This document shows positions 1-64,000 of a DNA stretch of 64,000 nucleotides, piece by piece. How positions within the stretch are numbered: position 1 is the stretch's first letter; each line of letters opens with the position of its first letter. Location of the stretch: assembly GCF_988243305.1 (NCBI RefSeq), contig NZ_OZ547136.1, one strand, 5' to 3'. The position numbers and the translations under genes are program-made. The notes under the pieces were generated by a model. That model did not search any database. It had not been told where the DNA came from and saw only the letters and a list, made by a program, of their open reading frames with translations.

Positions 1-2603
<2,603 letters not shown>

Positions 2604-2629
<26 letters not shown>

Positions 2630-3149
2630 TCAGCAACCCCGGTATCAGTTCATCCAGCGCGGCTGCTTTGTTCATGGCTTTGATGATATCCCGTTTCAGG
2701 AAATCAACATGTCGGTTTTCCAGTTCCGGAAAACGCCGCTGCACCGACAGGGGGATCCCGTCGAGAATACTGGCAATTTCACCTGCGATCCGCGACAGCA
2801 CGAAAGTACAGAATGCGGTTTCCACCACTTCAGCGGAGTCTCTGGCATTCTTCAGTTCCTGTGCGTCGGCCTGCGCACGCGTAAGTCGATGGCGTTCGTA
2901 CTCAATAGTCCCTGGCTGGAGATCTGCCTCGCTGGCCTGCCGCAGTTCTTCAACCTCCCGGCGCAGCTTTTCGTTCTCAATTTCAGCATCCCTTTCGGCA
3001 TACCATTTTATAACGGCAGCAGAGTCATAAAGCACCTCATTACCCTTGCCACCGCCTCGCAGAACGGGCATTCCCTGTTCCTGCCAGTTCTGAATGGTAC
3101 GGATACTCGCACCGAAAATGTCAGCCAGCTGCTTTTTGTTGACTTCCAT
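2604..3149 (-). CDS. nu1: Terminase small subunit Nu1
   Basis: 181-aa ORF MEVNKKQLADIFGASIRTIQNWQEQGMPVLRGGGKGNEVLYD..., matches lambda Nu1; overlaps start of A as in lambda. Confidence 0.95.
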
Positions 3150-3326
3150 TGTTCATTCCACGGACAAAAACAGAGAAAGGAAACGACAGAGGCCAAAAAG
3201 CTCGCTTTCAGCACCTGTCGTTTCCTTTCTTTTCAGGTGGTGTTTTAAATAAAAACATTAAGTTACGGCGAAGAAGAACGGAAACGCCTTAAACCGGAAA
3301 ATTTTCATAAATAGCGAAAACCCGCG

Positions 3327-3338
3327 AGGTCGCCGCCC
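3327..3338. other. cos: cosN cohesive-end site within cos region (~3150-3420)
   Basis: Plus strand reads aggtcgccgccc, the reverse complement of the lambda 12-nt cohesive end GGGCGGCGACCT, flanked by lambda-like left-end and right-end sequence. Confidence 0.85.
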
Positions 3339-3537
3339 CGTAACCTGTCGGATCGCCGGAAAGGACCCGCAAAATGATAATAATTATCATCTACATGTCA
3401 CAACGTGCATCTACGCCATCAAACCACGTCAAATAATCAATTATGACGCAGGTATCGTATTAATTGATCTGCATCAACTTAACGTAAAAACAACTTCAGA
3501 CAATACAAATCAGTGACACTGAATACAGGGCAACCTC

Positions 3538-3732
3538 ATGTCAACGAAGAACAGAACCCGCAGAACAACAACCCGCAACATCCGCTTTCCTAACCCAATG
3601 ATTGAACAAATTAACATCGCTCTTGATCAAAAAGGGTCTGGGAATTTCTCAGCCTGGGTCATTGAAGCCTGCCGTCGGAGACTAACGTCAGAAAAGAGAG
3701 CATATACATCAATCCAAAGTGATGATGAATAA
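3538..3732 (+). CDS. Small basic protein of unknown function (recalled as DUF3950/YlcI-like)
   Basis: 64-aa ORF MSTKNRTRRTTTRNIRFPNPMIEQINIALDQKGSGNF...; family assignment from memory only. Confidence 0.5.
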   Translation: MSTKNRTRRTTTRNIRFPNPMIEQINIALDQKGSGNFSAWVIEACRRRLTSEKRAYTSIQSDDE

Positions 3733-4094
3733 ACATCCCGGTTTCTTCCACCATCGCACCGGAAAAGCAACTATGAGGGTAACCCTGCGTCTGTCAGCAC
3801 AGTAAAACCCGGTGTGCATCGTTTTTGATTATTCCCGCACACTCACGCAGAAGGAATTCCCCGTCGGGCTACGGTCATGGTTAATGCGGGAATACGGCGA
3901 CGATACAGCGCAGCTAAAAGGGTAATGGACAGAAAGAGCGGTTTATTTCATTCCACAGGATTCTGAGTGTCCCCAACTTCCTCCAATAGTCTGAGCGTAC
4001 ACCTATATAGTTTTAATTTTCATCAATCCATTTAACTATCGTTTAATTGTTGTCACATAGGATTCCGCCGTTTTTAACAATGCAGGATAATAAG

Positions 4095-4388
4095 ATGAAA
4101 AAAATGTTGTTTTCTGCCGCTCTGGCAATGCTTATTACAGGATGTGCTCAACAGACGTTTACTGTTGGAAACAAACCGACAGCAGTAACACCAAAGGAAA
4201 CCATCACCCATCACTTCTTCGTTTCGGGAATTGGACAGGAGAAAACTGTTGATGCAGCCAAAATTTGTGGCGGCGCAGAAAATGTTGTTAAAACAGAAAC
4301 CCAGCAAACATTCGTAAATGGATTGCTCGGTTTTATTACTTTAGGCATTTATACTCCGCTGGAAGCGCGTGTGTATTGCTCACAATAA
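4095..4388 (+). CDS. bor: Bor lipoprotein (serum-resistance lipoprotein of lambdoid phages)
   Basis: 97-aa product from internal ATG with SD aggataataag: MKKMLFSAALAMLITGCAQQTFTV..., lipobox LITGC; matches lambda Bor. Confidence 0.9.
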   Translation: MKKMLFSAALAMLITGCAQQTFTVGNKPTAVTPKETITHHFFVSGIGQEKTVDAAKICGGAENVVKTETQQTFVNGLLGFITLGIYTPLEARVYCSQ

Positions 4389-4419
4389 TTGCATGAGTTG
4401 CCCATCGATATGGGCAGCT

Positions 4420-4881
4420 CTATCTGCACTGCTCATTAATATACTTCTGGGTTCCTTCCAGTTGTTTTTGCATAGTGATCAGCCTCTCTCTGAGGGTGAA
4501 ATAATCCCGTTCAGCGGTGTCTGCCAGTCGGGGGGAGGCTGCATTATCCACGCCGGAGGCGGTGGTGGCTTCACGCACTGACTGACAGACTGCTTTGATG
4601 TGCAACCGACGACGACCAGCGGCAACATCATCACGCAGAGCATCATTTTCAGCTTTCGCATTAGCTAACTCCTTCGTGTATTTTTCATCCAGTGCAGCAA
4701 CATCACGCTGGCGCATCTGCATGTCAGTAATTGCCGCGTTCGCCAGCTTCAGTTCTCTGGCATTTTTGTCGCGCTGGGCTTTGTAGGTAATGGCGTTATC
4801 ACGGTAATGATTAACAGCCCATGACAGGCAGACGATGATGCAGATAACCAGAGCGGAGATAATCGCGGTTACTCTGTTCAT
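4420..4881 (-). CDS. Rz: i-spanin Rz
   Basis: [50 protein letters not shown]... matches lambda Rz; start overlaps endolysin stop (ATGA). Confidence 0.9.
4479..4661 (-). CDS. Rz1: o-spanin Rz1 lipoprotein, embedded in +1 frame of Rz
   Basis: 60-aa [63 protein letters not shown], proline-rich lipoprotein nested in Rz as in lambda. Confidence 0.85.
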
Positions 4882-5375
4882 TGCTGACCCCACAAACAGA
4901 TTTCACGCTCAATCTCACGACGAGTCATGAGACCTTTCCATTGCTTACCGCCAGCATATGTCCAGCGACGTAGCTGATCACATGCGCCTTTGATATCGCC
5001 CTGGTTTATTTTGCGAAGAAGCGTCGATGTTCTGAAATTGCCAGCGCCCACGTTGTAAACGAACGAGTAAAGAGCGCCGCGCGTTGTTTCCGGTATATCA
5101 ACTTTGATGTACGGGTTAATTTGTCTGGCGACCGTGGCAAGGTCTTTATTCAGGAGGGCTTTGCATTCTGCTTTGGTATACGTTTTACCGAGCATGATGT
5201 CTTTTCCTGTATGCCCGTGACATACAGTCCATACACCAACAATATCTTTGTATGGTATGTAGCTGACACCTTCCAGACCATCGTTACCACTTGGGCCAGT
5301 AATTAACACTGATGCTATAGCAATTGCTCCGCCACCAATAGCAGCAGCAACGGCTTTTCGTAATGATGGAGGCAT
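4878..5375 (-). CDS. Endolysin (T4-lysozyme-like with N-terminal signal-anchor-release segment, phage 21 / DLP12 RrrD type)
   Basis: 165-aa [62 protein letters not shown]...; hydrophobic Gly/Ala-rich N-terminus then lysozyme-like domain. Confidence 0.85.
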
Positions 5376-5590
5376 TATTCACCTCTCGCAGCCTTGCGCT
5401 TATCTTCTTTAATCTTGAAATAAAGGTTTGTCAGGTACGTCAGCAGGCCAAATACCAGGCTACCCAGCACACCTATTGCTGCCCACTGTGAGGGCGTGAC
5501 TTTATCGAGCAGCTGTAAAAACCAGTAGCCAGCACTGCCTGCGGAGGTGCCGTAGGCAATGCCTGTTGAAATTTTGTCCATGGATTTCAT
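5375..5590 (-). CDS. Class II holin (pinholin, S21 type) with dual-start motif
   Basis: 71-aa product [71 protein letters not shown]; two TM segments, Met1/Met4 dual start; track ORF extends upstream from a non-ATG start. Confidence 0.85.
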
Positions 5591-5692
5591 AGCCTCACCT
5601 CCGCACGGAACGGATGGCATAGTTATTATGTGTAGGCTTTCAGACACATCAATCAGAGCCTTAATTGATATATATGCTGGAGACGATGCAAT

Positions 5693-5716
5693 ATAAAAAG
5701 CTCGCCATAGCGAGCT
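5693..5716 (-). terminator. Rho-independent terminator candidate between the TolA-like cargo genes and the holin gene
   Basis: Inverted repeat agctcgc/gcgagct with 4-nt loop, followed on minus strand by a T-run. Confidence 0.45.
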
Positions 5717-5841
5717 AATAAAATGTATTTCTCTGATATTATGTTTATTTGTATTAGCTCAGACTTGACATCACAGGTTTCGTATATAGAACATCATCAA
5801 ATCTGTCAGTTTGCTATGAATGAGATATAGTAATTGAAGAG

Positions 5842-6237
5842 CTAACCTCGCATGTCAAAGCCAGATTTCTGAAAATCTCTGTAGACTTCCGGATTGTTGA
5901 AGGCCGGAAATTTGGCTTTATGAGCTGCGGACTTTATCGCTTCGCAATAGGCTTTATCACCGTTACTGGTAGATATTTTTAACGCCGTGCCATCCTGAGA
6001 GAATTCCATATGCAACCTGCATTTTTTCCCTTTCCAGTTATGCGGCTCATCAAGTTTGGCATTAATTGCAGCTCTGATTCCCCGCGCTTGCGCCCCCCAT
6101 TCATCCTGATCATCCCAGCGTCCTGAACTGCAACTACCTGTAGCAGTAGTTTTGTGGCAATCTGAAGGGTGTAAAGGTGTGCATCCCGCAACAAAACCGA
6201 CCCAAAAAGTCAACATAACGATTTTCTTTAATCCCAC
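5842..6237 (-). CDS. Lipoprotein with TolA C-terminal (domain III)-like fold, diverged copy
   Basis: 131-aa ORF with lipobox FVAGC; C-terminal ...KGKKCRLHMEFSQDGTALKISTSNGDKAYCEAIKSAAHKAKFPAFNNPEVYRDFQKSGFDMRG aligns with the TolA C-terminal domain; non-ATG start with strong SD (gaggag). Confidence 0.65.
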   Translation of the reverse strand: MGLKKIVMLTFWVGFVAGCTPLHPSDCHKTTATGSCSSGRWDDQDEWGAQARGIRAAINAKLDEPHNWKGKKCRLHMEFSQDGTALKISTSNGDKAYCEAIKSAAHKAKFPAFNNPEVYRDFQKSGFDMRG

Positions 6238-6387
6238 TTCTTGCTCCTCAATCCATTAAAATCTCAGCAATAGTAGTTGTTACGTCCGCCACTGGCTCAG
6301 AGCTGACTATCCGCTAAATTTAGCTCAGTGCCGTAGCTGTGTCAGAACAAACCTAAGCCGAAACCGTTTATTACAAAACAATAAATA

Positions 6388-6816
6388 TCAGGGTTTAAAA
6401 TCCAGCACCCCATTTTGAAATACTTTATATACTTCCGGCGAAGGGGGGGCAGGTATATCAGCATTCTTTATCGCATTCATCGCTTCACGACATAAATCGA
6501 GGTCTCCACTTTCTCTTTTAACCTCCAGTAGAAGGCCATTCGGGGCCATATGCATTCTCAGTGTACACTCTTTTCCTGAATACTTACTCGCATCCCCGAA
6601 CTGTTTTTCGATGGCGCTCTTGATTTGATGGGCATACAGACGGATATTCTCACTAACATCAGAAGTACGTTCAGATGAACTCACATACTGTGTCTCTATT
6701 GCTTTATCGGAGTAATATGATGTACGGTCATGATAATTTGTCGATACAGCATCAGTGCACCCGATAATAATCCCACTAATAATCAACGTAAGAATTGATG
6801 CGCTACGAAAACCCAT
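6388..6816 (-). CDS. Lipoprotein with TolA C-terminal (domain III)-like domain
   Basis: 142-aa ORF with lipobox IIGC; C-terminal YAHQIKSAIEKQFGDASKYSGKECTLRMHMAPNGLLLEVKRESGDLDLCREAMNAIKNADIPAPPSPEVYKVFQNGVLDFKP closely parallels E. coli TolA C-terminus (recalled ...YAGQIKSAIESKFYDASSYAGKTCTLRIKLAPDGMLLDIKPEGGDPALCQAALAAAKLAKIPKPPSQAVYEVFKNAPLDFKP); SD gtgaggaaaa. Confidence 0.75.
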   Translation of the reverse strand: MGFRSASILTLIISGIIIGCTDAVSTNYHDRTSYYSDKAIETQYVSSSERTSDVSENIRLYAHQIKSAIEKQFGDASKYSGKECTLRMHMAPNGLLLEVKRESGDLDLCREAMNAIKNADIPAPPSPEVYKVFQNGVLDFKP

Positions 6817-6845
6817 TTTTCCTCACATATGTCATATAGTAAAGG

Positions 6846-6875
6846 ATTATATATACCGTTGTTTTGGACGCTCAA
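6846..6875 (-). promoter_or_regulatory. Candidate sigma70 promoter for the TolA-like cargo genes
   Basis: Minus strand TTGAGC, ~17-18 bp spacer, TATAAT-like hexamer ~30 bp upstream of the 6816 start codon. Confidence 0.3.
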
Positions 6876-7349
6876 ACAGCGAATCAGATCAAATAAAACG
6901 CACATTTGTTAACATTTACACAAAGTCTGCGTGGGATATTCTGAAAGAATATCCATAATGTGGAGAGAATCTATTGAAGTGCATGGTGCCGGGTGCCTCC
7001 CGGTGAATTCAGTACCAGCACCTGAATCCGCGATTATCCCATATACCTACTCGCTGATTGCCCCTCCGCACAGGGGGATTCACCATGCCAGTTTCTTTTA
7101 ACAAACTCCCCGCAAACCAGAGAACAGTCAACCGCCTGAATTGTGAAGTATTTAAAAATTTCTCCCGCTAACTGATACCCGGCTAACAGTCTGGCGTTTT
7201 CTTTTTCAGCAACGGGAAAGCAACAACCACCACACCCGCCACCAGCACACCGTCAGCCAGCACTGACATTATCCGGCTGCTGCAATGCCATTCACAAAAA
7301 CAGTAAGCAATCACTTTTTACCGTAACAGGTGATAATCCAGATATGTAT

Positions 7350-7703
7350 CTACCCCAGATGAGTAATCCGAAGTTCATCCATACCACAGGTCCTGGCTAT
7401 TCTGTTGTACTCCTGAACAAGAGCAAATAATTCTGAATTAGCAACCATGAACTCATCGCAAACCCTCTGTATAGCATCACTATTCAGAAGAATAACGTCT
7501 CTTCCCGAAAGACGATCAGGAGTACAGAACAAAACTGTCAAACGGCTGAAGGCCTTTGCTCGTGCTGCATTGACTATATCAATACGCTGCCTAAGGATGA
7601 AACACCCCGACGCCTCATCAATATTCACTCTACCCACACCATATGAATGATAAATATTTAATGCTGAAAAAACCATTAGACCGTATAACAAACACTCAAT
7701 CAA
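7350..7703 (-). CDS. Hypothetical protein in late-operon cargo locus; start uncertain (track start is non-ATG; ATG at ~7676)
   Basis: 117-aa ORF, no recognisable family, no clear SD. Confidence 0.3.
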   Translation of the reverse strand: MIECLLYGLMVFSALNIYHSYGVGRVNIDEASGCFILRQRIDIVNAARAKAFSRLTVLFCTPDRLSGRDVILLNSDAIQRVCDEFMVANSELFALVQEYNRIARTCGMDELRITHLG

Positions 7704-7813
7704 TACTTAACAGAACTTTTATTTTTGACAAACATATAATATTTTCAACAATATCCTGAGCCAGGTATATTCCAGTATAAGGCTCTGCCGGAAGGAATCT
7801 GGAAGAATGAATA

Positions 7814-7890
7814 TGGCGCGCTGTACTGGATTCGAACCAGTAACCGATTGCTTAGAAGGCAATTGCTCTGTCCGGCTGAGCTAACAACGC
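7814..7890 (-). tRNA. tRNA-Arg (anticodon UCU)
   Basis: Reverse complement gcgttgttagctcagccggacagagcaattgccttctaagcaatcggttactggttcgaatccagtacagcgcgcca folds as cloverleaf: 7-bp acceptor stem, anticodon loop cttctaa, T-loop ttcgaat, CCA end. Confidence 0.9.
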
Positions 7891-7994
7891 TGAATACCGA
7901 TAATGGACCGCTATCGGGGACCCGCCCCCCCCCGCACCAACAACCCTGTTATCGTGTCGTCTGCTCTTCCTGATAAGCTCATGGCGGTTTGTGA

Positions 7995-8070
7995 TGGTGG
8001 CCCTTGCTGGATTTGAACCAGCGACCTGGCGATTATGAGTCGCTCGCTCTCACCACTGAGCTAAAGGGCC
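7995..8070 (-). tRNA. tRNA with CAU anticodon (Ile2/lysidine type or Met), resembling phage ileZ
   Basis: Reverse complement ggccctttagctcagtggtgagagcgagcgactcataatcgccaggtcgctggttcaaatccagcaagggccacca; perfect 7-bp acceptor stem, anticodon loop ctcataa, CCA end. Confidence 0.9.
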
Positions 8071-8105
8071 GGGAGCAGAATAATAACGGTCCGTAATTAA
8101 TTCCG

Positions 8106-8133
8106 CAATAAAAAACCCGCTCGGCGGCGGGTT
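8106..8133 (-). terminator. tR'-like rho-independent terminator downstream of the late promoter
   Basis: Hairpin aacccgc/gcgggtt with 6-nt loop, followed on minus strand by TTTTTATT. Confidence 0.6.
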
Positions 8134-8180
8134 GTAGAAACTCTTCTAACGTCAGGCATAAAAAGCCCATCGTTATGATG

Positions 8181-8208
8181 AATTTACCACAGATTTCGGA
8201 AAAATCAA
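8181..8208 (-). promoter_or_regulatory. pR'-like late promoter candidate between Q and the terminator
   Basis: Minus strand TTGATT, 16 bp, TG-n-TAAATT (extended -10) in the 80-bp gap between Q stop and terminator hairpin; predicts a short ~60-nt leader RNA like lambda 6S. Confidence 0.4.
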
Positions 8209-8213
8209 CCTTG

Positions 8214-9035
8214 TTACCTAGTTACCTTTTTTAACTGCCGCTCAGCCCATCCTTCTTCAATATCAAACCGGGTCACCAGCGCATCATAGAATTTCTTAAC
8301 TGTTTTTTCCCATGACGCGCGTGTTATCTGGTTTGTCACCTCGCATATAGCATTAAATGCCTCCGTTGATGGTAGTCTTTCATAGCCACGACCACCACAA
8401 CGCTGGCAGTCTCTGATAACAGGCATACCACGTTTTACCGACTCTTCACGGTGAATGGCGACACCACGCCCACGGCAATCCTTACAGGCGGTGGAAACCT
8501 CACCCTTTCCGCCACACTCCGGACAGGCAACTTTTACCACCTCCCTGACTTTTTTCCATTCTTCCCAGTAAGACGGATACACACCTTTCGTACACTTTGC
8601 CCATACCGGCGGCTTACCATCCGGATACTGGACCTTGTTTGTAAAAACTACGCTTTCAATAAATTTTTCCCCATAGCAACAAGGGCACTGCTTTTTACTC
8701 GCTGCGCTGCGGGCATAATCCTCAAAAGCGTACGAAGCCATAATGCGCATCACTACCGGTTTTATTTCTGCCGGAAGTTTTCTCAACGCCGCCACACGAT
8801 CGCACCGACTGAGTGCATAATCTGCCAGTAATTCTGTTGCCCGCGCCCTGTCATTCATACTGATGCCCATTTTCCCCAGGAACGCAGAAAACCCCATCTC
8901 AGCCCGATTCTGTGTCATGCCCTGCGCGGCCATCACATCAGTGATACTCAGCGCATCTTTTGACGTTGAGGCCGATGCATCGGTCAGGCAAGGGGATTTT
9001 GGGGAGTAGTATTTCGGTAAATCTTCCAGTTTCAT
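8214..9035 (-). CDS. Late-gene antiterminator Q (Cys-rich, Qin QuuQ / phage 82 type)
   Basis: 273-aa ORF MKLEDLPKYYSPKSPCLTDAS...CPCCYGE...CPECGGKGEVSTACKDCRGRG...; position immediately upstream of pR'/tR' and lysis genes. Confidence 0.7.
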   Translation of the reverse strand: MKLEDLPKYYSPKSPCLTDASASTSKDALSITDVMAAQGMTQNRAEMGFSAFLGKMGISMNDRARATELLADYALSRCDRVAALRKLPAEIKPVVMRIMASYAFEDYARSAASKKQCPCCYGEKFIESVVFTNKVQYPDGKPPVWAKCTKGVYPSYWEEWKKVREVVKVACPECGGKGEVSTACKDCRGRGVAIHREESVKRGMPVIRDCQRCGGRGYERLPSTEAFNAICEVTNQITRASWEKTVKKFYDALVTRFDIEEGWAERQLKKVTR

Positions 9036-9409
9036 TTTTTGACCTGCTCTTCATGCATTATGGGGTAAATCTTCACCCCCAGACGTCCACCAGATACTGG
9101 CTGACCACGAACGATATTGATTTCATCAAACTGCTCATCGTCCATTAACACTCCCGCATGCGTCAGCGCATCCAGCGGTGCTTTCAGGATATTGTCCAGG
9201 TCGCGACGACGCTTATCCGGTGGCTCTGCAATCACCTTTATCGCCAGCCTTCCGGACAGGCTTAATTTCAGCCGCTGCTGGCGAACAATAAGCGCCACAG
9301 CCCGGCGATAACGCTTTCCCTCCTCCGAGATAAAATATGTGCTGCCACGGCGTCGCCAGTAAGTGTTCACCGTCGGCGGGTAAGGTAAAACCAAATCTAT
9401 GAGCATCAC
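9032..9409 (-). CDS. rusA: Holliday junction resolvase RusA
   Basis: 125-aa ORF ...LPYPPTVNTYWRRRG...DKRRRDLDNILKAPLDALTHAGVLMDDEQ... matches RusA motifs. Confidence 0.8.
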   Translation of the reverse strand: MMLIDLVLPYPPTVNTYWRRRGSTYFISEEGKRYRRAVALIVRQQRLKLSLSGRLAIKVIAEPPDKRRRDLDNILKAPLDALTHAGVLMDDEQFDEINIVRGQPVSGGRLGVKIYPIMHEEQVKK

Positions 9410-9418
9410 TCACCTCTT

Positions 9419-10468
9419 TTACCCAAGCACGCCAGTTGCAAAGGCGTGATCAAGAAAACGAAAAATTAAATCAACCTGAGAACCATGCTTTTCTTCGAAC
9501 GCCAGAGGATCCGCATGAAGCTCGTTGTGATGCTCCCGACACAGCGGTAGCGTGAAAATATCGTGAGATTTTGTCCCCATTCCGCCCTGACCATGACCAA
9601 TCAGGTGATGGGGATCGTCGGCTGGCTTACCACAATACGCACACGGCTGTGTCTTCACCCAGCGTGTGTATTTCTCGTTAACCCAGCGGCGACGTTTAGG
9701 TCGTTTCATGAAAGATTCCGGAGACTCAGGATCAACGGCAATGCTGACCACCGTCTTTTCCTGTGGTGGGTTCTGTTGCTGGTGGGCGTGAGGCAGCGGC
9801 GCAAGATTTTTTGTGCGCTGTTTCAGTATGCTGGTGGCGGTCTGCTCTCCCGGTACGATGTCGCTTTCACGGTACATTGAGCGGATTTTTTCCGCACGCA
9901 ACCCCAGCGAACGACGTAATACCGCTTCCGGTAGCGCGTCCGCCACCTGATTGCGGACCGCCCACCAGGATAATTCAGCCAGCGATAATTCCCGCTCCTG
10001 TGTGCCATTCATTGCGTGACGAATGACGTCAATCATCCATGCTGACAAGTTTTGGTGAGCAAGTTGCTCAAGTGATTCGGAGGTCTGGTCACGCAACTGG
10101 TTGTCGCAGTGCCAGCACAACACCATTGCGCCGGTACCATAACGGTGAATGACGGTTTCGCTGTGATGATAATCGCCGTGTGGCCACTGGCAGGATTTAA
10201 TATGGCGCAACAGCCAGTCAGACAATGCACCAGCACCACCAGCAGCACGAATCACCCGTGCGTTACTGAAAAACGGCAGCAATGTTTTGTCTTCCACCAG
10301 CGGCTGGCGAACGGCAGGAACGCCCCCGGACGGCAGATTACGCATGCTTTTCGGTTCCGGCTCCACCAGTACCCGGGTATTGTGGAATACCGGCATGGAT
10401 TCACGGCCCGGCTTAACGATCACCAGCCCGAGTTCCGGTACCAGAACAGGTCGAAGTAATACTCGCAC
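9419..10468 (-). CDS. DUF968 (YdfU-like) protein with C-terminal HNH-like Cys/His motif
   Basis: 349-aa ORF; C-terminal CAYCGKPADDPHHLIGHGQGGMGTKSHDIFTLPLCREHHNELH. Confidence 0.6.
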   Translation of the reverse strand: MRVLLRPVLVPELGLVIVKPGRESMPVFHNTRVLVEPEPKSMRNLPSGGVPAVRQPLVEDKTLLPFFSNARVIRAAGGAGALSDWLLRHIKSCQWPHGDYHHSETVIHRYGTGAMVLCWHCDNQLRDQTSESLEQLAHQNLSAWMIDVIRHAMNGTQERELSLAELSWWAVRNQVADALPEAVLRRSLGLRAEKIRSMYRESDIVPGEQTATSILKQRTKNLAPLPHAHQQQNPPQEKTVVSIAVDPESPESFMKRPKRRRWVNEKYTRWVKTQPCAYCGKPADDPHHLIGHGQGGMGTKSHDIFTLPLCREHHNELHADPLAFEEKHGSQVDLIFRFLDHAFATGVLG

Positions 10469-10469
10469 G

Positions 10470-10748
10470 TTACCTCCAGATGCGTTGCTGGAATGTGCGG
10501 GACGGACGCGGTGATCGTTCGGAGTAAGGAAGCCTGACGGAGATTATCCAGTGACGATAATCGAGGCTGAGGGCTTTCTTAATCTCGTATCCGTGTCTGC
10601 GGTAGCACTGAATTAGCCACTCGGCCTGTTCTTCAGTGCATGGGGGATGCTGGAACCAGTCAGATTTGAAAGTGCGGGAACGCCGCCCGTGCCTGCTGGC
10701 AAAGACGGCAGAATCATCAGAATTGTGTAATTTGGTATCGTGCGCCAT
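10470..10748 (-). CDS. Small nin-region protein (Rem-like); start assumed at internal Met
   Basis: MAHDTKLHNSDDSAVFASRHGRRSRTFKSDWFQHPPCTEEQAEWLIQCYRRHGYEIKKALSLDYRHWII...; family from memory. Confidence 0.4.
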   Translation of the reverse strand: MAHDTKLHNSDDSAVFASRHGRRSRTFKSDWFQHPPCTEEQAEWLIQCYRRHGYEIKKALSLDYRHWIISVRLPYSERSPRPSRTFQQRIWR

Positions 10749-10915
10749 CGGTTGTCTCTGCTGGCGCAGCAGGTGCCAGTTGTTCAGGCTGGCGTGCGAA
10801 TTGTAAACCAGAATGCCAGGAAAAAACAAAACCCGCCGAAGCGGGTTACGTGCGGGTGCGTTGAGGATGCCTGACACATCAGAGGTGGCGAGGGATTTCT
10901 CCCTCGCCGGGTCTC

Positions 10916-11071
10916 TTACTCCTCAGGTTCGTAAACTGTGAAGACAGCGACCTCCGTCTGGCCGGTTCGGATTCGTACCTCGCAGAGGTCTTTCCTCGTT
11001 ACCAGTGCCGTCACTATGACGGTTAAACAGATGACGATCAGGGCGATTAACATCGCCTTTTGCTGCTTCAT
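10916..11071 (-). CDS. hok: Hok/Gef family type I toxin (HokD/RelF-like)
   Basis: 51-aa product MKQQKAMLIALIVICLTVIVTALVTRKDLCEVRIRTGQTEVAVFTVYEPEE; single TM helix and conserved Cys; track ORF carries an in-frame 19-codon upstream extension. Confidence 0.9.
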   Translation of the reverse strand: MKQQKAMLIALIVICLTVIVTALVTRKDLCEVRIRTGQTEVAVFTVYEPEE

Positions 11072-11791
11072 AGCCTGCTTCTCCTTGCCTTTCGGCACGT
11101 AAGAGGCTAACCTAGATTTGCCGTTCATAGATTGAGCCTCAGATTAATGTTAAGCGTCTTGCAGGACGCGTAATGTTAACTGGGGCTTTTCTCTATCTGC
11201 CTTTGGTGTTCATGCCTGAGGCAGATAGCCTCAAGCACCCGCAGCAATTCTACTTAACTCCCGTCACCTCGCCAATATAAAATCAATCAGAAAGGCGATC
11301 CATAAGAACAACAGCAAGACAATAAATTGCCATTACAGCCGCAATAGCTAGCGCACATTTGAGAACCAGCACGACAACCTCCTGTATTGGACGTACACCA
11401 GTTCTGATAAATATGAGGCTGTCTCATCATTGATTCAATATAACTATTGGGTATAGTTTCTGTGATTTTGTTCTGTAGAAATGGAACACAACAACCAGTC
11501 ACCACCAGCACTTCTTTAAATACGCCAAGTCCGACGCAAGCTAACCTTCTAGTCCGCTTTGAGCGAGGAGCGGACCAAACCCGGCCAACTGACTCTTAAA
11601 GGGGCCGCAGGAATTTTTCGTCTGAACTTTCGAAGCTCCTCTCCCTGAAGACAGAAAACTTCTGTGTGCTGTGGGAATATTGAATCTTTGCATTAGATAT
11701 AAATAATTTTATCCCGCCTGAAGTTTACATTATTTTATTTATCTGTTTTTCTAAATCAGACTGCACTCCTTACTTAAATCAGGAGCCAGTC

Positions 11792-12991
11792 ATGCCATTT
11801 GTTATTTATGTGTTTACTATCAGTGCCTTTGCGCTCGGACTCGCGGAATTTGTCCCCATTGGGCTGACAGACGTTATGGCTCAGGGGTTGTGTGTGGGTG
11901 TGGAGCAGACCGGGGCAGCGGTTACAACCTATGCACTGGGGGCAACGTTCGCGGCACCCGTACTGTCTGCGCTGACAGCAAGCTGGAGCCGGAAAAATGT
12001 AATGCTTACAACTGCCGTTGTGTTTACTGCCGGTAGTCTGGCGGCCGCGTTTGCAGCCACATTACCTCAGCTCCTGTTAGCGCGGTTCATTGCTGGTCTG
12101 GGACACGGCCTGTTTCTGGCTGCGGCATCCAGTACCGCAGCTCGTCTTGCTGGACCGGGTAAAGCAGGCAGAGCGGTGGCTGTGGTATTTGGTGGCTTTA
12201 CTCTGGCGATGGCAATCGGCGTACCGCTGAGTACATGGTTGGGGGGGGTGGTCTCATGGCGTCCAGTTCTCGGCGCTATTGCCGCTTTTGGCGCGTTCGG
12301 ATTCCTTGGACTGTTGTTCGGTATGAAAGATCCCGTACGCAGCGTGCCCGGTGAACATAGTGACTCAGCAATGCAGAATATCGGCATGCTGTTTAACCGT
12401 AAGTTGCTGGCCGGCGCGCTGGTTACGGTGCTGGCGTATGCAGGCTCGTTTACGGCTTACACCTTTATCGCACCTATTCTGACGCAGGTGACAGGGGTTA
12501 CCGGAGCAAAGGTGAGTCTGTTTATGCTGGTTTACGGTATTACAGCTGCGGTAGGTAATATTCTTGGTGGGAAACTTACCGACAGCATGGGGGTTAATCG
12601 TGCCAATATACTCATCATTAGCGGCATTGTTGTTGTCGTGCTTGGTATGTGGCTGCTGTCATCCTCACCGGTGAGCATGGGCATTCTGGTTGCGCTGCTG
12701 GGTATGGTGACATTTGCCGCAGTGCCGGCACTGCAGGCCCGTCTGATTGGTGTCGCTGAGCAACATGCTCCTCATGCGCATGGTGTTGCTGCCGGCCTGA
12801 ATATTGCGGGCTTCAACTCAGGTATAGCGCTGGGATCAGTACTGGGCAGCATTACTATAAGCCACGCCGGTATCGTGTATACCGGTATCAGCGGTGCGAT
12901 TGTTTCTCTGCTCGGCCTGCTGTTGCTGCTTGCACAAATCCGTCGCAGCCACAGTCGTAAATTTCAACAGGTTAAAATCGTAGGCCAGTAA
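11792..12991 (+). CDS. MFS transporter (12-TM)
   Basis: 399-aa highly hydrophobic ORF MPFVIYVFTISAFALGLAEFVPIGLTDVMAQ... with MFS-like repeat organisation. Confidence 0.7.
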   Translation: MPFVIYVFTISAFALGLAEFVPIGLTDVMAQGLCVGVEQTGAAVTTYALGATFAAPVLSALTASWSRKNVMLTTAVVFTAGSLAAAFAATLPQLLLARFIAGLGHGLFLAAASSTAARLAGPGKAGRAVAVVFGGFTLAMAIGVPLSTWLGGVVSWRPVLGAIAAFGAFGFLGLLFGMKDPVRSVPGEHSDSAMQNIGMLFNRKLLAGALVTVLAYAGSFTAYTFIAPILTQVTGVTGAKVSLFMLVYGITAAVGNILGGKLTDSMGVNRANILIISGIVVVVLGMWLLSSSPVSMGILVALLGMVTFAAVPALQARLIGVAEQHAPHAHGVAAGLNIAGFNSGIALGSVLGSITISHAGIVYTGISGAIVSLLGLLLLLAQIRRSHSRKFQQVKIVGQ

Positions 12992-13002
12992 AGGGAGGTT
13001 AT

Positions 13003-13695
13003 ATGCTTACCCGTGAAAATATGCTTAATGGCACATTTGTCAGGGTGCATGAAGCGCTGCTCCCGGCGAATATGCTCTGGGACGCTGAAAAAATACGCGC
13101 ATCAATGAACTCTACTCTGGAGGAGCGCCCGACGGGTGCTCCTTTCTGGATATTTGCCTACGGGTCATTGATGTGGAATCCCGTGCTGGCAATTGAAGAA
13201 ATGCAACGGGCCCGTCTGAAAGGATGGCAGCGCAGTTTCTGCATTCGTTTGATATCCGGACGAGCGACTCCTGATGTCCCCGGCAGGATGTTATCGCTCG
13301 ACGAAGGTGGAATTACCGAAGGTATTGCGTTCAGACTGCCGGAATCGACTCTTATTAATGAGCTGGAAATTGTCTGGACGCGCGAGATGATAACCGGTCT
13401 TTACCGTCCGGTCTGGGCAGACGTTTCGCTAGGAAACGGTGAGGAAATTCAGGCGCTGGCTTTCGTATCAGACAGACTGCATCCGCATTATGAACAGGAC
13501 AATCTTACAGCGACCGTAGCGTTGAGCATCGCATCTGCCCGTGGAGACATTGGCACGAATGCAGATTATGTATGGAAACTGCAGGCCACTCTGGGTGCGT
13601 TGGGAATACGGGATGATTACGTGAGTGAACTGGCCCTTGCTCTGCATGAGGCTCCCTGTAACGATAAACTTCATCAGCGAGGCGCTTCACTATGA
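13003..13695 (+). CDS. ChaC-like gamma-glutamylcyclotransferase family protein
   Basis: 230-aa ORF with FWIFAYGSLMWNP motif and overall similarity to ChaC. Confidence 0.7.
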   Translation: MLTRENMLNGTFVRVHEALLPANMLWDAEKIRASMNSTLEERPTGAPFWIFAYGSLMWNPVLAIEEMQRARLKGWQRSFCIRLISGRATPDVPGRMLSLDEGGITEGIAFRLPESTLINELEIVWTREMITGLYRPVWADVSLGNGEEIQALAFVSDRLHPHYEQDNLTATVALSIASARGDIGTNADYVWKLQATLGALGIRDDYVSELALALHEAPCNDKLHQRGASL

Positions 13696-14573
13696 GCCAT
13701 CTGAGCCATCTGCGAACGTTTCTTGAGGCCTATCGCTCTGGCTCCTTTTCAAAGGCGGCAGAACTACTGGGCATCACTCAGCCCGCGGCGTCACAGCATA
13801 TCCAGTCTCTTGAGACTCTGGTTGGTAAGCGTCTGTTTATCAGGCAGGCCAGAGGCGTGACGGCAACCGAAGCTGCGGATGAGCTTGCCCGCTCAGTTTC
13901 ACCCTTCATTGATGGTCTGGAAGAAAAGCTGTCCTCTTTCCGGTCAGGCTCTGTACACGGGGGAACAATTAATCTGGCAGGACCGCCAGATTTTATTCAT
14001 TCCCGGCTTGGGACAGTAATGGCTCCACTAATGAAGGAGGGGTATCGCCTACGCTTTCATACCGGCAATAAGCAACGTATTTATTCCCTTTTGCATGACG
14101 GGAGCGCCGATCTCGCTGTTACCGCATCTATGCCTGATGACCGTCTGTACGGCTATGCACATCTACTGACTGAACGCATGCTCCTTGTTCATGCTCCCGC
14201 CATGTCAGAGATCATCGGATCAGAACCTGGTGCTGAAACGCTTGCCTCATTACCGCTGATTGCTTATGACGAAGAGTTGCCACTGATTAGAGCGCTCTGG
14301 GCCTCCATGTTTCAGAGAGCCCCTGAGATGCAGGCTACATTCACCATTCCGGATTTACGTATTATCCGCGACTTGGTCTGTGACGGCCACGGGTGGACAG
14401 TGCTGCCGGATTATCACTGTGACAATGACCTGAAAAGTGGTCGCCTGATTTCAGTGACACCTGCAGACCTCGCTCCGACTAATCATCTTTATCTGGTCTG
14501 GAACAAAAGGACGGCTAATAACAGCCGAACCGCCTATGTTCGGGATTACATTCTTAAAACGTTTCCGCGTTGA
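13692..14573 (+). CDS. LysR-family transcriptional regulator
   Basis: 293-aa ORF MSHLSHLRTFLEAYRSGSFSKAAELLGITQPAASQHIQSLE... (LysR HTH), overlaps ChaC-like stop by 4 nt. Confidence 0.85.
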   Translation: MSHLSHLRTFLEAYRSGSFSKAAELLGITQPAASQHIQSLETLVGKRLFIRQARGVTATEAADELARSVSPFIDGLEEKLSSFRSGSVHGGTINLAGPPDFIHSRLGTVMAPLMKEGYRLRFHTGNKQRIYSLLHDGSADLAVTASMPDDRLYGYAHLLTERMLLVHAPAMSEIIGSEPGAETLASLPLIAYDEELPLIRALWASMFQRAPEMQATFTIPDLRIIRDLVCDGHGWTVLPDYHCDNDLKSGRLISVTPADLAPTNHLYLVWNKRTANNSRTAYVRDYILKTFPR

Positions 14574-14625
14574 TGTTTGAAACGGATGATTGGCGATGTG
14601 TATCATAAGTTACGTATGTCCGCTT

Positions 14626-14641
14626 CTGGCACAAAGCAGAC
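14626..14641 (+). repeat. 16-17 bp direct repeat, copy 1 (ctggcacaaagcagac), flanking the membrane-protein/BCCT module
   Basis: Near-identical copy cttggcacaaagcggac at 18298-18314. Confidence 0.5.
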
Positions 14642-14703
14642 GCCCACTCTCACGCGAATGCTTTGCCCTTGACTTGCCAACAACCGTATCGCTTGCTCCG
14701 CAA

Positions 14704-15996
14704 CTATGGTTTTTTATTAGAACCTTCGCCACTAAATAAATTATAATAAATTGATTTTATTAGATATCTGTCAGAATCTATATGGTCAGCACGAGTAGCA
14801 TGCTCTAATGTTTCAAATGCTAGGGTTTGTGCGGCTTCAGCAAAAATTCCAGGCCAACCCTTACTCAGCATCGACAGTCCTTTAAGTACCCTTATCTGAA
14901 TTTCCCTCATACTGGCACCATCGCGCGCAACAGGTGAGAAAAAGTCTTCAAGTAGATCGTTATTCTGAAGTGGTGCAACATGTACAGAAGGATATTTCAC
15001 TTCTATTTCATCAGATTTATTCTGCGCGTAAGCGGAAAGTATACGTACACCTCTGCCAATGACATCAATGGCGGTTCCAGGATCGTTCACTGCGGGGGAA
15101 AGGGCTCGGCAGGCTATTTCGGCCATGACGCTAAGACAAAATCGGGGGTCCTGAGCAAATGAACGTACATCCGAGACAATAATCGTCTCAAGTAAATCGG
15201 TGCTGATTGATGACTCCTGGCCCTGACTCAGGTACAAAACTGGCGTGGACGGATGTATGAAACTGCCCGGCTGCGCCACGAGGTATACATGACGGGGATC
15301 ATTGGTCAGCAGCTTGCTGAGTTTCACCATATCAACATATTCAACATAGCCAATCTTTTTCGGATAAACTGCAACCGTTCCTTTCGGCTGTTCATTGTTC
15401 TCAAGCCATGGATATCCGCCGAGACAGGGATTTCTTGCTCTCGCAATAAATGTTTCGATGGCCGCCTGTTCTACTTTTGCCGTTGTCTCACCAACCCTCC
15501 CCAGAGAGGTCAAATGCTGTATCCAGCGAAGCAATGTGATGAGGATTAAGGCAATGACAACCAGTGTTACAATGAATAAAATGACTCTCCCCCTTTCTCC
15601 ATAAGCTCCCATATTGAGGGCAATAATCCCTACCAGACTGAAGAGAAAAGAACCGATGAAGGTGGCCAGTACATTTTGTGTGGTGACGTCTTCAACAACT
15701 AAACGAGTAGCTCTGGGAGTCACATTAGTAGTGGCTGAACCGTAGGCTGTGACCATGATGCTCAGCGAAAATGTGGTCACTGCCAGCATACTCGATGCCA
15801 GTATGTTCAGAATGTTATCGACTGCTTCCGCACCAACCTTCACGGAAACCGACTCAGGTATCATTGATTTAAAAAGAATTGATAAAAGGGCCGTTATTAT
15901 TGCGACAATTGCGAATAACGTTGCCCTGAACCATAGTTTTTTAAATGTCTGCTTCAGCATCCATTTCCAGCGTGAAATCATTCTGCATTCCCTCAT
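14704..15996 (-). CDS. Polytopic inner-membrane protein, family uncertain (possibly DUF2254-like)
   Basis: 430-aa ORF with N-terminal TM helices and a soluble C-terminal region; start codon uncertain. Confidence 0.5.
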   Translation of the reverse strand: MRECRMISRWKWMLKQTFKKLWFRATLFAIVAIITALLSILFKSMIPESVSVKVGAEAVDNILNILASSMLAVTTFSLSIMVTAYGSATTNVTPRATRLVVEDVTTQNVLATFIGSFLFSLVGIIALNMGAYGERGRVILFIVTLVVIALILITLLRWIQHLTSLGRVGETTAKVEQAAIETFIARARNPCLGGYPWLENNEQPKGTVAVYPKKIGYVEYVDMVKLSKLLTNDPRHVYLVAQPGSFIHPSTPVLYLSQGQESSISTDLLETIIVSDVRSFAQDPRFCLSVMAEIACRALSPAVNDPGTAIDVIGRGVRILSAYAQNKSDEIEVKYPSVHVAPLQNNDLLEDFFSPVARDGASMREIQIRVLKGLSMLSKGWPGIFAEAAQTLAFETLEHATRADHIDSDRYLIKSIYYNLFSGEGSNKKP

Positions 15997-16044
15997 ATTG
16001 CAGCCGGGATAAATAAATGCCGCCTCTGTGGCGGCATGTTGCTG

Positions 16045-18048
16045 TTAACGAACCAGATGCAGGAAGTGCAGGTGTTTTTCGTACTGGTCCAGTATGTCAT
16101 TAATCAGCTGTTCCTGATTCCAGCCCATTACATCATAATTTTGGCCGCCCTCTTTGAGATAGACTTCAGCGCGATAATATCGATGTTGTTCACTCTGCTG
16201 CTCATCATTATCCAGCGCAGCGAGCGCGAAGGTCGGTGAGTTATACCCGCGAAGCCTCACTTCATATATATAATTCAGCTCGTTGCCCAAATCGACTTCA
16301 AGGCGAATACGATCCTCGGCGGCGTCACTGATGTGGCTTATCGTTCCCTGCTTGTTAAGTTCCTCCTGAACCAGCGTCATGGCGGGTTGGATAATGTCGT
16401 CCATAAAACGTTTCACAAGAGAGCGCTTCGGCAAATACGCGATATTGCGTAACCTTCTCTGCCAGGGAATTGGGTTACGTGCAGCCGTAGGAGCAATAGT
16501 CGCCATGCTAAGGCTTTCACGCTTGGTCAAATCCCGACGCAGGGCTTTTAACAGTCCGTATATGGATATTAATAAGATAACTGAGAAGGGCAATGCACTC
16601 GCTATCGTTACGGTTTGCAACGCACTCAGCCCCCCTGCGATCAGCAGGGCAATAGCAACAACGCCCATGAGCGATGCCCAGAAAATTCGCTGCCAGACGG
16701 GCGTGTTTGCCACCCCACCTGATGCCAGAGTATCCACAACCATTGCCCCCGAATCAGCAGACGTTACAAAGAAGACGATGACCATCGCCATTGCAATGAA
16801 TGACAGCACGGAAGAGAACGGGAAATGCTCCAGGAAATTAAACAGGGCAAGCGCAACATCCTGCTGAACGGTATTGGCGAGGTCAGTGGCGCCCTGGTTC
16901 ATGATGAGATAGATGGCGCTGTTTCCAAACACCGTCATCCACATGAGCGTAAAGCCGGCGGGAACAAACAACACGCCAGTCACGAACTCACGAATTGTCC
17001 TGCCGCGGGAAACGCGTGCAATGAACATACCTACAAACGGCGACCATGAAAGCCACCATCCCCAGTATAATAATGTCCAGCCCCCCAGCCAGTTGCTCGA
17101 CTTGGGTTCATACGCGTAAAGGTTGAACGTTTTACTCACCAGTTCCGACAGATAACCACCCGTATTTTCCACAAATGACTTCAGCAGAAGCACAGTGGGA
17201 CCCAGGCACAAGACCAGCGCCAGGAGCAACACCGCCAGGCCCAGATTAAGCTCAGACAGGATGCGTATTCCCTTGTCCAGGCCGGACACCACCGAAATCG
17301 TCGCTAACCCCGTGATGACCACGATCAAAATGACCTGTACCGTTTCATTGATGGGCACGCCGAAAAGATGGTTCAAACCGGCATTCACCTGCAATACACC
17401 GTAACCCAGTGATGTTGCAACGCCAAAGACAGTGCCTATCACGGCGAAGATATCAACCGCGTGGCCTATAGGCCCGTAAATGCGATCGCCGATAATGGGA
17501 TAGAGCGCAGAACGCAGCGTTAAAGGCAGACCGTGACGGTAACTGAAAAAGGCCAGAATCAGCGCCACGATGGCATAAATTGCCCATGCGTGCAGACCCC
17601 AGTGGAAGAACGTCAGGCGCATGGCTTCCTTCGCTGCCGCAACGGTCTCTGGAGTGCCGACAGGTGGCGAAAGATAATGCATCACAGGTTCGGCAACGCC
17701 AAAGAACATCAGGCCGATCCCCATCCCTGCCGAAAAAAGCATCGCGAACCAGGAGTGGTAGCTGAAATCAGGCTGCGCATGGTCTGGGCCCAGCTTTATA
17801 TCACCGTAACGTGAGAGTCCAAGGAACGTGACGCTCAGTAAAATCAGGGCCACAGCAAGTATGTAGAACCAGCTGGCATTCGTGAAGATTTGTTGCTGAA
17901 GTAGTTTAAAATTTTTGTCGGCGACATCCGGGAATACGGCGGCAAAGGCGACAAGAAGGAAAATTAGCAAAGCAGATGTAAAGAATACCGCTTTGTTAAT
18001 CTGGCTTGTAGACTTCTTTGGGGTTGTATCATTTTCACTCATAATCAT
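16045..18048 (-). CDS. BCCT-family transporter (BetT-like choline/betaine transporter paralog)
   Basis: 667-aa ORF with BCCT hallmarks ...WTLLYWGWWLSWSPFVGMFIARVSRGRTIREF... and a BetT-like C-terminal cytoplasmic extension. Confidence 0.8.
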   Translation of the reverse strand: MIMSENDTTPKKSTSQINKAVFFTSALLIFLLVAFAAVFPDVADKNFKLLQQQIFTNASWFYILAVALILLSVTFLGLSRYGDIKLGPDHAQPDFSYHSWFAMLFSAGMGIGLMFFGVAEPVMHYLSPPVGTPETVAAAKEAMRLTFFHWGLHAWAIYAIVALILAFFSYRHGLPLTLRSALYPIIGDRIYGPIGHAVDIFAVIGTVFGVATSLGYGVLQVNAGLNHLFGVPINETVQVILIVVITGLATISVVSGLDKGIRILSELNLGLAVLLLALVLCLGPTVLLLKSFVENTGGYLSELVSKTFNLYAYEPKSSNWLGGWTLLYWGWWLSWSPFVGMFIARVSRGRTIREFVTGVLFVPAGFTLMWMTVFGNSAIYLIMNQGATDLANTVQQDVALALFNFLEHFPFSSVLSFIAMAMVIVFFVTSADSGAMVVDTLASGGVANTPVWQRIFWASLMGVVAIALLIAGGLSALQTVTIASALPFSVILLISIYGLLKALRRDLTKRESLSMATIAPTAARNPIPWQRRLRNIAYLPKRSLVKRFMDDIIQPAMTLVQEELNKQGTISHISDAAEDRIRLEVDLGNELNYIYEVRLRGYNSPTFALAALDNDEQQSEQHRYYRAEVYLKEGGQNYDVMGWNQEQLINDILDQYEKHLHFLHLVR

Positions 18049-18297
18049 TTATTCCATTAATTAAATCCGCACTGGATAGAAGGTACTACCTCTCACAGAG
18101 TAGCAAAGTTCAACTGGCTATGCGGGGTTAATCGGAATGCATGGTGGAATGAGTGCCGATACAAATCATCCTATATTCTAAGGAGTTTTAAGTTACTCAG
18201 CCTGCCAATTACTGGGGCATTTAATTTGTATGATCTGTATCAAAGCTGGGATATAAGTTAAGTGAAGTATATTAGGCACGAATTACCAGCGTCTGCT

Positions 18298-18314
18298 CTT
18301 GGCACAAAGCGGAC
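18298..18314 (+). repeat. 16-17 bp direct repeat, copy 2 (cttggcacaaagcggac)
   Basis: Matches 14626-14641. Confidence 0.5.
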
Positions 18315-18382
18315 AACCACGCTAGCTCTACCCTGTGCCACAAAATGTCAATTTGCATCTGAACTAATGCACTTTAATCTCG

Positions 18383-18805
18383 TCACTTCAATAAATACCG
18401 AACATCCCCCTGATAAAACGACAATATGCGCTGCATAACTTCGCTCTTCCGGCACTCGCGACAGATTATGTTTAGGCGACTGTCGTAGCGACGTATTTCT
18501 CCGTCAGGTAATGACCAGATAAGGTCCGGATCAACCACAACCGGTTTCTTCAGCTTTGCCCTCGATAATTTTTTGCGGGCATTTTGCCAGTCTTTACGAG
18601 CCTGTTCAGACGGGAATAACCCGTAGCCAGAATTGTATACATCGCCACTGGCAACCAGCTCTCTGGCCAGAACGCTCATCAGATATCTTGTTGCCCCAGT
18701 TTTAGCTTCCAGTTGTCGTAACGTCTCGCGCCCACTCTGGCGTACGAGTTCAAGAACCTGCCCTTTAATTTTTTCCCGCTCTTCTTGTGTAAAAACTTTT
18801 GCCAC
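18383..18805 (-). CDS. Hypothetical replication-module protein (lambda P position)
   Basis: 140-aa ORF MAKVFTQEEREKIKGQVLELVRQSGRETLRQLEAKTGATRYLM...; immediately downstream of the initiator gene. Confidence 0.4.
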   Translation of the reverse strand: MAKVFTQEEREKIKGQVLELVRQSGRETLRQLEAKTGATRYLMSVLARELVASGDVYNSGYGLFPSEQARKDWQNARKKLSRAKLKKPVVVDPDLIWSLPDGEIRRYDSRLNIICRECRKSEVMQRILSFYQGDVRYLLK

Positions 18806-18845
18806 AAGCCCTCCTGAAAATTACCTCATGACCAGAAATTAACAC

Positions 18846-19934
18846 TTACCCCCTGAAGCCCGGCGGAATTTCGTTATCCGGTTCAGAAATATGATTCACA
18901 CAACGCTGGTTGTTCGTGCCGCTTACCTGGAGCAACCAGGGGTTCTCAAAATTCCGGTCCGGTCCAAAAAACGTCGTCGCTCGCTGAACAAATTCCGTTC
19001 CCGTTTTCCCGGTAGCCGCCAAGTATCTTGCGTAACGCCTCACGCCATCCAGCATGGCCTCTGGTGGCACCCCCTCGCGTAATCTGGCCTTCCAGGCACT
19101 GAAAGCGGATTTCTTCGGGTTTGCCCCAGCACGCAACGGGTACTCCCGCCAGACCTGTTCGAACACATCCGGATAATCCACTCGTCCCACAGACTGCCCG
19201 GTGTTTTCCGGGACTACCCGATCGGCTTCCCGCTGAATGGCGGAATCGGCTTCAGGCTGCTGCAGTTGGTGTGATTGCTCCGCCCTTGCGGTCATCACCT
19301 GCTGCACAGCGCCCGAATCGGCTTTCAGCGCATACGCTGAATCGGCTTCCGGTGTCGTGCCTGCTGGCTGACCAAGATTGACGGTCTGAACATCCCCTGC
19401 CTGGTTCGTGGCGTTTTTTACGCCATGGACCATAGTGTTTTGATCTTCTTGATCTGTATCTTTATCTGTATCTTTATCTGTATCTTTATCTGTCGTGACT
19501 CGTCGTGACATGTGCGTGACATTTCGTGACGCGCCGTGACAATCGCCATTTTGTTCCCGCTTTCTTTCCCTCTCTCGCTGCGCCCTCTTGCGCTCTGCAG
19601 GAGATTTTGCGGTTTGCGAAATATTGCCGTTGTCCTCTTTAAGCACCTGGCGTTTTTCCCATCCAGTGATTAAATCACCATCAAGTACCCGCCCCTGCAT
19701 CGTCTGCAAAATTGAATCAATTACCTCTTCTGTCACGTCGAGCGCACTTGCCAAATCTTCTGTCGTGACATCAATGTGACCTCGCGTGACATTTCGTGAC
19801 GCGCTCACCAGGAGGTGGATATACACTGCCATCACTGTTGCAATTGGCTGCCCTGACACCCTGGCAATTGTTCGCCACTTAGGGTCATTTGGCATGTCAT
19901 GCCATAATCTGAGCCAGGCGTTAGCCATACTCAC
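18846..19934 (-). CDS. Replication initiator (O-like) containing the origin iterons
   Basis: 362-aa ORF; internal DKDT tandem repeat and two clusters of CGTGAC iterons inside the coding sequence, as in lambda O/ori. Confidence 0.6.
   Translation of the reverse strand: MSMANAWLRLWHDMPNDPKWRTIARVSGQPIATVMAVYIHLLVSASRNVTRGHIDVTTEDLASALDVTEEVIDSILQTMQGRVLDGDLITGWEKRQVLKEDNGNISQTAKSPAERKRAQRERERKREQNGDCHGASRNVTHMSRRVTTDKDTDKDTDKDTDQEDQNTMVHGVKNATNQAGDVQTVNLGQPAGTTPEADSAYALKADSGAVQQVMTARAEQSHQLQQPEADSAIQREADRVVPENTGQSVGRVDYPDVFEQVWREYPLRAGANPKKSAFSAWKARLREGVPPEAMLDGVRRYARYLAATGKTGTEFVQRATTFFGPDRNFENPWLLQVSGTNNQRCVNHISEPDNEIPPGFRG
19452..19540. repeat. Origin-like repeat cluster 1: ~3.5 tandem copies of a 12-bp unit (atctgtatcttt) followed by five CGTGAC iterons at 10-11 bp spacing
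   Basis: Read directly at 19441-19540. Confidence 0.7.
19764..19800. repeat. Origin-like repeat cluster 2: four (C)GTGAC iterons; shares an exact 21-bp block (gcgtgacatttcgtgacgcgc) with cluster 1
   Basis: Read directly at 19761-19810; an inverted copy gtcacg lies at ~19732. Confidence 0.65.
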
Positions 19935-19999
19935 CTCTTTTGATACCGAATCTTTTTACTCACAAATTGCCGGAAGTGATCCGGTATGAATATTGCGAG

Positions 20000-20425
20000 T
20001 CAATGCACAGCCACAATATTTCCTGCAGGGCCACCACGATTCATCTGGTTGAAACCAGCGATCGCCACTGCGACAAAATCATCAGCGTCTCTCACCAGTC
20101 GTTCCCGCGTCTCCACTAGTTCCCGAAAATAGGCTGAGCTATGGCTGCGCATTCGGGCCACCAGCAGAGGTGGCATTGCTTTTTCGATAGCTGGTAACAA
20201 CGCCTGAATTTTTTCAACTGCATCAGGGGTGTCTTTCTCTACCCAGCGGAAAATTTTCTGGGTATTGCGAGCCAGGGCTTCCGGATGGCTGTCGTCATAC
20301 AGTTCTGGGAACGTCATACCCAGTTCAAAATAAGCCCTGGTTATTTCAGCTGCCGGAACTTTTTCACCGTCCGGATGCGCCCAGGCATTCATCGCCATGC
20401 GGATGTGTTCATGCTTGATTTTCAT
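20000..20425 (-). CDS. YdaT-like protein (CII-position gene of rac-type immunity region)
   Basis: 141-aa ORF MKIKHEHIRMAMNAWAHPDGEKVPAAEITRAYFELGMTFPELYDD...; follows the cro-like gene. Confidence 0.5.
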   Translation of the reverse strand: MKIKHEHIRMAMNAWAHPDGEKVPAAEITRAYFELGMTFPELYDDSHPEALARNTQKIFRWVEKDTPDAVEKIQALLPAIEKAMPPLLVARMRSHSSAYFRELVETRERLVRDADDFVAVAIAGFNQMNRGGPAGNIVAVH

Positions 20426-20690
20426 GAATCAAGCTCCTAGAAAGTGGTTGTGTTAACATTTTGGTATCTTCCAGCTCGGGCCAAATATTCATCCAATCAA
20501 AAGGCCTTAGTTGCTGACGTGTAACTTCACCATTACTGGCTCGCTCAATAAGGACACATAACGATGCCCCTAACACTTGACCTTTACTCAATGCCTTTCT
20601 TAGATAACCGATGCTGGTACCACACTCGCATGCAAACATACGCTGTTCATCTGACGAAAGAGAATTGAGAAATATTCTTAATTCTTCCAT
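20409..20690 (-). CDS. Cro-like HTH regulator (YdaS family)
   Basis: 93-aa ORF with HTH ...CGTSIGYLRKALSKGQ...; divergent from repressor gene across operator region. Confidence 0.6.
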   Translation of the reverse strand: MEELRIFLNSLSSDEQRMFACECGTSIGYLRKALSKGQVLGASLCVLIERASNGEVTRQQLRPFDWMNIWPELEDTKMLTQPLSRSLIHENQA

Positions 20691-20718
20691 AGCTACTCCT
20701 TAGTAAACACAGCAAAGA

Positions 20719-20754
20719 ATACCCACAGGTAAACAAAAGTCAATACCCACAGGT
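20719..20754. promoter_or_regulatory. OR-like operator region: two direct copies of ATACCCACAGGT between cro-like and repressor genes
   Basis: Copies at ~20719-20730 and ~20743-20754, with inverted flanks aggtaaacaa / ttgtttacct. Confidence 0.55.
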
Positions 20755-20790
20755 TGTTTACCTTGCAGTAATCGCATCTATTATTTACCT

Positions 20791-21210
20791 ATGGACAAAT
20801 ATGAATTTAGACGACAGCAACTCATCAAAATTCGTGATGAGAAATGCGATGGTAAAGCGGTTAACGTGGCCAGAAAGATCGGGCGCGAGCCTTCTTATGT
20901 ATCAAGAATGTTGTACCCAGAGGGGAAAAAGGGAAAAAAACGGATCGCTGATGATATGGTGGAGATTATCGAAGAGTCCTTTGGGTTACCCCGGGGATGG
21001 ATGGATGGTATCGTTTCATCATCAACGAACACAGCCTCCAGTTATGAAACAAGGGTTCTAACGCCACGACAACGTATTTTTTTAGATCTCTTAGACGAAC
21101 TGCCAGAAAGTGAAGCGGATAACTTATTAAAAACTCTTGAAGAGAAAAAACAGTATTACAATATGATCTACGAAGAAATCCGTAAAAAGAAAGCACAAAA
21201 CGCATCATAG
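20791..21210 (+). CDS. Putative prophage repressor (HTH protein, cI position)
   Basis: 139-aa ORF MDKYEFRRQQLIKIRDEKCDGKAVNVARKIGREPSYVSRML...; divergent to cro-like gene, flanked by operator-like palindromes. Confidence 0.55.
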   Translation: MDKYEFRRQQLIKIRDEKCDGKAVNVARKIGREPSYVSRMLYPEGKKGKKRIADDMVEIIEESFGLPRGWMDGIVSSSTNTASSYETRVLTPRQRIFLDLLDELPESEADNLLKTLEEKKQYYNMIYEEIRKKKAQNAS

Positions 21211-21252
21211 CTCACCAAACAACTAGTCACCAGTTAAGACACCGCAAAAAGT

Positions 21253-21289
21253 TACCCATGGGTATTTACTTTTTAAATACCTATGGGTA
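21253..21289. promoter_or_regulatory. OL-like operators: palindromes TACCCATGGGTA and TACCTATGGGTA
   Basis: Two 12-bp (near-)palindromes 25 bp apart downstream of the repressor gene, sharing the TACCCA half-site with the OR region. Confidence 0.5.
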
Positions 21290-21475
21290 TCCTTCTTTTC
21301 ATACCAACCCACCCCGCCCCACAGAATGCAGGGCAATACTTCGAGTTACCAGGCAGTGGTCAGGGGTTAAGTAGCCAGCCCGAGGCGTAAGAACATGACG
21401 GCAGGGTTCAACTTTAATAACTATGCAGCAGGTTTTTGTTCCGCTACCCCGGCGTTAAGGGGAAATGAGGTCAGC

Positions 21476-21631
21476 ATGGATACTATCGATCTTGGCAACA
21501 GCGAATCTCTGGTATGTGGCGTGTTCCCCAACCAAGACGGTACGTTCACCGCGATGACGTATACCAAAAGCAAAACGTTTAAAACCGAAAATGGTGCCCG
21601 TCGCTGGCTGGAAAGAAACTCAGGTGAGTGA
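21476..21631 (+). CDS. Small early-left-operon protein (51 aa)
   Basis: ATG with SD aaggggaaatgagg; MDTIDLGNSESLVCGVFPNQDGTFTAMTYTKSKTFKTENGARRWLERNSGE. Confidence 0.45.
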   Translation: MDTIDLGNSESLVCGVFPNQDGTFTAMTYTKSKTFKTENGARRWLERNSGE

Positions 21632-21632
21632 T

Positions 21633-21761
21633 ATGGATTTCGACACAATCATGGAAAAGGCTTACGAAGAATACTTCGAAGGTCTTGCCGAAGGCGAAGA
21701 AGCTCTCAGCTTCAACGAATTTAAACAGGCGCTTTCCAGTTCGGCAAAATCTAACGGCTGA
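21633..21761 (+). CDS. Small early-left-operon protein (42 aa, acidic)
   Basis: MDFDTIMEKAYEEYFEGLAEGEEALSFNEFKQALSSSAKSNG; start 2 nt after preceding stop; too short for ORF track. Confidence 0.4.
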   Translation: MDFDTIMEKAYEEYFEGLAEGEEALSFNEFKQALSSSAKSNG

Positions 21762-21790
21762 TAAGCGAAACAGCACCGCGAGGAATCAGT

Positions 21791-22006
21791 ATGCAGAAAC
21801 GAGAACCCGTCATCATCGCGCCAGACTATACCGATGATGAACTTTATGAGTGGATGCACCAGAAAATTAATGCAGCGCAGGATCTGAAATGGGCCAATGA
21901 AGCTAGGGCTAAGCAGGCTGAAAATCTGTCCGCTCTGGAGCAGGATATCACCAATCTGGAAAAAGCAGCAGCATTAAGCATTGCCAGAATGATTACAGGT
22001 TGGTAA
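21791..22006 (+). CDS. Small early-left-operon protein (71 aa)
   Basis: ORF MQKREPVIIAPDYTDDELYEWMHQKINAAQDLKWANEARAKQAENLSALEQDITNLEKAAALSIARMITGW. Confidence 0.45.
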   Translation: MQKREPVIIAPDYTDDELYEWMHQKINAAQDLKWANEARAKQAENLSALEQDITNLEKAAALSIARMITGW

Positions 22007-22545
22007 TAAAGGAGTTCTCCACGGGTGAGGTGGAGTGCGTGTGCCGGACACGGGTGAGCATCCGGCACTGACAGTTTACTGAAAGGATATTTCCCTGAAA
22101 AGTCAGACCATAACGCGAAAGCGCACGGCGAGGTAGCTGGTTCATAGATAGCCTGTCGTTAAATTTTCGTCGACCGTGCGCTTCCGGTTGTGGCAATCCG
22201 CGAAATGGCGCGGCGGTAAGTATGGCGGGGTTATTCCTTCCCCCGTTGAGGACACCGGGTTGTCAGGTTGACCATACGCTTAAGTGACAACCCCGCTGCA
22301 ACGCCCTCTGTTATCAATTTTCTGGTGACGTTTGGCGGTATCAGTTTTACTCCGTGACTGCTCTGCCGCCCTTTTTAAAGTGAATTTTGTGATGTGGTGA
22401 ATGCGGCTGAGCGCACGCGGAACAGTTAAAACCAAAAACAGTGTTATGGGTGGATTCTCTGTATCCGGCGTTAATTGTTAACTGGTTAACGTCACCTGGA
22501 GGCACCAGGCACCGCATCACAAAATTCATTGTTGAGGACGCGATA

Positions 22546-22734
22546 ATGAAAACGTTATTACCAAACGTTAATACGTCTGAAGGTTGTTTTGAAATTGGTG
22601 TCACTATCAGTAACCCAGTATTTACTGAAGATGCCATTAACAAGAGAAAACAAGAACGGGAGCTATTAAATAAAATATGCATTGTTTCAATGCTGGCTCG
22701 TTTACGTCTGATGCCAAAAAGATGTGCACAATGA
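22546..22734 (+). CDS. ralR: RalR (Lar) restriction-alleviation protein / type I toxin
   Basis: 62-aa product MKTLLPNVNTSEGCFEIGVTISNPVFTEDAINKRKQERELLNKICIVSMLARLRLMPKRCAQ, recalled as rac RalR; track ORF has upstream extension. Confidence 0.8.
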   Translation: MKTLLPNVNTSEGCFEIGVTISNPVFTEDAINKRKQERELLNKICIVSMLARLRLMPKRCAQ

Positions 22735-22922
22735 ATTCAGCATTTGCGCTTGTTCTGACAGTTTTTCTTGTTTCCGGAGAGCCAGTTGATATTGCAGTCA
22801 GTGTTCACAGGACAATGCAGGAGTGTATGACTGCAGCAACCGAACAGAAAATTCCCGGTAACTGTTACCCGGTCGATAAAGTTATTCACCAGGATAATAT
22901 CGAAATCCCGGCAGGTCTTTAA
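22731..22922 (+). CDS. Small secreted or membrane protein (rac YdaC-like position)
   Basis: MNSAFALVLTVFLVSGEPVDIAVSVHRTMQECMTAATEQKIPGNCYPVDKVIHQDNIEIPAGL; ATGA overlap with ralR stop. Confidence 0.5.
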   Translation: MNSAFALVLTVFLVSGEPVDIAVSVHRTMQECMTAATEQKIPGNCYPVDKVIHQDNIEIPAGL

Positions 22923-23015
22923 AACAGTTCCGTAATAAATATCCGGTTTCATTCTTATATGCCAGCAATGGCAGGGATTTATTCATCCTTAAATCTGTCA
23001 TGAGGTTAAAATAAA

Positions 23016-25487
23016 ATGAGTAAAGTCTTTATTTGCGCCGCTATTCCTGACGAACTGGCAACAAGGGAAGAAGGCGCTGTGGCTGTAGCCACAGCCATTG
23101 AAGCTGGCGACGAACGCCGTGCTCGAGCAAAATTTCACTGGCAATTCCTGGAACATTATCCGGCTGCTCAGGACTGCGCTTATAAATTTATTGTCTGCGA
23201 GGATAAACCTGGCATACCCCGCCCAGCCCTCGATTCATGGGATGCTGAATATATGCAGGAAAACCGCTGGGATGAGGATTCTGCTTCTTTTGTTCCGGTT
23301 GAGACTGAATCCGATCCGATGAACGTCACTTTTGACAAGCTGGCCCCTGAAGTACAGAACGCTGTCATGGTTAAGTTCGACACATGTGAAAACATCACCG
23401 TTGATATGATTATTAGCGCGCAGGAATTGTTGCAGGAAGACATGGCAACATTCGACGGACATATCGTTGAAGCGTTGATGAAAATGCCAGAAGTTAACGC
23501 CATGTATCCGGAGCTTAAGTTGCACGCCATTGGGTGGGTTAAGCATAAATGTATTCCTAGTGCTAAATGGCCCGAAATTCAGGCAGAGATGCGCATCTGG
23601 AAAAAACGTCGCGAAGGTGAACGCAAGGAAACCGGAAAATACACGTCTGTTGTTGATCTCGCCCGCGCCAGAACCAATCAACAGTACACTGAAAATTCAA
23701 CAGGAAAAATCTGCCCGGTCATTGCTGCCATTCATCGCGAATACAAGCAGACATGGAAAACACTGGATGACGAACTGGCCTACGCTCTCTGGCCTGGTGA
23801 TGTGGGTGCCGGAAACATTGACGGCAGCATCCATCGCTGGGCAAAAAAAGAAGTTATCGACAACGACCGCGAAGACTGGAAGCGTATCTCGGCATCAATG
23901 CGCAAACAGCCTGATGCCCTTCGCTACGACCGCCAAACTATTTTTGGCCTTGTCCGTGAGCGTCCGATCGACATTCACAAAGATCCCGTAGCACTGAACA
24001 AATATATCTGCGAATACCTGACGACAAAGGGCGCGTTTGAGAATGAAGAAACAGACCTGGGCACTGTTGATGTTCTCCAGTCATCAGAAACACAAACTGA
24101 TGCAGTGGAAACTGAGGTATCTGATATCCCAAAAAATGAAACCGCGCCGGAAGCTGAACCATCTGTAGAGCGTGAGGGGCCGTTCTATTTCCTCTTCGCA
24201 GATAAGGACGGAGAAAAATACGGTCGCGCAAACAAACTTTCTGGTCTGGATAAGGCACTGGCTGCTGGCGCCACTGAAATCACAAAAGAAGAATATTTTG
24301 CCCGAAAAAATGGCACATACACGGGCTTACCGCAAAATGTAGATACCGCTGAAGATTCAGAACAACCAGAGCCGATAAAAGTTACCGCTGACGAAGTAAA
24401 CAAAATTATGCAGGCAGCCAATATCAGCCAGCCTGACGCCGATAAGTTGCTTGCTGCATCACGTGGTGAATTTGTTGAAGGGATTAGTGACCCGAATGAT
24501 CCGAAATGGGTTAAGGGGATCCAGACCCGCGATTCTGTGAACCAGAACCAGCATGAATCGGAACGGAACTACCAAAAAGCGGAACAAAACAGTCCAAATG
24601 CGTTACAAAACGAGCCAGAAACGAAACAGCCTGAACCAGTGGCGCAACAGGAAGTGGAAAAAGCCTGCACCGCCTGCGGTCAGACCGGCGGCGGCAACTG
24701 CCCTGATTGTGGCGCGGTGATGGGCGACGCAACATACCAAGAAACATTCGATGAAGAGTATCAGGTTGAAGTTCAGGAAGATGATCCGGAGGAAATGGAA
24801 GGCGCTGAACATCCACACAAGGAGAACACTGGCGGCAATCAGCATCACAATAGCGATAATGAAACTGGCGAGACGGCAGATCACCCAATTAAGGTGAACG
24901 GTCATCACGAAATCACATCCACCAGCAGGACGTGTGACCATCTAATGATCGACCTTGAAACCATGGGAAAAAATCCTGATGCCCCGATCATCTCAATAGG
25001 TGCAATATTTTTCGATCCGCAAACCGGAGATATGGGACCGGAATTTAGTAAGACTATCGATCTGGAAACTGCTGGCGGAGTCATTGATCGGGACACCATT
25101 AAATGGTGGCTTAAGCAATCACGCGAAGCGCAATCTGCCATTATGACCGATGAAATCCCGTTAGATGATGCACTGTTACAATTGCGGGAATTTATCGACG
25201 AAAACTCCGGTGAATTTTTTGTTCATGTCTGGGGAAATGGAGCCAACTTCGACAACACGATTTTGCGCCGTTCATACGAACGGCAGGGGATCCCCTGCCC
25301 GTGGCGTTACTACAACGATCGCGATGTACGCACAATCGTTGAGCTGGGGAAAGCCATAGACTTCGATGCCAGAACGGCTATTCCATTCGAAGGTGAGCGC
25401 CATAATGCACTTGATGACGCCCGTTACCAGGCAAAATACGTTTCAGTTATCTGGCAAAAACTGATCCCGAGTCAGGCTGATTCTTAA
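23016..25487 (+). CDS. Large early-operon protein with C-terminal DnaQ-like (DEDDh) 3'-5' exonuclease domain, in the recE position
   Basis: 823-aa ORF; C-terminal ~180 aa carry Exo motifs MIDLETMG (D-x-E), VWGNGANFDNTIL, HNALDDARYQAKY (H-x-A-L-x-D-A); central acidic linker with CxxC...CxxC; no recT-like gene follows. Confidence 0.6.
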   Translation: MSKVFICAAIPDELATREEGAVAVATAIEAGDERRARAKFHWQFLEHYPAAQDCAYKFIVCEDKPGIPRPALDSWDAEYMQENRWDEDSASFVPVETESDPMNVTFDKLAPEVQNAVMVKFDTCENITVDMIISAQELLQEDMATFDGHIVEALMKMPEVNAMYPELKLHAIGWVKHKCIPSAKWPEIQAEMRIWKKRREGERKETGKYTSVVDLARARTNQQYTENSTGKICPVIAAIHREYKQTWKTLDDELAYALWPGDVGAGNIDGSIHRWAKKEVIDNDREDWKRISASMRKQPDALRYDRQTIFGLVRERPIDIHKDPVALNKYICEYLTTKGAFENEETDLGTVDVLQSSETQTDAVETEVSDIPKNETAPEAEPSVEREGPFYFLFADKDGEKYGRANKLSGLDKALAAGATEITKEEYFARKNGTYTGLPQNVDTAEDSEQPEPIKVTADEVNKIMQAANISQPDADKLLAASRGEFVEGISDPNDPKWVKGIQTRDSVNQNQHESERNYQKAEQNSPNALQNEPETKQPEPVAQQEVEKACTACGQTGGGNCPDCGAVMGDATYQETFDEEYQVEVQEDDPEEMEGAEHPHKENTGGNQHHNSDNETGETADHPIKVNGHHEITSTSRTCDHLMIDLETMGKNPDAPIISIGAIFFDPQTGDMGPEFSKTIDLETAGGVIDRDTIKWWLKQSREAQSAIMTDEIPLDDALLQLREFIDENSGEFFVHVWGNGANFDNTILRRSYERQGIPCPWRYYNDRDVRTIVELGKAIDFDARTAIPFEGERHNALDDARYQAKYVSVIWQKLIPSQADS

Positions 25488-25559
25488 TGTTCAACTGTCG
25501 CCGGTTGTGACTGGTATTCTGCAACCGGCGCTCGTCTAATGTAAGAGATAAAGAAATCG

Positions 25560-25811
25560 ATGAGCGAAGTAATCATGATTGTCTCTCCCGGCAAATGGGT
25601 ATCCGAAGAGCAGTTAATTGCGCTGAAAGGAATAAAAAAAGGTACGTTAAAAAAGGCCCGGGAAAAATCGTTTATGGAAGGAAGGGAATATAAGCATGTC
25701 GCTCATGACGGTATGCCATGGGATAACAGCCCATGCTTTTACAACCTGGAAGAAATTGATCGCTGGATTGAGCGCCAGGCATCAGCGAGACCAAGACGTC
25801 ATCTTACTTGA
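25560..25811 (+). CDS. Excisionase-like protein (xis position); start may be an internal Met
   Basis: 83-aa ORF immediately upstream of integrase. Confidence 0.5.
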   Translation: MSEVIMIVSPGKWVSEEQLIALKGIKKGTLKKAREKSFMEGREYKHVAHDGMPWDNSPCFYNLEEIDRWIERQASARPRRHLT

Positions 25812-25845
25812 CTAAAAGCCACACTAACTAATGAGAGAAGTTGAA

Positions 25846-27126
25846 ATGAAATATCCGACAGGCGTGGAAAACCATGGAGGGAAATTACGTATCTGGTTTG
25901 TTTATAAAGGCGTAAGAGTCAGGGAAAATCTGGGGGTTCCTGACACAGCAAAAAACAGGCGCGTTGCAGGTGAACTACGCGCCTCTGTTTGTTACGCAAT
26001 AAAAACTGGTGTTTTCGACTATGCAAAACAGTTTCCCTCCTCACGCAATCTGGAAAAATTTGGTGAGGCCCGACAAGATTTAACCATAAAAGAACTGGCT
26101 GAAAAATTTCTGGCACTGAAAGAAACTGAAGTCGCAAAAACATCACTCAACACATACCGTGCCGTCATCAAAAATATCCTGAGCATAATCGGTGAAAAAA
26201 ATCTTGCCTCATCGATTAATAAAGAAAAATTACTGGAGGTTCGTAAAGAGCTACTGACTGGATACCAGATCCCCAAAAGTAACTATATTGTTACACAACC
26301 AGGGAGATCGGCTGTAACTGTAAATAATTACATGACAAATCTTAACGCCGTGTTCCAGTTTGGTGTTGATAACGGTTACCTGGCAGATAACCCGTTTAAG
26401 GGGATCTCGCCATTAAAGGAATCAAGAACCATTCCGGATCCTCTTTCGCGGGAGGAATTCATCCGTCTTATCGATGAGTGCAGAAATCAGCAAGCCAAAA
26501 ATTTATGGTGTGTTTCTGTTTATACTGGCGTTCGCCCTGGTGAGCTGTGTGCACTTGGATGGGAGGACATAGATCTGAAAAATGGAACAATGATGATCAG
26601 GAGAAATTTAGCAAAAGACCGTTTCACGGTACCAAAAACACAGGCGGGAACCAATCGGGTCATTCATCTTATTAAGCCAGCAATCGACGCTCTCCGGAGT
26701 CAGATGACATTAACGAGACTGAGCAAAGAGCATATCATTGATGTTCACCTCAGAGAGTATGGCAGAACAGAAAAACATAAATGCACCTTTGTTTTTCAAC
26801 CTGAAGTGTCAGCGAGAGTAAAAAATTATGGTGACCATTTTACCGTTGACTCAATAAGGCAGATGTGGGACGCAGCGATAAAACGTGCCGGACTCCGCCA
26901 TCGAAAATCATATCAGTCGAGACATACTTATGCCTGCTGGTCGCTGACTGCTGGTGCTAACCCGGCATTTATAGCAAACCAGATGGGCCATGCAGATGCG
27001 CAAATGGTATTTCAGGTATACGGAAAATGGATGTCTGAAAACAATAATGCACAGGTAGCTTTGTTAAATACACAGTTAAGCGAGTTTGCCCCAACCATGC
27101 CCCATAACGAAGCAATGAAAAATTAA
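25846..27126 (+). CDS. Tyrosine integrase (lambda family, rac IntR-like)
   Basis: MKYPTGVENHGGKLRIWFVYKGVRVRENLGVPDTAKNRRVAGELRASVCYAIKTGVFDYAK...; catalytic region with ...HTYACWSLTAGANPAFIANQMGHAD...VYGKWM; track ORF starts 5 codons earlier. Confidence 0.9.
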   Translation: MKYPTGVENHGGKLRIWFVYKGVRVRENLGVPDTAKNRRVAGELRASVCYAIKTGVFDYAKQFPSSRNLEKFGEARQDLTIKELAEKFLALKETEVAKTSLNTYRAVIKNILSIIGEKNLASSINKEKLLEVRKELLTGYQIPKSNYIVTQPGRSAVTVNNYMTNLNAVFQFGVDNGYLADNPFKGISPLKESRTIPDPLSREEFIRLIDECRNQQAKNLWCVSVYTGVRPGELCALGWEDIDLKNGTMMIRRNLAKDRFTVPKTQAGTNRVIHLIKPAIDALRSQMTLTRLSKEHIIDVHLREYGRTEKHKCTFVFQPEVSARVKNYGDHFTVDSIRQMWDAAIKRAGLRHRKSYQSRHTYACWSLTAGANPAFIANQMGHADAQMVFQVYGKWMSENNNAQVALLNTQLSEFAPTMPHNEAMKN

Positions 27127-27313
27127 TTTAATATTTATCAAATAGTTGACACGTATGACTCTTGAAATCCATAAATTCAAGCGCAGTGCCCAGCCATCCC
27201 GATACTGCTGCTTTCACCAAATCCTTAGTGCTTCTTTCGTGTTTTTCTATTGTCATAATGGTTATCTCTAAAAAAGAGGTAAGATGCGTACTACTTACTC
27301 GCCGTTATTGGTA

Positions 27314-28333
27314 TTATTCAGAAAAAGTGAGTAAGACTTTGCAGCAATGTTTTTGATCCTGTTCAAATAAACTAATGGCATCAGCAACATGCTGGAAATC
27401 AAACGTATGGGTAATTAATTTTTCTGGTTTAATTAACCCTTTACTTAACCAGTCGATAACGACCGGAAATTTATTTGCATTTAAGCGTGAAGAGAAAATA
27501 GAGAGTTCTTTTCCGGTAATTCCTTGCTGAATCACTTCAGACGGTTCACTGGAGAAGCCCATCAATACAATACGTGCCGCTGGAGAAGCCAGCGTTACGG
27601 CTTCTTTCAGGATTGAAGGATGACAAGCCGCATCGATAATTAATGTCGGCTTTATGCCTTTTTCAGCGAAAATCTCGCCAAGCGGTGTCTGGCTGTTATT
27701 AATCGCCCAGTCTGCCCCGCTCTCTTTCGCTTTTTCCAGTCGTTCATCAATGCGATCGGCAACAATCACATTCTTAACGTTATAGACGCCTTTTAATACC
27801 TGAACGATCGTCAGGCCGATTGGACCGGCACCGTAAACCAGAACGGTATCATTTTCAGTCGGTTGACCATGACCGGTAACGTTAGCCGCAATGGTAAAAG
27901 GTTCGATCATCACCGCATATTGATCGGCCACTGCTTCAGGAATTTTCCACGCATTTTTTGCCGGCACCACGGCATATTCACTGAAACCACCGTCAGCGTG
28001 CACACCTAATACAGCCAGTGTCGTACAAACGTTCGGTTTACCTATAGAGCACGGATAGCAATGCCCACAGCTGACCACCGGATCGACTGCAACACGTTCA
28101 CCGACTCTGGCGCTTTCCACGCCTTCACCCACTGCATCAATGACGCCAAAGAATTCATGACCAATGACGCGCGGATATTTCGCAAAAGGATTATGCCCAC
28201 GATAAATATGGCTATCTGAACCACAAATTCCGGCAAGTTTTACTTTTACTCGTACTTCACCCGCTGACGGGGTGGGTATTTCACGTTCGACAATCGCCAG
28301 TTGATTCGGTTTTTCAATTAATATGCTTTTCAT
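27314..28333 (-). CDS. rspB: Zinc-binding alcohol dehydrogenase family protein RspB
   Basis: MKSILIEKPNQLAIVEREIPTPSAGEVRVKVKLAGICGSDSHIYRGHNPFAKYPRVIGHEF...; recalled as E. coli RspB. Confidence 0.9.
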   Translation of the reverse strand: MKSILIEKPNQLAIVEREIPTPSAGEVRVKVKLAGICGSDSHIYRGHNPFAKYPRVIGHEFFGVIDAVGEGVESARVGERVAVDPVVSCGHCYPCSIGKPNVCTTLAVLGVHADGGFSEYAVVPAKNAWKIPEAVADQYAVMIEPFTIAANVTGHGQPTENDTVLVYGAGPIGLTIVQVLKGVYNVKNVIVADRIDERLEKAKESGADWAINNSQTPLGEIFAEKGIKPTLIIDAACHPSILKEAVTLASPAARIVLMGFSSEPSEVIQQGITGKELSIFSSRLNANKFPVVIDWLSKGLIKPEKLITHTFDFQHVADAISLFEQDQKHCCKVLLTFSE

Positions 28334-28344
28334 TATCTTACTCC

Positions 28345-29559
28345 TTACCAGTTCCACAGCGTGCCATCTTCCAGACGTGCGACTGGTAGATAAGCAGGTT
28401 CATAGGGATATTTCGCCGCCAGCTTTTCATCGAATTCGATGCCAAGACCCGGTTTGTTTCCCGGATGCATATAGCCGTTATCGAAAGTCCAGTTGTGCGG
28501 GAAGACTTCAAGCATTTGTTCGGAATAACCCATGTACTCCTGGACACCGAAATTGGGGACCCACAGATCAAAGTGCAGCGCCGCAGCCATGCAGACTGGT
28601 GACAAATCGGAAGGACCGTGTGAGCCAGTACGTACCTGATACAACGAAGCAAAATCGGCAATCCGGCGCATACCGGTAATGCCACCCGCGTGGGTCAGCG
28701 TAGTGCGGATATAATCGATAAGTTGCTCTTCAATCAGTTGCTTGCAGTCCCAGATGCTGTTGAAGACTTCACCCACCGCGATGGGTGTGACGGTATGTTG
28801 GCGAATGAGACGGAAGCATTCCTGGTTTTCCGCAGGCGTCGGGTCTTCCATCCAGAACATGCGATAATCTTCAATGCTTTTACCAAAGCGCGCCGCTTCA
28901 ATAGGCGTTAAGCGATGGTGCATGTCATGCAGCAAATGTTCATTAAAACCAAACTTGTTACGTACCGCGTCAAACAATTTCGGCATAAAATCGAGGTATT
29001 TCTCCGTCGACCACAGCTGCTCTTCCGGCCACTGTCCTTTAGTTGCGGGTTCATAAGCCAGACCTTTACCTTTCGACATGCCGTAGGTGGTTTTCATACC
29101 AGGGATTCCGCACTGCACGCGGATGGCTTTGAATCCCAGCTCCTGATGACGAGCATAATCATCCAGAGCTTCATCAATACTGTGACCGGTGGTATGGCAA
29201 TAAACCATCACCCCTTCACGAGACGCGCCGCCGAGTAACTGGTAAAGCGGCATGTTGGCAGCTTTGGCTTTAATATCCCACAGCGCCATATCAACCGCTG
29301 AAATGGCCGACATCGTAACCGGACCGCGACGCCAGTAAGCACCTTTATAGAAAAACTGCCAGATATCTTCGATACGGTGCGCATCGCGACCAATAAGCTG
29401 CGGACAAAGGTGATCCTGCAAATAAGAGGCCACGGAAAGCTCACGTCCATTGAGGGTGGCATCCCCAAGGCCCGTAATACCGTCCTCAGTGGTGATTTTT
29501 AATGTGACGAAATTACGCCCCGGACAGGTAACAAAAACTTCAGCCTTTACGATCTTCAT
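28345..29559 (-). CDS. rspA: Starvation-sensing protein RspA (enolase-superfamily dehydratase)
   Basis: [59 protein letters not shown]...; recalled as E. coli RspA. Confidence 0.9.
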
Positions 29560-29764
29560 GTTCGATTCCTTGCATCGCTTGTCATGATGCATGAAATCTA
29601 CGCAACTGAGCTACTACCATACAAGTATGAAGATCAAAAAAAGCCGGAGTGATCACAAAAAAAGGCGTATATTTGCGCCGTGAATGGTTGACAAAAGATG
29701 AAATAGAATACCTTTTGTCAGCTGACACTTCCTTGTATCTTATTGATAAAATGGATTTATGTCC

Positions 29765-30091
29765 TTACGCGCGCCCCCAGCCCGCAACAATGATCAACAT
29801 GCCGCAAAGCGCAATCAACGCCCCCGTCCAGTCATAAAGACTCAGTTTCACGCCATCCACAACGCGCAGCCACATCAACGCCGTGCAGACATAAACGCCA
29901 CCATAAGCCGCGTAAACACGCCCACTCGCCGCAGGATGCAACGTTAACAACCAGACAAACAGTGCCAGAGAAATCCCCGCCGGAAGTAACAGCCAGATAC
30001 TGGCGTTTCGTTTTAACCACAACCAGGGCAGAAAGCATCCAATAATTTCACACAGCGCAGTAGCAAAAAATAGTAACGTTGTTTTAATCAT
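29765..30091 (-). CDS. ynfA: UPF0060 inner-membrane protein YnfA
   Basis: [68 protein letters not shown]... Confidence 0.85.
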
Positions 30092-30225
30092 CTTTGTCAC
30101 TTATTGACATCATGTATAGTTATAGGACGACATAATATCATCAATATAAACATCCTCCTGGTACGTTTTGCGTTCGCAGTGGATGGTGTAGAATCACCTT
30201 TAATCATTCATACAGGGAATGAATT

Positions 30226-30567
30226 ATGAAAATTACTCTCAGCAAACGAATTGGCCTGCTCGCTTTTCTGCTGCCTTGCGCAATGGCATTGAGCACAACT
30301 GTTCATGCCGAAACTAACAAACTGGTGATTGAGTCTGGCGACAGTGCACAAAGCCGCCAGCACGCCGCTATGGAAAAAGAGCAATGGAATGACACGCGCA
30401 ATCTGCGCCAGAAAGTGAATAAACGCACTGAAAAAGAGTGGGATAAAGCCGACGCCGCTTTTGATAACCGCGATAAATGTGAGCAAAGCGCCAACATCAA
30501 TGCCTACTGGGAGCCAAATACTTTGCGCTGCCTGGACCGTCGAACTGGCCGCGTTATTACCCCCTAA
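30226..30567 (+). CDS. ynfB: Secreted protein YnfB (UPF0482)
   Basis: 113-aa ORF with signal peptide [28 protein letters not shown]. Confidence 0.85.
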
Positions 30568-30601
30568 CCTGTTATTGATTTAAGGAATGTAAGGACACGT
30601 T

Positions 30602-31162
30602 ATGCCAAGCGCCCACAGTGTTAAGCTACGCCCGCTGGAGCGTGAAGATTTACGCTATGTACATCAACTCGACAATAACGCCAGTGTGATGCGTTACTGG
30701 TTTGAGGAACCCTACGAAGCCTTTGTTGAACTCTCTGATCTGTACGATAAGCATATTCACGATCAGAGCGAACGGCGCTTTGTGGTGGAATGTGACGGCG
30801 AAAAAGCCGGTCTGGTGGAGCTGGTGGAAATTAACCATGTTCATCGCCGCGCAGAATTTCAGATAATTATCTCCCCGGAGTATCAGGGGAAAGGTCTGGC
30901 AACGCGTGCCGCAAAATTAGCAATGGACTATGGCTTCACCGTTCTCAATCTCTATAAGCTGTATCTGATCGTCGATAAAGAGAATGAAAAAGCGATTCAC
31001 ATTTACCGCAAGCTTGGCTTTACGGTTGAAGGTGAATTGATGCATGAGTTCTTTATTAATGGTCAATATCGTAATGCCATTCGCATGTGCATATTCCAGC
31101 ATCAGTATCTGGCAGAGCACAAAACACCGGGTCAGACTCTCCTGAAGCCGACCGCACAATAG
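30602..31162 (+). CDS. speG: Spermidine N1-acetyltransferase
   Basis: 186-aa [51 protein letters not shown]... Confidence 0.9.
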
Positions 31163-31164
31163 CA

Positions 31165-31875
31165 TTAATAATAATCGATAGTATTTTTGATGGTGTAAAC
31201 CCGTTCGACGGCGGGTTTTACTCCTTCATCAACAATGATTAGCTGACAGTCCACCGGATTGGCGTGACTGTCATATTCACAGCTCTGTTTTACATTACCA
31301 ACCCTTTGATTATTCAGTAAAGTAACCGCTGTGTAATCTAATTTTTTGATCGGATCCGTTGATGGCGTAGCGCTAACAGATAATGTTTTGTCGTTACTTT
31401 TCGTGGTTTTACCCAGCGGATAACCCTGATCATCATAGCGATATTCCATCTGCATCTGTTTGCTGCTGGCTTTAATCACAAAGCCATTATCATCGGTTTC
31501 CCAACTCACCCCAGCAGAAGGTAATTCTGCTAGCTGGCATTTTCCCTGCAAACGAACTCTTTTCTCCAGTGTCTGGGCATCACGGTAATAATTGGCGTCC
31601 AGTACCAGGGCAACCACGGTATTATTTTCCAGATCCAGTAATTCGAGTGAATCAAAACAGCCTTCTTCCGACAAAGTCCCCGAAACACGTTTCGTCACTT
31701 CACCTTGCTCATCCATTAATGTCTGAGTGAAATCTTTTACCGGACCACGCAGCGGATCAAAATCGAATTCATTAGAGAAACTGGCCATCTCAGGGGTAAA
31801 TGAAAGTGTTACCTCTGTGCGGTCACATCCTGTGAGGAATATCGCGAGTAAGCATGGCAGTAATTTGTATTTCAC
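31165..31875 (-). CDS. ynfC: Lipoprotein YnfC (UPF0257), GTG start
   Basis: (V)KYKLLPCLLAIFLTGC lipobox; 236-aa product from GTG. Confidence 0.8.
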   Translation of the reverse strand: MKYKLLPCLLAIFLTGCDRTEVTLSFTPEMASFSNEFDFDPLRGPVKDFTQTLMDEQGEVTKRVSGTLSEEGCFDSLELLDLENNTVVALVLDANYYRDAQTLEKRVRLQGKCQLAELPSAGVSWETDDNGFVIKASSKQMQMEYRYDDQGYPLGKTTKSNDKTLSVSATPSTDPIKKLDYTAVTLLNNQRVGNVKQSCEYDSHANPVDCQLIIVDEGVKPAVERVYTIKNTIDYY

Positions 31876-31982
31876 AACAGTCACCAGAGAGTAGAGATGA
31901 TTCTCAATCATAGTAGCAAATACAGTACTTTACACGTTAAATGCTATGCTTAAAGAAGTTATCTTCGCGTAAGGAGCTTATG

Positions 31983-32288
31983 ATGAAACTCTCAACCTGC
32001 TGTGCCGCGCTTCTGCTCGCCCTCGCCTCACCCGCGGTACTCGCCGCGCCGGGATCCTGTGAGCGCATACAGAGCGATATATCACAGCGCATTATCAATA
32101 ATGGCGTACCCGAAAGCAGCTTCACGTTAAGTATTGTACCCAATGACCAGGTTGATCAGCCTGATTCCCAGGTCGTCGGGCATTGCGCTAATGATACGCA
32201 TAAAATTCTCTACACCCGCACCACCAGCGGTAACGTCTCTGCTCCCGCGCAGTCTACCCAGGATGGCGCGCCTGCCGAACCGCAGTAA
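31983..32288 (+). CDS. ynfD: Secreted protein YnfD
   Basis: MKLSTCCAALLLALASPAVLAAPGSCERIQSDISQRIINNGVPESSFTL...; SD aaggag 6 nt upstream. Confidence 0.8.
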   Translation: MKLSTCCAALLLALASPAVLAAPGSCERIQSDISQRIINNGVPESSFTLSIVPNDQVDQPDSQVVGHCANDTHKILYTRTTSGNVSAPAQSTQDGAPAEPQ

Positions 32289-32486
32289 TACATTATCGAC
32301 TGCACGCCGGATACGACACATCCGGCGATTTGAACATACAACATAATCCCACCTTATTACTCATACCCTTCTATTGATATGGATTAATAATTCTTAACCC
32401 AAAATAGGTAGACTCCCTCTATTGTTAGCGCGCTAAATATTCAATATATAAACTTTTATATAACAATAAAGAACAGGGAGTGAGTT

Positions 32487-34913
32487 ATGTCCAAAAATGA
32501 ACAAATGGTGGGCATCAGCCGCAGAACACTCGTTAAATCTACCGCGATAGGTTCTCTGGCGCTGGCTGCAGGCGGTTTTTCTTTACCGTTCACCCTACGC
32601 AGTGCAGCGGCAGCGGTACAACAGGCCAGCGAAAAAGTGGTCTGGGGTGCCTGTTCCGTCAACTGTGGTAGCCGCTGTGCACTTCGTCTGCATGTTAAAG
32701 ATAATGAAGTGACCTGGGTGGAAACTGACAACACCGGCAGCGACGAGTATGGCAATCATCAAGTACGCGCCTGTTTGCGCGGTCGGTCCATCCGTCGACG
32801 TATTAATCATCCCGATCGCTTGAATTACCCAATGAAACGCGTGGGCAAACGCGGCGAAGGCAAATTCGAACGGATTAGCTGGGATGAAGCCCTGGATACT
32901 ATCGCCAGTAGCCTGAAAAAAACCGTCGAACAATATGGCAATGAGGCTGTATATATTCAGTACTCTTCAGGGATCGTTGGCGGCAATATGACCCGCTCTT
33001 CGCCATCCGCCTCGGCGGTCAAACGCCTGATGAACTGCTACGGCGGTTCACTCAACCAGTATGGCTCCTACAGCACCGCGCAAATTTCCTGTGCCATGCC
33101 CTACACCTACGGCAGTAATGATGGCAACAGCACCACGGATATTGAAAACAGCAAGCTGGTCGTGATGTTTGGTAACAACCCGGCAGAAACCCGCATGAGC
33201 GGCGGTGGCATCACTTATCTTCTTGAAAAAGCGCGCGAGAAATCGAACGCAAAAATGATTGTTATCGATCCGCGATATACCGATACAGCTGCTGGTCGTG
33301 AAGACGAATGGCTACCTATTCGCCCGGGCACCGATGCCGCGCTGGTTGCGGGTATTGCCTGGGTATTGATTAACGAAAATCTCGTTGATCAACCTTTTCT
33401 CGATAAATACTGCGTCGGCTATGACGAAAAAACCTTACCCGCAGATGCACCAAAAAATGGTCACTATAAAGCCTATATTCTTGGTGAAGGTGACGATAAA
33501 ACAGCGAAAACGCCGCAGTGGGCTTCGCAAATTACCGGTATCCCGGTGGACCGTATCATCAAACTGGCGCGTGAAATTGGCACAGCAAAACCCGCTTATA
33601 TCTGCCAGGGCTGGGGACCGCAACGCCAGGCAAACGGCGAGCTGACTGCACGTGCTATTGCGATGTTGCCTATTCTGACGGGCAATGTCGGCATCAGCGG
33701 CGGGAATAGTGGCGCGCGTGAATCGACCTATACCATTACCATAGAACGCCTACCGGTGCTGGATAATCCGGTCAAAACGTCAATCTCCTGCTTCAGCTGG
33801 ACAGATGCTATCGATCATGGCCCGCAAATGACGGCAATCCGCGACGGTGTCCGGGGCAAAGATAAACTGGATGTGCCCATTAAGTTCATCTGGAACTATG
33901 CGGGAAATACCCTCGTTAATCAGCATTCTGACATCAACAAAACGCATGAAATTCTGCAGGACGAATCGAAATGCGAAATGATTGTGGTCATCGAAAACTT
34001 TATGACCTCATCGGCAAAATATGCCGACATTCTGCTGCCAGACCTGATGACCGTTGAGCAGGAAGATATTATTCCTAACGACTACGCCGGTAACATGGGA
34101 TATCTCATTTTCCTTCAGCCAGTCACCAGCGAAAAATTCGAACGCAAACCGATTTACTGGATCCTGAGTGAAGTCGCGAAACGTCTTGGACCTGAAGTCT
34201 ATCAAAAGTTCACTGAAGGTCGCACTCAGGAACAATGGTTACAACATCTGTACGCCAAAATGCTTGCCAAAGATCCGGCGTTACCGTCTTACGACGAACT
34301 GAAAAAAATGGGTATCTATAAGCGTAAAGATCCCAATGGTCATTTTGTCGCCTACAAAGCATTTCGTGACGACCCCGAGGCAAATCCACTTAAAACGCCT
34401 TCCGGTAAGATTGAAATTTACTCCAGCAAGCTGGCGGAAATTGCCCGTACCTGGGAACTGGAAAAAGATGAAGTGATAAGCCCACTGCCGGTTTATGCCT
34501 CAACCTTTGAAGGCTGGGACTCCCCTGAACGTAGCACCTTCCCACTGCAACTGTTTGGTTTCCATTACAAATCCCGTACTCACTCGACCTACGGCAACAT
34601 TGATGTCCTGAAGGCAGCCTGCCGTCAGGAGGTGTGGATCAACCCTATAGATGCACAGAAACGTGGGATTGCCAACGGCGATATGGTGCGGGTGTTTAAC
34701 CATCGTGGCGAAGTTCGGCTACCAGCCAAAGTGACACCACGCATTCTCCCTGGGGTTAGCGCTATGGGCCAGGGAGCCTGGCACGAGGCCAATATGTCTG
34801 GCGATAAAATCGACCATGGCGGCTGTGTGAATACGCTAACCACTCTGCGCCCTTCACCACTGGCGAAGGGAAACCCGCAGCACACGAATCTGGTCGAGAT
34901 CGAAAAAATATAA
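32487..34913 (+). CDS. ynfE: Molybdopterin oxidoreductase catalytic subunit YnfE (DMSO-reductase family, putative selenate reductase), Tat signal
   Basis: 808-aa ORF with twin-arginine signal SRRTLVKSTAIGSLALAAGG and Fe-S Cys motif CSVNCGSRC. Confidence 0.9.
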   Translation: MSKNEQMVGISRRTLVKSTAIGSLALAAGGFSLPFTLRSAAAAVQQASEKVVWGACSVNCGSRCALRLHVKDNEVTWVETDNTGSDEYGNHQVRACLRGRSIRRRINHPDRLNYPMKRVGKRGEGKFERISWDEALDTIASSLKKTVEQYGNEAVYIQYSSGIVGGNMTRSSPSASAVKRLMNCYGGSLNQYGSYSTAQISCAMPYTYGSNDGNSTTDIENSKLVVMFGNNPAETRMSGGGITYLLEKAREKSNAKMIVIDPRYTDTAAGREDEWLPIRPGTDAALVAGIAWVLINENLVDQPFLDKYCVGYDEKTLPADAPKNGHYKAYILGEGDDKTAKTPQWASQITGIPVDRIIKLAREIGTAKPAYICQGWGPQRQANGELTARAIAMLPILTGNVGISGGNSGARESTYTITIERLPVLDNPVKTSISCFSWTDAIDHGPQMTAIRDGVRGKDKLDVPIKFIWNYAGNTLVNQHSDINKTHEILQDESKCEMIVVIENFMTSSAKYADILLPDLMTVEQEDIIPNDYAGNMGYLIFLQPVTSEKFERKPIYWILSEVAKRLGPEVYQKFTEGRTQEQWLQHLYAKMLAKDPALPSYDELKKMGIYKRKDPNGHFVAYKAFRDDPEANPLKTPSGKIEIYSSKLAEIARTWELEKDEVISPLPVYASTFEGWDSPERSTFPLQLFGFHYKSRTHSTYGNIDVLKAACRQEVWINPIDAQKRGIANGDMVRVFNHRGEVRLPAKVTPRILPGVSAMGQGAWHEANMSGDKIDHGGCVNTLTTLRPSPLAKGNPQHTNLVEIEKI

Positions 34914-34970
34914 CCCACTACAACCATAAATTCTGGCATGACATTTTGTTTGAAAAGCAATAAGTGAGTA

Positions 34971-37397
34971 ATGATGAAAATCCATACCACAGAGGCGCTC
35001 ATGAAGGCTGAAATCAGCCGTAGAAGTCTGATGAAAACCTCCGCACTTGGCAGTCTTGCGCTGGCAAGCAGTGCTTTCACTCTGCCATTTTCCCAAATGG
35101 TCCGAGCGGCAGAGGCACCGGTAGAAGAGAAAGCGGTCTGGAGTTCCTGCACCGTTAACTGCGGGAGCCGCTGTCTGTTACGTTTGCATGTGAAAGATGA
35201 CACCGTGTACTGGGTGGAGTCTGATACGACAGGTGACGACGTCTACGGTAATCATCAGGTTCGGGCATGTTTACGCGGGCGCTCTATCCGCCGACGGATG
35301 AATCATCCTGACAGGTTGAAATATCCCATGAAGCGCGTCGGCAAGCGCGGTGAAGGTAAATTTGAACGGATAAGTTGGGATGAAGCCCTGGATACCATCA
35401 GTGATAATCTTCGGCGGATCCTTGAAGATTACGGCAATGAGGCTGTACATGTCCTGTACGGAACAGGCGTAGATGGCGGAAACATCACCAACTCGAACGT
35501 CCCGTACCGTCTGATGAACTCTTGCGGTGGTTTTCTCAGTCGCTATGGCAGCTACAGTACCGCTCAAATCAGTGCCGCAATGAGTTATATGTTCGGTGCC
35601 AATGATGGCAACAGCCCGGATGATATAGCCAATACGAAACTGGTCGTTATGTTCGGAAATAACCCGGCAGAAACCCGGATGAGCGGCGGTGGTGTCACTT
35701 ACTACGTCGAGCAAGCCCGAGAACGTTCAAACGCACGCATGATCGTCATCGATCCACGTTATAACGACACTGCTGCCGGGCGTGAAGATGAATGGCTGCC
35801 AATTCGCCCAGGCACCGATGGCGCACTGGCCTGTGCGATTGCCTGGGTACTGATTACTGAAAACATGGTCGATCAGCCATTTCTCGACAAATATTGTGTT
35901 GGTTACGATGAAAAAACGCTGCCCGCCAACGCACCACGTAACGCGCATTATAAAGCCTATATTCTGGGCGAAGGGCCTGACGGCATAGCTAAAACGCCGG
36001 AATGGGCAGCAAAAATCACCAGCATCCCGGCAGAAAAAATTATCCATTTGGCACGAGAGATCGGTTCAGCAAAACCTGCTTATATTTGTCAGGGTTGGGG
36101 GCCACAACGACACTCCAACGGCGAACAAACGTCCCGCGCTATTGCCATGCTTTCCGTTCTCACCGGTAACGTCGGCATAAACGGCGGCAACTCAGGTGTA
36201 CGCGAAGGTAGCTGGGATCTGGGGGTAGAATGGTTCCCGATGCTCGAGAATCCTGTTAAAACGCAGATTTCCGTCTTTACATGGACAGATGCCATCGACC
36301 ATGGTACGGAAATGACCGCGACCCGTGATGGTGTTCGTGGAAAAGAAAAACTGGATGTCCCCATCAAGTTTTTATGGTGCTACGCCAGTAACACATTGAT
36401 CAATCAACATGGCGACATCAATCACACCCATGAGGTGCTTCAGGATGACAGCAAGTGCGAGATGATTGTTGGCATTGACCACTTCATGACTGCCTCGGCT
36501 AAGTATTGCGATATCCTGTTGCCCGACCTGATGCCAACAGAGCAAGAAGACCTTATCTCTCACGAATCTGCCGGGAATATGGGCTATGTGATCCTCGCCC
36601 AACCCGCAACCTCAGCAAAATTTGAACGCAAACCCATCTACTGGATGCTGAGTGAAGTCGCCAAACGCTTAGGACCAGACGTTTATCAAACCTTTACTGA
36701 AGGCCGCAGTCAGCACGAATGGATCAAATATCTCCATGCGAAAACGAAGGAACGTAACCCTGAGATGCCCGACTACGAGGAGATGAAAACGACCGGGATC
36801 TTTAAGAAAAAATGCCCGGAAGAACACTACGTCGCTTTCCGCGCATTCCGTGAAGATCCACAGGCAAACCCGTTGAAAACACCTTCGGGGAAAATCGAAA
36901 TTTATTCTGAACGACTGGCGACGATTGCGGATACCTGGGAATTGAAAAAAGATGAAATTATTCATCCCCTTCCTGCGTATACCCCAGGTTTTGATGGCTG
37001 GGACGATCCCCTGCGGAAAACCTATCCACTGCAGCTAACGGGCTTCCACTACAAAGCGCGTACCCACTCCAGCTACGGCAATATTGATGTGTTACAGCAG
37101 GCCTGCCCACAAGAGGTGTGGATCAACCCTATTGATGCTCAGGCACGCGGTATCCGTCATGGCGATACCGTGCGGGTATTTAACAATAATGGAGAAATGC
37201 TGATTGCCGCAAAAGTGACTCCGCGTATTCTGCCTGGCGTTACCGCCATCGGGCAAGGTGCGTGGCTTAAAGCGGATATGTTTGGTGACCGGGTCGATCA
37301 CGGCGGCAGTATTAATATTCTGACCTCTCACCGCCCTTCACCGCTGGCAAAGGGAAACCCGTCGCACAGCAATCTTGTCCAGATCGAAAAGGTTTAA
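34971..37397 (+). CDS. ynfF: Molybdopterin oxidoreductase catalytic subunit YnfF (paralog of YnfE/DmsA)
   Basis: 808-aa ORF with Tat signal SRRSLMKTSALGSLALASSAF and CTVNCGSRC. Confidence 0.9.
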   Translation: MMKIHTTEALMKAEISRRSLMKTSALGSLALASSAFTLPFSQMVRAAEAPVEEKAVWSSCTVNCGSRCLLRLHVKDDTVYWVESDTTGDDVYGNHQVRACLRGRSIRRRMNHPDRLKYPMKRVGKRGEGKFERISWDEALDTISDNLRRILEDYGNEAVHVLYGTGVDGGNITNSNVPYRLMNSCGGFLSRYGSYSTAQISAAMSYMFGANDGNSPDDIANTKLVVMFGNNPAETRMSGGGVTYYVEQARERSNARMIVIDPRYNDTAAGREDEWLPIRPGTDGALACAIAWVLITENMVDQPFLDKYCVGYDEKTLPANAPRNAHYKAYILGEGPDGIAKTPEWAAKITSIPAEKIIHLAREIGSAKPAYICQGWGPQRHSNGEQTSRAIAMLSVLTGNVGINGGNSGVREGSWDLGVEWFPMLENPVKTQISVFTWTDAIDHGTEMTATRDGVRGKEKLDVPIKFLWCYASNTLINQHGDINHTHEVLQDDSKCEMIVGIDHFMTASAKYCDILLPDLMPTEQEDLISHESAGNMGYVILAQPATSAKFERKPIYWMLSEVAKRLGPDVYQTFTEGRSQHEWIKYLHAKTKERNPEMPDYEEMKTTGIFKKKCPEEHYVAFRAFREDPQANPLKTPSGKIEIYSERLATIADTWELKKDEIIHPLPAYTPGFDGWDDPLRKTYPLQLTGFHYKARTHSSYGNIDVLQQACPQEVWINPIDAQARGIRHGDTVRVFNNNGEMLIAAKVTPRILPGVTAIGQGAWLKADMFGDRVDHGGSINILTSHRPSPLAKGNPSHSNLVQIEKV

Positions 37398-37407
37398 GGA
37401 GTAGCCC

Positions 37408-38025
37408 ATGACCACACAATATGGATTTTTTATCGATTCCAGCCGCTGTACTGGCTGTAAAACCTGCGAACTGGCGTGCAAAGATTTTAAAGATCTTGGC
37501 CCGGAAGTCAGTTTCCGCCGTATTTATGAATATGCTGGCGGCGACTGGCAGGAAGATAATGGCGTCTGGCACCAGAACGTGTTCGCTTATTATCTCTCCA
37601 TCTCCTGTAACCATTGCGATGACCCCGCATGTACAAAAGTCTGCCCCAGCGGCGCAATGCATAAGCGTGAAGATGGCTTTGTGGTGGTTGATGAAGATGT
37701 TTGTATCGGCTGCCGCTACTGCCACATGGCTTGTCCGTACGGCGCGCCACAGTACAATGCTGAAAAAGGGCACATGACGAAGTGCGATGGTTGTTATTCG
37801 CGCGTCGCCGAGGGGAAACAACCCATATGTGTCGAATCCTGCCCGCTGCGTGCACTTGAGTTCGGTCCAATTGAAGAGCTGCGCCAGAAGCACGGCACTC
37901 TGGCTGCCGTCGCGCCACTACCGCGCGCGCATTTCACAAAACCCAATATCGTTATCAAACCTAACGCCAACAGCCGCCCGACCGGCGATACCACTGGTTA
38001 TCTGGCTAATCCGGAGGAAGTGTAA
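37408..38025 (+). CDS. ynfG: 4Fe-4S ferredoxin-type subunit YnfG (DmsB-like)
   Basis: 205-aa ORF with multiple CxxCxxCxxxCP ferredoxin motifs. Confidence 0.9.
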   Translation: MTTQYGFFIDSSRCTGCKTCELACKDFKDLGPEVSFRRIYEYAGGDWQEDNGVWHQNVFAYYLSISCNHCDDPACTKVCPSGAMHKREDGFVVVDEDVCIGCRYCHMACPYGAPQYNAEKGHMTKCDGCYSRVAEGKQPICVESCPLRALEFGPIEELRQKHGTLAAVAPLPRAHFTKPNIVIKPNANSRPTGDTTGYLANPEEV

Positions 38026-38026
38026 A

Positions 38027-38881
38027 ATGGGAAATGGATGGCATGAATGGCCACTGGTTATCTTTACCGTATTGGGTCAATGCGTAGTAGGCGCGCTGAT
38101 TGTTAGCGGAATTGGCTGGTTCGCCGCCAATAATGACGCAGACCGTCAGCGTATTGTCCGTGGCATGTTTTTCCTCTGGCTGTTGATGGGCATCGGGTTT
38201 ATTGCCTCTGTCATGCACCTGGGATCGCCACTGCGAGCGTTTAACTCGCTGAATCGAATCGGAGCTTCTGGTCTGAGTAACGAGATTGCTGCCGGTTCAA
38301 TATTTTTTGCCGTTGGCGGATTATGGTGGCTGGTGGCGGTCATCGGTAAAATGCCGCAAGCGTTGGGGAAACTCTGGTTACTTGTCAGCATGGCGCTCGG
38401 CGTCATTTTCGTCTGGATGATGACCGGCGTGTATCAAATCGACACCGTGCCAACCTGGCATAACGGTTACACTACGCTGGCTTTCTTCCTGACAGTATTG
38501 TTGAGCGGTCCAATACTTGCTGCCGCAATTCTGCGGGCAGCCCGCATTACATTTAATACCACACCCTTTGCCATCATTAGCGTTCTGGCGCTGATCGCTT
38601 GTGCCGGGGTGATTGTGCTGCAAGGTTTGTCTCTGGCGTCTATTCACTCATCCGTACAACAAGCCAGCGCACTGGTACCAGATTACGCCTCCTTACAGGT
38701 CTGGCGTGTGGTATTGTTATGCACAGGTCTAGGATGCTGGCTTTGTCCGCTCATTCGTCGCCGTGAACCTCACGTTGCCGGACTTGTTCTGGGGCTAATC
38801 CTCATACTTGGCGGTGAGATGATCGGGCGTGTGCTCTTTTATGGCCTGCACATGACGGTAGGAATGGCTATTGCAGGTTAA
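38027..38881 (+). CDS. ynfH: Membrane anchor subunit YnfH (DmsC-like)
   Basis: MGNGWHEWPLVIFTVLGQCVVGALIVSGIGWF...; 284-aa polytopic protein; track ORF extends upstream in same frame. Confidence 0.85.
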   Translation: MGNGWHEWPLVIFTVLGQCVVGALIVSGIGWFAANNDADRQRIVRGMFFLWLLMGIGFIASVMHLGSPLRAFNSLNRIGASGLSNEIAAGSIFFAVGGLWWLVAVIGKMPQALGKLWLLVSMALGVIFVWMMTGVYQIDTVPTWHNGYTTLAFFLTVLLSGPILAAAILRAARITFNTTPFAIISVLALIACAGVIVLQGLSLASIHSSVQQASALVPDYASLQVWRVVLLCTGLGCWLCPLIRRREPHVAGLVLGLILILGGEMIGRVLFYGLHMTVGMAIAG

Positions 38882-38923
38882 CAAATTGGTGCGGGGCAAC
38901 CCGCACATTTCAGGATGTTAGGA

Positions 38924-39538
38924 ATGACCCATTTTTCACAGCAAGATAATTTTTCTGTCGCGGCGCGCGTGTTGGGCGCGCTGTTTTATTACGCTCCAGA
39001 GAGTGCGGAAGCCGCACCTCTGGTTGCGGTACTCACCCGTGACGGCTGGGAAACTCAGTGGCCTCTACCCGAAGCGTCATTAGCGCCGCTGGTGACGGCT
39101 TTTCAGGCACAGAGTGAAGAGACTCGCGCCCAGGCCTGGCAGCGTTTGTTTGTCGGCCCGTGGGCACTGCCGTCACCGCCGTGGGGGTCGGTCTGGCTGG
39201 ATCGCGAATCTGTGCTGTTTGGCGATTCAACATTGGCACTTCGTCAGTGGATGCGCGAGAAAGGCATTCAGTTTGAAATGAAGCAAAACGAACCGGAAGA
39301 TCATTTTGGTTCACTGCTGTTGATGGCTGCGTGGTTGGCGGAGAATGGTCGCCAGACAGAATGCGAAGAATTGCTGGCATGGCACCTTTTTCCGTGGTCA
39401 ATACGTTTTCTTGACGTTTTTATCGAAAAAGCAGAACACCCTTTCTACCGTGCACTGGGTGAACTGGCTCGCTTAACGCTGGCGCAATGGCAATCACAAC
39501 TGTTAATTCCTGTCGCGGTTAAACCACTCTTTCGATAG
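38924..39538 (+). CDS. dmsD: Tat proofreading chaperone DmsD
   Basis: MTHFSQQDNFSVAARVLGALFYYAPESAEAAPLVAVL... Confidence 0.9.
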   Translation: MTHFSQQDNFSVAARVLGALFYYAPESAEAAPLVAVLTRDGWETQWPLPEASLAPLVTAFQAQSEETRAQAWQRLFVGPWALPSPPWGSVWLDRESVLFGDSTLALRQWMREKGIQFEMKQNEPEDHFGSLLLMAAWLAENGRQTECEELLAWHLFPWSIRFLDVFIEKAEHPFYRALGELARLTLAQWQSQLLIPVAVKPLFR

Positions 39539-39731
39539 GATCACCGTAATATTGCCGGATGGTGGCGATTACGCGCAATTCGGCAATAATAGGTTACAGT
39601 GTCACGTTTTTTATCTCTTAAAGCACGCACTGCTTTTGCGTCTGGCCTCTTTTGCCGCAAAATAGTCGCCCGTGTTTCATTGCCCATTTCTGCTCATGCA
39701 TCATCTACACATCTATCCGGATCTGCGCACT

Positions 39732-40988
39732 ATGTTCCGCCGTCTGCTTATCGCAACAGTCGTCGGTATTCTCGCGGCCTTTGCCGTTGCCGGGTTTCGT
39801 CATACGATGCTGCTACTGGAGTGGTTGTTCCTCAATAATGACTCGGGCAGTCTGGTCAATGCAGCGACAAATCTTTCCCCGTGGCGACGGCTGCTAACTC
39901 CGGCGCTCGGCGGACTGGCGGCGGGTTTGTTGCTGATGGGCTGGCAGAAATTTACCCAGCAACGCCCTCATGCGCCGACCGATTACATGGAAGCGTTGCA
40001 AACCGATGGGCAGTTTGATTACGCAGCAAGCCTGGTTAAATCGCTTGCCTCTCTGCTGGTAGTAACCAGCGGCAGTGCAATTGGTCGCGAAGGTGCGATG
40101 ATTCTTTTAGCTGCCCTTGCCGCCTCCTGTTTTGCCCAACGTTTTACGCCACGCCAGGAGTGGAAATTATGGATCGCCTGTGGAGCTGCGGCGGGAATGG
40201 CTGCGGCCTATCGCGCCCCGCTTGCTGGCAGTTTATTTATAGCCGAAGTGCTGTTTGGCACTATGATGTTGGCCTCTCTCGGCCCGGTGATTATTTCCGC
40301 CGTCGTGGCGTTGCTGGTTAGCAATCTGATTAATCATAGCGACGCGTTACTCTACAGCGTACAACTCTCAGTGACGATTCAGGCTCGTGACTATGCGCTG
40401 ATTATCAGTACAGGTGTGCTGGCAGGTCTGGGCGGACCACTGTTGTTAACGTTAATGAACGCCTGTCATCGTGGATTTGTAAGTCTCAAACTTGCGCCGC
40501 CCTGGCAACTGGCACTGGGCGGGTTGATCGTGGGTCTGCTTTCCCTGTTCACACCTGCAGTGTGGGGCAACGGCTATAGCACCGTACAATCCTTTTTAAC
40601 CGCCCCGCCACTGTTAATGATCATTGCCGGGATCTTCCTCTGTAAACTGTTTGCCGTGCTGGCGAGTAGTGGTTCTGGCGCGCCCGGTGGTGTCTTTACA
40701 CCGACGCTATTTATCGGTCTTGCCATTGGCATGTTGTATGGTCGTAGCCTGGGATTATGGTTCCCTGATGGCGAAGAAATTACGCTTTTACTCGGATTGA
40801 CCGGGATGGCGACACTGTTGGCGGCAACCACGCACGCGCCGATTATGTCGACGTTGATGATATGTGAAATGACCGGGGAGTATCAGCTACTCCCCGGTTT
40901 ATTGATTGCCTGCGTAATTGCGTCGGTAATTTCGCGGACGTTACACCGTGACTCTATCTACCGCCAGCACACTGCGAAGCATAGCTAA
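39732..40988 (+). CDS. clcB: Voltage-gated ClC-type chloride channel ClcB
   Basis: [42 protein letters not shown]...; track ORF has 20-codon upstream extension. Confidence 0.9.
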
Positions 40989-41636
40989 GCGGATGTATTG
41001 CCCCAGTTCACGCTGTTCGGCGCGCGGCAGATAAGGCAGTTCACCAATGAGCGGTGCCGGAAGTTTTTTACCGAGCACATCAATGATTTCCGCATAATGC
41101 GCCAGTCCTGGATTGATTCGGTTAGCCACCCAGCCAATGAGCGGTAGCCCGTCGTTGGCGATCGCCTGAGCTGTTAGCAGTGCATGGTTAATGCAACCTT
41201 CCTGAATACCGACAACCATCAACACCGGCAGTTGTTCCTGCACCACCCATTCAGAGAGCGGACGCAAATCATTCATCAGACTGCGCCAGCCGCCAGTCCC
41301 TTCTACCACCACATGATCGACTTTATCGGTCAGGTTTGCCAGGCCGTTTGAAATGAGGGTGTAATTGATTGGGCAACTGTGCGCCACGCTACTTTCTTCT
41401 TCGCTTAACGCGATAGGATTAACTGCTTCATAAGGCAGTTCGATGGTTGAAACACTCTGCAACACCAGGGCATCTTTATTACGCAGCCCTTCGGGTGTCT
41501 CTTTGCTCCCCTTCGCTACGGGTTTATATCCCGCAACCGTTTTTCCCTGGGAGGCTAACGCTTGTAGCAATGCGCGGGAAACCACCGTTTTCCCTACAGA
41601 AGTGTCTGTACCGGTAATAAAGAAACGCTTCAGCAT
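40941..41636 (-). CDS. bioD2: Dethiobiotin synthetase paralog BioD2 (YnfK)
   Basis: [43 protein letters not shown]... (P-loop). Confidence 0.9.
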
Positions 41637-41760
41637 CACTAACTCCACCGTTATGCTTCACAAATATAAACCAGGAAAATAATTAACCTTGAAAGTCTAA
41701 GTTATGCTTTCCTGGCCCAAATTGAGATAGCGCAAATTTTGGTAGAACAGTTAAAAAATG

Positions 41761-42981
41761 TTAACCCTGCAACAGACGAATCAACAAAGAACCGTTATAC
41801 ATCGCGTCTTTTACTAGCGCAGCCCCTGCCATCGTACCCTGGTTAGAAAATTGAGTACTCTCAACGCTAATGTGCTGACTATACGCAGGAAGGGCCTGCT
41901 GACGGATGCTGTCCGAGATGACCGGGAAGAGGATATCTGCCGCTTTACTTAACGGTGAGCCAATCAGTATTTTTTGTGGGTTAAATAAATTCACCATGAT
42001 GGCAAGAATGCGCCCGACATGCGCGCCCACCCCGGTAATGATGTCTTTTGCCAGCAGATCGCCGCGCAATGCCGCCTGACACAATGAATCCACGGTTAAC
42101 GGCTGTCCATGTAACATCGAGCTCATGGATTGATTAAGACGCAGCTGCGCCAGCTCAAGAATACTGTCCACACTGGCGATGGTTTCGAGGCAGCCGTGAT
42201 TCCCGCAATAACAGCGTTTCCCATACGGGTCGACCTGCGTGTGACCTATTTCCACGAGGCTACTGCTGCCTGCGTGTAGCAGATGACCATCGGTAATGAC
42301 GCCCGCCCCCACGTTGTGATCGATAACCACCTGAATCACATCGCGCGCCCCGCGTGAGGCACCAAACAAGGCCTCAGCCATCGTCCATGCGCTGATATCA
42401 TGCTGAATATAAACCGGTACGCCGGTATGCTGCTCCAGCGCCTCGCCGAGCGGCATCTCTTTTACATCCTCGTAGAACGGCATGCGATGTACAATACCAT
42501 TTTCCGTATCAATAATTCCCGGCAAGGTAATGGCAATCGAAGTCAGACGCTCAAGTTTTTTCTGGTGGCGGATAAAAAACTGATCGATATGGGAAATGAT
42601 ACGATCCAGCAATGGCGAGTCATCTTTTAACGCCAGTTCCTGCGACTCCTCCACTACCAGTTTGCTGCTCAGATCGCGCAAAGCAAGGAAAATCTCCCCG
42701 CGACTAATGCGCAGAGAAAGATAGTGCCAGGCTTCAGTTTCAACCACCAGCCCCACTGCCGGACGGCCACGGTTCCCCGCTTCTTTGATTTCCAGCTCTT
42801 GCACCAGGTGTGCTTCGAGCATCTCACGGACAATTTTAGTGATACTGGCAGGAGCCAGCTGCGCCAGACGGGAAAGATCGATACGCGAGACTGGACCAAG
42901 CTGATCAATCAGGCGATAAACCGCGCCCGCGTTGGTCTGCTTTATTTGATCAATGTGCCCAGGCTGATTTTCAGCAACCAC
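41761..42981 (-). CDS. mlc: ROK-family global regulator Mlc (DgsA)
   Basis: 406-aa ORF MVAENQPGHIDQIKQTNAGAVYRLIDQLGPVSRIDLSRLAQ... Confidence 0.9.
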   Translation of the reverse strand: MVAENQPGHIDQIKQTNAGAVYRLIDQLGPVSRIDLSRLAQLAPASITKIVREMLEAHLVQELEIKEAGNRGRPAVGLVVETEAWHYLSLRISRGEIFLALRDLSSKLVVEESQELALKDDSPLLDRIISHIDQFFIRHQKKLERLTSIAITLPGIIDTENGIVHRMPFYEDVKEMPLGEALEQHTGVPVYIQHDISAWTMAEALFGASRGARDVIQVVIDHNVGAGVITDGHLLHAGSSSLVEIGHTQVDPYGKRCYCGNHGCLETIASVDSILELAQLRLNQSMSSMLHGQPLTVDSLCQAALRGDLLAKDIITGVGAHVGRILAIMVNLFNPQKILIGSPLSKAADILFPVISDSIRQQALPAYSQHISVESTQFSNQGTMAGAALVKDAMYNGSLLIRLLQG

Positions 42982-43115
42982 CGCATACTCCCTATATTTT
43001 CGCGCTCCGAAATAATCTGTAGGCTATGGTGAAGCACTTCAATACGTGTCGTCAAATTTTTACTTAGGCATGTGATTAACAGCACATTTTTCGGGCTTTT
43101 TCGCTGAAATTTCCC

Positions 43116-44009
43116 TCACCTGAGAGCATTCAGCAGATGAATACGAAAGTTACGCGCAGCCGGACTTTGTTCATGGTGTTTCGGCCAGACCAACCACATT
43201 TCAGAAACCGCATCCTCTTCAGCAATCGGCACCCAGCGCATTTCGTTGAGCTGAACACGTTTAAATGACGCAGGCAAAATTGAAACACCCAGACCAGCGG
43301 AAACCAGACCGATGATGGTCATTGCCTCACCCACCTCCTGAGTGATGACGGGCGTCAAATTGTAACGTCGCATCAGCCCGAGAATATCGTCATACAGCCC
43401 TGTCCCTACGTGCGGATCAAAAAAGACAAAGGGTTCTTTCGCCAGTTCAGCCAGCGTTACACTCGGATTATTTGCCAGGGGATGATCGTGCGGGATCATC
43501 GCCATAAGCGGTTCATGGACGATGACTGCGTGTTCAAGCGTCTCCGGTAACGCTGTGTTACGCAGCAATCCCATATCCAGCGTTCCTTCAATGAGCGGAG
43601 CGATTTGCTCGCGAGTGTTCATTTCGCGGGTTTGTAAATGGACATCGGGATAATCACGGCGAAACAGCGATAACGTATCGGACACCGCCCGAATAAAAGG
43701 AGCGGACGAAGTAAAACCAATGCGCAACTCCCCCGCTTCACCCTGATGCAGTCTTTCAGCGCGAGCGGCAGCGTCATCCACCATAGACAGGATTTGCCGA
43801 CTATCTGCAAGAAACTGTTTTCCTGCTGCCGTCAGCAATACACTGCGATTAGTTCGTGCCAGCAGTCGGGCACCAATTTGTTGCTCCAGCGCCTGAATCT
43901 GCTGACTTAGCGGCGGTTGCGAAATATTCAGGCGGGCAGCGGCGCGCCCGAAATGCAGCTCTTCTGCAACAGCAACAAAGTAACGCAGATGACGAAGTTC
44001 AATATTCAT
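43116..44009 (-). CDS. ynfL: LysR-family transcriptional regulator YnfL
   Basis: 297-aa ORF MNIELRHLRYFVAVAEELHFGRAAARLNISQPPLSQQIQALE...; divergent to ynfM. Confidence 0.85.
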   Translation of the reverse strand: MNIELRHLRYFVAVAEELHFGRAAARLNISQPPLSQQIQALEQQIGARLLARTNRSVLLTAAGKQFLADSRQILSMVDDAAARAERLHQGEAGELRIGFTSSAPFIRAVSDTLSLFRRDYPDVHLQTREMNTREQIAPLIEGTLDMGLLRNTALPETLEHAVIVHEPLMAMIPHDHPLANNPSVTLAELAKEPFVFFDPHVGTGLYDDILGLMRRYNLTPVITQEVGEAMTIIGLVSAGLGVSILPASFKRVQLNEMRWVPIAEEDAVSEMWLVWPKHHEQSPAARNFRIHLLNALR

Positions 44010-44115
44010 ATTTAAAACATCTTATTTGAGATTATTAATATATTAGACAGAACAATTCGATTTTCCTAATCTATTCATAAGCCTGATCCACAGGCATATT
44101 TAGCAAGGATTTCAA

Positions 44116-45369
44116 GTGAGCCGTACTACAACTGTTGATGGCGCTCCGGCAAGCGACACTGACAAGCAAAGCATTTCTCAGCCAAATCAATTTATTAAAC
44201 GCGGTACGCCGCAATTTATGCGCGTCACCCTGGCGCTGTTCTCTGCCGGACTGGCAACCTTCGCACTTCTCTATTGTGTGCAACCTATCCTTCCGGTGCT
44301 TTCGCAGGAGTTTGGCTTAACGCCCGCGAACAGTAGTATTTCACTGTCCATTTCCACGGCGATGTTGGCTATCGGTTTGCTGTTTACTGGCCCGTTATCC
44401 GATGCCATTGGTCGCAAACCAGTGATGGTCACGGCGCTACTGTTGGCCTCCATTTGTACGTTACTTTCGACAATGATGACCAGCTGGCACGGCATTTTGA
44501 TTATGCGCGCCTTGATTGGGCTTTCGTTAAGTGGCGTAGCAGCTGTTGGCATGACTTATCTTAGCGAGGAAATCCACCCCAGTTTCGTGGCCTTTTCGAT
44601 GGGATTGTATATCAGCGGCAACTCAATTGGCGGCATGAGCGGACGCTTAATTAGCGGTGTCTTCACGGACTTTTTCAACTGGCGAATTGCGCTGGCGGCA
44701 ATCGGTTGTTTCGCGCTGGCCTCGGCGTTAATGTTCTGGAAAATCCTCCCTGAATCACGCCATTTTCGCCCGACTTCGCTGCGACCTAAGACGTTGTTTA
44801 TCAACTTTCGTCTGCACTGGCGTGACCGGGGATTACCGTTATTGTTCGCAGAAGGCTTTTTGCTGATGGGGTCGTTCGTCACGCTGTTTAATTACATCGG
44901 CTATCGGTTGATGCTCTCCCCCTGGCATGTCAGCCAGGCCGTGGTTGGCTTATTATCGCTGGCTTATTTGACCGGTACATGGAGCTCACCCAAAGCCGGA
45001 ACCATGACCACCCGCTATGGGCGCGGTCCGGTGATGTTGTTTTCGACGGGGGTTATGCTGTTTGGTTTACTGATGACCTTATTTAGCTCGCTGTGGCTGA
45101 TCTTTGCCGGAATGTTACTCTTCTCAGCCGGATTCTTCGCAGCCCACTCAGTAGCCAGCAGCTGGATCGGCCCCCGCGCAAAACGCGCTAAAGGCCAGGC
45201 CTCCTCGCTGTATCTGTTCAGTTACTATCTGGGGTCGAGTATTGCCGGGACGCTGGGTGGTGTTTTCTGGCATAACTATGGCTGGAACGGCGTCGGCACA
45301 TTTATTGCTCTGATGCTGGTCATTGCTCTGCTGGTCGGGACGCGTTTGCATCGTCGTCTGCACGCCTGA
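44116..45369 (+). CDS. ynfM: MFS transporter YnfM
   Basis: 417-aa hydrophobic ORF; divergent from ynfL. Confidence 0.85.
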   Translation: MSRTTTVDGAPASDTDKQSISQPNQFIKRGTPQFMRVTLALFSAGLATFALLYCVQPILPVLSQEFGLTPANSSISLSISTAMLAIGLLFTGPLSDAIGRKPVMVTALLLASICTLLSTMMTSWHGILIMRALIGLSLSGVAAVGMTYLSEEIHPSFVAFSMGLYISGNSIGGMSGRLISGVFTDFFNWRIALAAIGCFALASALMFWKILPESRHFRPTSLRPKTLFINFRLHWRDRGLPLLFAEGFLLMGSFVTLFNYIGYRLMLSPWHVSQAVVGLLSLAYLTGTWSSPKAGTMTTRYGRGPVMLFSTGVMLFGLLMTLFSSLWLIFAGMLLFSAGFFAAHSVASSWIGPRAKRAKGQASSLYLFSYYLGSSIAGTLGGVFWHNYGWNGVGTFIALMLVIALLVGTRLHRRLHA

Positions 45370-45792
45370 AAAATAAGTCCGGACTGCGGTAAATACCCAT
45401 CCGGACTTATTGCCTGCTCAAACCAACGTTAATAGCCATCCTAAAATAGACGAAGCGCCAGCCAATTCCCGCAGCGCATCTAGTGTCATCAGGATTATAA
45501 GTACCCAAATAAACGGATTCATTTTGCTGTGTGTCATTTATTACTGATGCGCAGTTATTCTACCGCTTTGTAAGTAGTAAAATAGTTAACCCGATCAAGA
45601 CTACTATTATTGGTAGCTAAATTTCCCTTAAGTCACAATACGTTATTATCAACGCTGTAATTTATTCAGCGTTTGTACATATCGTTACACGCTGAAACCA
45701 ACCACTCACGGAAGTCTGCCATTCCCAGGGATATAGTTATTTCAACGGCCCCGCAGTGGGGTTAAATGAAAAAACAAATTGAGGGTATGACA

Positions 45793-46101
45793 ATGAAAAA
45801 AGTATTAGCTCTGGTTGTTGCCGCTGCTATGGGTCTGTCTTCTGCTGCCTTTGCTGCAGAGACTGCGACCACACCTGCTCCGACTGCGACGACCACCAAA
45901 GCAGCGCCGGCGAAAACCACACATCATAAAAAACAGCATAAAGCAGCACCTGCCCAGAAAGCGCAGGCGGCTAAAAAGCATCATAAAAATGCCAAAGCTG
46001 AACAGAAAGCTCCTGAACAAAAAGCGCAGGCAGCGAAGAAACACGCCAAGAAACACAGCCATCAGCAACCGGCAAAACCTGCTGCACAACCCGCAGCGTA
46101 A
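45793..46101 (+). CDS. asr: Acid shock protein Asr
   Basis: [66 protein letters not shown]...; low-complexity Lys/Ala/His-rich periplasmic protein. Confidence 0.9.
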
Positions 46102-46193
46102 GTTATCAATAGTAATGCTGGCGCGCCCCCTCGCGCCTGAAAATTACGGTGCTAAGCGGATAACGTTTAGCACCGCCTTTAGCGGAGGGTAGT

Positions 46194-46277
46194 ATGGTGG
46201 GCCGTTATCGCTTTGAGTTCATTCTTATCATCCTTATTTTATGCGCACTGATTGCCGCCCGTTTTTATCTTTCCTGA
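46194..46277 (+). CDS. ydgU: Small membrane protein YdgU
   Basis: M(V)GRYRFEFILIILILCALIAARFYLS; too short for ORF track; coordinates +/-2. Confidence 0.6.
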   Translation: MVGRYRFEFILIILILCALIAARFYLS

Positions 46278-46376
46278 TCGTAGTTATCTGATTTTACTCC
46301 CACTTTCATCCCGTCCCGTCTATAGTATTTATGAGGGTTTGCTTTTAATAATCATAATTACCCACCAGAGTGTGAT

Positions 46377-47198
46377 ATGCGTACAACCATTGCTGTAGTG
46401 TTGGGTGCAATTAGTTTGACGTCTGCTTTTGTGTTTGCAGATAAACCAGACGTTGCCAAATCGGCAAACGATGAGGTCAGCACCCTGTTTTTTGGTCATG
46501 ATGATCGTGTGCCAGTGAATGACACGACCCAATCACCGTGGGATGCGGTTGGCCAACTGGAAACGGCCAGCGGCAATTTATGTACGGCGACGCTGATTGC
46601 ACCCAATCTGGCATTAACGGCAGGACACTGTTTATTGACGCCGCCAAAGGGTAAAGCCGATAAAGCGGTAGCGCTGCGTTTCGTGTCAAATAAAGGTCTT
46701 TGGCGCTATGAGATCCACGACATAGAAGGCCGCGTTGATCCGACACTGGGAAAGCGGTTAAAAGCAGATGGGGATGGTTGGATTGTTCCTCCCGCAGCTG
46801 CGCCGTGGGACTTCGGTTTGATTGTGCTACGTAATCCCCCTTCTGGCATTACACCGTTGCCGTTATTTGAGGGAGATAAAGCCGCGCTTACCGCCGCATT
46901 AAAATCGGCTGGCCGTAAAGTGACTCAGGCAGGATACCCTGAAGATCATCTCGATACGTTGTACAGTCATCAAAACTGTGAAGTGACTGGCTGGGCGCAA
47001 ACGTCGGTGATGTCACATCAGTGCGATACCTTGCCGGGTGACAGCGGTTCGCCTCTGATGTTGCATACCAATGACGGCTGGCAATTAATTGGGGTGCAAA
47101 GTTCGGCTCCTGCCGCGAAAGATCGCTGGCGCGCCGATAACCGGGCCATTTCTGTTACCGGTTTTCGCGACAAGCTGGATCAACTGTCGCAAAAATAA
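46377..47198 (+). CDS. ydgD: Secreted trypsin-like serine protease family protein YdgD
   Basis: 273-aa ORF with signal peptide and catalytic-triad motifs (LTAGHC, DFGLIVL, GDSGSPL). Confidence 0.85.
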
Positions 47199-47236
47199 TG
47201 TTCAAACGCTGCCCGACAGTGCGGGCAGCGTGTTCA

Positions 47237-47566
47237 TCAGGCAAGTTTCACCATGATCATTCCAGCCAACAGCAAGACCAGGCCAATCCAGCCTTTACGA
47301 TTTAACCGTTGACCAAACAAGATCCAACCTGCGGCTAACGTGGCGGCAATACCAAACCCGCCCCACAATGCATAAGCGACAGACAAGTCGATCCCTTTAA
47401 CGGCCTGAGAAAGCGCACTAAAGGCAGCCAGCACCGCCGCCAGGGAGAGCAAGCCAAATATTTTGCGACGAAAGCCGTCAGAAAATTTCAAAAAAACGTT
47501 AGCAACGATTTCCAGCACGATTGCCAATGCCAGCCAGGCGGCGTGAACCCATTCAAACTGCGCCAT
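47237..47566 (-). CDS. mdtI: SMR-family spermidine exporter subunit MdtI
   Basis: 109-aa [41 protein letters not shown]... Confidence 0.9.
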
Positions 47567-47918
47567 GGTTCACCTCCAGTTCAGGTTTACGCGCTTTACG
47601 GGTACCTGATTTGATCAATACAATCCCGGCCACCAGGGTGGTTAACCCGGCAATTTTCATCAGCGATAAACTTTCGTCGAATAACAAAACGCTAAACAAG
47701 GTAATAAATAAAATACCGATACCTTCCCACAGCGCATAAGCCACGCCTAAGGCGATTTTTTTAACGGCGAAAGAGAGAAATATATACGACAGAGAAATCA
47801 TCACCAGCATTAAAATAAAGCCGCCATTTCCCTCACTGACGCTCGCCCATTTCATTGACAGCGTACCGGTAATTTCCGTAGCAATAGCCAGGCCTAATAA
47901 AATCCAATAAATATACAT
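47553..47918 (-). CDS. mdtJ: SMR-family spermidine exporter subunit MdtJ
   Basis: 121-aa [43 protein letters not shown]... Confidence 0.9.
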
Positions 47919-48329
47919 TGTCCTTCTCCTGCAAGAGAATTATTTTAATTTTCGCTTATTTCAGCGAAACCAAAGTAAAGTGGTCAAGCCCCGCGCATAG
48001 CGCAAGCTTAGGCAGAAGAAAGGACTAAAGCGCGTTGCGCCAGTGCTGCTCACCTACGAGCAAGATAGTGGATGAGGTACGAAGATGGGTAAATGTAGAA
48101 AATAACGTCCTGAACAAATTGTCCATAATATTACAATTATCCGCAGTGTTGCTTCTCGTCATCGCGGATGATAATTGTCCTCGGTAGTTGAACACGCCTG
48201 ATTTGTATCATAGCTTAAGAATTAACTCAAAATATTTTCACTTCTTTACCTGAGCAGTTTGATTTTCGTTATGATGACGGAGCGAAAAAGACATTATTAT
48301 TAGCAAAGGAAGAAAAAACGGGGACAAGC

Positions 48330-48494
48330 ATGGCAAAGCCGATCATCACGCTCAATGGCCTAAAAATCGTCATTATGTTGGGAATGCTGGTCATTATTCT
48401 CTGCGGTATCCGTTTTGCCGCCGAGATCATCGTGCCGTTTATTCTCGCATTATTTATTGCTGTTATATATAACTTATTTCACATAACACGTTGA
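48330..48494 (+). pseudogene. tqsA: tqsA (AI-2 transporter) 5' fragment, truncated by island insertion after codon ~46
   Basis: [46 protein letters not shown] then island sequence (YNLFHITR*); remainder of tqsA resumes at ~63787. Confidence 0.85.
48458..48466 (+). repeat. attL core (TGCTGTTAT)
   Basis: Identical 9-mer at 63787-63795; sequence to the left is tqsA, to the right is island. Confidence 0.7.
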
Positions 48495-48538
48495 TTTAAT
48501 TAAATAATTTTCACCGCAAAAAGTGCCAAAAATCGCAA

Positions 48539-48597
48539 AATGACTACACCAGTGACTACACCGTTCGGTGCACTGTATGAAACAACGTGGAACAAAT
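48539..48597 (+). repeat. Arm-type direct repeat block, left end: tandem (A/G)TGACTACACC x2 followed by GAACAA-type repeats
   Basis: atGACTACACCaGTGACTACACCgttcggtgcac...gaaacaacgtggaacaa; homologous block at 63636-63708. Confidence 0.6.
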
Positions 48598-48827
48598 AGA
48601 CACAAGAAATATACAGGCGGATCATCTTTCCAGGGGGAAGCGCACCAATTCATGAGGGGCGTTAATGTCGATATGGGGATCCCCACCTACCGGAATTTTT
48701 TTCCGGTTAAACGTTAATCAGGCTGGTGGGCTTTACCTGTTCGGTAGGTGTTATGATTATCGTAATACCTTTCCCCCAATGGGGTAAAAGCATCAACCGT
48801 AACGAAAGTCGTTATGGTTGCCACTGA

Positions 48828-48899
48828 TACCCCAAATTTGGGTATCACGAGTAAGACCCAAAATCTGGGTGTTACTCTTACTACCCAAACTACGGGTAG
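48828..48899. repeat. Three consecutive inverted repeats with TACCC/GGGTA arms, plus a 20-bp perfect palindrome gagttgcagatctgcaactc at ~48919-48938
   Basis: taccccaaatttgggta, acccaaaatctgggt, ctacccaaactacgggtag read directly; function unknown. Confidence 0.5.
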
Positions 48900-49231
48900 T
48901 TTCCGTAGTTTCATGGTCGAGTTGCAGATCTGCAACTCCCCCATTAACCACAGGCGAATTTCCGCCTTCGGTCATTCCTTAATCATCTGCGTAATCATAA
49001 TGATTATTCAGCAAGCGCAATTTTGCACTTTGCTTAAAGTTCAGCGAGTTACCGCGCCGACTTCCTCAAATTGAGGTTTCCGAAAATATCAGCGGGTTAG
49101 CGATTAAGCTGATCATTAATTAAACTGCGAAAATTTCGTAGTTTGTGACTGTCTTTCAGGCAGCTTGTTAACAGTCCTCAGAAGCGAGGGATGTAGCCAC
49201 CCATTTTTGGTCCGTCGGGAATATCAACCAG

Positions 49232-49513
49232 TTACCGCCGCAACCGCTCCGGCTTCTTCCAGTGGTACGTTATTTTCTCCTTCTCCCGATACATCTCCAC
49301 GCGGCGACGGTAGGCCAGCAACTCAAGAACTCTGGTTCGTATGTTGCGCATATCCACGCCATTAAGTTCTATACCATCACGGCGCATCACCTCAGCAACA
49401 ACACGCGCATAGTTTTCGGCTGTCACGCTGTCCGGCTGCGTGGCCTGTTCGTCAGCCTGCTGGCTGATTCCGGCAACGCGGCGGATTAATCCCGTTATTT
49501 CGGCTTCTGTCAT
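49232..49513 (-). CDS. Hypothetical protein downstream of terminase
   Basis: 93-aa ORF MTEAEITGLIRRVAGISQQADEQATQPDSVTAENYARVVAEVMRRDGIEL... Confidence 0.4.
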   Translation of the reverse strand: MTEAEITGLIRRVAGISQQADEQATQPDSVTAENYARVVAEVMRRDGIELNGVDMRNIRTRVLELLAYRRRVEMYREKEKITYHWKKPERLRR

Positions 49514-49526
49514 GCTGCTGACCTCA

Positions 49527-51188
49527 TTACACCCCGCTAAATTCTTCCAGTTTCTGGCGGTGGCTGTCGCTTATATCAAAAGCAAAATCCTCATGCTCTG
49601 CCTGGAATGTACCAAACGCCATCAGCGCCGCCACGCTCGGGTCTATCTTGTTCGGTGATTTTTTCTTGTTCGGCTTGATATTGGCGTTCGCGTCACTCTG
49701 CATCACGACGTTACTCATCGACCAGGACAACACCGGATCGCCACGATGCACAATCACCCTGCGGTTAACAAAAACTTCGAACGATTTCGCCGCCGGACTG
49801 AATCTGAGGTAGGTTTGCGGGAACGGCTCCACCTCAAAACCTGCCCCCTGTAATTGCGTTCTGAGATGCGTGGCGTTCCACGTATCAAAGCCCACCAGCC
49901 TGATATTAAATTTCTCCGCGTCCTGCATGATGTCATCTCTGATCCGGTCGTAATCAATGCAGTCGCCAGGCGTTGTGCGTATCCAGCCTGCTTTAGCCCA
50001 CTGACGATAGATGGCGCGGTTTTTATTGGCGGGGTTCTGTAGCTGAAATTCCGGCAGATAGTGACGGGAAACCAGCATAATGGTTTTACCGACCGGAAAG
50101 GCATAGCACACGCTGGAAATATCGCTGGTTGATGATAAGTCCAGCCCCGCGTAACACTCCTGGCCGTGTAAATCTTCCTCCGTGAACGTTCCGGCACACT
50201 CAGCCCATGCGCCGTTACCCATCCACGGGGTAGCCCCCAGGCACCAGATATTAAATCGCTTTGTCATCATCTCCACCCACTGCGACGGAATACCCCGCGC
50301 TTTCTGGATGGTTGAGGCCAGTTTTTCACGATCCACGGAAACATCAATATTAGGGTTCGCCTTTATCCACATCGCCGGATCATCAACCTCGTTTTCGTCG
50401 TCCAGTTCGTAAATCAGTACAAAAATTGAATCGTTGACCTCTTCGCCGTCCAGGATCTGGCAGCAATAATCATAGTGCTGCTTACAGGCTGAAACGACGT
50501 TACTGCCTGATGTGGTAATAGCAAATAACAGCCCTTCGGGACGTGCGCCCATCCCCAGCTCAAGCGCGGAATAAACGCCGTTATCGGGGTGCAAGTGGTA
50601 TTCGTCCACGATGGAAAGGCTGGGGTTTGTTCCCTCGATGGTTGCCGCTTTTGCTGCCAGCGGCTTTAACAGGCTGTTGCTTTTCGGGTGTATCACCTTA
50701 TGCGCCTGAATATTCACCCGCCTGCGTAACGGTCGGGATAAAAGGCACATCTGACGCGCATCATCAAAGACGATCCGCGCCTGGTCACGGCTCACCGCTG
50801 CGGTGTAAATATCCTGCTGACCGTTCTCCATAATCAGAAACCAGTTAGCCAGAATCGCGGCGGTCGTGGATTTCGCATTTTTGCGCGGCACTTCGATAAA
50901 GGCGCTCGTGTATTTGCGCCGTCCGGTGGCCTTAACCTTAAAGCCGAGGATGCACGCAAAGGCGAACTGCTGCCACGGCTCCAGCTCAATGGGTCTGCCA
51001 CGCATCGGCCCTTTTACGTGCGGGCACACCCTGGAAAAGGCAATAAACCGCTCCACAACCTCACGATCGAACGTGTAAAGGGGGCTTTCAAGGTCCGAAA
51101 AGTACCGTTTAACGGCCTGTTTCAGCCGTTTACAGGCCGGAATTTTGCCCGTTTTTACGTCTTCTGCGTACTTATTCCAGGCGGTCAA
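49527..51188 (-). CDS. Terminase large subunit
   Basis: 553-aa ORF with ATPase Walker A-like region ...VPRKNAKSTTAAILANW... and C-terminal nuclease region; typical TerL size. Confidence 0.85.
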   Translation of the reverse strand: MTAWNKYAEDVKTGKIPACKRLKQAVKRYFSDLESPLYTFDREVVERFIAFSRVCPHVKGPMRGRPIELEPWQQFAFACILGFKVKATGRRKYTSAFIEVPRKNAKSTTAAILANWFLIMENGQQDIYTAAVSRDQARIVFDDARQMCLLSRPLRRRVNIQAHKVIHPKSNSLLKPLAAKAATIEGTNPSLSIVDEYHLHPDNGVYSALELGMGARPEGLLFAITTSGSNVVSACKQHYDYCCQILDGEEVNDSIFVLIYELDDENEVDDPAMWIKANPNIDVSVDREKLASTIQKARGIPSQWVEMMTKRFNIWCLGATPWMGNGAWAECAGTFTEEDLHGQECYAGLDLSSTSDISSVCYAFPVGKTIMLVSRHYLPEFQLQNPANKNRAIYRQWAKAGWIRTTPGDCIDYDRIRDDIMQDAEKFNIRLVGFDTWNATHLRTQLQGAGFEVEPFPQTYLRFSPAAKSFEVFVNRRVIVHRGDPVLSWSMSNVVMQSDANANIKPNKKKSPNKIDPSVAALMAFGTFQAEHEDFAFDISDSHRQKLEEFSGV

Positions 51189-51528
51189 GCTCGTCCTCTT
51201 CTTCTGTTTCCGGTGGATTTTTACGGCGGCTTATCGGGTCAAAACCGAGCAAGGAGGCCATTTTTATCATCACCCTTTCAGCGTCGGATTTTGCGCTTAA
51301 TGCGGGGTTTCTGCTCTCGCCGCCCTGACTGTTAACAATGCTGAACCCGCGCGCCGCAAGGTCTGCAACGGCTTTCCGGTAAATGGAGTAGTTGACACAA
51401 TACAGTTCCAGATTGCTCCAGTCGGCGGGGGTCAGGTCTCCCCGTTCCGCAAGCTGCCGCGATTTTTCCCGCCACTGCTTCACGGCGATGTCATCCAGGT
51501 AGGCGGGGGCTTTCGGTGGTCTTGCCAT
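51172..51528 (-). CDS. Terminase small subunit (P27-family-like)
   Basis: 118-aa ORF immediately upstream of and overlapping TerL. Confidence 0.55.
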   Translation of the reverse strand: MARPPKAPAYLDDIAVKQWREKSRQLAERGDLTPADWSNLELYCVNYSIYRKAVADLAARGFSIVNSQGGESRNPALSAKSDAERVMIKMASLLGFDPISRRKNPPETEEEDELDRLE

Positions 51529-51651
51529 ACTTATTTTTTCGCCAGATTATTTTTCAAAAAATTCCCGTGCATAAAAATTTGAGGAGGCGTTCGGTGCCCG
51601 GCGGGGTCGGGTTTGTCCTGAAAACGCCCCCCACCCCGTCATACAGCCTCA

Positions 51652-51834
51652 TCAGCGATTGCGGAAACATTCCATAACCTCGCGGTCACGGTCGGTTAAT
51701 CGCTTCGCTGTGATGCGTTCTGCGCGTCCTGACGCTTTATCTTTATGCCCTGTTTCCTGTGTCTTCCATGCGTCACGCTGCCTTATAAGTCCACGGATAA
51801 GGCGGTTTTGTTCCCGCTCATTCATCAGCGTCAT
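51652..51834 (-). CDS. Small hypothetical protein between HNH and TerS (start assumed at internal Met)
   Basis: MTLMNEREQNRLIRGLIRQRDAWKTQETGHKDKASGRAERITAKRLTDRDREVMECFRNR; fills otherwise empty 290-bp gap. Confidence 0.3.
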   Translation of the reverse strand: MTLMNEREQNRLIRGLIRQRDAWKTQETGHKDKASGRAERITAKRLTDRDREVMECFRNR

Positions 51835-52258
51835 ACATCCAGTTATTGCGGTTAGCGGACCGTTCTTCCTCTTCACGAAATCCACCTGCGGCACGCTTGC
51901 TTTTTGTTGCCGGATCAAGCCATTTCGTTTTCTGGTTATGACACGCCTGACACAATGGCTGATGGTTCCATTCGGGCCAGAAGAGAACATCATCGCCGCC
52001 ATCGATGGGGATAATGTGATCCACCACCACGGCGGGCGTATATATCCCCTTCTCAAGGCATCGCACGCATAACGGGTTTTTACTCAGATACATGGCGCGG
52101 TATTTGTCCCACTGTCTGGAGTACCCACGCGCGCGGCGGTGTCCTCGTCTGGCATCCTCTGCACGCCATGCCGCCCGCCTGTGCTCCTCACACTTACCGG
52201 ACTTAACGCGCCTGTTACAGCCTGGTTCTGTACATCGTCTTAATGGTTGCCACGGCAT
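51818..52258 (-). CDS. HNH endonuclease (terminase-associated)
   Basis: 146-aa ORF with Cys-rich N-terminus and HNH motif ...VVDHIIPIDGGDDVLFWPEWNHQPLCQACHNQKT. Confidence 0.8.
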   Translation of the reverse strand: MPWQPLRRCTEPGCNRRVKSGKCEEHRRAAWRAEDARRGHRRARGYSRQWDKYRAMYLSKNPLCVRCLEKGIYTPAVVVDHIIPIDGGDDVLFWPEWNHQPLCQACHNQKTKWLDPATKSKRAAGGFREEEERSANRNNWMYDADE

Positions 52259-52554
52259 CAGTACACCCCCACATCACGGTAAGCCGTCCAGAGTGCGCCT
52301 ATCGTCATGGGTACGCGCGTTTTTGCGTTATCCGCGACAATCTGGCGATTTTCATACAGGTGAGCGATAAACATCATGCAGCCAATCTTTATGGCTGGCG
52401 TGAACTCCAGCCCGTCATCAAAGCGCCTGCCTATGTGTATCTGGCACGCCTCAAGCGATGCGGCAATGTATCCGCTGATTAACTGGTCTTCATCGTCGCC
52501 ATCGATGCGGCAATGGAGTTTCACTTCTTCCAGGGTGATAAGTTCTTCTGTCAT
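52258..52554 (-). CDS. Head-tail connector protein (gp6-like)
   Basis: 98-aa ORF MTEELITLEEVKLHCRIDGDDEDQLISGYIAASLEACQIHIGRRF... Confidence 0.55.
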   Translation of the reverse strand: MTEELITLEEVKLHCRIDGDDEDQLISGYIAASLEACQIHIGRRFDDGLEFTPAIKIGCMMFIAHLYENRQIVADNAKTRVPMTIGALWTAYRDVGVY

Positions 52555-52889
52555 TTTTCCGCGCCCTCACGACAAAGAATTTCAAGGCGTGTCCTGGCGG
52601 CATCCGGCAACGGTTGCCCGATGATATTCAGTACACGCCCCGCCAGCGGCCCTGTATTGACCTTTATCCGACTGGTGGCGTTGATGTCCTTCCGGTAGCG
52701 TATCCATATCCTTACCGTTCCAGTCGCCAGCTCTGCACCTGATGAAATGGCCTCCTTGCTGCTGATCATGTTCACGCTTGCCCAGAGTGTGTGACCGTCC
52801 ACCCACGTTTCGAGTATTTCGCCGGTTATATCCCTGGTCTGTTTCAGGGTCTGAATCGTTACCCTGTCACGCAGTCGCCCTATGTTCAT
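52551..52889 (-). CDS. Head closure / head-tail adaptor protein
   Basis: MNIGRLRDRVTIQTLKQTRDITGEILETWVDGHTLWASVNMISSKEAISSG...; start placed at Met overlapping portal stop. Confidence 0.55.
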   Translation of the reverse strand: MNIGRLRDRVTIQTLKQTRDITGEILETWVDGHTLWASVNMISSKEAISSGAELATGTVRIWIRYRKDINATSRIKVNTGPLAGRVLNIIGQPLPDAARTRLEILCREGAEK

Positions 52890-54097
52890 TCCGGTTTTTC
52901 TCCCTCGCTGATTTTTACTTCCTGTTTCCATGCCTGGCTGAACTCATCACCACCATCACGCGGGGACAGCCCTTCACGTTCGCGGGCTTCGTTCGGGCAC
53001 ATAACGCCGGATTTGATGCCGCGTTCATAGGTGGCAAAGCGTTCGCCAGGTGTGGCCCGTAACAGGTCCGCGCTGTCAAACTCCACCTGATACCGGATAC
53101 CAGGTACAGGCGAGGCCACCAGCAGGGCGTTTTTTATCTGCTGCTCAAAGTTCGCCAGCCACGGGCGCATCGTCATGGTGAGAAATGCGCGGCTTGCCTC
53201 GCTGAAGTTGCTGTAGGTGCTGTTGCTGTATTCCTGCAAAAAAATCGGCGAGACGTTGAACATTCGGGCGATGTCTTCAATGGTGAAGCGACGGGAGGCC
53301 AGCCATTCGGCATCCTGATTACTCATGCCCAGCTGCTGATAGCTCATCCCCCCTTCAAGGATGGGCGTTTTTCCGGCGTTTCTGGCCCCTTTGTAGCGTT
53401 CCAGTGCGGCTAATGCCTGTTTGCCCTTCACGCCGTCCAGCCATTCGCCTGACGTGATAACCCCTGCCGCCATCATGCCATCACGCATCACGCTCGCGCC
53501 GTGGCGTTGTTGGGCCAGCCCAAGCCCCAGCGATTCGCGGCAGATGGTTACAGGTGAGCGCCCCATAAAACCGTCATCCGTGGAGTAACGAAGGTGGAGA
53601 ACCTCCCACGGTAAATAGTTGCGGGTGTTTCCGGTGTAGGCGTCAGTGATGCAGTAGCGCCAGTTATGATCACCTGTCTGCTCCACGTTCACCGACTGCG
53701 GCGGGTAAGGATGTAAAGCCACCGGAAAACCATCACGCCCCCACTGAATCACCGCATAAGCATTACCGTTTAACAGGCAGTGGCGGATCATCATTCGCTT
53801 AAACTGGTAGGGAGTCTGCCACGCGTTCGGGCGCTCGTTGAGGATGTGATCGACCGGATGAGAATCAAGCCACTCGCGGGCCTCCTTCCCCTTCTCATTG
53901 CGTACCAGGTACAGGTAACACGGCATGGTAGCCACCGCCTCAGAGATGACCGTCACGGCGTTCATGACGGCGGGCAGTGATTCCGCTGTCCCCGATGATA
54001 CGTACTCACCCGCCCCCGTGTTCGATGTGCCAGCCAGCGCCATAAACTCATCAAGCGTCATGCTGCGCTGCTCTTTTTTTCTTCTGAAAGGCCACAT
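52886..54097 (-). CDS. Portal protein (HK97 family)
   Basis: 403-aa ORF of typical portal size in a terminase/portal/protease/capsid cluster. Confidence 0.8.
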   Translation of the reverse strand: MWPFRRKKEQRSMTLDEFMALAGTSNTGAGEYVSSGTAESLPAVMNAVTVISEAVATMPCYLYLVRNEKGKEAREWLDSHPVDHILNERPNAWQTPYQFKRMMIRHCLLNGNAYAVIQWGRDGFPVALHPYPPQSVNVEQTGDHNWRYCITDAYTGNTRNYLPWEVLHLRYSTDDGFMGRSPVTICRESLGLGLAQQRHGASVMRDGMMAAGVITSGEWLDGVKGKQALAALERYKGARNAGKTPILEGGMSYQQLGMSNQDAEWLASRRFTIEDIARMFNVSPIFLQEYSNSTYSNFSEASRAFLTMTMRPWLANFEQQIKNALLVASPVPGIRYQVEFDSADLLRATPGERFATYERGIKSGVMCPNEAREREGLSPRDGGDEFSQAWKQEVKISEGEKPE

Positions 54098-54098
54098 A

Positions 54099-54671
54099 TC
54101 ACACCCCCGCTAAATCCACCCACCAGCGGCGATTATCCGCACGCGGCATTTTTTCGGGGTGCTGCTCATACAGGGAACGGCGGGCCAGCTCCACGCCGGA
54201 ATCGGGGTAAGCCGGTACCGATGTAACGGTAATTTCGTACAGTTCCGCCACCAGCACGGTGCGCACGCATGGATCTGTTGTGGTATCCCATACATCCTTA
54301 CGGGAGCGAAAGCCAAAGCTCATCCCCGAGATGTCCCCACGCTTAACCAGTTCGATAACGTCGCGCCCTGTACTGGTATCCGGTGGGGTCAGTTCAAAGC
54401 GTAACCCTGTTTCGTCCTCTTCCAGTTTCAGCGTGCCGGAACGGGTGCGCCCCAGTAACATGCTGTGGTCATGCTCATACAGGCCGCGAACGTCATTACC
54501 CGCCGCAAGCCACTCAGTAAACGCCCCCCGCTGGAATTTTTCGTAAAACTCCCCCCATAGCAGTTCTGAAAGCTTATCCCAGCGAACAACGTAGCCCGTC
54601 AGCGTACCGGCTCCGCTGGTAGTGATTTCCGATGACCGGATTTCCATACTCTTCATAATTTTTTCACCCAT
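54099..54671 (-). CDS. Prohead maturation protease (HK97 family)
   Basis: 190-aa ORF between capsid and portal genes. Confidence 0.7.
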   Translation of the reverse strand: MGEKIMKSMEIRSSEITTSGAGTLTGYVVRWDKLSELLWGEFYEKFQRGAFTEWLAAGNDVRGLYEHDHSMLLGRTRSGTLKLEEDETGLRFELTPPDTSTGRDVIELVKRGDISGMSFGFRSRKDVWDTTTDPCVRTVLVAELYEITVTSVPAYPDSGVELARRSLYEQHPEKMPRADNRRWWVDLAGV

Positions 54672-54710
54672 AAAACACTAAAGGGGCTTTTAAGCCCCTT
54701 CTGTATGCTG

Positions 54711-55868
54711 TTAATCGTCGTCCTGTGGCAGTTCCAGAATCTTGATCGCGTTCGAATCCACCACGCCACCGCCTAAATATTTCTGCGTGAAAATTTTGAT
54801 GAAGCCCGGCTCTGTGAGGTTGTCCGGTCTGGTGCGAACACCTGTTTCGTGATCAACAATGTAGTAACCGCGTTTGAAGTCACCCAGGGCAATAACGTTA
54901 TCCGGCATAAACTCCAGATATTCGACCGGAAGGCCCAGTAACGTATCAGGATCACCCGCCTGTAAACGGTCGCGCCAGATGTAATCACCGTTCGCGTTCT
55001 TCACCTTCTGAAGTTTTGCCGCCGTCGTGGAGTTAACCACCCAGACCGCGTTTTTGCGGTATTTTTTACGTAATGCAAATTTCAGGTCGATCAGCGGGTC
55101 CGCAGATGTCCACGCCAGAGATTCGGAAGGTTTAATTACCTGCAACGTACCAAAATCACGCTCTTTGTCGTTCTTCTCTGCACGGGGTACGGATAAAAAA
55201 CCTTTTGCTTTTTTGTCACCGTCGCCCACAACCAGATCGCTTTCTTCGGTTTCCGTGAAGGTGTCGCCAATCTCGCCCGTCAGCCATGAAAGGATGTCCA
55301 CATCGGAAAAATCCACGATTTCCTGTGTGGTGCGCGGGTACGCATAGACCGGATACAGCTTAATGCTCACCTCGTTAATCTGCGGGGTGCTGGTCTGTTC
55401 GCGTGTCTTACCCTCTTCACCGTGGTTAACGGTCGCACCGCCAGCGGAAACAAGCTGCTTAAACTCGTTGCTGCTGATTTTCTTCACGGTACAGATGCGG
55501 CGCATGGTGGACTCATCCGCCAGCATTCGCATGATTTCGGTGTTCAGTTCGGGGATAACGGTATAACCACCATCAGCGGGAACGCCTGTACTTAATGCGC
55601 GGGTTTCACCTGTCAGAATGTAGTTGCGTAGTTCTGCGGGGTCAGTGGTCTGGCTGCTTTTACCTGGCTTGCTGCGCTCTTCGTCTGCAATGGCTTCAAG
55701 GCGGGAAATGTCTTTATCGAGGGATTCAGCTTTAGCGCGTAATTCGTCAAATTTTGCGCCCTCAGCATCGTTAAGACTGCGGTTTTCTTTTTCCGCGTTC
55801 TCCAGCATGTCGCGCATCTGATTTTTAATGGCGGTTTTCTGCTGGCGTAATTCGATTATTCTCGGCAT
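54711..55868 (-). CDS. Major capsid protein (HK97 fold) with N-terminal coiled-coil delta/scaffold region
   Basis: MPRIIELRQQKTAIKNQMRDMLENAEKENRSLNDAEGAKFDELRAKAESLDKDISRLEAIADEE... then capsid domain; track ORF starts 15 codons upstream at a TTG. Confidence 0.8.
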   Translation of the reverse strand: MPRIIELRQQKTAIKNQMRDMLENAEKENRSLNDAEGAKFDELRAKAESLDKDISRLEAIADEERSKPGKSSQTTDPAELRNYILTGETRALSTGVPADGGYTVIPELNTEIMRMLADESTMRRICTVKKISSNEFKQLVSAGGATVNHGEEGKTREQTSTPQINEVSIKLYPVYAYPRTTQEIVDFSDVDILSWLTGEIGDTFTETEESDLVVGDGDKKAKGFLSVPRAEKNDKERDFGTLQVIKPSESLAWTSADPLIDLKFALRKKYRKNAVWVVNSTTAAKLQKVKNANGDYIWRDRLQAGDPDTLLGLPVEYLEFMPDNVIALGDFKRGYYIVDHETGVRTRPDNLTEPGFIKIFTQKYLGGGVVDSNAIKILELPQDDD

Positions 55869-56120
55869 AAAAAAAAGTCCTGGGGTTAAGTAAGGAACTC
55901 CAGGACGCGGCAAACACTCAACCGTTTTTCATAAGGAAATCAGCAATCGCACCGATCGTTTTCCCGCCTGGTAATGAATATTGGCGAGCACATTAACAGG
56001 CGGGAAAGTGGCCCCAGCGTCCTGGCACCACGGGCGAGAATAATCATGATTCAGTTCGGGTAAAATATGCCGATCCGCTCAGTGAACAACGTGGAACAAC
56101 CACGAACAAATAATTTACAA

Positions 56121-56150
56121 AAAATAACAAAAAGCCGGATTGCTCCGGCT
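56121..56150 (-). terminator. Rho-independent terminator
   Basis: Hairpin agccgga-ttgc-tccggct followed on minus strand by TTTTGTTATTTT. Confidence 0.6.
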
Positions 56151-56169
56151 GTATGTGCTGTATGGGTGC

Positions 56170-56394
56170 TCAGTCTCTGATCCCTTTCAGAAATTCTATC
56201 AATGCATCTGTCTGTTCAGGATTTACTGCCAGCATTTCACCGGATAGCGCGCAACGAACAAAACCATGATGATCCTTTTCAATCAGTGCGCCCGTCTCCA
56301 GGAATGCGCGGTAATCATTGATGCTCATCGTCTCCATGTTGTCAGCATGGTATTTATCACGCTGTTTTAATATCTCATCAAATTTCATCGGCAT
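56170..56394 (-). CDS. Small hypothetical protein (start at internal ATG)
   Basis: MPMKFDEILKQRDKYHADNMETMSINDYRAFLETGALIEKDHHGFVRCALSGEMLAVNPEQTDALIEFLKGIRD. Confidence 0.45.
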   Translation of the reverse strand: MPMKFDEILKQRDKYHADNMETMSINDYRAFLETGALIEKDHHGFVRCALSGEMLAVNPEQTDALIEFLKGIRD

Positions 56395-56489
56395 TGTTTT
56401 TTCCTCTGTTGTGTCTGTTTGTTTCAGATAGTAACTATGCCTGACCGTGACGAAAACCCGGTAATGCGCCATACCGTTTCAACTGGTGC

Positions 56490-56513
56490 AAAAAAAGCCG
56501 GATTTCTCCGGCT
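56490..56513 (-). terminator. Rho-independent terminator
   Basis: Hairpin agccgga-tttc-tccggct preceded on plus strand by AAAAAA (T-run on minus). Confidence 0.6.
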
Positions 56514-56563
56514 GTGTGATTAGCTGTCCTGGTAATTGCGCCATATTTCATCACCAGCACCAT

Positions 56564-56791
56564 CTATCCCCATTTCGGCATAAGTGCGATCGACTGCCTT
56601 TTCAGGTCTCCGTAATTATCCGGTGGCTCCGGTGGCCTCTGTGCCTTCCTGGAACATTCCAGCCGTCGCATCGTGATGTGATGCCGTTCCTTGTCTGTCT
56701 CCACCAGCAGCATGACTTCACCCCATCGCGCCGACGCCCTCCGGTAAAATCCTTTAGCCTCGAGTTCCTCCGCTATGCGGTCATGTACCAT
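56564..56791 (-). CDS. PerC-family-like transcriptional regulator (start uncertain)
   Basis: ...AEELEAKGFYRRASARWGEVMLLVETDKERHHITMRRLECSRKAQ... resembles PerC; track ORF overlaps the SSB gene so a downstream start is assumed. Confidence 0.4.
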   Translation of the reverse strand: MVHDRIAEELEAKGFYRRASARWGEVMLLVETDKERHHITMRRLECSRKAQRPPEPPDNYGDLKRQSIALMPKWG

Positions 56792-56801
56792 CCTCACCCC
56801 C

Positions 56802-57212
56802 TCAGAACGGAATACCGTCACCGTAAGGGTCATCGCCTCCCGCTGGTGGCTGATTACCCTGTGTGCCTGTGGTTTTGCGTCTGTTCCCGCCAGGACGTGC
56901 CGCACGGGCACTGATTACGCTGTCTGCAATAACCTGCCAGCCCTGCCGCGTTTCTCCGTTCTGTCCGGTCCACTGGCTTACCTGCATCGTGCCGGATACG
57001 CTGGCAACATCGCCTTTTTGATGTTTAGCCAGGAAGTCGGCCTGTTTGCCAAATGCGATGACCGATAACCATAACGTCGCCTGTCCGTCCTGTGCCTGGC
57101 TGCATGGCAAAGATACCGCCATACGCGCCAGCGTCATCGGTGTGCCCTTGCTGGTCTGTTTTACCTGCGGGTCGTCCACCAGCCGCCCGTAAGCGGCTAT
57201 CTGTGCCGTCAT
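56802..57212 (-). CDS. Single-stranded DNA-binding protein (phage type)
   Basis: 136-aa ORF with OB-fold-like N-terminus, Gly/Gln/Pro-rich linker and acidic C-terminal tail DDPYGDGIPF. Confidence 0.7.
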   Translation of the reverse strand: MTAQIAAYGRLVDDPQVKQTSKGTPMTLARMAVSLPCSQAQDGQATLWLSVIAFGKQADFLAKHQKGDVASVSGTMQVSQWTGQNGETRQGWQVIADSVISARAARPGGNRRKTTGTQGNQPPAGGDDPYGDGIPF

Positions 57213-57409
57213 AATTCCACCTCTCCGGTTTTAACGTTGATGGTTGTTACCTGTTCCGCTTCGGCAATCTCCCGTTCTGTCAGCGTGGCAAAGTTTGCCG
57301 CCGCCGTGGTCATGAATGCGCTTATCAGGTCGGGATGTTCCTTCGCGTATCCTTCCCGCGTGTGGCGGTCTATCGTTCTGATTGCCACCTTTAAAGCGTG
57401 CTCAGTCAT
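57209..57409 (-). CDS. Small hypothetical protein (start at internal ATG to avoid the iteron region)
   Basis: MTEHALKVAIRTIDRHTREGYAKEHPDLISAFMTTAAANFATLTEREIAEAEQ... Confidence 0.35.
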   Translation of the reverse strand: MTEHALKVAIRTIDRHTREGYAKEHPDLISAFMTTAAANFATLTEREIAEAEQVTTINVKTGEVEL

Positions 57410-57469
57410 GTCTAACGCTTTATATTTTGGCTCTGTTCTGTCTCTGCGTTTTTGGGTCATTTCTCGCAA

Positions 57470-57665
57470 CCTCTCACTTTTTCGCCTCACTTTTTCAAGC
57501 GTCTCACTTCGTCGCAGTTGGGATTTTCGGTTTTTCTATGTGTGTGTTTCATAAGTATTTTTTTACCCCTCACTTTTGAGGATGTATACAGGTCGAAAAG
57601 TGAGGGAGAGCGGGCTAATTTTGGCCCTCTTTCTATCCCCCTCGCTTTTGCTCCTCACTTTTATA
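57470..57665. repeat. Island replication origin candidate: six or more CTCACTTTT iterons (one inverted) with an AT-rich stretch, directly downstream of the helicase gene
   Basis: cctctcactttttcgcctcactttttcaagcgtctcacttc...cccctcacttttgagg...cgaaaagtgaggg...ctcgcttttgctcctcactttta. Confidence 0.7.
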
Positions 57666-59061
57666 GCGGCGCTACATCATCCCCATCGATACGAATAACC
57701 CCATCTTTTTCCAGCTTGTACAGCCAGCGCCGGAAGTTTTTCATTTCATACCCCAGTTTTTTCATGTCATCACGTAACAGCGGGATCGTGCACTTGTCGC
57801 CGTTCTGTGTGCGTGAACGGATGCACCCCCATAGCGCGGTATGGTTTTCCGTCTTGTTCCCTGCCTCCTCGATGCGCTCCAGTTCAACAGGAGGGCGCGG
57901 ATCATCCACCACTACCAGCGACGTGATTAATTCACCGTCAGCGTCGGTAAAAAGCTCCACCACGCGTAAGTCATATGCGGCTTCTTTGAGTTCCTCCGCG
58001 TCCTTCATTTTGGTGCATGAGATAACCAGCGCTTCGCTTCCTGCGTCCTCCCTGCGTATCCGGTATTCAGCATCCAGCGAAGCACGAAATGCACTGGAAC
58101 CGCGCGCGCCTTTCGTCTCATCCTTGCCGGAATGGTGAACCACCAGCACCGTGGCCCCTGTGCGTCGTTTCAGTTCGTCACAACCACGGATAAACGCCCC
58201 CATATCACGGGAATCATTTTCATCATTCCCACCAAAGCAACGCGCCAGCGTATCCAGAATAATCATGCGTACAGGTTTACCCGTTTCCCGCTCCACCTGA
58301 CGGGCAGCGATAACCATTTCATCAACATCAAGCGGGGCAGCCGGAAAGATGGGGCGGTTTACCAGATACAGATTTTTCACCTGCTCATCGTGCACAACCT
58401 CCCAGGCTTTTACACGACGCGGAACACCTATACCGCCTTCACCAACCACATAGAGAACCGCACCATGTGCAACCCTGCGGCCTCCCCACTGGCGACCAGT
58501 GGCAACATGGCACGCCCACGATCCGGCAAGGAATGATTTATAGGACCCGCTAGCCCCGTATATGCTGCATAGCGATACCGCCGGAATAATCCCCTTAACC
58601 ACGTAATCCAGTTGCGTGTCGTATCCGGTAGATCCAACGCTCATCGGTAGCGTGGTTTTTCGCTGGTGGTTTTTTTCTTCCACCGGCTCTTTCCCGCGCA
58701 CCCGTTCCAGGTATTCGCGCCAGTTCTCCCGCATATGGCTGTGCATCCCTTCGGGGTAATAATTCGCATCAGTTACACCCGCCGCCGCCAGCTTGTGCGC
58801 AATGGCATTAATATTTGATGGCCTGATGTGGCCTGCCTTGTACAGCCGGACACAATAGCGCCCCTCGTCGATGATTCTCAGGTCTGCCAGTTCATCCAGT
58901 TGATCATCAGCCAGCACAACGGGAGGCACATTATCGCCAGCCAGTCGCCCGTCCTGTTCCTGCCACTGTTTCGCATGTGCCCAGGCATCACTACCCGCAA
59001 AAATAATGACTTCGGTCATCTTGTCGTAAGGCTGTTTTTTTAAGTTCGGTGCGCTTTTCAT
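57661..59061 (-). CDS. Replication initiator / helicase-like RecA-fold ATPase (RepA/DnaB-like)
   Basis: 466-aa ORF with Walker A GASGSYKS and RecA-like C-terminal domain; followed by iterons. Confidence 0.65.
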   Translation of the reverse strand: MKSAPNLKKQPYDKMTEVIIFAGSDAWAHAKQWQEQDGRLAGDNVPPVVLADDQLDELADLRIIDEGRYCVRLYKAGHIRPSNINAIAHKLAAAGVTDANYYPEGMHSHMRENWREYLERVRGKEPVEEKNHQRKTTLPMSVGSTGYDTQLDYVVKGIIPAVSLCSIYGASGSYKSFLAGSWACHVATGRQWGGRRVAHGAVLYVVGEGGIGVPRRVKAWEVVHDEQVKNLYLVNRPIFPAAPLDVDEMVIAARQVERETGKPVRMIILDTLARCFGGNDENDSRDMGAFIRGCDELKRRTGATVLVVHHSGKDETKGARGSSAFRASLDAEYRIRREDAGSEALVISCTKMKDAEELKEAAYDLRVVELFTDADGELITSLVVVDDPRPPVELERIEEAGNKTENHTALWGCIRSRTQNGDKCTIPLLRDDMKKLGYEMKNFRRWLYKLEKDGVIRIDGDDVAPL

Positions 59062-59357
59062 TTCTTGCCCCTGAATCCGTTAATCATGGTTTTCAGCTTC
59101 TGGATGTTTGCCCGTGCCCTGGCGTTGCTGGTGGGCACGTTATGCGGCGCGGTCTGTACCAGAGAAAAATCACGCCGGAACTGATAAACAGGCATCACGC
59201 AATCATATTCGTAACCTTCACGGCGGTAGGTTACGCGCCGTTCTTCCACGCCCTTAATCATTACCGTGCCGCCGTACTGGTCGCGGTAAATATCACCGCG
59301 CGTAAATTTAGGGTGAGTGTTGCCACTGGCAGTTAAGCCAGAATATTTAAGTTTCAT
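59058..59357 (-). CDS. Hypothetical protein
   Basis: 99-aa ORF translationally coupled to helicase gene. Confidence 0.4.
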   Translation of the reverse strand: MKLKYSGLTASGNTHPKFTRGDIYRDQYGGTVMIKGVEERRVTYRREGYEYDCVMPVYQFRRDFSLVQTAPHNVPTSNARARANIQKLKTMINGFRGKK

Positions 59358-59362
59358 TATTT

Positions 59363-59596
59363 TTATTCTCCGGTGTGCTGTTCTTTATATCTGTCGTGCA
59401 ATAGATCTATTTCTTGCAGTTCCATTATTACAGGCTCAAGAAGCGTTATTAATGCCGTGGCAATTCTTGATTTTTGTTTGTCGCGTTCATTGTCGCCAAG
59501 TGTTTCAAGCCATATGCGCAATATTTCCAGCATGTTTTCACTGTGAGAAAGTGCAAGAAATACGCGGTCTATTGTTTCGTGGTAAATATCACGCAT
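59363..59596 (-). CDS. Hypothetical protein
   Basis: 77-aa ORF in same-strand small-gene array. Confidence 0.4.
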   Translation of the reverse strand: MRDIYHETIDRVFLALSHSENMLEILRIWLETLGDNERDKQKSRIATALITLLEPVIMELQEIDLLHDRYKEQHTGE

Positions 59597-59597
59597 A

Positions 59598-59819
59598 TTA
59601 ATCCCCGTCCGTCGTTTTTCTTAAAATAACCTCTGTCACGAAATCAGCATAATCGGCGGCGATATTCAGTACATCAAGCCCCGTTGATTTATATTCTCTC
59701 GTGGAAAGTAAGAAAAAAGCCGCTCTAATAAGTTCTGGCATTGACGAAAGCGCATCAGCCGCATCATCAGGAACGCCGGAAAATTCCTGTTTCAGGGAAT
59801 TAAAACGATCATCACGCAT
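59598..59819 (-). CDS. Hypothetical protein
   Basis: 73-aa ORF in same-strand small-gene array. Confidence 0.4.
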   Translation of the reverse strand: MRDDRFNSLKQEFSGVPDDAADALSSMPELIRAAFFLLSTREYKSTGLDVLNIAADYADFVTEVILRKTTDGD

Positions 59820-60034
59820 AACCCCCCCCCATTTTCACAATCAGCAACAAGAATATTTTTAGCGTCATTCAGCGACCGCGTTGCGATGTATCGGATACAT
59901 TCCAGGGCGAACTGTGTCCGGTCTTTCTGTTCTTCTCCCTGCGCAAGCTCTGCAGTGCATTCAATATCGATAAGCGCGTGCATCAGCGTAGTGAGCGCGG
60001 CGGCTGCTGCGTCCGGTGTGGTTTTATTGCACAT
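59792..60034 (-). CDS. Hypothetical protein (start at internal Met)
   Basis: MCNKTTPDAAAAALTTLMHALIDIECTAELAQGEEQKDRTQFALECIRYIATRSLNDAKNILVADCENGGG... Confidence 0.35.
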   Translation of the reverse strand: MCNKTTPDAAAAALTTLMHALIDIECTAELAQGEEQKDRTQFALECIRYIATRSLNDAKNILVADCENGGGLCVMIVLIP

Positions 60035-60314
60035 GGCACACCTCCTGACGAATACGGGCGGCGAATACAGCAACACAACCGGACGGGCAACGGCTACGCG
60101 CTTCGCGTTCCGTCCAGGCGGTTACGTGGATGATTTGAGATTCTCCGGCACTTAGTGCCAGAAAACGCCACACAAAGGCCGTTTGTGTGTGTATAAGGCG
60201 TGGTATATGATTTACGGCAACCATAACGGCTCCTAGTTTACGTTGTTGGTTAGACGCCCCGTATGTGTTCCCAGCACTGCGGGGCGTTGATTTTTGTGTA
60301 ATGGCAAGTACAAT

Positions 60315-60358
60315 GGTAATTACCATGTAGGTATAGTAATGAAGGGTAATTACCATGT
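60315..60358. promoter_or_regulatory. Two copies of operator-like palindrome GGTAATTACCATGT, the second overlapping the RHH gene start codon
   Basis: caatGGTAATTACCATGTaggtatagtaatgaaggGGTAATTACCATGtca. Confidence 0.6.
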
Positions 60359-60528
60359 CAACACCATTAGAAAAACGTTCGCCTCCATACCAAATGCGAT
60401 TACCGGAAGACTTCAGAGCGCAGCTAGAAGAAGCAGCTAAGGCCGATGGCGACACATCTTTAGCCACTTGGATTAAACGCGTTCTCCGCAAAGAATTACA
60501 GCAACGCGGCATAGAGCCAAAAGGTTGA
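60355..60528 (+). CDS. Ribbon-helix-helix (Arc/CopG-like) DNA-binding protein
   Basis: 57-aa product MSTPLEKRSPPYQMRLPEDFRAQLEEAAKADGDTSLATWIKRVLRKELQQRGIEPKG; RHH-like beta-strand (MRLPEDF) then helices; too short for ORF track. Confidence 0.55.
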   Translation: MSTPLEKRSPPYQMRLPEDFRAQLEEAAKADGDTSLATWIKRVLRKELQQRGIEPKG

Positions 60529-60549
60529 ATTTCAGAAGGAGATAAAATA

Positions 60550-60702
60550 ATGAACTGGCTGTTACATACCCTCCCAGGTCGCATTCTCATTGCACTAATT
60601 ATTTTATGGATTTTGTACCAATTCGGTTTTTTCGATTCGCTTTGGAAGCCTGACTGTTCCGTTAACCCTGGCGATGTACTGAAAGGCTGTAAAAATGGCT
60701 GA
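60550..60702 (+). CDS. Small membrane protein (50 aa)
   Basis: MNWLLHTLPGRILIALIILWILYQFGFFDSLWKPDCSVNPGDVLKGCKNG; SD aggagat; followed by hairpin ccctctt/aagaggg terminator. Confidence 0.45.
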   Translation: MNWLLHTLPGRILIALIILWILYQFGFFDSLWKPDCSVNPGDVLKGCKNG

Positions 60703-61057
60703 TCAGGGTTACTCCCTGTAATGCCTTTAACTGGCCCTCTTAAAGAGGGTTGGTTATCTTCGCAGCTCTCTACGTTTTTCGTCGGAACCTCTGAACCTAA
60801 GCAGTGTTGATGTTCAGGAGAACCCGAATACTGTTCGTGTTCGTTGCTCGCCAATTCTCGCGTTTCGCGATAATCAAAATGATTCAATGGGTTGAGATGT
60901 CCGTACGTTAAACGTACGCGGTTAATTTGTACATGCGAATTTCGTCGGCTCAAATTCTGCGCAACCCTGCTTGAGTTATGCAAATAGCACGCGGCTAACT
61001 CACAAGGATTTGAGCGCCCCCAAACGGGGGAGCGCAAAATTTTAGGCATAAGACGCA

Positions 61058-61771
61058 TCAGCGAATCTCCAACACTGACGATGAAGTGATCAGGCTGGCG
61101 AACGCATCCATACGGCGGGCAACCTCACGCACCGCATCGCCTGGACTCATGTCATTACGCACCGCCTCATTAAAGGCCGCCTGTTCGATTTTCTGCATCA
61201 CTACCAACAGCCCCAATTGCTGTTCGTCTGCGGTACCGCGTTCACCATCAGACAAACCAGCCACGCGGTTTTCAGCGCGGGCCAGATTGATGTAATGGTG
61301 CCGTTGTGCGCCCAGAGCTTTTAATCTGTCGCGGCTTTCGTGATAGCCAGGCAGGTACTCACGGCGGATAGGTTCTGCGGCGCGGCGCTTAGTGAATGCC
61401 TTCGTAACATCCAGTTTGAACTGGTTAATACGCTCAGGATCACGCCCTCGGGTGATACGCAGCAGATAGTCGAGCTGCGGCTCATTCAGCAGATAACTAA
61501 TCTCAGGACGCCCACGCTTTCGGCCGGATTTTCCCGATTTCAAATCGGTTAATTCCTTGAGTGACTGACGAGGCAGTGATCCCAGCTCGCGCAATCTGCT
61601 CTGGTGCGATTTAATCGTCGCGCTTAAGCTTTCATGTTGTATTCCGGCTCGCTCTGAAATAACGCGGGAATCGATACGCGGCTCCGATTTGTGATTAATT
61701 AAAATATCGCTCTGGCTGGCTTCAGGGCGAACGAATCCCCGCCCACGTTCTGGCGTATATTCAATCTTCAT
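61058..61771 (-). CDS. Phage regulatory protein (Rha-family-like), assignment tentative
   Basis: 237-aa ORF; N-terminal ...ILINHKSEPRIDSRVISERAGIQHESLSATIKSHQSRL... resembles Rha-type regulators. Confidence 0.4.
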   Translation of the reverse strand: MKIEYTPERGRGFVRPEASQSDILINHKSEPRIDSRVISERAGIQHESLSATIKSHQSRLRELGSLPRQSLKELTDLKSGKSGRKRGRPEISYLLNEPQLDYLLRITRGRDPERINQFKLDVTKAFTKRRAAEPIRREYLPGYHESRDRLKALGAQRHHYINLARAENRVAGLSDGERGTADEQQLGLLVVMQKIEQAAFNEAVRNDMSPGDAVREVARRMDAFASLITSSSVLEIR

Positions 61772-61828
61772 GGTTATAGCTCTGTGTTCAGATGATTGAT
61801 GTGTGGCGGCTGCGTGCCGCCAGCGTGA

Positions 61829-62017
61829 TTAATGAACTGCCTTGCAGCTATCCTTCCAGGCCAGAACCTCGGATAAAGACCAGCCAACGGAACGACCGCC
61901 AAGTTTACGACGTGATGGGAATTGTCCGGCCTTTTCCAGGCGGTAGCGACACGTACGGCTAAGGCCGGTTAGTTTTTCGCATTCTTTTTCACGTATAAAC
62001 CGATCAGTGCTTAACAC
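61829..62017 (-). CDS. alpA: AlpA-family transcriptional regulator / excisionase
   Basis: 62-aa ORF ...EKLTGLSRTCRYRLEKAGQFPSRRKLGGRSVGWSLSEVLAW... (AlpA HTH pattern). Confidence 0.7.
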   Translation of the reverse strand: MLSTDRFIREKECEKLTGLSRTCRYRLEKAGQFPSRRKLGGRSVGWSLSEVLAWKDSCKAVH

Positions 62018-62290
62018 TATTGCCCCCTTTCGTTTCTTAAAGAGTCATCAGGTGTCTTATTGTGTCGTATTGTTCCCGCTAGAGTGATAAATGGCAAATA
62101 CTGAGGATGTATGATTTACAGAAAATGAAACAGTAAGAATAAAATCTTTTAAATTCATGTTAATACAAAGGCATAAAATATTGTTTCATGCCTTTTTTCT
62201 CGCTCTTTAAAGAGTGATTCGCTAGTGTATAAAAAACCAGTAACGCATTAAAAATCAGCTACTTATAAATCCGTACGCTTTTTCGCCTCT

Positions 62291-62340
62291 TGTTCGTAGT
62301 TGTTCCACATTGTTGCTCATTGTTGCACGTTGTATCTGTT
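62291..62340. repeat. Five tandem 10-bp repeats TGTTnnnnnT (GAACAA-type on minus strand) between int and alpA
   Basis: tgttcgtagt tgttccacat tgttgctcat tgttgcacgt tgtatctgtt read directly. Confidence 0.55.
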
Positions 62341-62381
62341 CGCATATACAGTATGCGCATACTGAAAAAACACGAAAAAAA

Positions 62382-63599
62382 TTATTTTCTTCTGGCTACT
62401 GGTAGCGTGGTTACGTTTTCATGTGTTCCCGCCAGTATCCCTAACCGCTCCGTCCACATATCCAGCGCATTGCGTTTAGCATCCAGATAACGGGAATGAT
62501 TATAAACTCGCTGCATTCCTGGCATCTGGTGGCCTGTAAGCTGCTCCACGACATGCGGATCAACGCCTAAATCGTTCAGCATGGTTGTAAAGGTGCGCCG
62601 GATGTCATGCAGTGACCAGTGAGGATGATTAAGCCTCCTGTGCGCTAATCTTCCATACTGCGATACGCTGGCCTCCTGTTTCACTTCCCCCAGCAATAAG
62701 CCCGTGTGCCTGTTCTGCTCCACCAGCTGCGTGACGAACGGCAGGATCGCTTCCGGTATGGGCCGGAATATTGCGACCTTCGTTTTGCTGTGCTCCTTCG
62801 GAACGGTCCATAGCATTTCCGTAAAATCCCACTCCCCGATCTCCGATAACCTCAGTTCTACCGTTCTGGCTCCGAAGACAATCAGGAGGCGGATTAACGC
62901 GACGTAGTAAGGGGAGAATATTTTTTTGTCCAGTGCCTGCAATAATTCGCCAAGTTCTTTGTTACTTAAGACACGTTCGCTTATATCCGGTTTTTTCCCA
63001 ACGTCCGCCACGTTCAGATCGTCCAGAACGTTGCTGATTGCATAGCGCCGCCTACGGCAGAACTTAAGCGCCTGTTTGCACGCCTGTAGCACGAATCCGG
63101 CAGTAACAGGCGTTCGCTTTGCCACCTGGTCAAAACAGGCCAGCCAGTGCCGTAGCTCGCATTTATCCAGCGGCATAGCACCAATCTGCTGTATTACGTG
63201 ATTATTAAGTCGCCTTTTCAGGGCGATATAATCCACGCGGTTTTCCTTTACGTAATACTCAAGCCAGTAGGTGAGCGCATCGCCAACCGTTACGGGCTTT
63301 AACGCTTCCTGTACGGTGTAATTCATCTCATGACGTGGATTTTTCCCCTCAGCCAGCCATGTGCGACACTGTGCGGCTTTTTCCCTGGCTGCTTTCAGGC
63401 TCAGATCAGGATAACTTCCCAGCTTAATGCGTTCGGGTCGTGTCTCCCTTCCCGTTCCGGCCCTGTATGTGAAATACCAGGTCAATTTCCCTGATGTTAA
63501 ATATTTCACGCTCAGGTTTCCGCCATCACTATAAAACGTGTTTTTCTCCGCTGGCTTACCATGAAGTTTCCTTAGCAAGGTATCGCTCAGTTTGTTCAT
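62382..63599 (-). CDS. int: Tyrosine integrase (P4-like, PICI-type)
   Basis: MNKLSDTLLRKLHGKPAEKNTFYSDGGNLSVKYLTSGKLTWYFTYRAG...; C-terminal ...HDIRRTFTTMLNDLGVDPHVVEQLTGHQMPGMQRVYNHSRY; track ORF starts 4 codons earlier at GTG. Confidence 0.9.
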   Translation of the reverse strand: MNKLSDTLLRKLHGKPAEKNTFYSDGGNLSVKYLTSGKLTWYFTYRAGTGRETRPERIKLGSYPDLSLKAAREKAAQCRTWLAEGKNPRHEMNYTVQEALKPVTVGDALTYWLEYYVKENRVDYIALKRRLNNHVIQQIGAMPLDKCELRHWLACFDQVAKRTPVTAGFVLQACKQALKFCRRRRYAISNVLDDLNVADVGKKPDISERVLSNKELGELLQALDKKIFSPYYVALIRLLIVFGARTVELRLSEIGEWDFTEMLWTVPKEHSKTKVAIFRPIPEAILPFVTQLVEQNRHTGLLLGEVKQEASVSQYGRLAHRRLNHPHWSLHDIRRTFTTMLNDLGVDPHVVEQLTGHQMPGMQRVYNHSRYLDAKRNALDMWTERLGILAGTHENVTTLPVARRK

Positions 63600-63635
63600 T
63601 GCTCTGCTCACGTTTTACCCCCTCTTTACGAAAAA

Positions 63636-63708
63636 GTGACTACACCAGTGACTACACCGATCGTTGCACAAAGGGCTACAACGTGAAACAAGCTGGAACA
63701 AGGAAAAT
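63636..63708 (+). repeat. Arm-type direct repeat block, right end (GTGACTACACC x2 plus GAAACAA/GGAACAA)
   Basis: gtGACTACACCaGTGACTACACCgatcgttgcac...gtgaaacaagctggaacaa; matches left block at 48539-48597. Confidence 0.6.
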
Positions 63709-63786
63709 CACAAATCTGTTGATAATCAAAAACATAATGCACAGCCTGAAACATTATGAAACAGCAAAAAACACTAAATGATAAAA

Positions 63787-63795
63787 TGCTGTTAT
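63787..63795 (+). repeat. attR core (TGCTGTTAT)
   Basis: Identical to 48458-48466; tqsA sequence resumes here. Confidence 0.7.
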
Positions 63796-64000
63796 TCTTA
63801 ACCCGCTGGTGCAACACATGGTCCGCTGGCGAGTGCCGCGTGTACTGGCGGTGTCGATTTTGATGACCATCATCGTGATGGCGATGGTGTTGCTGTTAGC
63901 TTATCTGGGTTCCGCACTCAACGAGTTGACGCGGACGTTACCGCAATATCGCAACTCTATTATGACGCCGCTGCAAGCGCTTGAACCGTTGTTGCAACGC
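63787..64000 (+). pseudogene. tqsA: tqsA 3' portion (continues beyond window end), separated from its 5' end by the island
   Basis: In-frame [69 protein letters not shown], contiguous with the 48330-48466 fragment once the island is removed. Confidence 0.85.

Follow-up and report, generated by a model that had tools for sequence, protein, structure and literature searches.

Analysis of the window (a 64,000-nucleotide stretch of contig NZ_OZ547136.1, assembly GCF_988243305.1) revealed one end of a prophage. In all likelihood this is the integrase-proximal junction (B-O-P', attL in lambda terms) of a prophage that is lambda-like and belongs to the Qin / mEp460 / Tritos lineage; the prophage would have entered the host gene ydfJ by a mechanism following the lambda Int paradigm. 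The features at this junction, with the evidence for each, are as follows.

25560..25811, plus strand: excisionase, 83 amino acids (Pfam DUF1233, putative excisionase, E = 1.6e-31; PHROG 539, excisionase)
25846..27126, plus strand: integrase, predicted lambda-Int-type tyrosine recombinase, 426 amino acids (ORF, Pfam, PHROG, alignment)
27127..27163, no strand assigned: phage-derived P' arm, from the int stop to the core (comparison with the attP of mEp460_ev081)
27164..27174, no strand assigned: att core TTATGGATTTC (four-way comparison of attB, attP and junctions)
27164..27256, minus strand: 5' fragment of ydfJ, 31 native codons, equivalent to ynfP of K-12 (translation compared with the intact YdfJ of strain 05-3629)
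27314..28333, minus strand: rspB, the flanking host gene (ORF list, annotation of a relative)

The attachment site was mapped by a four-way comparison of attB (the empty ydfJ of strain 05-3629), attP (downstream of int in mEp460_ev081), the window junction and the far junction (from 94EC). This comparison revealed an 11-bp core, TTATGGATTTC, at positions 27164-27174 when read on the minus strand (the sense of ydfJ), and thus inside the interval 27127-27313 where the original prediction had placed it. The sequence around the core is GCGCTTGAATTTATGGATTTCCAGTTATATTC in attB and CACCTGTGAATTATGGATTTCAAGAGTCATACG in attP. The window junction consists of the attB left arm, the core and the attP right arm, the far junction of the attP left arm, the core and the attB right arm, and the four sequences fit as exact reciprocal recombinants around TTATGGATTTC. 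An extended but imperfect identity covers 18/19 bp (27161-27179), TGAATT(T)ATGGATTTC(C/A)AG, with one indel and one mismatch, and BLAST homology of the window to three phage genomes stops at 27179. The gene ydfJ is a published phage integration site, and the mapped identity agrees with the '18- or 19-bp att sequence' described for ydfJ prophages (PPydfJ; Nakamura et al. 2021, PMC8112680). The same core was present in the attP of PhiR42_1, at both annotated ends of Qin in K-12 and at the far junctions of five close relatives. These relatives are 99.7-99.8% identical to the prophage, and it is in them, not in the window's own genome, that the far copy of the expected direct repeat was read; taking the window junction and these far junctions together, the core is duplicated at the two prophage ends.

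Comparison of the phage side of the junction (window positions 27000-27179, comprising the 3' end of int, the arm and the core) with the attP of mEp460_ev081 identified differences at 4 of 180 nucleotides, and the 30 nucleotides on the phage side of the core were identical. A motif in the P' arm, CAAATAGTTGA at approximately 27136-27146, occurs again in attP beyond the core and is a candidate arm-type site. A repeat search of attP for arm-type sites of Int yielded only a weak recurring CA(A/G)ATAGTTG, which was insufficient to claim as a set of binding sites.

The stop codon of int (TAA, 27124-27126) and that of rspB (27314-27316, minus strand) are separated by 187 bp, in agreement with the approximately 190 bp given originally. 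What the original prediction had missed is that this interval, besides the att site, holds the 5' end of ydfJ. The ydfJ start codon lies at 27256 on the minus strand and opens MTIEKHERSTKDLVKAAVSGWLGTALEFMDF; the reading frame ends at 27128 and fuses 31 native codons to 11 phage-derived codons (KSHTCQLFDKY, followed by a stop). Its first 31 residues are those of YdfJ, an MFS transporter, as encoded by the uninterrupted ydfJ of strain 05-3629. In the K-12 annotation the same fragment is named ynfP, and the remainder of ydfJ lies at the other end of Qin. Because the first 31 codons adjoin rspB and the rest is found at the other Qin end in K-12, the prophage splits ydfJ, and the gap is an interrupted host gene rather than plain intergenic DNA.

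Following the lambda Int paradigm, Int, equipped with an arm-binding N-terminal domain and a catalytic domain, would have recombined an attP carrying the core TTATGGATTTC with ydfJ at codons 28-31. Integration would have left the promoter and first 31 codons of ydfJ beside rspB and moved the remaining codons to the far prophage end. Excision, in which Int and the neighbouring excisionase would act on the cores of both junctions, would restore ydfJ. We infer that this prophage still excises and makes virions. The arrangement resembles that of lambda in the arm-binding and catalytic tyrosine-recombinase domains of Int, in the position of xis immediately upstream, in the orientation of int towards the att site and in the short core identity between attP and attB. 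It differs from lambda, which inserts between gal and bio, in that the target lies inside a coding gene and in that the first catalytic His of Int is replaced by Tyr.

The reading frame of the integrase (25846-27126, plus strand) encodes 426 amino acids without an internal stop, bearing out the original description of the gene as full length. An alternative ATG is located at 25831, and a purine-rich stretch (GAGAGAAG) lies a few bases 5' of the 25846 start only. We used 25846, the RefSeq-style start that gives 426 amino acids, while the Pfam residue numbers refer to the 431-residue reading. Pfam searches identified an N-terminal arm-type DNA-binding domain (Arm-DNA-bind_2, PF12167; E = 5.6e-24, full profile 1-65) and the catalytic domain (Phage_integrase, PF00589; E = 7.9e-18, residues 207-397 of the 431-residue reading), and the PHROG matches were PHROG 1 and PHROG 216, both integrase. 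The best match among PDB sequences was Tn1549 Int (E = 6e-9), and lambda Int was not recovered with an E-value cut-off of 0.01. The putative catalytic residues, assigned by aligning Int with Tn1549 Int (entry 6emy), are R230, K264, R359, H382 and the nucleophile Y392. On these sequence features Int is classified as a lambda-Int-type tyrosine recombinase with an arm-binding domain.

One position departs from the family pattern. At the first position of the H-x-x-R motif, Int has Y356 in place of the His of most family members. Neither the Int of mEp460_ev081 nor that of 94EC differs from the window Int at this position. Compared with the mEp460_ev081 protein, Int has 2 changes in 426 residues (E211A and H301Y; 99.5% identity), and it is 99.1% identical to the integrases of the isolated phages Tritos, HannyBb and PhiR42_1. 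Because Int is nearly identical to the integrases of viable phages, Tyr356 is read as a substitution common to integrases at least 99.1% identical to it and not as a lesion. Int looks functional, and integration and Xis-dependent excision are predicted for it from the viable temperate phages whose integrases are at least 99.1% identical.

The remainder of the prophage within the window comprises the following features.

1-504, minus strand: portal gene, cut by the window start
1..3338, minus strand: packaging region, with W (501-707), terminase A (704-2629), Nu1 (2604-3149) and an exact lambda cosN, GGGCGGCGACCT (3327-3338)
4420..5590, minus strand: lysis cassette, with holin S, lysozyme R, Rz and the embedded Rz1 lipoprotein (4479-4661)
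8214..11240, minus strand: Q antiterminator (8214-9035), RusA, DUF968 protein, a 92-residue ORF, and hokD with sok
11792..18048, no strand assigned: non-phage cargo, with an MFS transporter, gamma-glutamylcyclotransferase, LysR regulator, DUF2254 protein and BCCT transporter
18383..20690, minus strand: early right region, with a DUF977/Ren-like protein (18383-18805), replication initiator (18846-19934), cII/YdaT-like protein (20000-20425) and Cro-like regulator (20409-20690)
20791..21210, plus strand: prophage repressor, 139 amino acids
21476..22922, plus strand: dicBF operon of Qin type, with ydfA, ydfB, ydfC, the DicF sRNA (22320-22371), dicB and ydfD (annotation of a 99.8% identical relative)
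23016..25487, plus strand: 823-residue protein with a C-terminal 3'-5' exonuclease domain (Pfam Rv2179c-like)

Within the window, the 25 phage coding sequences that were checked all lacked an internal stop and had the same length as in the RefSeq annotation of a 99.8% identical relative. The cos site, terminase, lysis cassette, late antiterminator, replication initiator, repressor and Cro were all intact, as were the ORFs of the dicBF operon, in which DicF was matched by Rfam at 76.7 bits. The 823-residue exonuclease gene is intact in the window, in contrast to 94EC, where it carries an internal stop, and to K-12, where it is the truncated pseudogene ydfE. The packaging stretch (1..3338) was 98.4% identical to phages Turner, PhiR11_1 and mEp332, and the replication initiator was full length compared with PHROG 3729 and shared 97% identity with its counterparts in phages Tritos and Evi. 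The modules had been described originally as complete; this stands for lysis (S, R, Rz and Rz1) and for the replication initiator, and cosN, Nu1, A and W are intact, but the window, which begins within the portal gene, does not allow the packaging module to be called complete, and the head and tail genes lie outside it.

The 6.3-kb cargo lies in a variable slot flanked by hokD and the ren-like gene; it was not found in the three phage genomes compared. We considered whether insertion of the cargo had destroyed the replication module and rejected this, since the viable phages Tritos and mEp460_ev081 share the layout of an initiator plus a DUF977 gene with a variable slot beyond.

The closest free relatives of the integrase end are phages that have been isolated. 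Tritos (prophage 3 of the AIEC strain LF82) shares window positions 21307-27179 at 98.1% DNA identity, a segment that covers dicBF, the exonuclease gene, xis, int and the attP arm. It differs in its repressor (only 39% identical), in its type of head genes, in its Q and lysis modules, in the absence of the transporter cargo and by one base change in the attP core (TTATGCATTTC). Tritos is released spontaneously at about 2.8e6 genomes/mL, formed a plaque on MG1655 hsdR- and has been imaged as a siphovirus (PMC9928086). mEp460_ev081, which comes from infant faeces and is described as functional and temperate (PMC10448788), has the Q-to-holin region in common with the window at 96.8%. PhiR42_1, which is essentially K-12 Qin in complete and isolated form, matches the packaging region at 98.3%. 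The 11-bp attP core of both phages is identical to that of the window, whereas both have DicA-type immunity with Rem and different replication genes.

We also compared the prophage with Qin of K-12. The MG1655 annotation marks intQ as a pseudogene, and an adjoining IS2E remnant stands in place of approximately its first 40 codons, which supports the original statement that the K-12 integrase is a pseudogene. When translated, intQ is similar to the window Int from about residue 41 (GELRxSVCYAIKTG) to the natural stop, at approximately 99% identity and with no further lesion; the start codon and most of the arm-binding domain have therefore been lost in K-12. The two prophages share the insertion point in ydfJ adjoining rspB, with the junction at codon 31 and the same core at both ends, and the dicBF operon (located between the immunity region and the exonuclease gene), hokD and ydfU-type genes. 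K-12 differs in having lost most of the exonuclease gene to an IS2 remnant, in addition to the 5' end of int, and in lacking nearly all head and tail genes, with a length of 20.5 kb compared with approximately 48.9 kb in the closest relatives of the window prophage. It also has relBE/flxA where the window has the transporter cargo, and DicA/DicC immunity with the antirepressor Rem. This DicA/Rem immunity was not found in the window prophage, and the immunity specificity therefore differs from that of Qin.

To assess the half of the prophage that lies beyond the window, we examined its relatives among 5426 complete E. coli genomes. The best match to the prophage was 99.8% identical; for window positions 39-64 kb the best was only 98.2% at 93% coverage. 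Positions 1-27200 were collinear at 99.83% identity with a single 48.85-kb prophage of 94EC that carries one copy of the core at each end. The length of the 94EC prophage, taken from its coordinates, is close to that of the 48.5-kb lambda genome. In the five relatives at 99.7-99.8% identity the lambda-like gene set is full, running from the portal gene through to tail fibre assembly, and beyond it lie the far att and ydfJ'. From these relatives a structurally complete, though unproven, prophage is likely for this genome.

A functional phage is the reading we favour, and the alternative that survives best against it is that the prophage is 'grounded', that is, defective through lesions outside the window or in its regulation despite an intact int and intact window genes, and persisting as a chromosomal island only. 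Some of the relatives point this way, with a nonsense codon at position 235 of head gene C in 94EC and an IS1 approximately 280 bp from the far att core in VTB96775v, and Qin of K-12 illustrates decay within the lineage. In addition, at least 80% of the exact 25-kb window arrangement was present in only 41 of the 5426 genomes, a distribution compatible with vertical inheritance rather than active spread. Against this, no pseudogene was flagged in the 22-kb head and tail region of four of the five relatives (AHS8C65RI, VTB96775v, AR436 and EC5502). All window phage genes checked are intact, even the exonuclease gene, which is disrupted in 94EC and in K-12, and every module has a counterpart in a plaque-forming phage at 94-98% identity. 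On balance we regard a grounded prophage as unlikely, while giving it more weight than the other alternatives.

The original prediction was of an inducible phage that would respond to mitomycin C, which corresponds to a classical lambdoid phage whose repressor undergoes RecA-dependent cleavage followed by lysis. The lambda-like architecture, with late genes, cos and terminase of lambda type, is consistent with this. In contrast, the 139-residue repressor gave no Pfam match of any kind, and hence no S24 peptidase domain. A search for LexA boxes (CTGT-N8-ACAG) found a sole match in the prophage, inside the MFS gene of the cargo, which was taken as chance, and none near the repressor. DicA of the related K-12 Qin is controlled by the antirepressor Rem, the inducing signal being unknown (PMC10448788). 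When LF82 was treated with ciprofloxacin, other prophages were induced and Tritos was not among them; trimethoprim cut Tritos production 3.4-fold (PMC9928086). A classical SOS-inducible phage is thus improbable, and SOS inducibility of the prophage is doubtful. No antirepressor was recognised in the window prophage; Rem-like proteins were sought without success, and the 92-residue ORF in the position of rem had no similarity to Rem.

The repressor is distinct from DicA, the alignment between the two being confined to 46 C-terminal residues (33% identity). Over the N-terminal domain it shares 65% identity with mEp043 cI, and the C-terminal part is similar to Tritos CI as well as to DicA. No sequenced free phage was found to encode this exact repressor; the closest hit was the N-terminal one, at 65%. 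Because the N-terminal domain resembles mEp043 cI and the C-terminal part Tritos CI, these alignments define a mosaic immunity type that has no close match among sequenced free phages. Induction of the prophage, if any, is probably spontaneous or antirepressor-driven rather than the result of RecA cleavage of the repressor. Since the repressor has no peptidase domain, no LexA box lies nearby and Tritos is not SOS-induced, mitomycin C may be the wrong test. A negative mitomycin C result would not show that the prophage is dead, and spontaneous formation of attP and attB would be a fairer test.

A further alternative is that the integrase is foreign to the adjacent phage genes, a relic of an earlier element within a tandem or mosaic prophage cluster at ydfJ; its intactness would then say nothing of its neighbours. 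Clusters of two to four prophages at ydfJ in O157:H7 offer a precedent (PMC8112680), but this reading is very improbable given the collinearity with a single 94EC prophage bearing one core per end, and given that Tritos, mEp460_ev081 and PhiR42_1, all free phages, have a contiguous int-xis-exo-dicB block with the same gene order.

The junction itself is widespread. The 2.2-kb segment comprising xis, int, ydfJ' and rspB was present at 80% coverage or more in 2309 of the 5426 complete E. coli genomes (approximately 43%), and an empty attB was identified in 2009. The original prediction had stressed an intact phage at a site where K-12 keeps a remnant. The intact int, the att site and the decay of intQ support that description, but the situation is not unusual, with the junction in about 43% of genomes and ydfJ a published site (PMC8112680). 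An intact phage where K-12 has a remnant is expected and already documented; the feature is real but ordinary. Intact Qin-type phages at ydfJ are common in natural E. coli and have been isolated (Tritos, mEp460_ev081 and PhiR42_1), and current understanding is unchanged. Beyond annotation the feature matters little: the interval from int to rspB holds a split ydfJ rather than spacer DNA, the att core is fixed to 11 bp, and mitomycin C is probably an unfair test of viability. We tentatively raise the possibility of a currently mobile phage that would spread its 6.3-kb host-type cargo, in the hokD/ren moron slot, between E. coli lineages via ydfJ, with an immunity type absent among isolated phages and an induction signal other than SOS.

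The final 15 kb of the window contain a second mobile element, for which tqsA was the insertion site. It carries integrase, replication, capsid and terminase genes and no tail genes, and by this gene content it resembles a capsid-forming phage-inducible island.

Two stretches flanking the hokD locus of the prophage were analyzed, one on each side:

11792-18048, which spans 6.3 kb within the prophage and consists of non-phage genes, bordered by hokD/sok on one side and a DUF977/ren-like gene on the other
10470-10748, a 92-amino-acid ORF assigned to PHROG 1212, located between hokD and ydfU

The larger of these carries genes for a BCCT transporter, a DUF2254 protein, a LysR regulator, a gamma-glutamylcyclotransferase and an MFS transporter. 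At least 80% of this cargo block was present in 295 of the 5426 complete E. coli genomes searched, and the block was not found in the three phage genomes compared with the window (Tritos, mEp460_ev081 and PhiR42_1). Analysis of the half comprising the BCCT and DUF2254 genes revealed a paralogue of approximately 94% identity at another place in many E. coli genomes. In other strains, the slot between hokD and the ren-like gene was occupied by AbiH or HTH regulators.

The 92-amino-acid ORF occupies the position at which the K-12 remnant prophage Qin instead carries the antirepressor gene rem. No sequence similarity was found between Rem and the product of this ORF. We speculate that it could represent an analogous antirepressor for the immunity type of this prophage.

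RNA genes were also identified between the lysis genes and Q (6927-7117 and 7814-8070), namely one match to the STnc100 sRNA (114 bits) and two tRNA genes. The tRNA pair consisted of Arg-tct and a tRNA with a CAT anticodon, the latter assigned to Met by ARAGORN and to Ile by RefSeq in a relative. Comparison of att cores revealed a single-base difference between the attP of phage Tritos (locus L008, 24830-24840; TTATGCATTTC) and the sequence shared by the window, K-12, mEp460_ev081 and PhiR42_1 (TTATGGATTTC).

In the close E. coli relative 94EC, head gene C (S49 protease/Nu3 scaffold; locus L001, 10003-11322), which corresponds to the region upstream of window position 1, was interrupted at position 235 by a nonsense codon (RETL*SRMD, compared with RETLQSRMD in PhiR42_1). 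An in-frame Met codon lies three codons after this stop and may be the start of Nu3. No pseudogene flag was present on gene C in the four other relatives (AHS8C65RI, VTB96775v, AR436 and EC5502).

A second mobile element was observed at approximately 48800-64000, inserted in tqsA (ydgG). This element encodes an integrase, an Icd-like protein, a RepA-family helicase, SSB, PerC and an HNH endonuclease, together with a major capsid protein, an HK97 protease, a portal, head closure and connector proteins, and small and large terminases, both P27-type. No tail genes were identified within its approximate boundaries in the window, and the element resembles a phage-inducible chromosomal island of the capsid-forming kind. 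Its best relative was 14EC001 (98.2% identity, 93% coverage).

Follow-up and report, generated by a model that had tools for sequence, protein, structure and literature searches.

The window analysed here (the whole stretch of 64,000 nucleotides) very probably carries an intact capsid-forming phage-inducible chromosomal island (cf-PICI) of the EcCIEDL933 type (OI-51/CP-933C/Sp7), inserted by its P4-type tyrosine integrase at a 9-bp core in tqsA. The element comprises 15,329 bp (window positions 48467-63795), with its genes on the minus strand except for one pair of small genes. The flanking sequence, TGCTGTTAT, occurs exactly twice in the 64-kb window, at 48458-48466 and 63787-63795; as at least two matches were also obtained in 8 of 100 shuffles, the repeat count alone is weak. 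When the element was removed in silico, joining 48330-48466 to 63796-64000, an unbroken tqsA frame was recovered, collinear with the intact tqsA of strain 2012C-4221 (no indels, 5 SNPs in 342 nt). TGCTGTTAT is thus the true att core, and the claim of the original prediction that a 9-bp direct repeat bounds a 15.3-kb element splitting tqsA is borne out by the exact restoration of the gene. Features are given below (families matched, with the value of the match, in brackets).

48330-48466, plus: tqsA 5' fragment, codons 1-45; its translation is that of TqsA, in frame with 63796 onward, and it ends in the attL core
48458-48466, unstranded: attL core TGCTGTTAT, assigned from the 9-bp repeat and tqsA restoration
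48537-48612, plus: left arm module, tandem (A/G)TGACTACACC twice, then box ACAACGTGGAACAA; 76-nt direct repeat with 63633-63708
48690-48975, minus: non-coding terminal region rich in hairpins; contains the conserved 18-mer (48717-48734)
49232-49513, minus: orf93, conserved last gene of PICIs and cf-PICIs (phrog_1561, 2.9e-56)
49527-51188, minus: terminase large subunit TerL (phrog_9, 2.5e-178)
51172-51528, minus: terminase small subunit TerS, P27 family (phrog_83, 2.6e-39)
51652-51834, minus: orf60, small conserved packaging-module ORF (phrog_3173, 9e-36), 100% identical to the O157 element
51818-52258, minus: HNH endonuclease, packaging cofactor (phrog_144, 1.2e-44)
52258-52554, minus: head-tail adaptor Ad1 (phrog_40, 8.4e-36)
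52551-52889, minus: head closure protein Hc1, in the 112-aa form given by the annotation of relatives (phrog_25, 6.3e-35)
52886-54097, minus: portal (phrog_12, 6.9e-117)
54099-54671, minus: HK97-type prohead protease (phrog_80, 1.9e-67)
54711-55868, minus: HK97-fold major capsid protein (MCP) with N-terminal delta/scaffold region (phrog_10, 1.6e-88)
56086-56099, plus: box ACAACGTGGAACAA ahead of the capsid operon, preceded by a terminator-like hairpin (56133-56150)
56170-56394, minus: orf74, conserved hypothetical (phrog_1957, 5.4e-41)
56564-56833, minus: PchE-like regulator of the PerC family, with an uncertain start codon (phrog_994, 2.9e-33; also PHROGs of transcriptional activators)
56802-57212, minus: SSB (phrog_44, 3.6e-40)
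57209-57460, minus: orf83, conserved hypothetical (phrog_1231, 5.8e-53)
57472-57662, minus: iteron-type replication origin, six AAAAGTGAGG around an A+T-rich core, directly after the helicase gene
57661-59061, minus: RepA-type helicase/replicase (phrog_2850, 1.6e-266)
59058-59357, minus: RgdR orthologue, DUF4222, 99 aa, RGD at residues 20-22 (phrog_285)
59363-60076, minus: three small conserved ORFs of 77, 73 and 94 aa (phrog_2196; phrog_2512/24341; phrog_5146)
60024-60224, minus: Icd-like protein, first gene of the replication operon (NF033153, 1.1e-16; phrog_29966, 2.3e-32)
60355-60528, plus: RHH/Arc-like regulator (phrog_228, 1.5e-6)
60550-60702, plus: hydrophobic small membrane protein of 50 aa, forming a divergent pair (60355-60702) with the RHH gene
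61058-61771, minus: Rha-family protein, encoded in the variable slot that follows alpA (PF09669, 3.2e-5)
61829-62017, minus: alpA, activator/excisionase-type winged-helix protein (phrog_2790, 2.5e-17)
62300-62333, minus: ACAATGTGGAACAA and ACAACGTGCAACAA, two copies of the box in the int-alpA interval
62382-63611, minus: tyrosine integrase int, P4-type (phrog_1, 7.3e-72)
63633-63708, plus: right arm module, GTGACTACACC twice and box ACAACGTGAAACAA, repeat of the left arm
63787-63795, unstranded: attR core TGCTGTTAT; beyond it lies the 3' part of tqsA, cut off by the window end

Class assignment followed the cf-PICI criteria of Alqurainy et al. 2022/23 and the SatelliteFinder cfPICI model; 969 cfPICIs have been catalogued. 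Profile searches recovered all 11 SatelliteFinder core components (int, alpA, replicase, capsid, protease, portal, adaptor, head closure, HNH, TerS and TerL) at full length and in canonical order. The int/AlpA/replicase module, which is shared with PICIs, is 91-100% identical to known elements, both connectors are encoded, integration is site-specific with flanking direct repeats, and gene order and size are those of proteobacterial cf-PICIs (~14-15 kb). The coding capacity of the element is fully accounted for. No tail, baseplate, holin or endolysin family was matched by the 30 ORFs scanned against PHROGs, and none of the tail, lysis and immunity modules of a complete temperate prophage was found. 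Ten small or accessory ORFs gave no match to the defence families of PADLOC, and there is thus no sign of immune cargo. The predicted absence of tail and lysis genes is upheld, and the proposal of a satellite that builds its own capsid and would borrow tails is supported.

Every member of the HK97-like head set proposed from the letters (capsid with scaffold domain, protease, portal, two connectors, HNH, TerS, TerL) passed the profile searches. The order of these genes had been called unusual; this has to be withdrawn, since capsid, protease, portal, connectors, HNH, TerS and TerL follow each other in the published typical order of proteobacterial cf-PICIs. The MCP carries K290, E319, D295, D257 and R345, five positions at which mutations abolish or reduce the transfer of EcCIEDL933. 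Phage HK97 likewise has an HK97-fold MCP with a delta domain, a prohead protease, a portal and HNH-assisted TerS/TerL cos packaging, but it differs in gene order and head (T=7 versus T=4), and the element lacks tail, lysis and immunity genes; its sequence identity to phages is low (under 40%). A lambda-type cosN was sought in the element with no match, the sole exact match (position 3327) being that of the resident prophage, and no cos site was located in the island. By analogy with HK97, the 124-nt gap between orf60/HNH and terS (51529-51651) might be guessed to hold the cos site of the island.

Outside the head module, the calls of int and alpA, of Rha-like and RHH regulators, of SSB and a PerC-like regulator, and of a helicase-like ATPase followed by an iteron origin all stand, the origin having six AAAAGTGAGG copies within 57472-57662 against four in the other 63.8 kb. 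The Rha-family protein has 220 homologues, many bearing the name Rha family regulator, and is 96.5% identical to a protein of another cf-PICI, at yhdJ. Together with the RHH/small-membrane-protein pair, whose position is occupied in relatives by a YlcI/YnfO protein, it lies in the known variable slot after alpA; divergent promoter-like sites were located at 60287-60361. An ORF of 344 aa (60024-61058) was rejected as spurious because its family match is limited to the C-terminal 66 aa (60024-60224, the Icd-like protein), the rest corresponding to a convergent intergenic region and two plus-strand genes. PerC family is the annotation of the PchE-like gene in relatives, the RgdR features agree with the description in PMC3378721, and orf93 has 242 relatives in IMG/VR.

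The prototype cf-PICI, EcCIEDL933 (O-island 51/CP-933C/Sakai Sp7) of E. coli O157:H7, has the same architecture and gene order (15.4 kb, versus 15.3 kb here). The O157:H7 island used for comparison was that of strain 2571, at phoQ/roxA, which was equated with EcCIEDL933 by site, size and content rather than by the EDL933 sequence; protein identities to it are 99.5% for the MCP, 99.8% for the portal, 97.9% for the protease, 98.0% for the adaptor, 98.2% for the closure protein, 97.9% for HNH, 100% for TerS, 98.9% for TerL, 94% for RepA, 96% for SSB, 97% for RgdR and 93.5% for alpA. The O157:H7 island lies between phoQ and roxA whereas the present copy lies in tqsA, and their integrases are 91% identical. 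In the tqsA copy, other genes have taken the place of the alpA-proximal region (a Rha-family gene and an Icd-like/RHH pair of another kind, the Icd-like proteins being 50% identical), there are fewer small ORFs, and the terminal non-coding region has different hairpin modules. The present copy differs by mosaic exchange only.

Closer relatives in terms of site are the cf-PICIs at tqsA of E. coli 14EC001 and PCN033, which have the same attL/attR and share 99.5-99.8% identity in int, 100% in alpA and 96-100% in the packaging module. The 14EC001 island has an IS1 in its head-closure gene and another gene after alpA, and the PCN033 island a primase-type replicase instead of RepA; both are without the Rha-family gene, sharing only its first 16 codons. 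That gene is found directly after an alpA-like gene in the yhdJ cf-PICI of E. coli FDAARGOS_1283, presumably of an EcCIGN02175-like lineage, which has the same overall layout but another att site, a primase-type replicase and more distant proteins (Int 51%, alpA 47%, MCP 64%, adaptor 63%, closure 53%). The TIGER islands Eco282.16.tqsA and Eco557.15.tqsA occupy the same tqsA site, which had been catalogued by Bobay 2013 and in the TIGER survey of 2020 (islands of 15-16 kb). The same junction was found in 245 of 5,426 complete E. coli genomes, among which the exact mosaic of the element is absent (best match, 89% coverage at 98.1% identity). Both the element type and the site being already catalogued, neither is noteworthy as such.

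Two cis features were considered further. The box ACAACGTGNAACAA is restricted to the element, where both att arms carry it, two copies lie ahead of alpA and another lies ahead of the capsid operon; these four regulatory or att positions are the same in relatives, including the O157:H7 island. The arm-module motifs are likewise confined to the element, and the modules are probably arm-type sites for Int/AlpA. The hairpin-rich terminal region gave fold z-scores of -8.4 and -10.9 on the two strands, and its core (48821-48943) is common to classical PICIs. No match was returned by Rfam at a permissive threshold over 44-64 kb, which covers this region and the 1-kb stop-free stretch 60024-61058, or when the terminal region was searched by BLAST in 50,697 phage records. 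The 18-mer (48717-48734) is perfectly complementary over its 18 nt to positions 49887-49904 in terL. Antisense or long-range RNA control of terL is nevertheless not supported, because the 18-mer is equally well kept after orf93 in classical PICIs devoid of terL; an altered 18-mer at two loci, with no matching change in terL, also speaks against it. No description of either feature was found in the literature examined. That both are functional is a tentative and rather doubtful proposal. Under it, a single regulator, with AlpA the likeliest, could use the box as its operator and so tie together excision, the autoactivation of alpA and expression of the late operon, and the terminal region with its 18-mer could be a cis signal, RNA or DNA, common to classical PICIs and cf-PICIs.

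Other readings of the region were weighed against the same evidence. Classical E. coli PICIs (EcCICFT073 type) have int, alpA, replication and RgdR modules, orf93 and the terminal hairpin core in common with the element, and their induction is alpA-dependent, which could suggest a satellite redirecting helper capsids. They are, however, without portal, connectors, HNH and TerL, redirect helper capsids and terminase by Rpp, and have lambda-like cos sites. Here portal, adaptor, closure and TerL are all encoded, components by which SatelliteFinder excludes an element from the PICI class, and neither an Rpp/DUF1441 protein nor a ClpP-MCP fusion (features of L008/L009) is present. Resemblance to P4 is limited to the types of int, alpA and replicase, and no ORF matched the P4 Sid, Psu or Delta families in PHROGs. 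A classical PICI or a P4-like satellite is refuted by gene content, and we regard its probability as negligible. Only slightly more credible, and still very improbable, is an immobile remnant of a P4/HK97-like phage from which the tail and lysis genes have been lost. CP-933C/Sp7, the equivalent in O157, was first annotated as a cryptic prophage of P4 ancestry, "unusual and highly degraded", and the head genes are indeed phage homologues; yet every gene is present at full length, collinear with an element of an experimentally mobile type, no pseudogenes were seen in the core set, and the compact architecture recurs in hundreds of genomes, at several att sites, without tail remnants.

A less remote alternative, possible but clearly the less probable one, is that a structurally intact cf-PICI is stranded in this strain for want of a resident inducer or tail donor, its only role then being that of an island carrying regulators (PchE-like, RgdR) and keeping tqsA disrupted. 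The sole visible prophage, put forward as a candidate helper in the original prediction, is lambdoid (lambda-type Nu1/A/W/B genes, an exact lambda cosN, tail genes beyond window position 1), unlike the HNH-dependent helpers described for EcCIEDL933 and targeted by the cf-PICI family; no compatible helper or tail donor can be made out within the window. None of the 17 prophages of EDL933 induces EcCIEDL933, and the adaptor and closure proteins share 98% identity with their O157 (EcCIEDL933-type) versions, EcCIEDL933 having used the tails of HK106 and not those of HK022. Against this, the visible genome amounts to 64 kb and other prophages may exist, tails from outside the cell can join tail-less capsids, and lambda induces the alpA of a classical PICI.

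For the intact cf-PICI, a life cycle can be outlined from experiments on EcCIEDL933, for which only have alpA-mediated induction, small island-made capsids, exclusive self-packaging and tail dependence been shown; the EcCIEDL933-type capsid is T=4, its particles are tail-less, and tail choice is set by the adaptor/connector. Given the 98-100% protein identity to the O157:H7 island, we infer that these properties extend to the tqsA copy. A helper phage would switch alpA on, and AlpA would activate its own promoter and the island cycle. Int would excise the island, restoring tqsA, and the circle would be replicated by the RepA-type helicase, starting at the iteron origin that directly follows the helicase gene. 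From the late operon, the capsid protein with its delta domain, the protease and the portal would assemble a small T=4 HK97-fold head, into which one 15.3-kb genome, cut at the cos of the island itself, would be packaged by HNH, TerS and TerL. The adaptor and head closure proteins would complete a tail-less head, expected to become infective only once joined to a phage-supplied siphovirus tail.

The proper annotation of the region is therefore a cf-PICI and not a cryptic prophage; being a further copy, with slight mosaicism, of a satellite that has been well studied, it adds little to the knowledge of the type. In complete E. coli genomes, an island with the same end splits tqsA in about 4.5% of cases. 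Between islands that differ in integrase, att site and alpA-proximal genes, the head and packaging module of the EcCIEDL933 type is kept nearly unchanged (98-100% protein identity). RgdR and the PchE-like protein, regulators of motility and of the LEE, on whose type III secretion system they act in EHEC, travel on such islands outside O157. As tqsA encodes an AI-2 exporter and would be made whole again by excision, induction of the satellite might be coupled to the export of a quorum signal, a tentative and rather doubtful link for which TIGER had already flagged tqsA as a candidate.

The 9-mer TGCTGTTAT occurs exactly twice in the 64-kb window, at 48458-48466 and 63787-63795. At least two copies were also reached in 8 of 100 shuffles; two copies alone are unremarkable, and the boundaries are decided by the tqsA context. 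The start of tqsA lies left of the first copy and its reading frame resumes right of the second. When joined, 48330-48466 and 63796-64000 form 342 nt that align, with 5 SNPs and no indels, to the uninterrupted tqsA of E. coli 2012C-4221, which confirms the original prediction of a 9-bp direct repeat bounding a 15.3-kb element that splits this gene. The element is 15,329 bp long and its genes lie on the minus strand. In-frame stop codons stand immediately 5' of the core at attR, so that tqsA is truncated after codon 45 by the integration, and not rebuilt. Outside the element, the window holds the usual E. coli chromosome (ynfE to mdtJ) and a lambdoid prophage.

Thirty ORFs were searched against PHROGs, and subsets of them against NCBIfam, Pfam and PADLOC.

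Features of the element, in order from attR (in brackets, identity to the 15.5-kb island found between phoQ and roxA in E. coli O157:H7 strain 2571)
Gene 1, minus strand: P4-type tyrosine integrase (int, 91%)
Gene 2, minus strand: alpA (93.5%)
After alpA, minus strand: Rha-family protein, 237 aa, PF09669
After the Rha gene, plus strand, convergent: Arc/RHH protein and 50-aa hydrophobic protein
Minus strand: Icd-like protein, then three small conserved ORFs
59058-59357: DUF4222 protein, 99 aa, preceding the helicase
Minus strand: RepA-type helicase (94%), preceding the iterons
After the helicase: iteron stretch, 190 bp, six copies of AAAAGTGAGG flanking an A+T-rich core
After the iterons, in this order: small ORF, SSB (96%), PerC-family regulator (56564-56833), second small ORF
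Late operon, unbroken: major capsid protein (MCP, 99.5%), prohead protease (97.9%), portal (99.8%), head closure (98.2%), head-tail adaptor (98.0%), then packaging genes
Late operon, end part: HNH (97.9%), 60-aa ORF (orf60), TerS (100%), TerL (98.9%), 93-aa ORF (orf93)

The head and packaging gene calls of the original prediction were upheld by these profile searches, as was the expected lack of tail genes: none of the 30 ORFs matched tail, baseplate, fibre, holin or endolysin families in PHROGs. Ten small or accessory ORFs gave no match to defence families in PADLOC. A 344-aa stop-free ORF (60024-61058, minus strand) was rejected as an artefact; its last 66 aa alone match (Icd-like), and the rest overlaps the two plus-strand genes and their convergent intergenic region, with hairpins at ~60750 and ~61035.

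In the founding paper on capsid-forming PICIs (cf-PICIs), the prototype EcCIEDL933 is an island of 15.4 kb that has int, alpA and rep together with genes for capsid, protease, portal, head-tail connectors, HNH, TerS and TerL; tail genes are absent. The gene content and gene order of the element match this published definition. The reading as a capsid-forming PICI-like satellite was thus accurate, and the packaging gene order, which had been called unusual, is the standard one of the family. The cfPICI model of SatelliteFinder comprises 11 core components and forbids tails and holins; it yielded 969 cfPICIs, carried by 13% of Enterobacteriaceae genomes. All 11 components are present in the element, which would thereby rank as Type A. 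The element is a textbook, already known example of a family that was characterised between 2022 and 2025.

The strain 2571 island is taken to be OI-51/CP-933C/Sp7, i.e. EcCIEDL933, by site, size and content, the EDL933 sequence itself not having been compared. Judged by protein identity, the defining module of the element is nearly identical to that of the prototype. Capsid residues K290, E319, D295, D257 and R345, whose mutation abolishes or reduces EcCIEDL933 transfer, are all present at the same positions in the element MCP. The DUF4222 protein has an RGD motif at residues 20-22, together with K35, A10 and R45; RGD at 20-22 and K35 are marks of RgdR (ECs1581), a LEE/motility regulator of OI-51, and the protein is its orthologue. 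The PerC-family gene corresponds to the PchE-like gene described in OI-51. In O157, the RgdR and PchE-like regulators of OI-51 modulate LEE type III secretion and motility.

In E. coli 14EC001 and PCN033, too, tqsA is occupied by a close cf-PICI. The 14EC001 copy aligns to 89% of the element at 98.1% identity and has its head-closure gene interrupted by an IS1; in the PCN033 copy, the replicase is of primase type, not RepA. Among 5,426 complete E. coli genomes, 245 have the junction, as judged by a match to at least 80% of a 120-nt probe spanning attL; 58 carry 80% or more of the element, and none has its exact mosaic. A 2013 list of genes disrupted by prophage integration includes tqsA, and the TIGER survey (2020) reported islands Eco282.16.tqsA, Eco557.15.tqsA and Eco33.11.tqsA, with tqsA a candidate for "regulated gene integrity". 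Given these records and the published cf-PICI family, both the element type and the tqsA site are catalogued.

A 1.46-kb segment (~60260 to 61720), which includes the Rha-family gene as well as the RHH/small-protein pair, is without counterpart in the 14EC001 and O157 islands. The Rha-family protein has 220 database relatives, mostly named Rha family regulators. The yhdJ cf-PICI of E. coli FDAARGOS_1283, a distant relative (MCP 64%, int 51% identical), has a Rha gene of 96.5% identity in the equivalent slot, immediately following its alpA-like gene; the segment is thus a case of module swapping at a hot spot that is already known. Promoter-like sites stand back to back at 60287-60361, between the plus-strand Arc/RHH gene and the Icd-like-to-replication operon, the minus-strand site being TTGACA-17-TACTAT. 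Such a divergent arrangement is reminiscent of a genetic switch. At this position, PICIs and cf-PICIs alike keep the RHH (YlcI/YnfO-type) protein. To our knowledge, no repressor is known in Gram-negative PICIs.

The 14-mer box ACAACGTGNAACAA (at most one mismatch) has five copies in the window, all within the element (0.09 expected): 48582-48595, 56086-56099, 62300-62313, 62320-62333 and 63678-63691. Both att-proximal arms carry one, two lie between int and alpA, upstream of alpA, and one lies upstream of the capsid operon, directly following a terminator-like hairpin. The PCN033 and O157 islands have the box at the same positions, and the 14EC001 island keeps three of four sites (arms and capsid-upstream), the int-alpA site not being found at one-mismatch stringency; the box is absent from the yhdJ element, which has different int and alpA alleles. 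The boxes are possibly an operator set, bound by AlpA or another shared factor (or Int). Adjoining the arm boxes, a 76-nt direct repeat includes a tandem of two GTGACTACACC copies (48540-48562 and 63636-63658), at ~75 and 130 bp, respectively, from the nearest att core. In a classical PICI whose integrase differs, the equivalent position is taken by a tandem repeat of another sequence, and the GTGACTACACC tandems are probably arm-type sites of the integrase.

The interval between orf93 and attL (760 bp) is non-coding and folds into a series of hairpins, with six or seven in 48690-48975 (fold z of -8.4 on one strand and -10.9 on the other). The region has no match in Rfam or among phages. Its 123-nt core (48821-48943) is also present, without annotation, at the end of classical PICIs, and was found in ~1,180 complete E. 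coli genomes, these PICIs included. Comparison of 46 IMG/VR loci shows a mosaic region, whose modules are swapped or differ in sequence while each still forms a hairpin. An 18-mer (48717-48734) is the perfect inverted complement of a terL stretch (49887-49904); a regulatory pairing is not supported, as the 18-mer shows no co-variation with terL, and PICIs lacking terL keep it as well.

The lambdoid prophage, on the rspB side (window 1-27150), extends from its int (~25.8-27.1 kb) leftwards beyond position 1. Its visible genes include lambda-type Nu1, A, W and portal, a lysis cassette and a Q-like antiterminator, and the exact lambda cosN GGGCGGCGACCT is at 3327 on the minus strand. It also has iss, hokD, dicB, tRNA-Arg(tct), a CAU-anticodon tRNA and, mid-prophage (~11.8-18.0 kb), a 6-kb non-phage cargo block encoding an MFS transporter, a gamma-glutamylcyclotransferase, LysR, DUF2254 and a BCCT transporter. 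According to the cf-PICI authors, the family hijacks helper phages with HNH-requiring packaging, whereas this prophage packages with a Nu1/A terminase and lambda cosN. EcCIEDL933 was induced by none of the 17 EDL933 prophages; lambda, by contrast, induces alpA of a classical PICI. The visible part of the prophage has no tail genes, which lie outside the window, and it stands as a candidate helper. At a comparison locus (E. coli O111:H8 strain 8E, NZ_CP077465.1 1843905-1862012), a classical PICI directly adjoins a truncated prophage terminase gpA gene, a 'helper-embedded satellite' configuration described in PMC10111431.

In EcCIEDL933, alpA is activated by helper phages and is required for induction and transfer. 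Transfer, but not replication, depends on every one of the island's packaging genes; small heads (~46-47 nm, T=4) are built from island proteins and contain island DNA only. Transfer needs helper tail genes, and the heads, released tail-less, can take tails of other phages, the fit being decided by the adaptor and connector proteins. The 124-nt interval that separates orf60/HNH from terS (51529-51651) might, as a guess, be the cos site of the element, since the HK97 cos is flanked by the HNH and terS genes. Excision, replication from the iterons, cos packaging and tail pick-up are putative steps of its cycle. Because these proteins are 98-100% identical to those of the O157 island, the element would be induced through alpA, build its own small heads, package itself and borrow tails in the same way as the prototype.

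Follow-up and report, generated by a model that had tools for sequence, protein, structure and literature searches.

The tqsA locus and the inserted island

In the window, the whole stretch of 64,000 nucleotides that we analysed, the E. coli gene tqsA, which encodes the AI-2 exporter, starts at position 48330, and its native sequence extends to position 48466, base 2 of codon 46. The gene resumes at position 63796, and its 3′ part leaves the window at position 64000. The upstream neighbours ydgD-mdtI-mdtJ-ydgV are present in the window, in agreement with the conserved gene order mdtJI-ydgV-tqsA-pntBA; the downstream genes pntB and pntA are visible only in the comparator genomes, as the window stops at position 64000. 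The two parts of tqsA are separated by an island with the following features.

48330..48466, + strand: 5′ fragment of tqsA, codons 1–45 and the first two bases of codon 46 (same sequence as intact tqsA at 137/137 nt)
48458..48466, no strand assigned: attL copy of the 9-bp core TGCTGTTAT (strains 14EC001 and 042 have the same core in attL)
48467..63786, – strand for nearly all genes: body of the putative satellite island (Pfam and PHROGs assignments)
49527..55913, – strand: capsid/packaging module (HK97-type major capsid, S78 prohead protease, portal, head completion protein, gp6-like connector, HNH, TerS and TerL)
56564..59357, – strand: replication/regulation module, including DUF4222 (Pfam/PHROGs)
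56564–56911, – strand: PerC-family regulator, within the replication module
56802–57212, – strand: SSB, within the replication module
57661–59061, – strand: RepA-like AAA_25 helicase, within the replication module
61829..62017, – strand: AlpA-family regulator/excisionase-like gene (Pfam Phage_AlpA, E = 5e-17)
62382..63611, – strand: tyrosine integrase of 409 aa (Pfam Arm-DNA-bind_3, Phage_int_M and Phage_integrase)
63787..63795, no strand assigned: attR copy of the 9-bp core TGCTGTTAT
63796..64000, + strand: 3′ portion of tqsA, which begins with base 3 of codon 46 and continues to codon 114 (same sequence as intact tqsA at 205/205 nt)

The core TGCTGTTAT forms a perfect 9-bp direct repeat on both sides of the island and corresponds to codons 43–46 of tqsA. 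When position 48466 was joined to position 63796, an unbroken TqsA reading frame was obtained, and the empty site rebuilt in silico (495 bp) was 100% identical to intact tqsA in at least 10 complete genomes. Both fragments showed 0 nt differences from the intact tqsA of strain WP4-S18-ESBL-07. In the occupied gene, the third base of codon 46 is supplied by the island, and the change is synonymous (ATT to ATA, Ile). A tblastn search of the 64-kb window with full-length TqsA returned the two fragments as its only matches, the 5′ fragment matching residues 1–56. ARAGORN detected no tRNA at either junction; the only tRNAs in the window are located at positions 7814–8070.

A preliminary description of this DNA had claimed that tqsA is split after approximately codon 46 by an integrase-bearing island. 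Alignment with an uninterrupted tqsA confirmed the junctions, with which the core repeat and the reconstituted site agree. We conclude that the island entered the start of tqsA by site-specific recombination. The possibility that an assembly or scaffolding error joined the island to tqsA has a probability close to nil, since the identical junction recurs in 246 independently assembled complete genomes; moreover, a perfect core duplication flanks the island.

Counted with one core copy, the island measures 15,329 bp, and at least 80% of the query 48300–64000 (the island with short tqsA flanks) was present in 59 complete genomes. The Pfam families matched in the packaging module were Phage_capsid, Peptidase_S78, Phage_portal, Phage_HCP, Phage_connect_1, HNH and Terminase_4, and TerL matched both ATPase and nuclease domains. 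No tail or lysis families were found with Pfam and PHROGs among the main island ORFs of at least roughly 50 aa, although several small ORFs have no assigned function. The length between the core repeats lies within the range of capsid-forming PICIs (cf-PICIs; about 10–18 kb), and the island carries the expected integrase, AlpA, RepA-like AAA_25 helicase, SSB and DUF4222, together with capsid, protease, portal, connector, HNH and terminase families; neither genes for lysis nor a full tail module was found among these ORFs. Judged from its genes, the island is a predicted cf-PICI-type phage satellite, and we infer that it is mobile and dependent on a helper phage. In Gram-negative PICIs, induction requires the activation of alpA by the helper phage. 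Typical cf-PICIs are transferred in small capsids of their own, to which the tails of the helper are attached.

Other parts of the island yielded less. A Rha-like match was weak and fell under the Pfam cut-off. A 344-aa ORF (60024–61058, – strand) was considered as cargo and rejected; it had no Pfam match, and as its last 66 aa alone matched Icd-like/repressor PHROGs, it was treated as a mechanically extended ORF. An Rfam scan of positions 47900–64000 at E ≤ 0.1, which included the hairpin-rich 760-bp non-coding left end, detected no RNA families, and a promoter/terminator scan of the island left end gave nothing above the shuffle expectation.

Products of the divided gene

Two features determine what can be made from the fragments of tqsA.

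48330..48494, + strand: truncated 54-aa ORF, consisting of 46 TqsA residues, 8 island-encoded residues (YNLFHITR) and a stop (ORF list and sequence)
63779..63784, + strand: two adjoining stop codons, TGA TAA, in frame with tqsA; a single codon separates them from the first native codon downstream, GCT (Ala44, 63788–63790)

The truncated ORF agrees with the earlier claim that the 5′ fragment ends as a 54-aa product, and this stub had no Pfam match. The 3′ portion had been said to lack a start and a promoter, and this was borne out by the two stops upstream and by a simple consensus scan limited to sigma-70-like sites, in which no such promoter was found on either strand between positions 63300 and 64000. 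The two in-frame stops also rule out an N-terminus supplied by the island; a search for an in-frame replacement from the island accordingly found none.

In the cryo-EM structure of TqsA, helix H1 (Thr7–Phe29) provides the major cytoplasmic contact of the pentamer, and helix H2 spans Ala31–Trp57 (PMC9475539). The break lies inside H2, in the middle of the helix, and the pentamer-forming H1 is cut off from the remaining protein; therefore, loss of TqsA transport function is likely from the structure. The Pfam domain AI-2E_transport is also cut, the 3′ remnant corresponding to profile positions 32–326 of 327. Shortly after the junction, there are an in-frame GTG (Val51) and an in-frame ATG (Met54), at which a weak internal restart might occur.

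The split gene could still be functional if the 3′ portion were expressed from an outward island promoter and an internal start, or if the two fragments complemented each other in trans. We regard this as very unlikely. The two internal codons lie soon after the junction, and a small + strand ORF annotated by PGAP in related genomes ends just before the 3′ part, both of which would suit such expression; however, the TGA TAA pair stands directly upstream of the 3′ part, the region 63300–64000 lacks a sigma-70-like promoter, and no Shine-Dalgarno-like sequence was seen by eye before Val51 or Met54. In addition, a product starting at Met54 would be without the helices that make the pentamer contact (H1 and nearly all of H2), and the direction of int transcription leads away from the 3′ part of tqsA.

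We consider it highly probable that a cf-PICI-type satellite is integrated in tqsA and that the strain, as long as the island is in place, is most likely TqsA-null. In the mechanism we propose, the tyrosine integrase would recombine the 9-bp attP core TGCTGTTAT with the identical sequence at tqsA codons 43–46. The insertion leaves a promoter-proximal 46-codon stub that ends after 8 island codons, as well as a 3′ remainder of tqsA without a promoter or a start. Precise excision at the core would restore tqsA exactly.

A tqsA-null genotype is thus predicted for this strain from the 64 kb of its genome that were available. Deletion of tqsA in K-12 was reported to increase intracellular AI-2, lsr expression, biofilm formation and motility (summarised in PMC9475539). 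However, E. coli has three AI-2E paralogues (YhhT, YdiK and PerM), and PMC9475539 still describes AI-2 as no more than a ‘probable substrate’ of this family; for these reasons, the phenotypic effect of tqsA loss may be small.

Integrase and attachment modules at tqsA and phoQ

The island integrase is 99% identical to the tqsA-site integrases of 14EC001, 042 and O55:H7, with 2–3 residues different. Despite these near-identical integrases, the cargo modules differ among the tqsA islands of 042, O55:H7, 14EC001 and the window. Two sister islands located between the phoQ 3′ end and roxA show approximately 80–98% nucleotide identity to the island over most of its length, att arms included, and a further sister island occupies the same site in O157:H7 (Z1833). 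The first base of the phoQ-site core, AAATATGTCC, is the final base of the phoQ stop codon, and phoQ is therefore left intact. The following repeats were found in the att arms of the tqsA island.

48541..48562, + strand: left att arm, with tandem (G)TGACTACACC repeats that are candidate arm-type sites for the integrase
63636..63658, + strand: right att arm, on the int side, with tandem GTGACTACACC repeats

In phoQ-type islands, the counterpart in the left arm reads TTGACTACACC/TTAACTACACC. The two types thus carry different arm repeats, and a 32-nt attP core cassette is swapped between them, the tqsA-type cassette containing the tqsA core. Their integrases are about 90% identical; 36–43 residues differ, 31–38 of which lie within the first 200 aa, so that the divergence is mainly N-terminal.

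These comparisons bear on the possibility that the insertion in tqsA is an off-target event at a secondary site of an integrase with its normal target elsewhere, for example at the phoQ 3′ end. Near-identical islands occupy the phoQ-roxA site in 598 genomes, and Bobay et al. proposed that disrupted-gene sites with few occupants are secondary sites (PMC3603311), which would fit such an event. Nevertheless, we find it highly improbable: the tqsA-site integrase is a distinct allele (2–3 residues different among four tqsA islands, versus 36–43 from phoQ-site integrases), it is accompanied by its own 32-nt attP core cassette with the tqsA core and by its own arm repeats, and the junction is identical in 246 genomes. 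The tqsA-type and phoQ-type modules could serve as a natural minimal specificity-switch pair with which to map the determinants of target choice. The integrase-attP contrast is a tidy natural example of retargeting, yet an incremental one.

Elements with the same target have been described. Eco282.16.tqsA, Eco33.11.tqsA and Eco557.15.tqsA (PMC7192596) disrupt the same UPF0118/AI-2E domain and are 11–16 kb long by their naming; the comparison is by description only, and the cf-PICI packaging, the RepA helicase and the rare Rha-like variable region of our island may differ from theirs. The tqsA PICI of E. coli 042 has the same attL/attR junctions and the same alpA, RepA, SSB and PerC backbone, and its integrase differs by 3 residues. 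This element, however, is about 11 kb long, contains a different major capsid gene and a head-decoration gene, and lacks the HK97-type capsid/portal/terminase module; it was classed as a classical PICI, not a cf-PICI, and is possibly EcCIO42 of Fillol-Salom et al. (2018). The cf-PICI prototype EcCIEDL933 is 15.4 kb long, compared with 15.3 kb for our island, which is known from its genes and likened to the prototype by description. We considered whether the phoQ-site island of O157:H7 is EcCIEDL933 and rejected this identification; as annotated, that island is a classical PICI; its capsid gene is a different one, and it also has a head-decoration gene and a TerS gene. A search for EcCIEDL933 with the O55:H7 replication module as the query did not return O157:H7 genomes among its matches.

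Use of the tqsA attachment site across E. coli

The preliminary description had also called the integration of a P4-like integrase into a protein-coding gene notable. The first part of this claim stands: the integrase has an arm-binding domain at its N-terminus (Arm-DNA-bind_3) as well as a catalytic tyrosine-recombinase domain, and the combination of Arm-DNA-bind_3, Phage_int_M and Phage_integrase is an architecture typical of P4-type integrases. In contrast to P4-type tRNA islands, with attB in the 3′ end of a tRNA or tmRNA gene, attB here is tqsA codons 43–46, and tqsA is not regenerated by the island. The event is less notable than was claimed, as tqsA is a known site that is occupied at an appreciable frequency: the same int-attR-tqsA junction was found in 246 of 5,426 complete E. 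coli genomes (4.5%, about 1 in 22), and the intact tqsA site in 5,159. Among the approximately 263 complete genomes without the intact site, none contains a further copy that spans at least 80% of the 495-bp probe. Earlier, tqsA was reported among prophage-disrupted core genes in 2013 (Bobay et al., PMC3603311) and listed as a ‘regulated gene integrity’ (RGI) candidate in 2020 (Mageeney et al., NAR, PMC7192596), and eight dedicated attC sites have been reported for E. coli PICIs (PMC6092414). The insertion site is thus already published, and it is a recurrent, documented attachment site.

Under RGI, the island would be a reversible switch whose regulated excision restores tqsA and provides adaptive control of AI-2 export. 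Several observations are in line with this idea. The candidate listing of tqsA comprises several de-duplicated elements with a tight integrase clade and disruption of the same domain (PMC7192596), and in our data the AI-2E_transport domain is likewise cut, the junction is shared by 246 genomes (a count of genomes and not of phylogenetic events), and the integrases at this position in 042, O55:H7, 14EC001 and the window are at least 99% identical. If the island were excised at the 9-bp core, an exact tqsA would be rebuilt, and in three divergent lineages the 3′ remnants still have 301 open codons, with 0–2 amino-acid changes. However, the intact remnants are uninformative because sequences within the species differ too little for one to expect decay, and helper-driven excision via alpA would presumably accompany lysis, leaving no viable tqsA+ cell. 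We therefore consider RGI unlikely. A Stx prophage in mlrA is similarly site-specific, inside a coding sequence and exactly restored on excision; an excision phenotype is reported for mlrA, according to an entry in the reference list of PMC7192596, whereas we found no such experiment for tqsA.

It is quite unlikely that the integration itself is selected, such that switching off the AI-2 exporter alters AI-2 signalling to the benefit of the satellite or the host, with occasional precise excision as a reversible switch. If it were selected, possible effects would concern helper-prophage induction, superinfection or biofilm behaviour.

The reading that we prefer, a cf-PICI-type satellite resident in tqsA, opens no new question as an event. 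The tqsA-occupied genomes include the well-studied strains 042 and O26:H11 11368, and the occupancy of tqsA by PICI-type satellites is relevant to comparisons of AI-2 or biofilm behaviour across strains.

Island junctions in tqsA

In the window, the conserved E. coli gene block ynfA...ynfM-asr-ydgD-mdtI-mdtJ-ydgV precedes tqsA, the AI-2 exporter gene, which is interrupted by an island as follows:

48330, + strand: start of tqsA
48330..48494, + strand: truncated ORF of 54 aa (mechanical ORF list)
48458-48466 and 63787-63795: perfect 9-bp direct repeat TGCTGTTAT
63779-63784: TGA TAA, two stops in the tqsA frame, one codon upstream of GCT
63788-63790: GCT (Ala44), first native tqsA codon after the island
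63796, + strand: tqsA 3΄ part resumes, running off the window end at 64000

Joining position 48466 to 63796 restored the TqsA frame without interruption, and the reconstructed 495-bp empty site was 100% identical to intact tqsA loci of other complete genomes. Alignment with the uninterrupted tqsA of strain WP4-S18-ESBL-07 confirmed the junctions (5΄ fragment, 137/137 identical; 3΄ fragment, 205/205). These results bear out the preliminary description, according to which the island splits tqsA after codon ~46 and leaves a 54-aa product: the ORF comprises TqsA residues 1-46, followed by YNLFHITR and a stop. As a refinement, only the first two bases of codon 46 are native, and the synonymous third base is island-derived. 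A tblastn search with full-length TqsA yielded no further match in the window beyond the two fragments, and no tRNA gene was found near either junction.

The same int-attR-tqsA junction (matches covering 80% or more of a 405-bp probe) was present in 246 of 5,426 complete E. coli genomes (4.5%), including E. coli 042, O26:H11 11368, O103 strains, PCN033 and E110019, and the intact site was found in one piece in 5,159. With 246 independent assemblies carrying the junction, an assembly artefact has next to no probability. In none of the ~263 genomes without an intact site does any second stretch elsewhere cover 80% or more of the 495-bp probe; therefore, a compensating second tqsA copy is not the rule at the population level. 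Very probably, a satellite of the capsid-forming PICI (cf-PICI) type has integrated site-specifically at the 9-bp core, codons 43-46 of tqsA. The resulting allele is likely null and would be repaired if the island excised precisely.

Fate of the split gene

Downstream of the two stops, the earliest in-frame start-type codons are GTG (Val51) and ATG (Met54), and inspection of the sequence by eye revealed no Shine-Dalgarno-like sequence ahead of either. A consensus scan of both strands from 63300 to 64000 detected no sigma-70-like promoter, and int transcription points away from the 3΄ fragment. The stops and the lack of a sigma-70-like site support the earlier statement that the 3΄ portion has neither a start nor a promoter. 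The island supplies no replacement for the broken part of tqsA, whose frame is blocked by TGA TAA.

According to the TqsA cryo-EM structure, the pentamer makes its main cytoplasmic contact through H1 (Thr7-Phe29), and H2 (Ala31-Trp57) is a horizontal helix embedded in the membrane (PMC9475539). The break after residue 46 thus lies inside H2 and cuts H1 off from the remaining TqsA. The 3΄ remnant spans positions 32-326 of 327 in the Pfam AI-2E_transport profile, and the 54-aa stub had no Pfam match. Because H2 is broken, H1 is separated and the AI-2E_transport domain is cut, TqsA function is likely lost; residual function of the split gene is very unlikely, given the in-frame stops, the promoterless 3΄ part and the missing H1/H2. 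Three AI-2E paralogues also exist in E. coli, and the structure paper goes no further than naming AI-2 a "probable substrate" (PMC9475539). In 14EC001, 042 and O55:H7, PGAP calls both tqsA halves pseudogene fragments, and the 3΄ remnant is still open over 301 codons with 0-2 amino acids changed, which is expected at so low a divergence and says little about selection.

Mageeney et al. suggested that such an insertion may act as a regulated switch (PMC7192596). However, PICI induction is tied to the activation of alpA by a helper phage, so we infer that excision would accompany lytic development and leave no viable tqsA+ cells, which makes a switch unlikely. That tqsA inactivation is both adaptive and reversible seems quite improbable.

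Island content and class

The insert is 15,329 bp long, one core copy included, and its genes lie nearly all on the minus strand. From attR toward attL (the right and left island ends in tqsA), the order is:

Tyrosine integrase, 409 aa (Arm-DNA-bind_3, Phage_int_M, Phage_integrase)
AlpA-family gene
61058-61771, - strand: weakly Rha-like ORF, 237 aa, below Pfam's cut-off
Small ORFs, one Icd-like
DUF4222
RepA-like AAA_25 helicase, small ORF, SSB, PerC-family regulator (56564-56911, - strand)
HK97-type major capsid, S78 prohead protease, portal, head completion protein, gp6-like connector
HNH endonuclease, TerS (Terminase_4), TerL

The literature discusses a role for PICI-borne PerC and RgdR homologues in regulating the LEE pathogenicity island. 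Among the main island ORFs scanned, no tail or lysis family match was found. By the published sequence criteria for cf-PICIs (a length of 10-18 kb; an integrase with modules for regulation and replication; an own capsid/packaging module; no lytic genes or tail module), the island has the content of a cf-PICI.

A conserved 93-aa ORF (phrog_1561; 49232-49513, - strand) lies at the far end of the island. The rare variable region 60290-61830, which adjoins alpA, also holds an Arc-like 57-aa ORF (60355-60528, + strand) and a hydrophobic 50-aa ORF (60550-60702, + strand); at least 80% of its length occurs in 0 complete E. coli genomes, and 65% in three. The 344-aa mechanical ORF at 60024-61058 (- strand) has no Pfam match. 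Since matches to Icd-like/repressor PHROGs are confined to the C-terminal 66 aa, a short Icd-like gene is probably the real one. The left end (48467-49230, ~760 bp) contains no convincing gene and no Rfam match, and has several short hairpins (e.g. ACCCAAAATCTGGGT and GTTGCAGATCTGCAAC). With at most 3 mismatches, the motif AACAACGTGGAACAA has 11 occurrences in the window, compared with 2.2 expected, nine copies being inside the island. They are mostly tandem with 10-bp spacing, and occupy both att arms, the int/alpA interval and the intergenic stretch that precedes the capsid operon:

48581-48595
56085-56109
62290-62334, - strand
63677-63701

All of these may be bound by a single DNA-binding protein of the island, either AlpA/excisionase or the integrase.

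Outside the island, positions 1 to ~27130 look like a portion of a lambdoid prophage with terminase, exonuclease and excisionase genes, and only 41 complete genomes match 80% or more of the first 24 kb:

7814-8070: tRNA-Arg (tct) and tRNA-Met
~25850-27130: prophage integrase, adjoining rspB

Attachment sites at phoQ and tqsA

Several island matches lacked tqsA flanks; these near-identical islands were located between phoQ and roxA, a site occupied in 598 of 5,426 genomes, O157:H7 included. The first base of the 10-bp core there, AAATATGTCC, coincides with the final base of the phoQ stop codon, which leaves phoQ intact. The segments for comparison are:

2965-2974 and 17750-17759: segments in L002, a sister island at the phoQ site
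48467-48500 and 63760-63795: window segments to compare with L002, L003 (a second sister island) and L006 (the O157:H7 island)

The phoQ-site integrases are ~90% identical to the tqsA-site integrase; 36-43 residues differ, 31-38 of them within the first 200 aa (arm-binding and core-binding regions), and the catalytic half is nearly invariant. Both arms of the reconstructed attP are almost identical between the types, except that a 32-nt cassette around the core differs at equal length and that the tandem arm repeats are GTGACTACACC in the tqsA type versus TTAACTACACC in the phoQ type. The integrase differences, together with the changed cassette and repeats, show that a dedicated, retargeted integrase/attP allele made the tqsA insertion; given this distinct allele, an off-target phoQ-type event is highly improbable. 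At the sequence level, the integrase N-terminus appears to co-vary with the arm repeats and core, and the two types look like a natural retargeting pair.

Integration into a protein-coding gene had been considered notable. However, tqsA appears in the list by Bobay et al. (2013) of core genes that integrating prophages disrupt in E. coli (PMC3603311). Mageeney et al. (2020) named it as one of 19 new candidates for "regulated gene integrity", its UPF0118 domain being disrupted by the elements Eco282.16.tqsA, Eco33.11.tqsA and Eco557.15.tqsA (PMC7192596). Fillol-Salom et al. (2018) described eight dedicated attC sites for E. coli PICIs (PMC6092414), and the cf-PICI paper six attB sites, four in common with classical PICIs. 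The mixed islands at tqsA agree with this picture: strain 042 carries a classical-type PICI of ~11 kb with another major capsid gene and a head-decoration gene, whereas O55:H7 has cf-PICIs with a DUF5906 primase, and 14EC001 and the window have cf-PICIs with a RepA helicase. Across the tqsA-site islands, the integrases are only 2-3 residues apart. Thus, the preliminary observation and its main interpretation were correct overall, although a documented site would not surprise a specialist. The insertion took place at an attachment site that E. coli phage satellites use recurrently and that had been described before, and it raises no new question.

Follow-up and report, generated by a model that had tools for sequence, protein, structure and literature searches.

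This locus raises the question of which proteins read the short direct repeats that recur at four sites within a phage satellite of Escherichia coli, and whether one of them could connect the excision of the element with the expression of its capsid genes. The window analysed here, that is the whole stretch of 64,000 nucleotides, contains two types of repeat which are probably the operators of the two DNA-binding proteins of the island: doublets for the integrase (Int) and phased GAACAA arrays for AlpA, which would link excision, alpA expression and capsid expression. Such a design is familiar from λ Xis, 186 Apl, P2 Cox and RdfS, whereas the sites were previously unmapped for these elements. 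Related to this, views differ on the role of AlpA in Gram-negative phage satellites, where it has been considered a transcription activator, an excisionase or both (PMC6092414, PMC10803314, PMC11773190, PMC10111431).

The island is an EcCIEDL933-like capsid-forming PICI (cf-PICI) inserted in E. coli tqsA. It extends from about 48458 to 63795 (~15.3 kb between att cores), and the same 9-bp core, TGCTGTTAT, is found at the left junction within the interrupted tqsA (48458-48466) and at the right junction (63787-63795). When the empty site is rebuilt from the two flanks with a single core between them, it corresponds to an intact tqsA with 100% identity; at least 80% of this rebuilt site is found in one piece in 5170 of 5426 complete E. 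coli genomes. The genes int (62382-63599), alpA (61829-62017) and a RepA-family helicase gene, the replication gene of the island (57661-59061), are grouped at one island end and all on the minus strand, as is characteristic of cf-PICIs; the same applies to the size of ~15 kb and to the possession of its own capsid/packaging module. According to the RefSeq annotation of a 98%-identical island, this module comprises genes for the major capsid protein, protease, portal, connectors, HNH, TerS and TerL, and there are no tail genes. The major capsid protein gene (54711-55868, minus strand; placed from the ORF list and that annotation) is the first of the capsid/packaging operon and the large terminase gene (49527-51188, minus strand) lies at its far end. 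A DUF4222 protein gene (59058-59357) and a separate set of repeats beside the helicase gene (57478-57662) are also present, and an Rfam scan of the island gave no matches.

The prototype cf-PICI, EcCIEDL933, is known from the literature to be induced by a helper phage and transferred in small capsids with helper tails, and its gene order and modules are the same as those of the window island. A cf-PICI of O157:H7 carries an identical AlpA (accession WP_000953272.1) and all four arrays, but it is inserted between phoQ and roxA with class 2 doublets, whereas class 1 Int arm sites and a position in tqsA characterise the window island. Further differences from the EcCIEDL933/O157:H7 island concern the replication module and the accessory region (60024-61771 in the window).

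A sequence-only reading of the window had placed a direct block of ~60 bp inside both att ends, and related GAACAA repeats upstream of the capsid operon and between int and alpA. All four sites were found within 1-2 bp of where it had put them, including the three copies upstream of the capsid operon and the five between int and alpA. The block matches a direct repeat of 76 nt with 76% identity (48537-48612 and 63633-63708). Its distance from the att core, proposed as 75-80 bp, is 74 bp at attL and, measured from the block end used in that reading, 79 bp at attR, where the last strong array unit lies 85 bp from the core. Each block is made of two separate elements with different partners, a doublet and a GAACAA array. 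The doublets consist of exact copies of TGACTACACC with 12-bp spacing, one doublet inside each island end: at attL (48541-48550 and 48553-48562, thus 48541-48562, plus strand) and at attR (63637-63646 and 63649-63658, thus 63637-63658, plus strand), the latter 38 bp upstream of the int start codon. This sequence is found nowhere else in the 64-kb window.

The arrays, on the other hand, are made of 10-bp units with the consensus CGTGGAACAA, in which AACAA is nearly invariant. Three units, TATGAAACAA CGTGGAACAA ATAGACACAA, form the attL array (48576-48605, plus strand), and four units form the attR array between doublet and core (63662-63701, plus strand). Between int and alpA there are five units with GAACAA toward alpA (62290-62339, minus strand), and three further units, CAGTGAACAA CGTGGAACAA CCACGAACAA, precede the capsid operon (56080-56109, plus strand), reading TTGTTC in the direction of transcription. 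The concern that such a motif could be equally frequent in unrelated E. coli DNA is answered by its distribution: the phased motif is confined to the four sites, with about zero matches expected by chance, and is absent from the 48.4 kb of chromosome outside the island in the window. In the 64-kb window, RAACAA-N4-RAACAA has 5 matches against 0.06 expected and ACAA-N6-ACAA-N6-ACAA has 7 against 0.00 expected from shuffles, all of them in the four sites. A matrix built from 15 units (units called at ≥5 bits) gives three-unit phased scores of 31.8-37.3 for all four arrays, the best score outside the island being 10.0 (48.4 kb of chromosome, both strands). As this matrix derives from the very sites that it scores, the pattern counts, which needed no training, are the cleaner test. 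An automated repeat search independently returned these repeats as its top families (D1, D2, I1, I2 and I5). Direct observations thus comprise the sites with their phasing and statistics and, from related loci, how well they are conserved and how they co-vary or co-occur with Int and AlpA.

The tyrosine integrase has a heterobivalent architecture, with an N-terminal Arm DNA-binding domain (PF13356, residues 4-91, 1.1e-17) and a catalytic domain (PF00589, residues 210-371, 7.3e-16). The doublet type switches at both island ends together with Int residues 1-40, which fall inside the Pfam Arm-DNA-bind_3 domain, in four integrase variants and one natural chimera. Written on the int strand, the window type, GGTGTAGTCAC, pairs with an Int N-terminus containing DTLLRKLHG; GGTGTAGTTAAT pairs with DTQLRKING, TGTGTGGTCAGT with DSTLKKL and KGTGCAGTCAGT with DTSLRKMLG. 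The switch is also seen at attL, 13-15 kb from int, where doublet and Int class agree in 25 of 26 loci for the two classes represented by more than two loci, and in 27 of 28 loci over all N-terminal types, some contigs being counted twice. Class 1 and class 2 integrases differ at 40 positions, 14 of which fall in residues 1-40. In the chimera (L011), Int residues 1-40 and the attR doublets are class 1, and residues 41-200 and the integration site are class 2. The repeats lie in both arms, are distinct from the core and co-vary with the arm domain. Since their sequence changes in step with Int residues 1-40, we read the doublets as Int arm-type sites. The proposal that the block serves in integrase arm-site binding is supported for the doublet, which co-varies with the Int arm domain, but not for the GAACAA array, which is constant across Int variants.

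AlpA, a protein of 61-62 aa whose homologues belong to Pfam PF05930, has an excisionase-type winged helix. Its AlphaFold model (pLDDT 87.5) has as best PDB match the GIsul2 excisionase 8c3t (TM 0.84, 38% identity; E 2.5e-6 by sequence), followed by RdfS, TorI and Pukovnik Xis, and AlpA is therefore modelled as a small winged-helix protein of the Xis/TorI/RdfS fold. The arrays are constant not only across Int arm-domain variants, the attR array being unchanged between the two Int arm classes, but also across unrelated replication modules. They accompany AlpA proteins of 62-100% identity, including those of Buttiauxella and Erwinia loci, but are lacking in L227, whose AlpA has 43% identity, and in L228, whose Xis-like gene is a different one. 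A survey of 100,044 genomes for distant AlpA relatives gave mostly proteins of 32-55% identity, too distant and in unrelated contexts, the informative loci being those of Erwinia and Buttiauxella only; a second scan of viral contigs with alignment gave mostly known loci and twelve new useful ones (L177-L188). The two att arms and the regions before alpA and the capsid operon thus share one motif, as would be expected for the operators of a dual regulator. The suggestion of a regulator shared by the att arms and the capsid operon gains support from arrays that follow the AlpA clade and ignore swaps of the Int arm domain or the replication module, and on these comparative and modelling grounds AlpA is the best candidate binder of the GAACAA arrays.

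Because AlpA and Int lie close together at all loci, they cannot be fully separated by co-occurrence, and the argument for the arrays rests on the Int arm-domain swaps that leave them intact. As the motif shows no visible change with AlpA of 62-100% identity, the relation with AlpA is one of co-occurrence and not of true compensatory covariation. From the experimental point of view, AlpA of EcCICFT073 activates its own promoter, and its over-expression leads to Int-dependent excision and replication, int expression being unchanged (PMC6092414). It had no effect on an int promoter fusion (PMC6092414) despite the array upstream of int, and this counts against the AlpA reading. The alpA gene is needed for the induction and transfer of EcCIEDL933 and for the excision of EcCIMP1. 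Recombination directionality factors (RDFs) typically bind direct repeats spaced by one helical turn, and promoter regulation is known for several of them (PMC7498355, PMC11963761); in the PICI literature, no published AlpA operator, att binding or bending was found. The antiterminator AlpA of Pseudomonas aeruginosa was rejected as a model. It is an unrelated, longer, Q-like protein with a C-terminal helix-turn-helix (DNA-contact residues 128-142), an N-terminal ring in the RNA exit channel and a GGGACG target between -35 and -10, none of which fits the island AlpA; the shared name is a coincidence because the latter is a 61-aa protein with the PF05930 excisionase fold.

The array upstream of alpA, a candidate for auto-activation, is separated from the alpA start by about 270-320 bp, in which a hairpin occurs. 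Its ACAA phasing persists among relatives despite variable spacers, and gains and losses involve complete 10-bp units. A sigma-70 scan near this array gave only weak matches, well downstream, and no promoter was placed; no convincing adjacent promoter was found at the attR array, nor a convincing match at the capsid-operon leader and array. With respect to orientation, GAACAA points toward alpA, whereas TTGTTC points toward int and the capsid gene. This mixed orientation weighs against the AlpA reading, as does the remote position of the alpA-upstream array.

The capsid-operon array is preceded by an intrinsic terminator (56133-56150, minus strand) that ends the upstream operon, and is followed by an untranslated leader or promoter region (55869-56079, minus strand) with a hairpin and T8 directly before the ATG and an RNA fold z-score of -4.56. 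The block TTTTGTAAATTATTTGTTCGTGGTTGTTCCA(C/G)GTTGTTC (56084-56122 in the window) is nearly invariant in lineages L047 and L067-L069, whose capsid genes are only 64-74% identical and whose flanks are unalignable; in L060 the middle unit differs. The capsid-site element occurs in 402 of 5426 complete E. coli genomes (~7%). Three arrays (attR, alpA upstream and attL), none of them at a capsid operon, are found in classical PICIs that share this Int/AlpA, whereas cf-PICIs have four. A coupling between AlpA and capsid expression is supported because the fourth array is limited to capsid-forming relatives and is nearly invariant amid diverged flanks. Two other cf-PICIs (L228 and L225) have TTACCC repeats in the capsid slot instead of arrays, and these had no match near int or the Xis-like genes of either locus, nor at the far end of L228. 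No mention of a capsid-operon promoter was found in the EcCIEDL933 literature.

The att region can be compared with lambda attP, which has Int arm sites together with the Xis sites X1-X1.5-X2. Both systems have a heterobivalent integrase, whose arm-binding domain is separate, and arm-type repeats on either side of a short core, at some distance from it; in addition, at attR, direct repeats one helical turn apart lie between arm site and core, like the Xis sites beside P2; the attR array begins 3 bp from the doublet and heads toward the core with exact 10-bp phasing. Unlike lambda, the island has co-oriented 12-bp doublets as arm sites, the core centre being ~90 and ~144 bp away; a further array, distal to the doublet, is present in the other arm, and the arrays are repeated at two promoters. 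The distal position of the attL array is one for which the lambda Xis model offers no explanation; this array is kept in relatives with an unrelated inner flank (L055-L062). No IHF sites were identified in the att region of the island.

The doublets resemble those of helper-embedded PICIs (HE-PICIs), which also have an int-alpA module and in which a tandem co-oriented doublet of 12-bp period (tgTGTATTGCa twice) is present twice, on either side of the attP centre at the unequal distances of 81 and 132 bp (PMC10111431). Their doublet sequence differs from that of the island, and the motif was reported to be missing from other PICIs; the same study left its binding protein undecided between Int arm domains, AlpA and other proteins (PMC10111431). 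The co-variation described above suggests the Int arm domain, and not AlpA, as the partner of this doubled attP motif of HE-PICIs. Regarding AlpA, the small winged-helix proteins 186 Apl, P2 Cox, P4 Vis, KplE1 TorI and ICEMlSym RdfS are comparable, and P2 Cox also activates a late promoter of P4. Excision is coupled to transcription in dual-purpose RDFs (PMC7498355, PMC11963761). However, Apl and Cox mostly repress a lysis-lysogeny switch, whereas AlpA of PICIs is reported as an activator and auto-activator and its regulon in the island would extend to the structural (capsid) operon. RdfS has no clear motif, in contrast to the sharp AACAA motif of the arrays.

Among the alternatives, the one with the most weight, although unlikely, is that the arrays are bound by a factor other than AlpA, such as a host DNA-bending protein or response regulator, the helper-phage inducer of alpA, or a conserved island protein like that containing DUF4222. 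OmpR/PhoB-type proteins also read direct repeats of 10-11 bp, alpA is switched on by some helper factor, and DUF4222 is encoded in 51 of 51 long array-bearing E. coli loci. Besides, the capsid-slot repeats of L228 and L225 differ from those near the Xis-like gene, a hint that the binder need not be excisionase-like; as they are unmatched near int or Xis-like genes, the capsid-operon binder could be another factor. Nevertheless, DUF4222 diverges to 34% identity with the array motif unchanged and goes undetected in the Buttiauxella and Erwinia loci, where the attR arrays are still there. Sites in both att arms beside Int doublets would be unexpected for a helper or host activator, and alpA is the only excisionase gene recognised in the window island, while related PICIs depend on AlpA for their excision. 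A small ORF of Arc-like (ribbon-helix-helix) type on the plus strand was rejected as array binder, being present in only 11 of 51 array-bearing loci. It is improbable that the arrays are instead a second class of Int arm-type sites, the 60-bp block being a landing pad for Int and the internal copies serving Int autoregulation. The arm-type sites P'1-P'3 of lambda are consecutive direct repeats ~10 bp apart and the arrays abut the doublets at both ends, but they are invariant across four Int arm variants (down to 67% Int identity) in which the doublets all change, and the alpA and capsid-operon arrays have no doublet beside them.

Phased short repeats are also typical of replication origins and of some pac/cos regions, and the P4 origin iterons, TGTTCACC, resemble GTGAACA. 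That the arrays are origin iterons or recognition repeats of the small terminase seems nonetheless very improbable, since they are unchanged with different replication proteins (RepA-type helicase, DUF927, primase family), a different repeat set (57478-57662) adjoins the helicase gene, and classical PICIs, in which no capsid module was detected, have three of the four arrays. Origin iterons in particular were rejected, as no array adjoins the helicase gene and the arrays ignore replication-module swaps. The att-arm blocks are homologous by descent, given their 76% identity over 76 nt, and this would suit a neutral duplication with chance similarity at the internal sites; such an origin is hardly credible. 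The expected count in shuffles is 0 and the phasing is exact, ACAA is conserved where spacers drift and units change in whole 10-bp steps, and the near invariance of the capsid-site block across divergent lineages already contradicts it.

The preferred reading, with Int on the doublets and AlpA on the arrays, can be formulated as a sequence of events, in which we infer from sequence both the pairing of proteins with repeats and the sign of regulation at the individual sites. Int, as a heterobivalent enzyme, would bind the 12-bp-period doublet in each att arm with its N-terminal domain, and AlpA would bind the arrays head-to-tail, one monomer per helical turn, bending the DNA. Once a helper phage turns on alpA, AlpA may occupy the five-unit array upstream of its gene and raise its own expression, and then occupy the att-arm arrays to bring about excision, the attR array abutting the Int doublet on its core side as Xis sites abut P2 in lambda. 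Occupation of the three-unit array would finally switch on the capsid/packaging operon. One small protein could thus time excision, signal amplification and capsid production.

More tentatively, the arrays may act as a portable "plug" by which a captured module joins the AlpA programme through three 10-bp units, and which lineages with other regulators might swap (TTACCC in L228 and L225). One filament-forming, excisionase-like protein would then be a complete timing device for the satellite, and the orientation (GAACAA toward alpA, TTGTTC toward int, the capsid gene and other operons) and number of units might set the order and sign of the responses. A phased motif in both att arms and before alpA and the capsid operon provides a mutable target for the question of the dual role of AlpA, and the arrays offer an explanation at sequence level of the way in which satellite induction could come to include a captured capsid module. 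Besides, the array matrix and the rule of three versus four arrays could aid the annotation of PICI boundaries and AlpA regulons. Finally, two weaker GAAACA units (scores 7.2 and 5.4) lie nearer to the right core (63745-63764, plus strand), and a similar core-proximal second array is found in three related loci (L190, L223 and L072).

The island of 15.3 kb at 48458-63795 lies inside the AI-2 transporter gene tqsA and is flanked by the 9-bp direct repeat TGCTGTTAT. When the left flank is joined to the right flank through a single repeat copy, the result is 100% identical to intact tqsA, and of 5426 complete E. coli genomes 5170 contain at least 80% of this reconstructed empty site in one piece; thanks to the uninterrupted tqsA match, the island boundaries and the core are secure. 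All the genes are on the minus strand except one small ORF. They comprise int (62382-63599), alpA (61829-62017), a RepA-family helicase gene (57661-59061), small ORFs, ssb, a PerC-like gene and, downstream of a terminator (56133-56150, minus strand), the capsid/packaging operon (major capsid protein, prohead protease, portal, connectors, HNH, TerS and TerL). [quoted passage not shown] A 98%-identical island in RefSeq presents the same gene picture, with no tail genes listed; its AlpA is 100% identical to that of the window, and the accession (WP_000953272.1) is common to this island and the O157:H7 cf-PICI.

The doublets (repeat pairs of 12-bp period, one inside each island end) and the arrays (GAACAA units phased at 10 bp) described in the sequence-only reading are all present at its four sites. 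The 64 kb contain four exact copies of TGACTACACC, which make up the two doublets (48541-48562 and 63637-63658). The matrix scan places the arrays on the attL side (48576-48605, three units), upstream of the capsid operon (56080-56109, three units), between int and alpA (62290-62339, minus strand, five units) and on the attR side (63662-63701, four units), with two weak units beyond the last (63745-63764). RAACAA-N4-RAACAA was found 5 times versus 0.06 expected and ACAA-N6-ACAA-N6-ACAA 7 times versus 0.00, always within the four sites, and an unprompted repeat search ranked doublets and arrays as the top direct and inverted families. The 15 array units give the consensus CGTGGAACAA, AACAA being nearly invariant. 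The four sites have three-unit phased matrix scores of 31.8-37.3, against a maximum of 10.0 outside the island (48.4 kb, both strands), the pattern counts being the cleaner test because the matrix was trained on the same sites. A perfect 16-bp palindrome, CAGTATGCGCATACTG, is located at 62348-62363, past the int stop codon and before the alpA-upstream array, and is not kept in a lineage with AlpA at 93% identity.

Related loci were obtained by a viral-contig search with AlpA (69 loci, AlpA identity 89-100%), by an alignment-based search giving further lineages (AlpA 64-69%), from Erwinia and Buttiauxella genomes (AlpA ~62-67%) and by a capsid-protein search, which yielded cf-PICIs with other int and alpA types. 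Among them the replication module is freely swapped (for the helicase, anything between 100% identity and unrelated primase types) and the capsid module is altogether missing from many islands. It is this natural shuffling of modules that makes it possible to match each kind of repeat with a partner.

The doublet changes with the integrase, whose residues 4-91 form a Pfam Arm DNA-binding domain. Integrases starting ...NKLSDTLLRKLHG accompany the doublet GGTGTAGTCAC x2, and those starting ...NKLSDTQLRKING accompany GGTGTAGTTAAT x2; a 67%-identical Int (...DSTLKKL) goes with TGTGTGGTCAGT x2 and the Buttiauxella Int (...DTSLRKMLG) with KGTGCAGTCAGT x2. At attR this agreement could be due to linkage alone, since the doublet is ~40 bp from the int start. 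The attL doublet, however, is 13-15 kb from int and switches type in parallel with the Int N-terminus: in the two classes that have more than two loci, 25 of 26 fetched loci agree, and with every N-terminal type included 27 of 28 do, some contigs having been fetched twice. Class 1 (the Int of the window) and class 2 (whose doublets the O157:H7 island between phoQ and roxA carries) show 40 differences, 14 of them within the first 40 residues. The locus L011 is, on sequence comparison, a natural domain swap: Int residues 1-40 are identical to those of the window and the attR doublets are class 1, whereas residues 41-200 match class 2 and the island occupies the class 2 chromosomal site. The doublet type therefore tracks the arm domain, and the choice of integration site tracks the rest of Int. 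This co-variation favours Int as the predicted binder of the doublet. The proposed integrase arm-site binding is supported for the doublet, at both island ends, and improbable for the GAACAA part, whose motif is constant across all Int changes in the arrays adjoining the doublets. In one contig (L051, 1-310) an attL-type arm is joined via the core to an attR-type arm, which represents either tandem islands or an excised circular attP junction.

Exchange of the replication module likewise leaves the arrays unaffected, which rules out origin iterons. They are present wherever AlpA of this clade (62-100% identity) occurs, including the Buttiauxella and Erwinia loci. The only other protein co-occurring universally in E. 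coli loci, a DUF4222 protein, was not detected in Buttiauxella or Erwinia loci and has drifted to 34% identity elsewhere. Arrays were not found in two cf-PICIs, one whose AlpA is 43% identical and one that has a different Xis-like gene. AlpA belongs to PF05930, and the closest structural match of its predicted model (pLDDT 87.5) is the GIsul2 excisionase (TM 0.84), followed by RdfS, TorI and Pukovnik Xis. Direct repeats spaced by one helical turn are the characteristic targets of excisionase-type proteins, which bind them head-to-tail, and in Apl, Cox and RdfS the same operators serve att and promoters (PMC7498355, PMC11963761). EcCICFT073 AlpA turns on the promoter of its own gene, and its over-expression alone leads to Int-dependent excision and replication with int expression unchanged (PMC6092414). 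It has also been published that alpA is needed for the excision of EcCIMP1 and for EcCIEDL933 induction and transfer. Array distribution, fold and phenotypes all fit AlpA acting through the arrays as both directionality factor and activator. No published AlpA operator in PICIs was found in the literature searched; P. aeruginosa AlpA was discarded as a model, having only the name in common. In lineages with AlpA at 64-69%, a GC-rich hairpin with a T-run immediately precedes the alpA start (L072 8540-8600; L179-L188), mostly enclosing two CGAAC repeats 11 bp apart, and in L190 (2540-2580) a TTGTTC array lies directly downstream of alpA, before the next gene.

Classical PICIs with the same Int and AlpA contain exactly three arrays (attR, upstream of alpA, attL). 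The cf-PICIs carry a fourth, which always follows directly on the terminator that ends the operon before it and lies ~215 bp upstream of the capsid gene; all four are present in the O157:H7 cf-PICI. Lineages L047 and L067-L069 share only 64-74% identity in the capsid genes and their flanks barely align, with the block TTTTGTAAATTATTTGTTCGTGGTTGTTCCA(C/G)GTTGTTC nearly unchanged; the middle unit differs in L060. Of 5426 complete E. coli genomes 402 carry the element, in every case where no feature is annotated. Between int and alpA, drift affects the four spacer bases but not the ACAA positions, and relatives have gained (L040) or lost (L043 group) complete units of 10 bp, with the phase preserved. 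Such conservation and whole-unit gain or loss is comparative evidence of a probable function. The suggestion that a shared regulator may coordinate excision with capsid-gene expression gains support from the common motif at the att arms and the capsid operon and from the three-versus-four distribution.

A promoter scan gave no recognisable sigma-70 promoter for the capsid operon. Its leader (55869-56079, minus strand) folds far better than shuffled controls (z = -4.56). At 55869-55906 a stem GTCCTGG/CCAGGAC followed by T8 stands immediately before the capsid ATG, contains the only Shine-Dalgarno-like AGGA and is retained in the diverged lineage L226. This hairpin looks like a terminator or a translational gate. 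In two other cf-PICIs (L228 8780-8830, L225 520-570) the capsid slot retains TTTTGTAAATTAT, followed by three TTACCC repeats phased at 10 bp instead of TTGTTC (one degenerate in L225, GTACTC) and by a terminator-like hairpin. AlpA was not detected by tblastn in either, L228 has a different Xis-like gene, and no matching repeats were found elsewhere in those islands. The slot is clearly a swappable operator position, AlpA being the candidate binder in the lineage of the window, though another factor may fill that role.

A helper-phage signal would raise alpA expression, after which, judging from site placement and the literature, AlpA would occupy the five-unit array upstream of alpA (positive feedback), the att-arm arrays and the three-unit array before the capsid/packaging operon. 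The attR array begins 3 bp from the Int doublet and extends toward the core, in a position equivalent to that of the lambda Xis sites beside P2; a bent AlpA filament there would aid Int bridging of arm and core, and hence excision. At attL the array is placed distal to the doublet, and therefore lambda-type logic accounts for attR alone. Neither the orientation of the arrays (GAACAA toward alpA, TTGTTC toward int and the capsid gene) nor the 270-320 bp, with a conserved hairpin, between the alpA-upstream array and the alpA start fits neatly, and the lack of response of an EcCICFT073 int promoter fusion to AlpA (PMC6092414) sits uneasily with the proposal.

The predicted arrangement is of a well-known kind (heterobivalent integrase with arm-type sites, winged-helix directionality factor, phased operators also at promoters) and will not surprise a specialist. 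What is new is the putative operator motif, the apparent three-versus-four-array rule tying the capsid module to the int-alpA module, and the comparative evidence that would assign doubled attP motifs of PICIs to the arm domain of the integrase. The question of AlpA as regulator, excisionase or both at once can now be reduced to simple mutational tests. A comparable doubled motif, tgTGTATTGCa x2, was described for helper-embedded PICIs in 2023; its two co-oriented copies lie 81 and 132 bp away from the centre of attP, and Int arm domains, AlpA or something else were left as possible binder (PMC10111431). For the doublets studied here the distances to the centre of the core are ~90 and 144 bp.

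Other features of the island were also noted. Its main segment absent from close relatives (60024-61771) includes a 237-aa ORF found in 0 of 51 loci and the only plus-strand gene (60355-60528), a 57-aa Arc/CopG-like ribbon-helix-helix ORF present in 11 of 51. A 100-aa ORF (56170-56472; 18 of 51 related loci) is bracketed by two 93%-identical terminator hairpins (56129-56155 and 56492-56518), as if it were an inserted cassette. Directly downstream of the helicase gene, TTTTnCnCCTCACTTTT is repeated three times (57478-57494, 57561-57577 and 57646-57662; spacing 83-85 bp), a candidate replication origin separate from the GAACAA arrays. Finally, two 18-bp arms form a perfectly complementary inverted repeat, one (48717-48734) in a ~600-bp unannotated stretch adjoining attL (48606-49230), which may be a cos site, and the other (49887-49904) inside the large-terminase gene.
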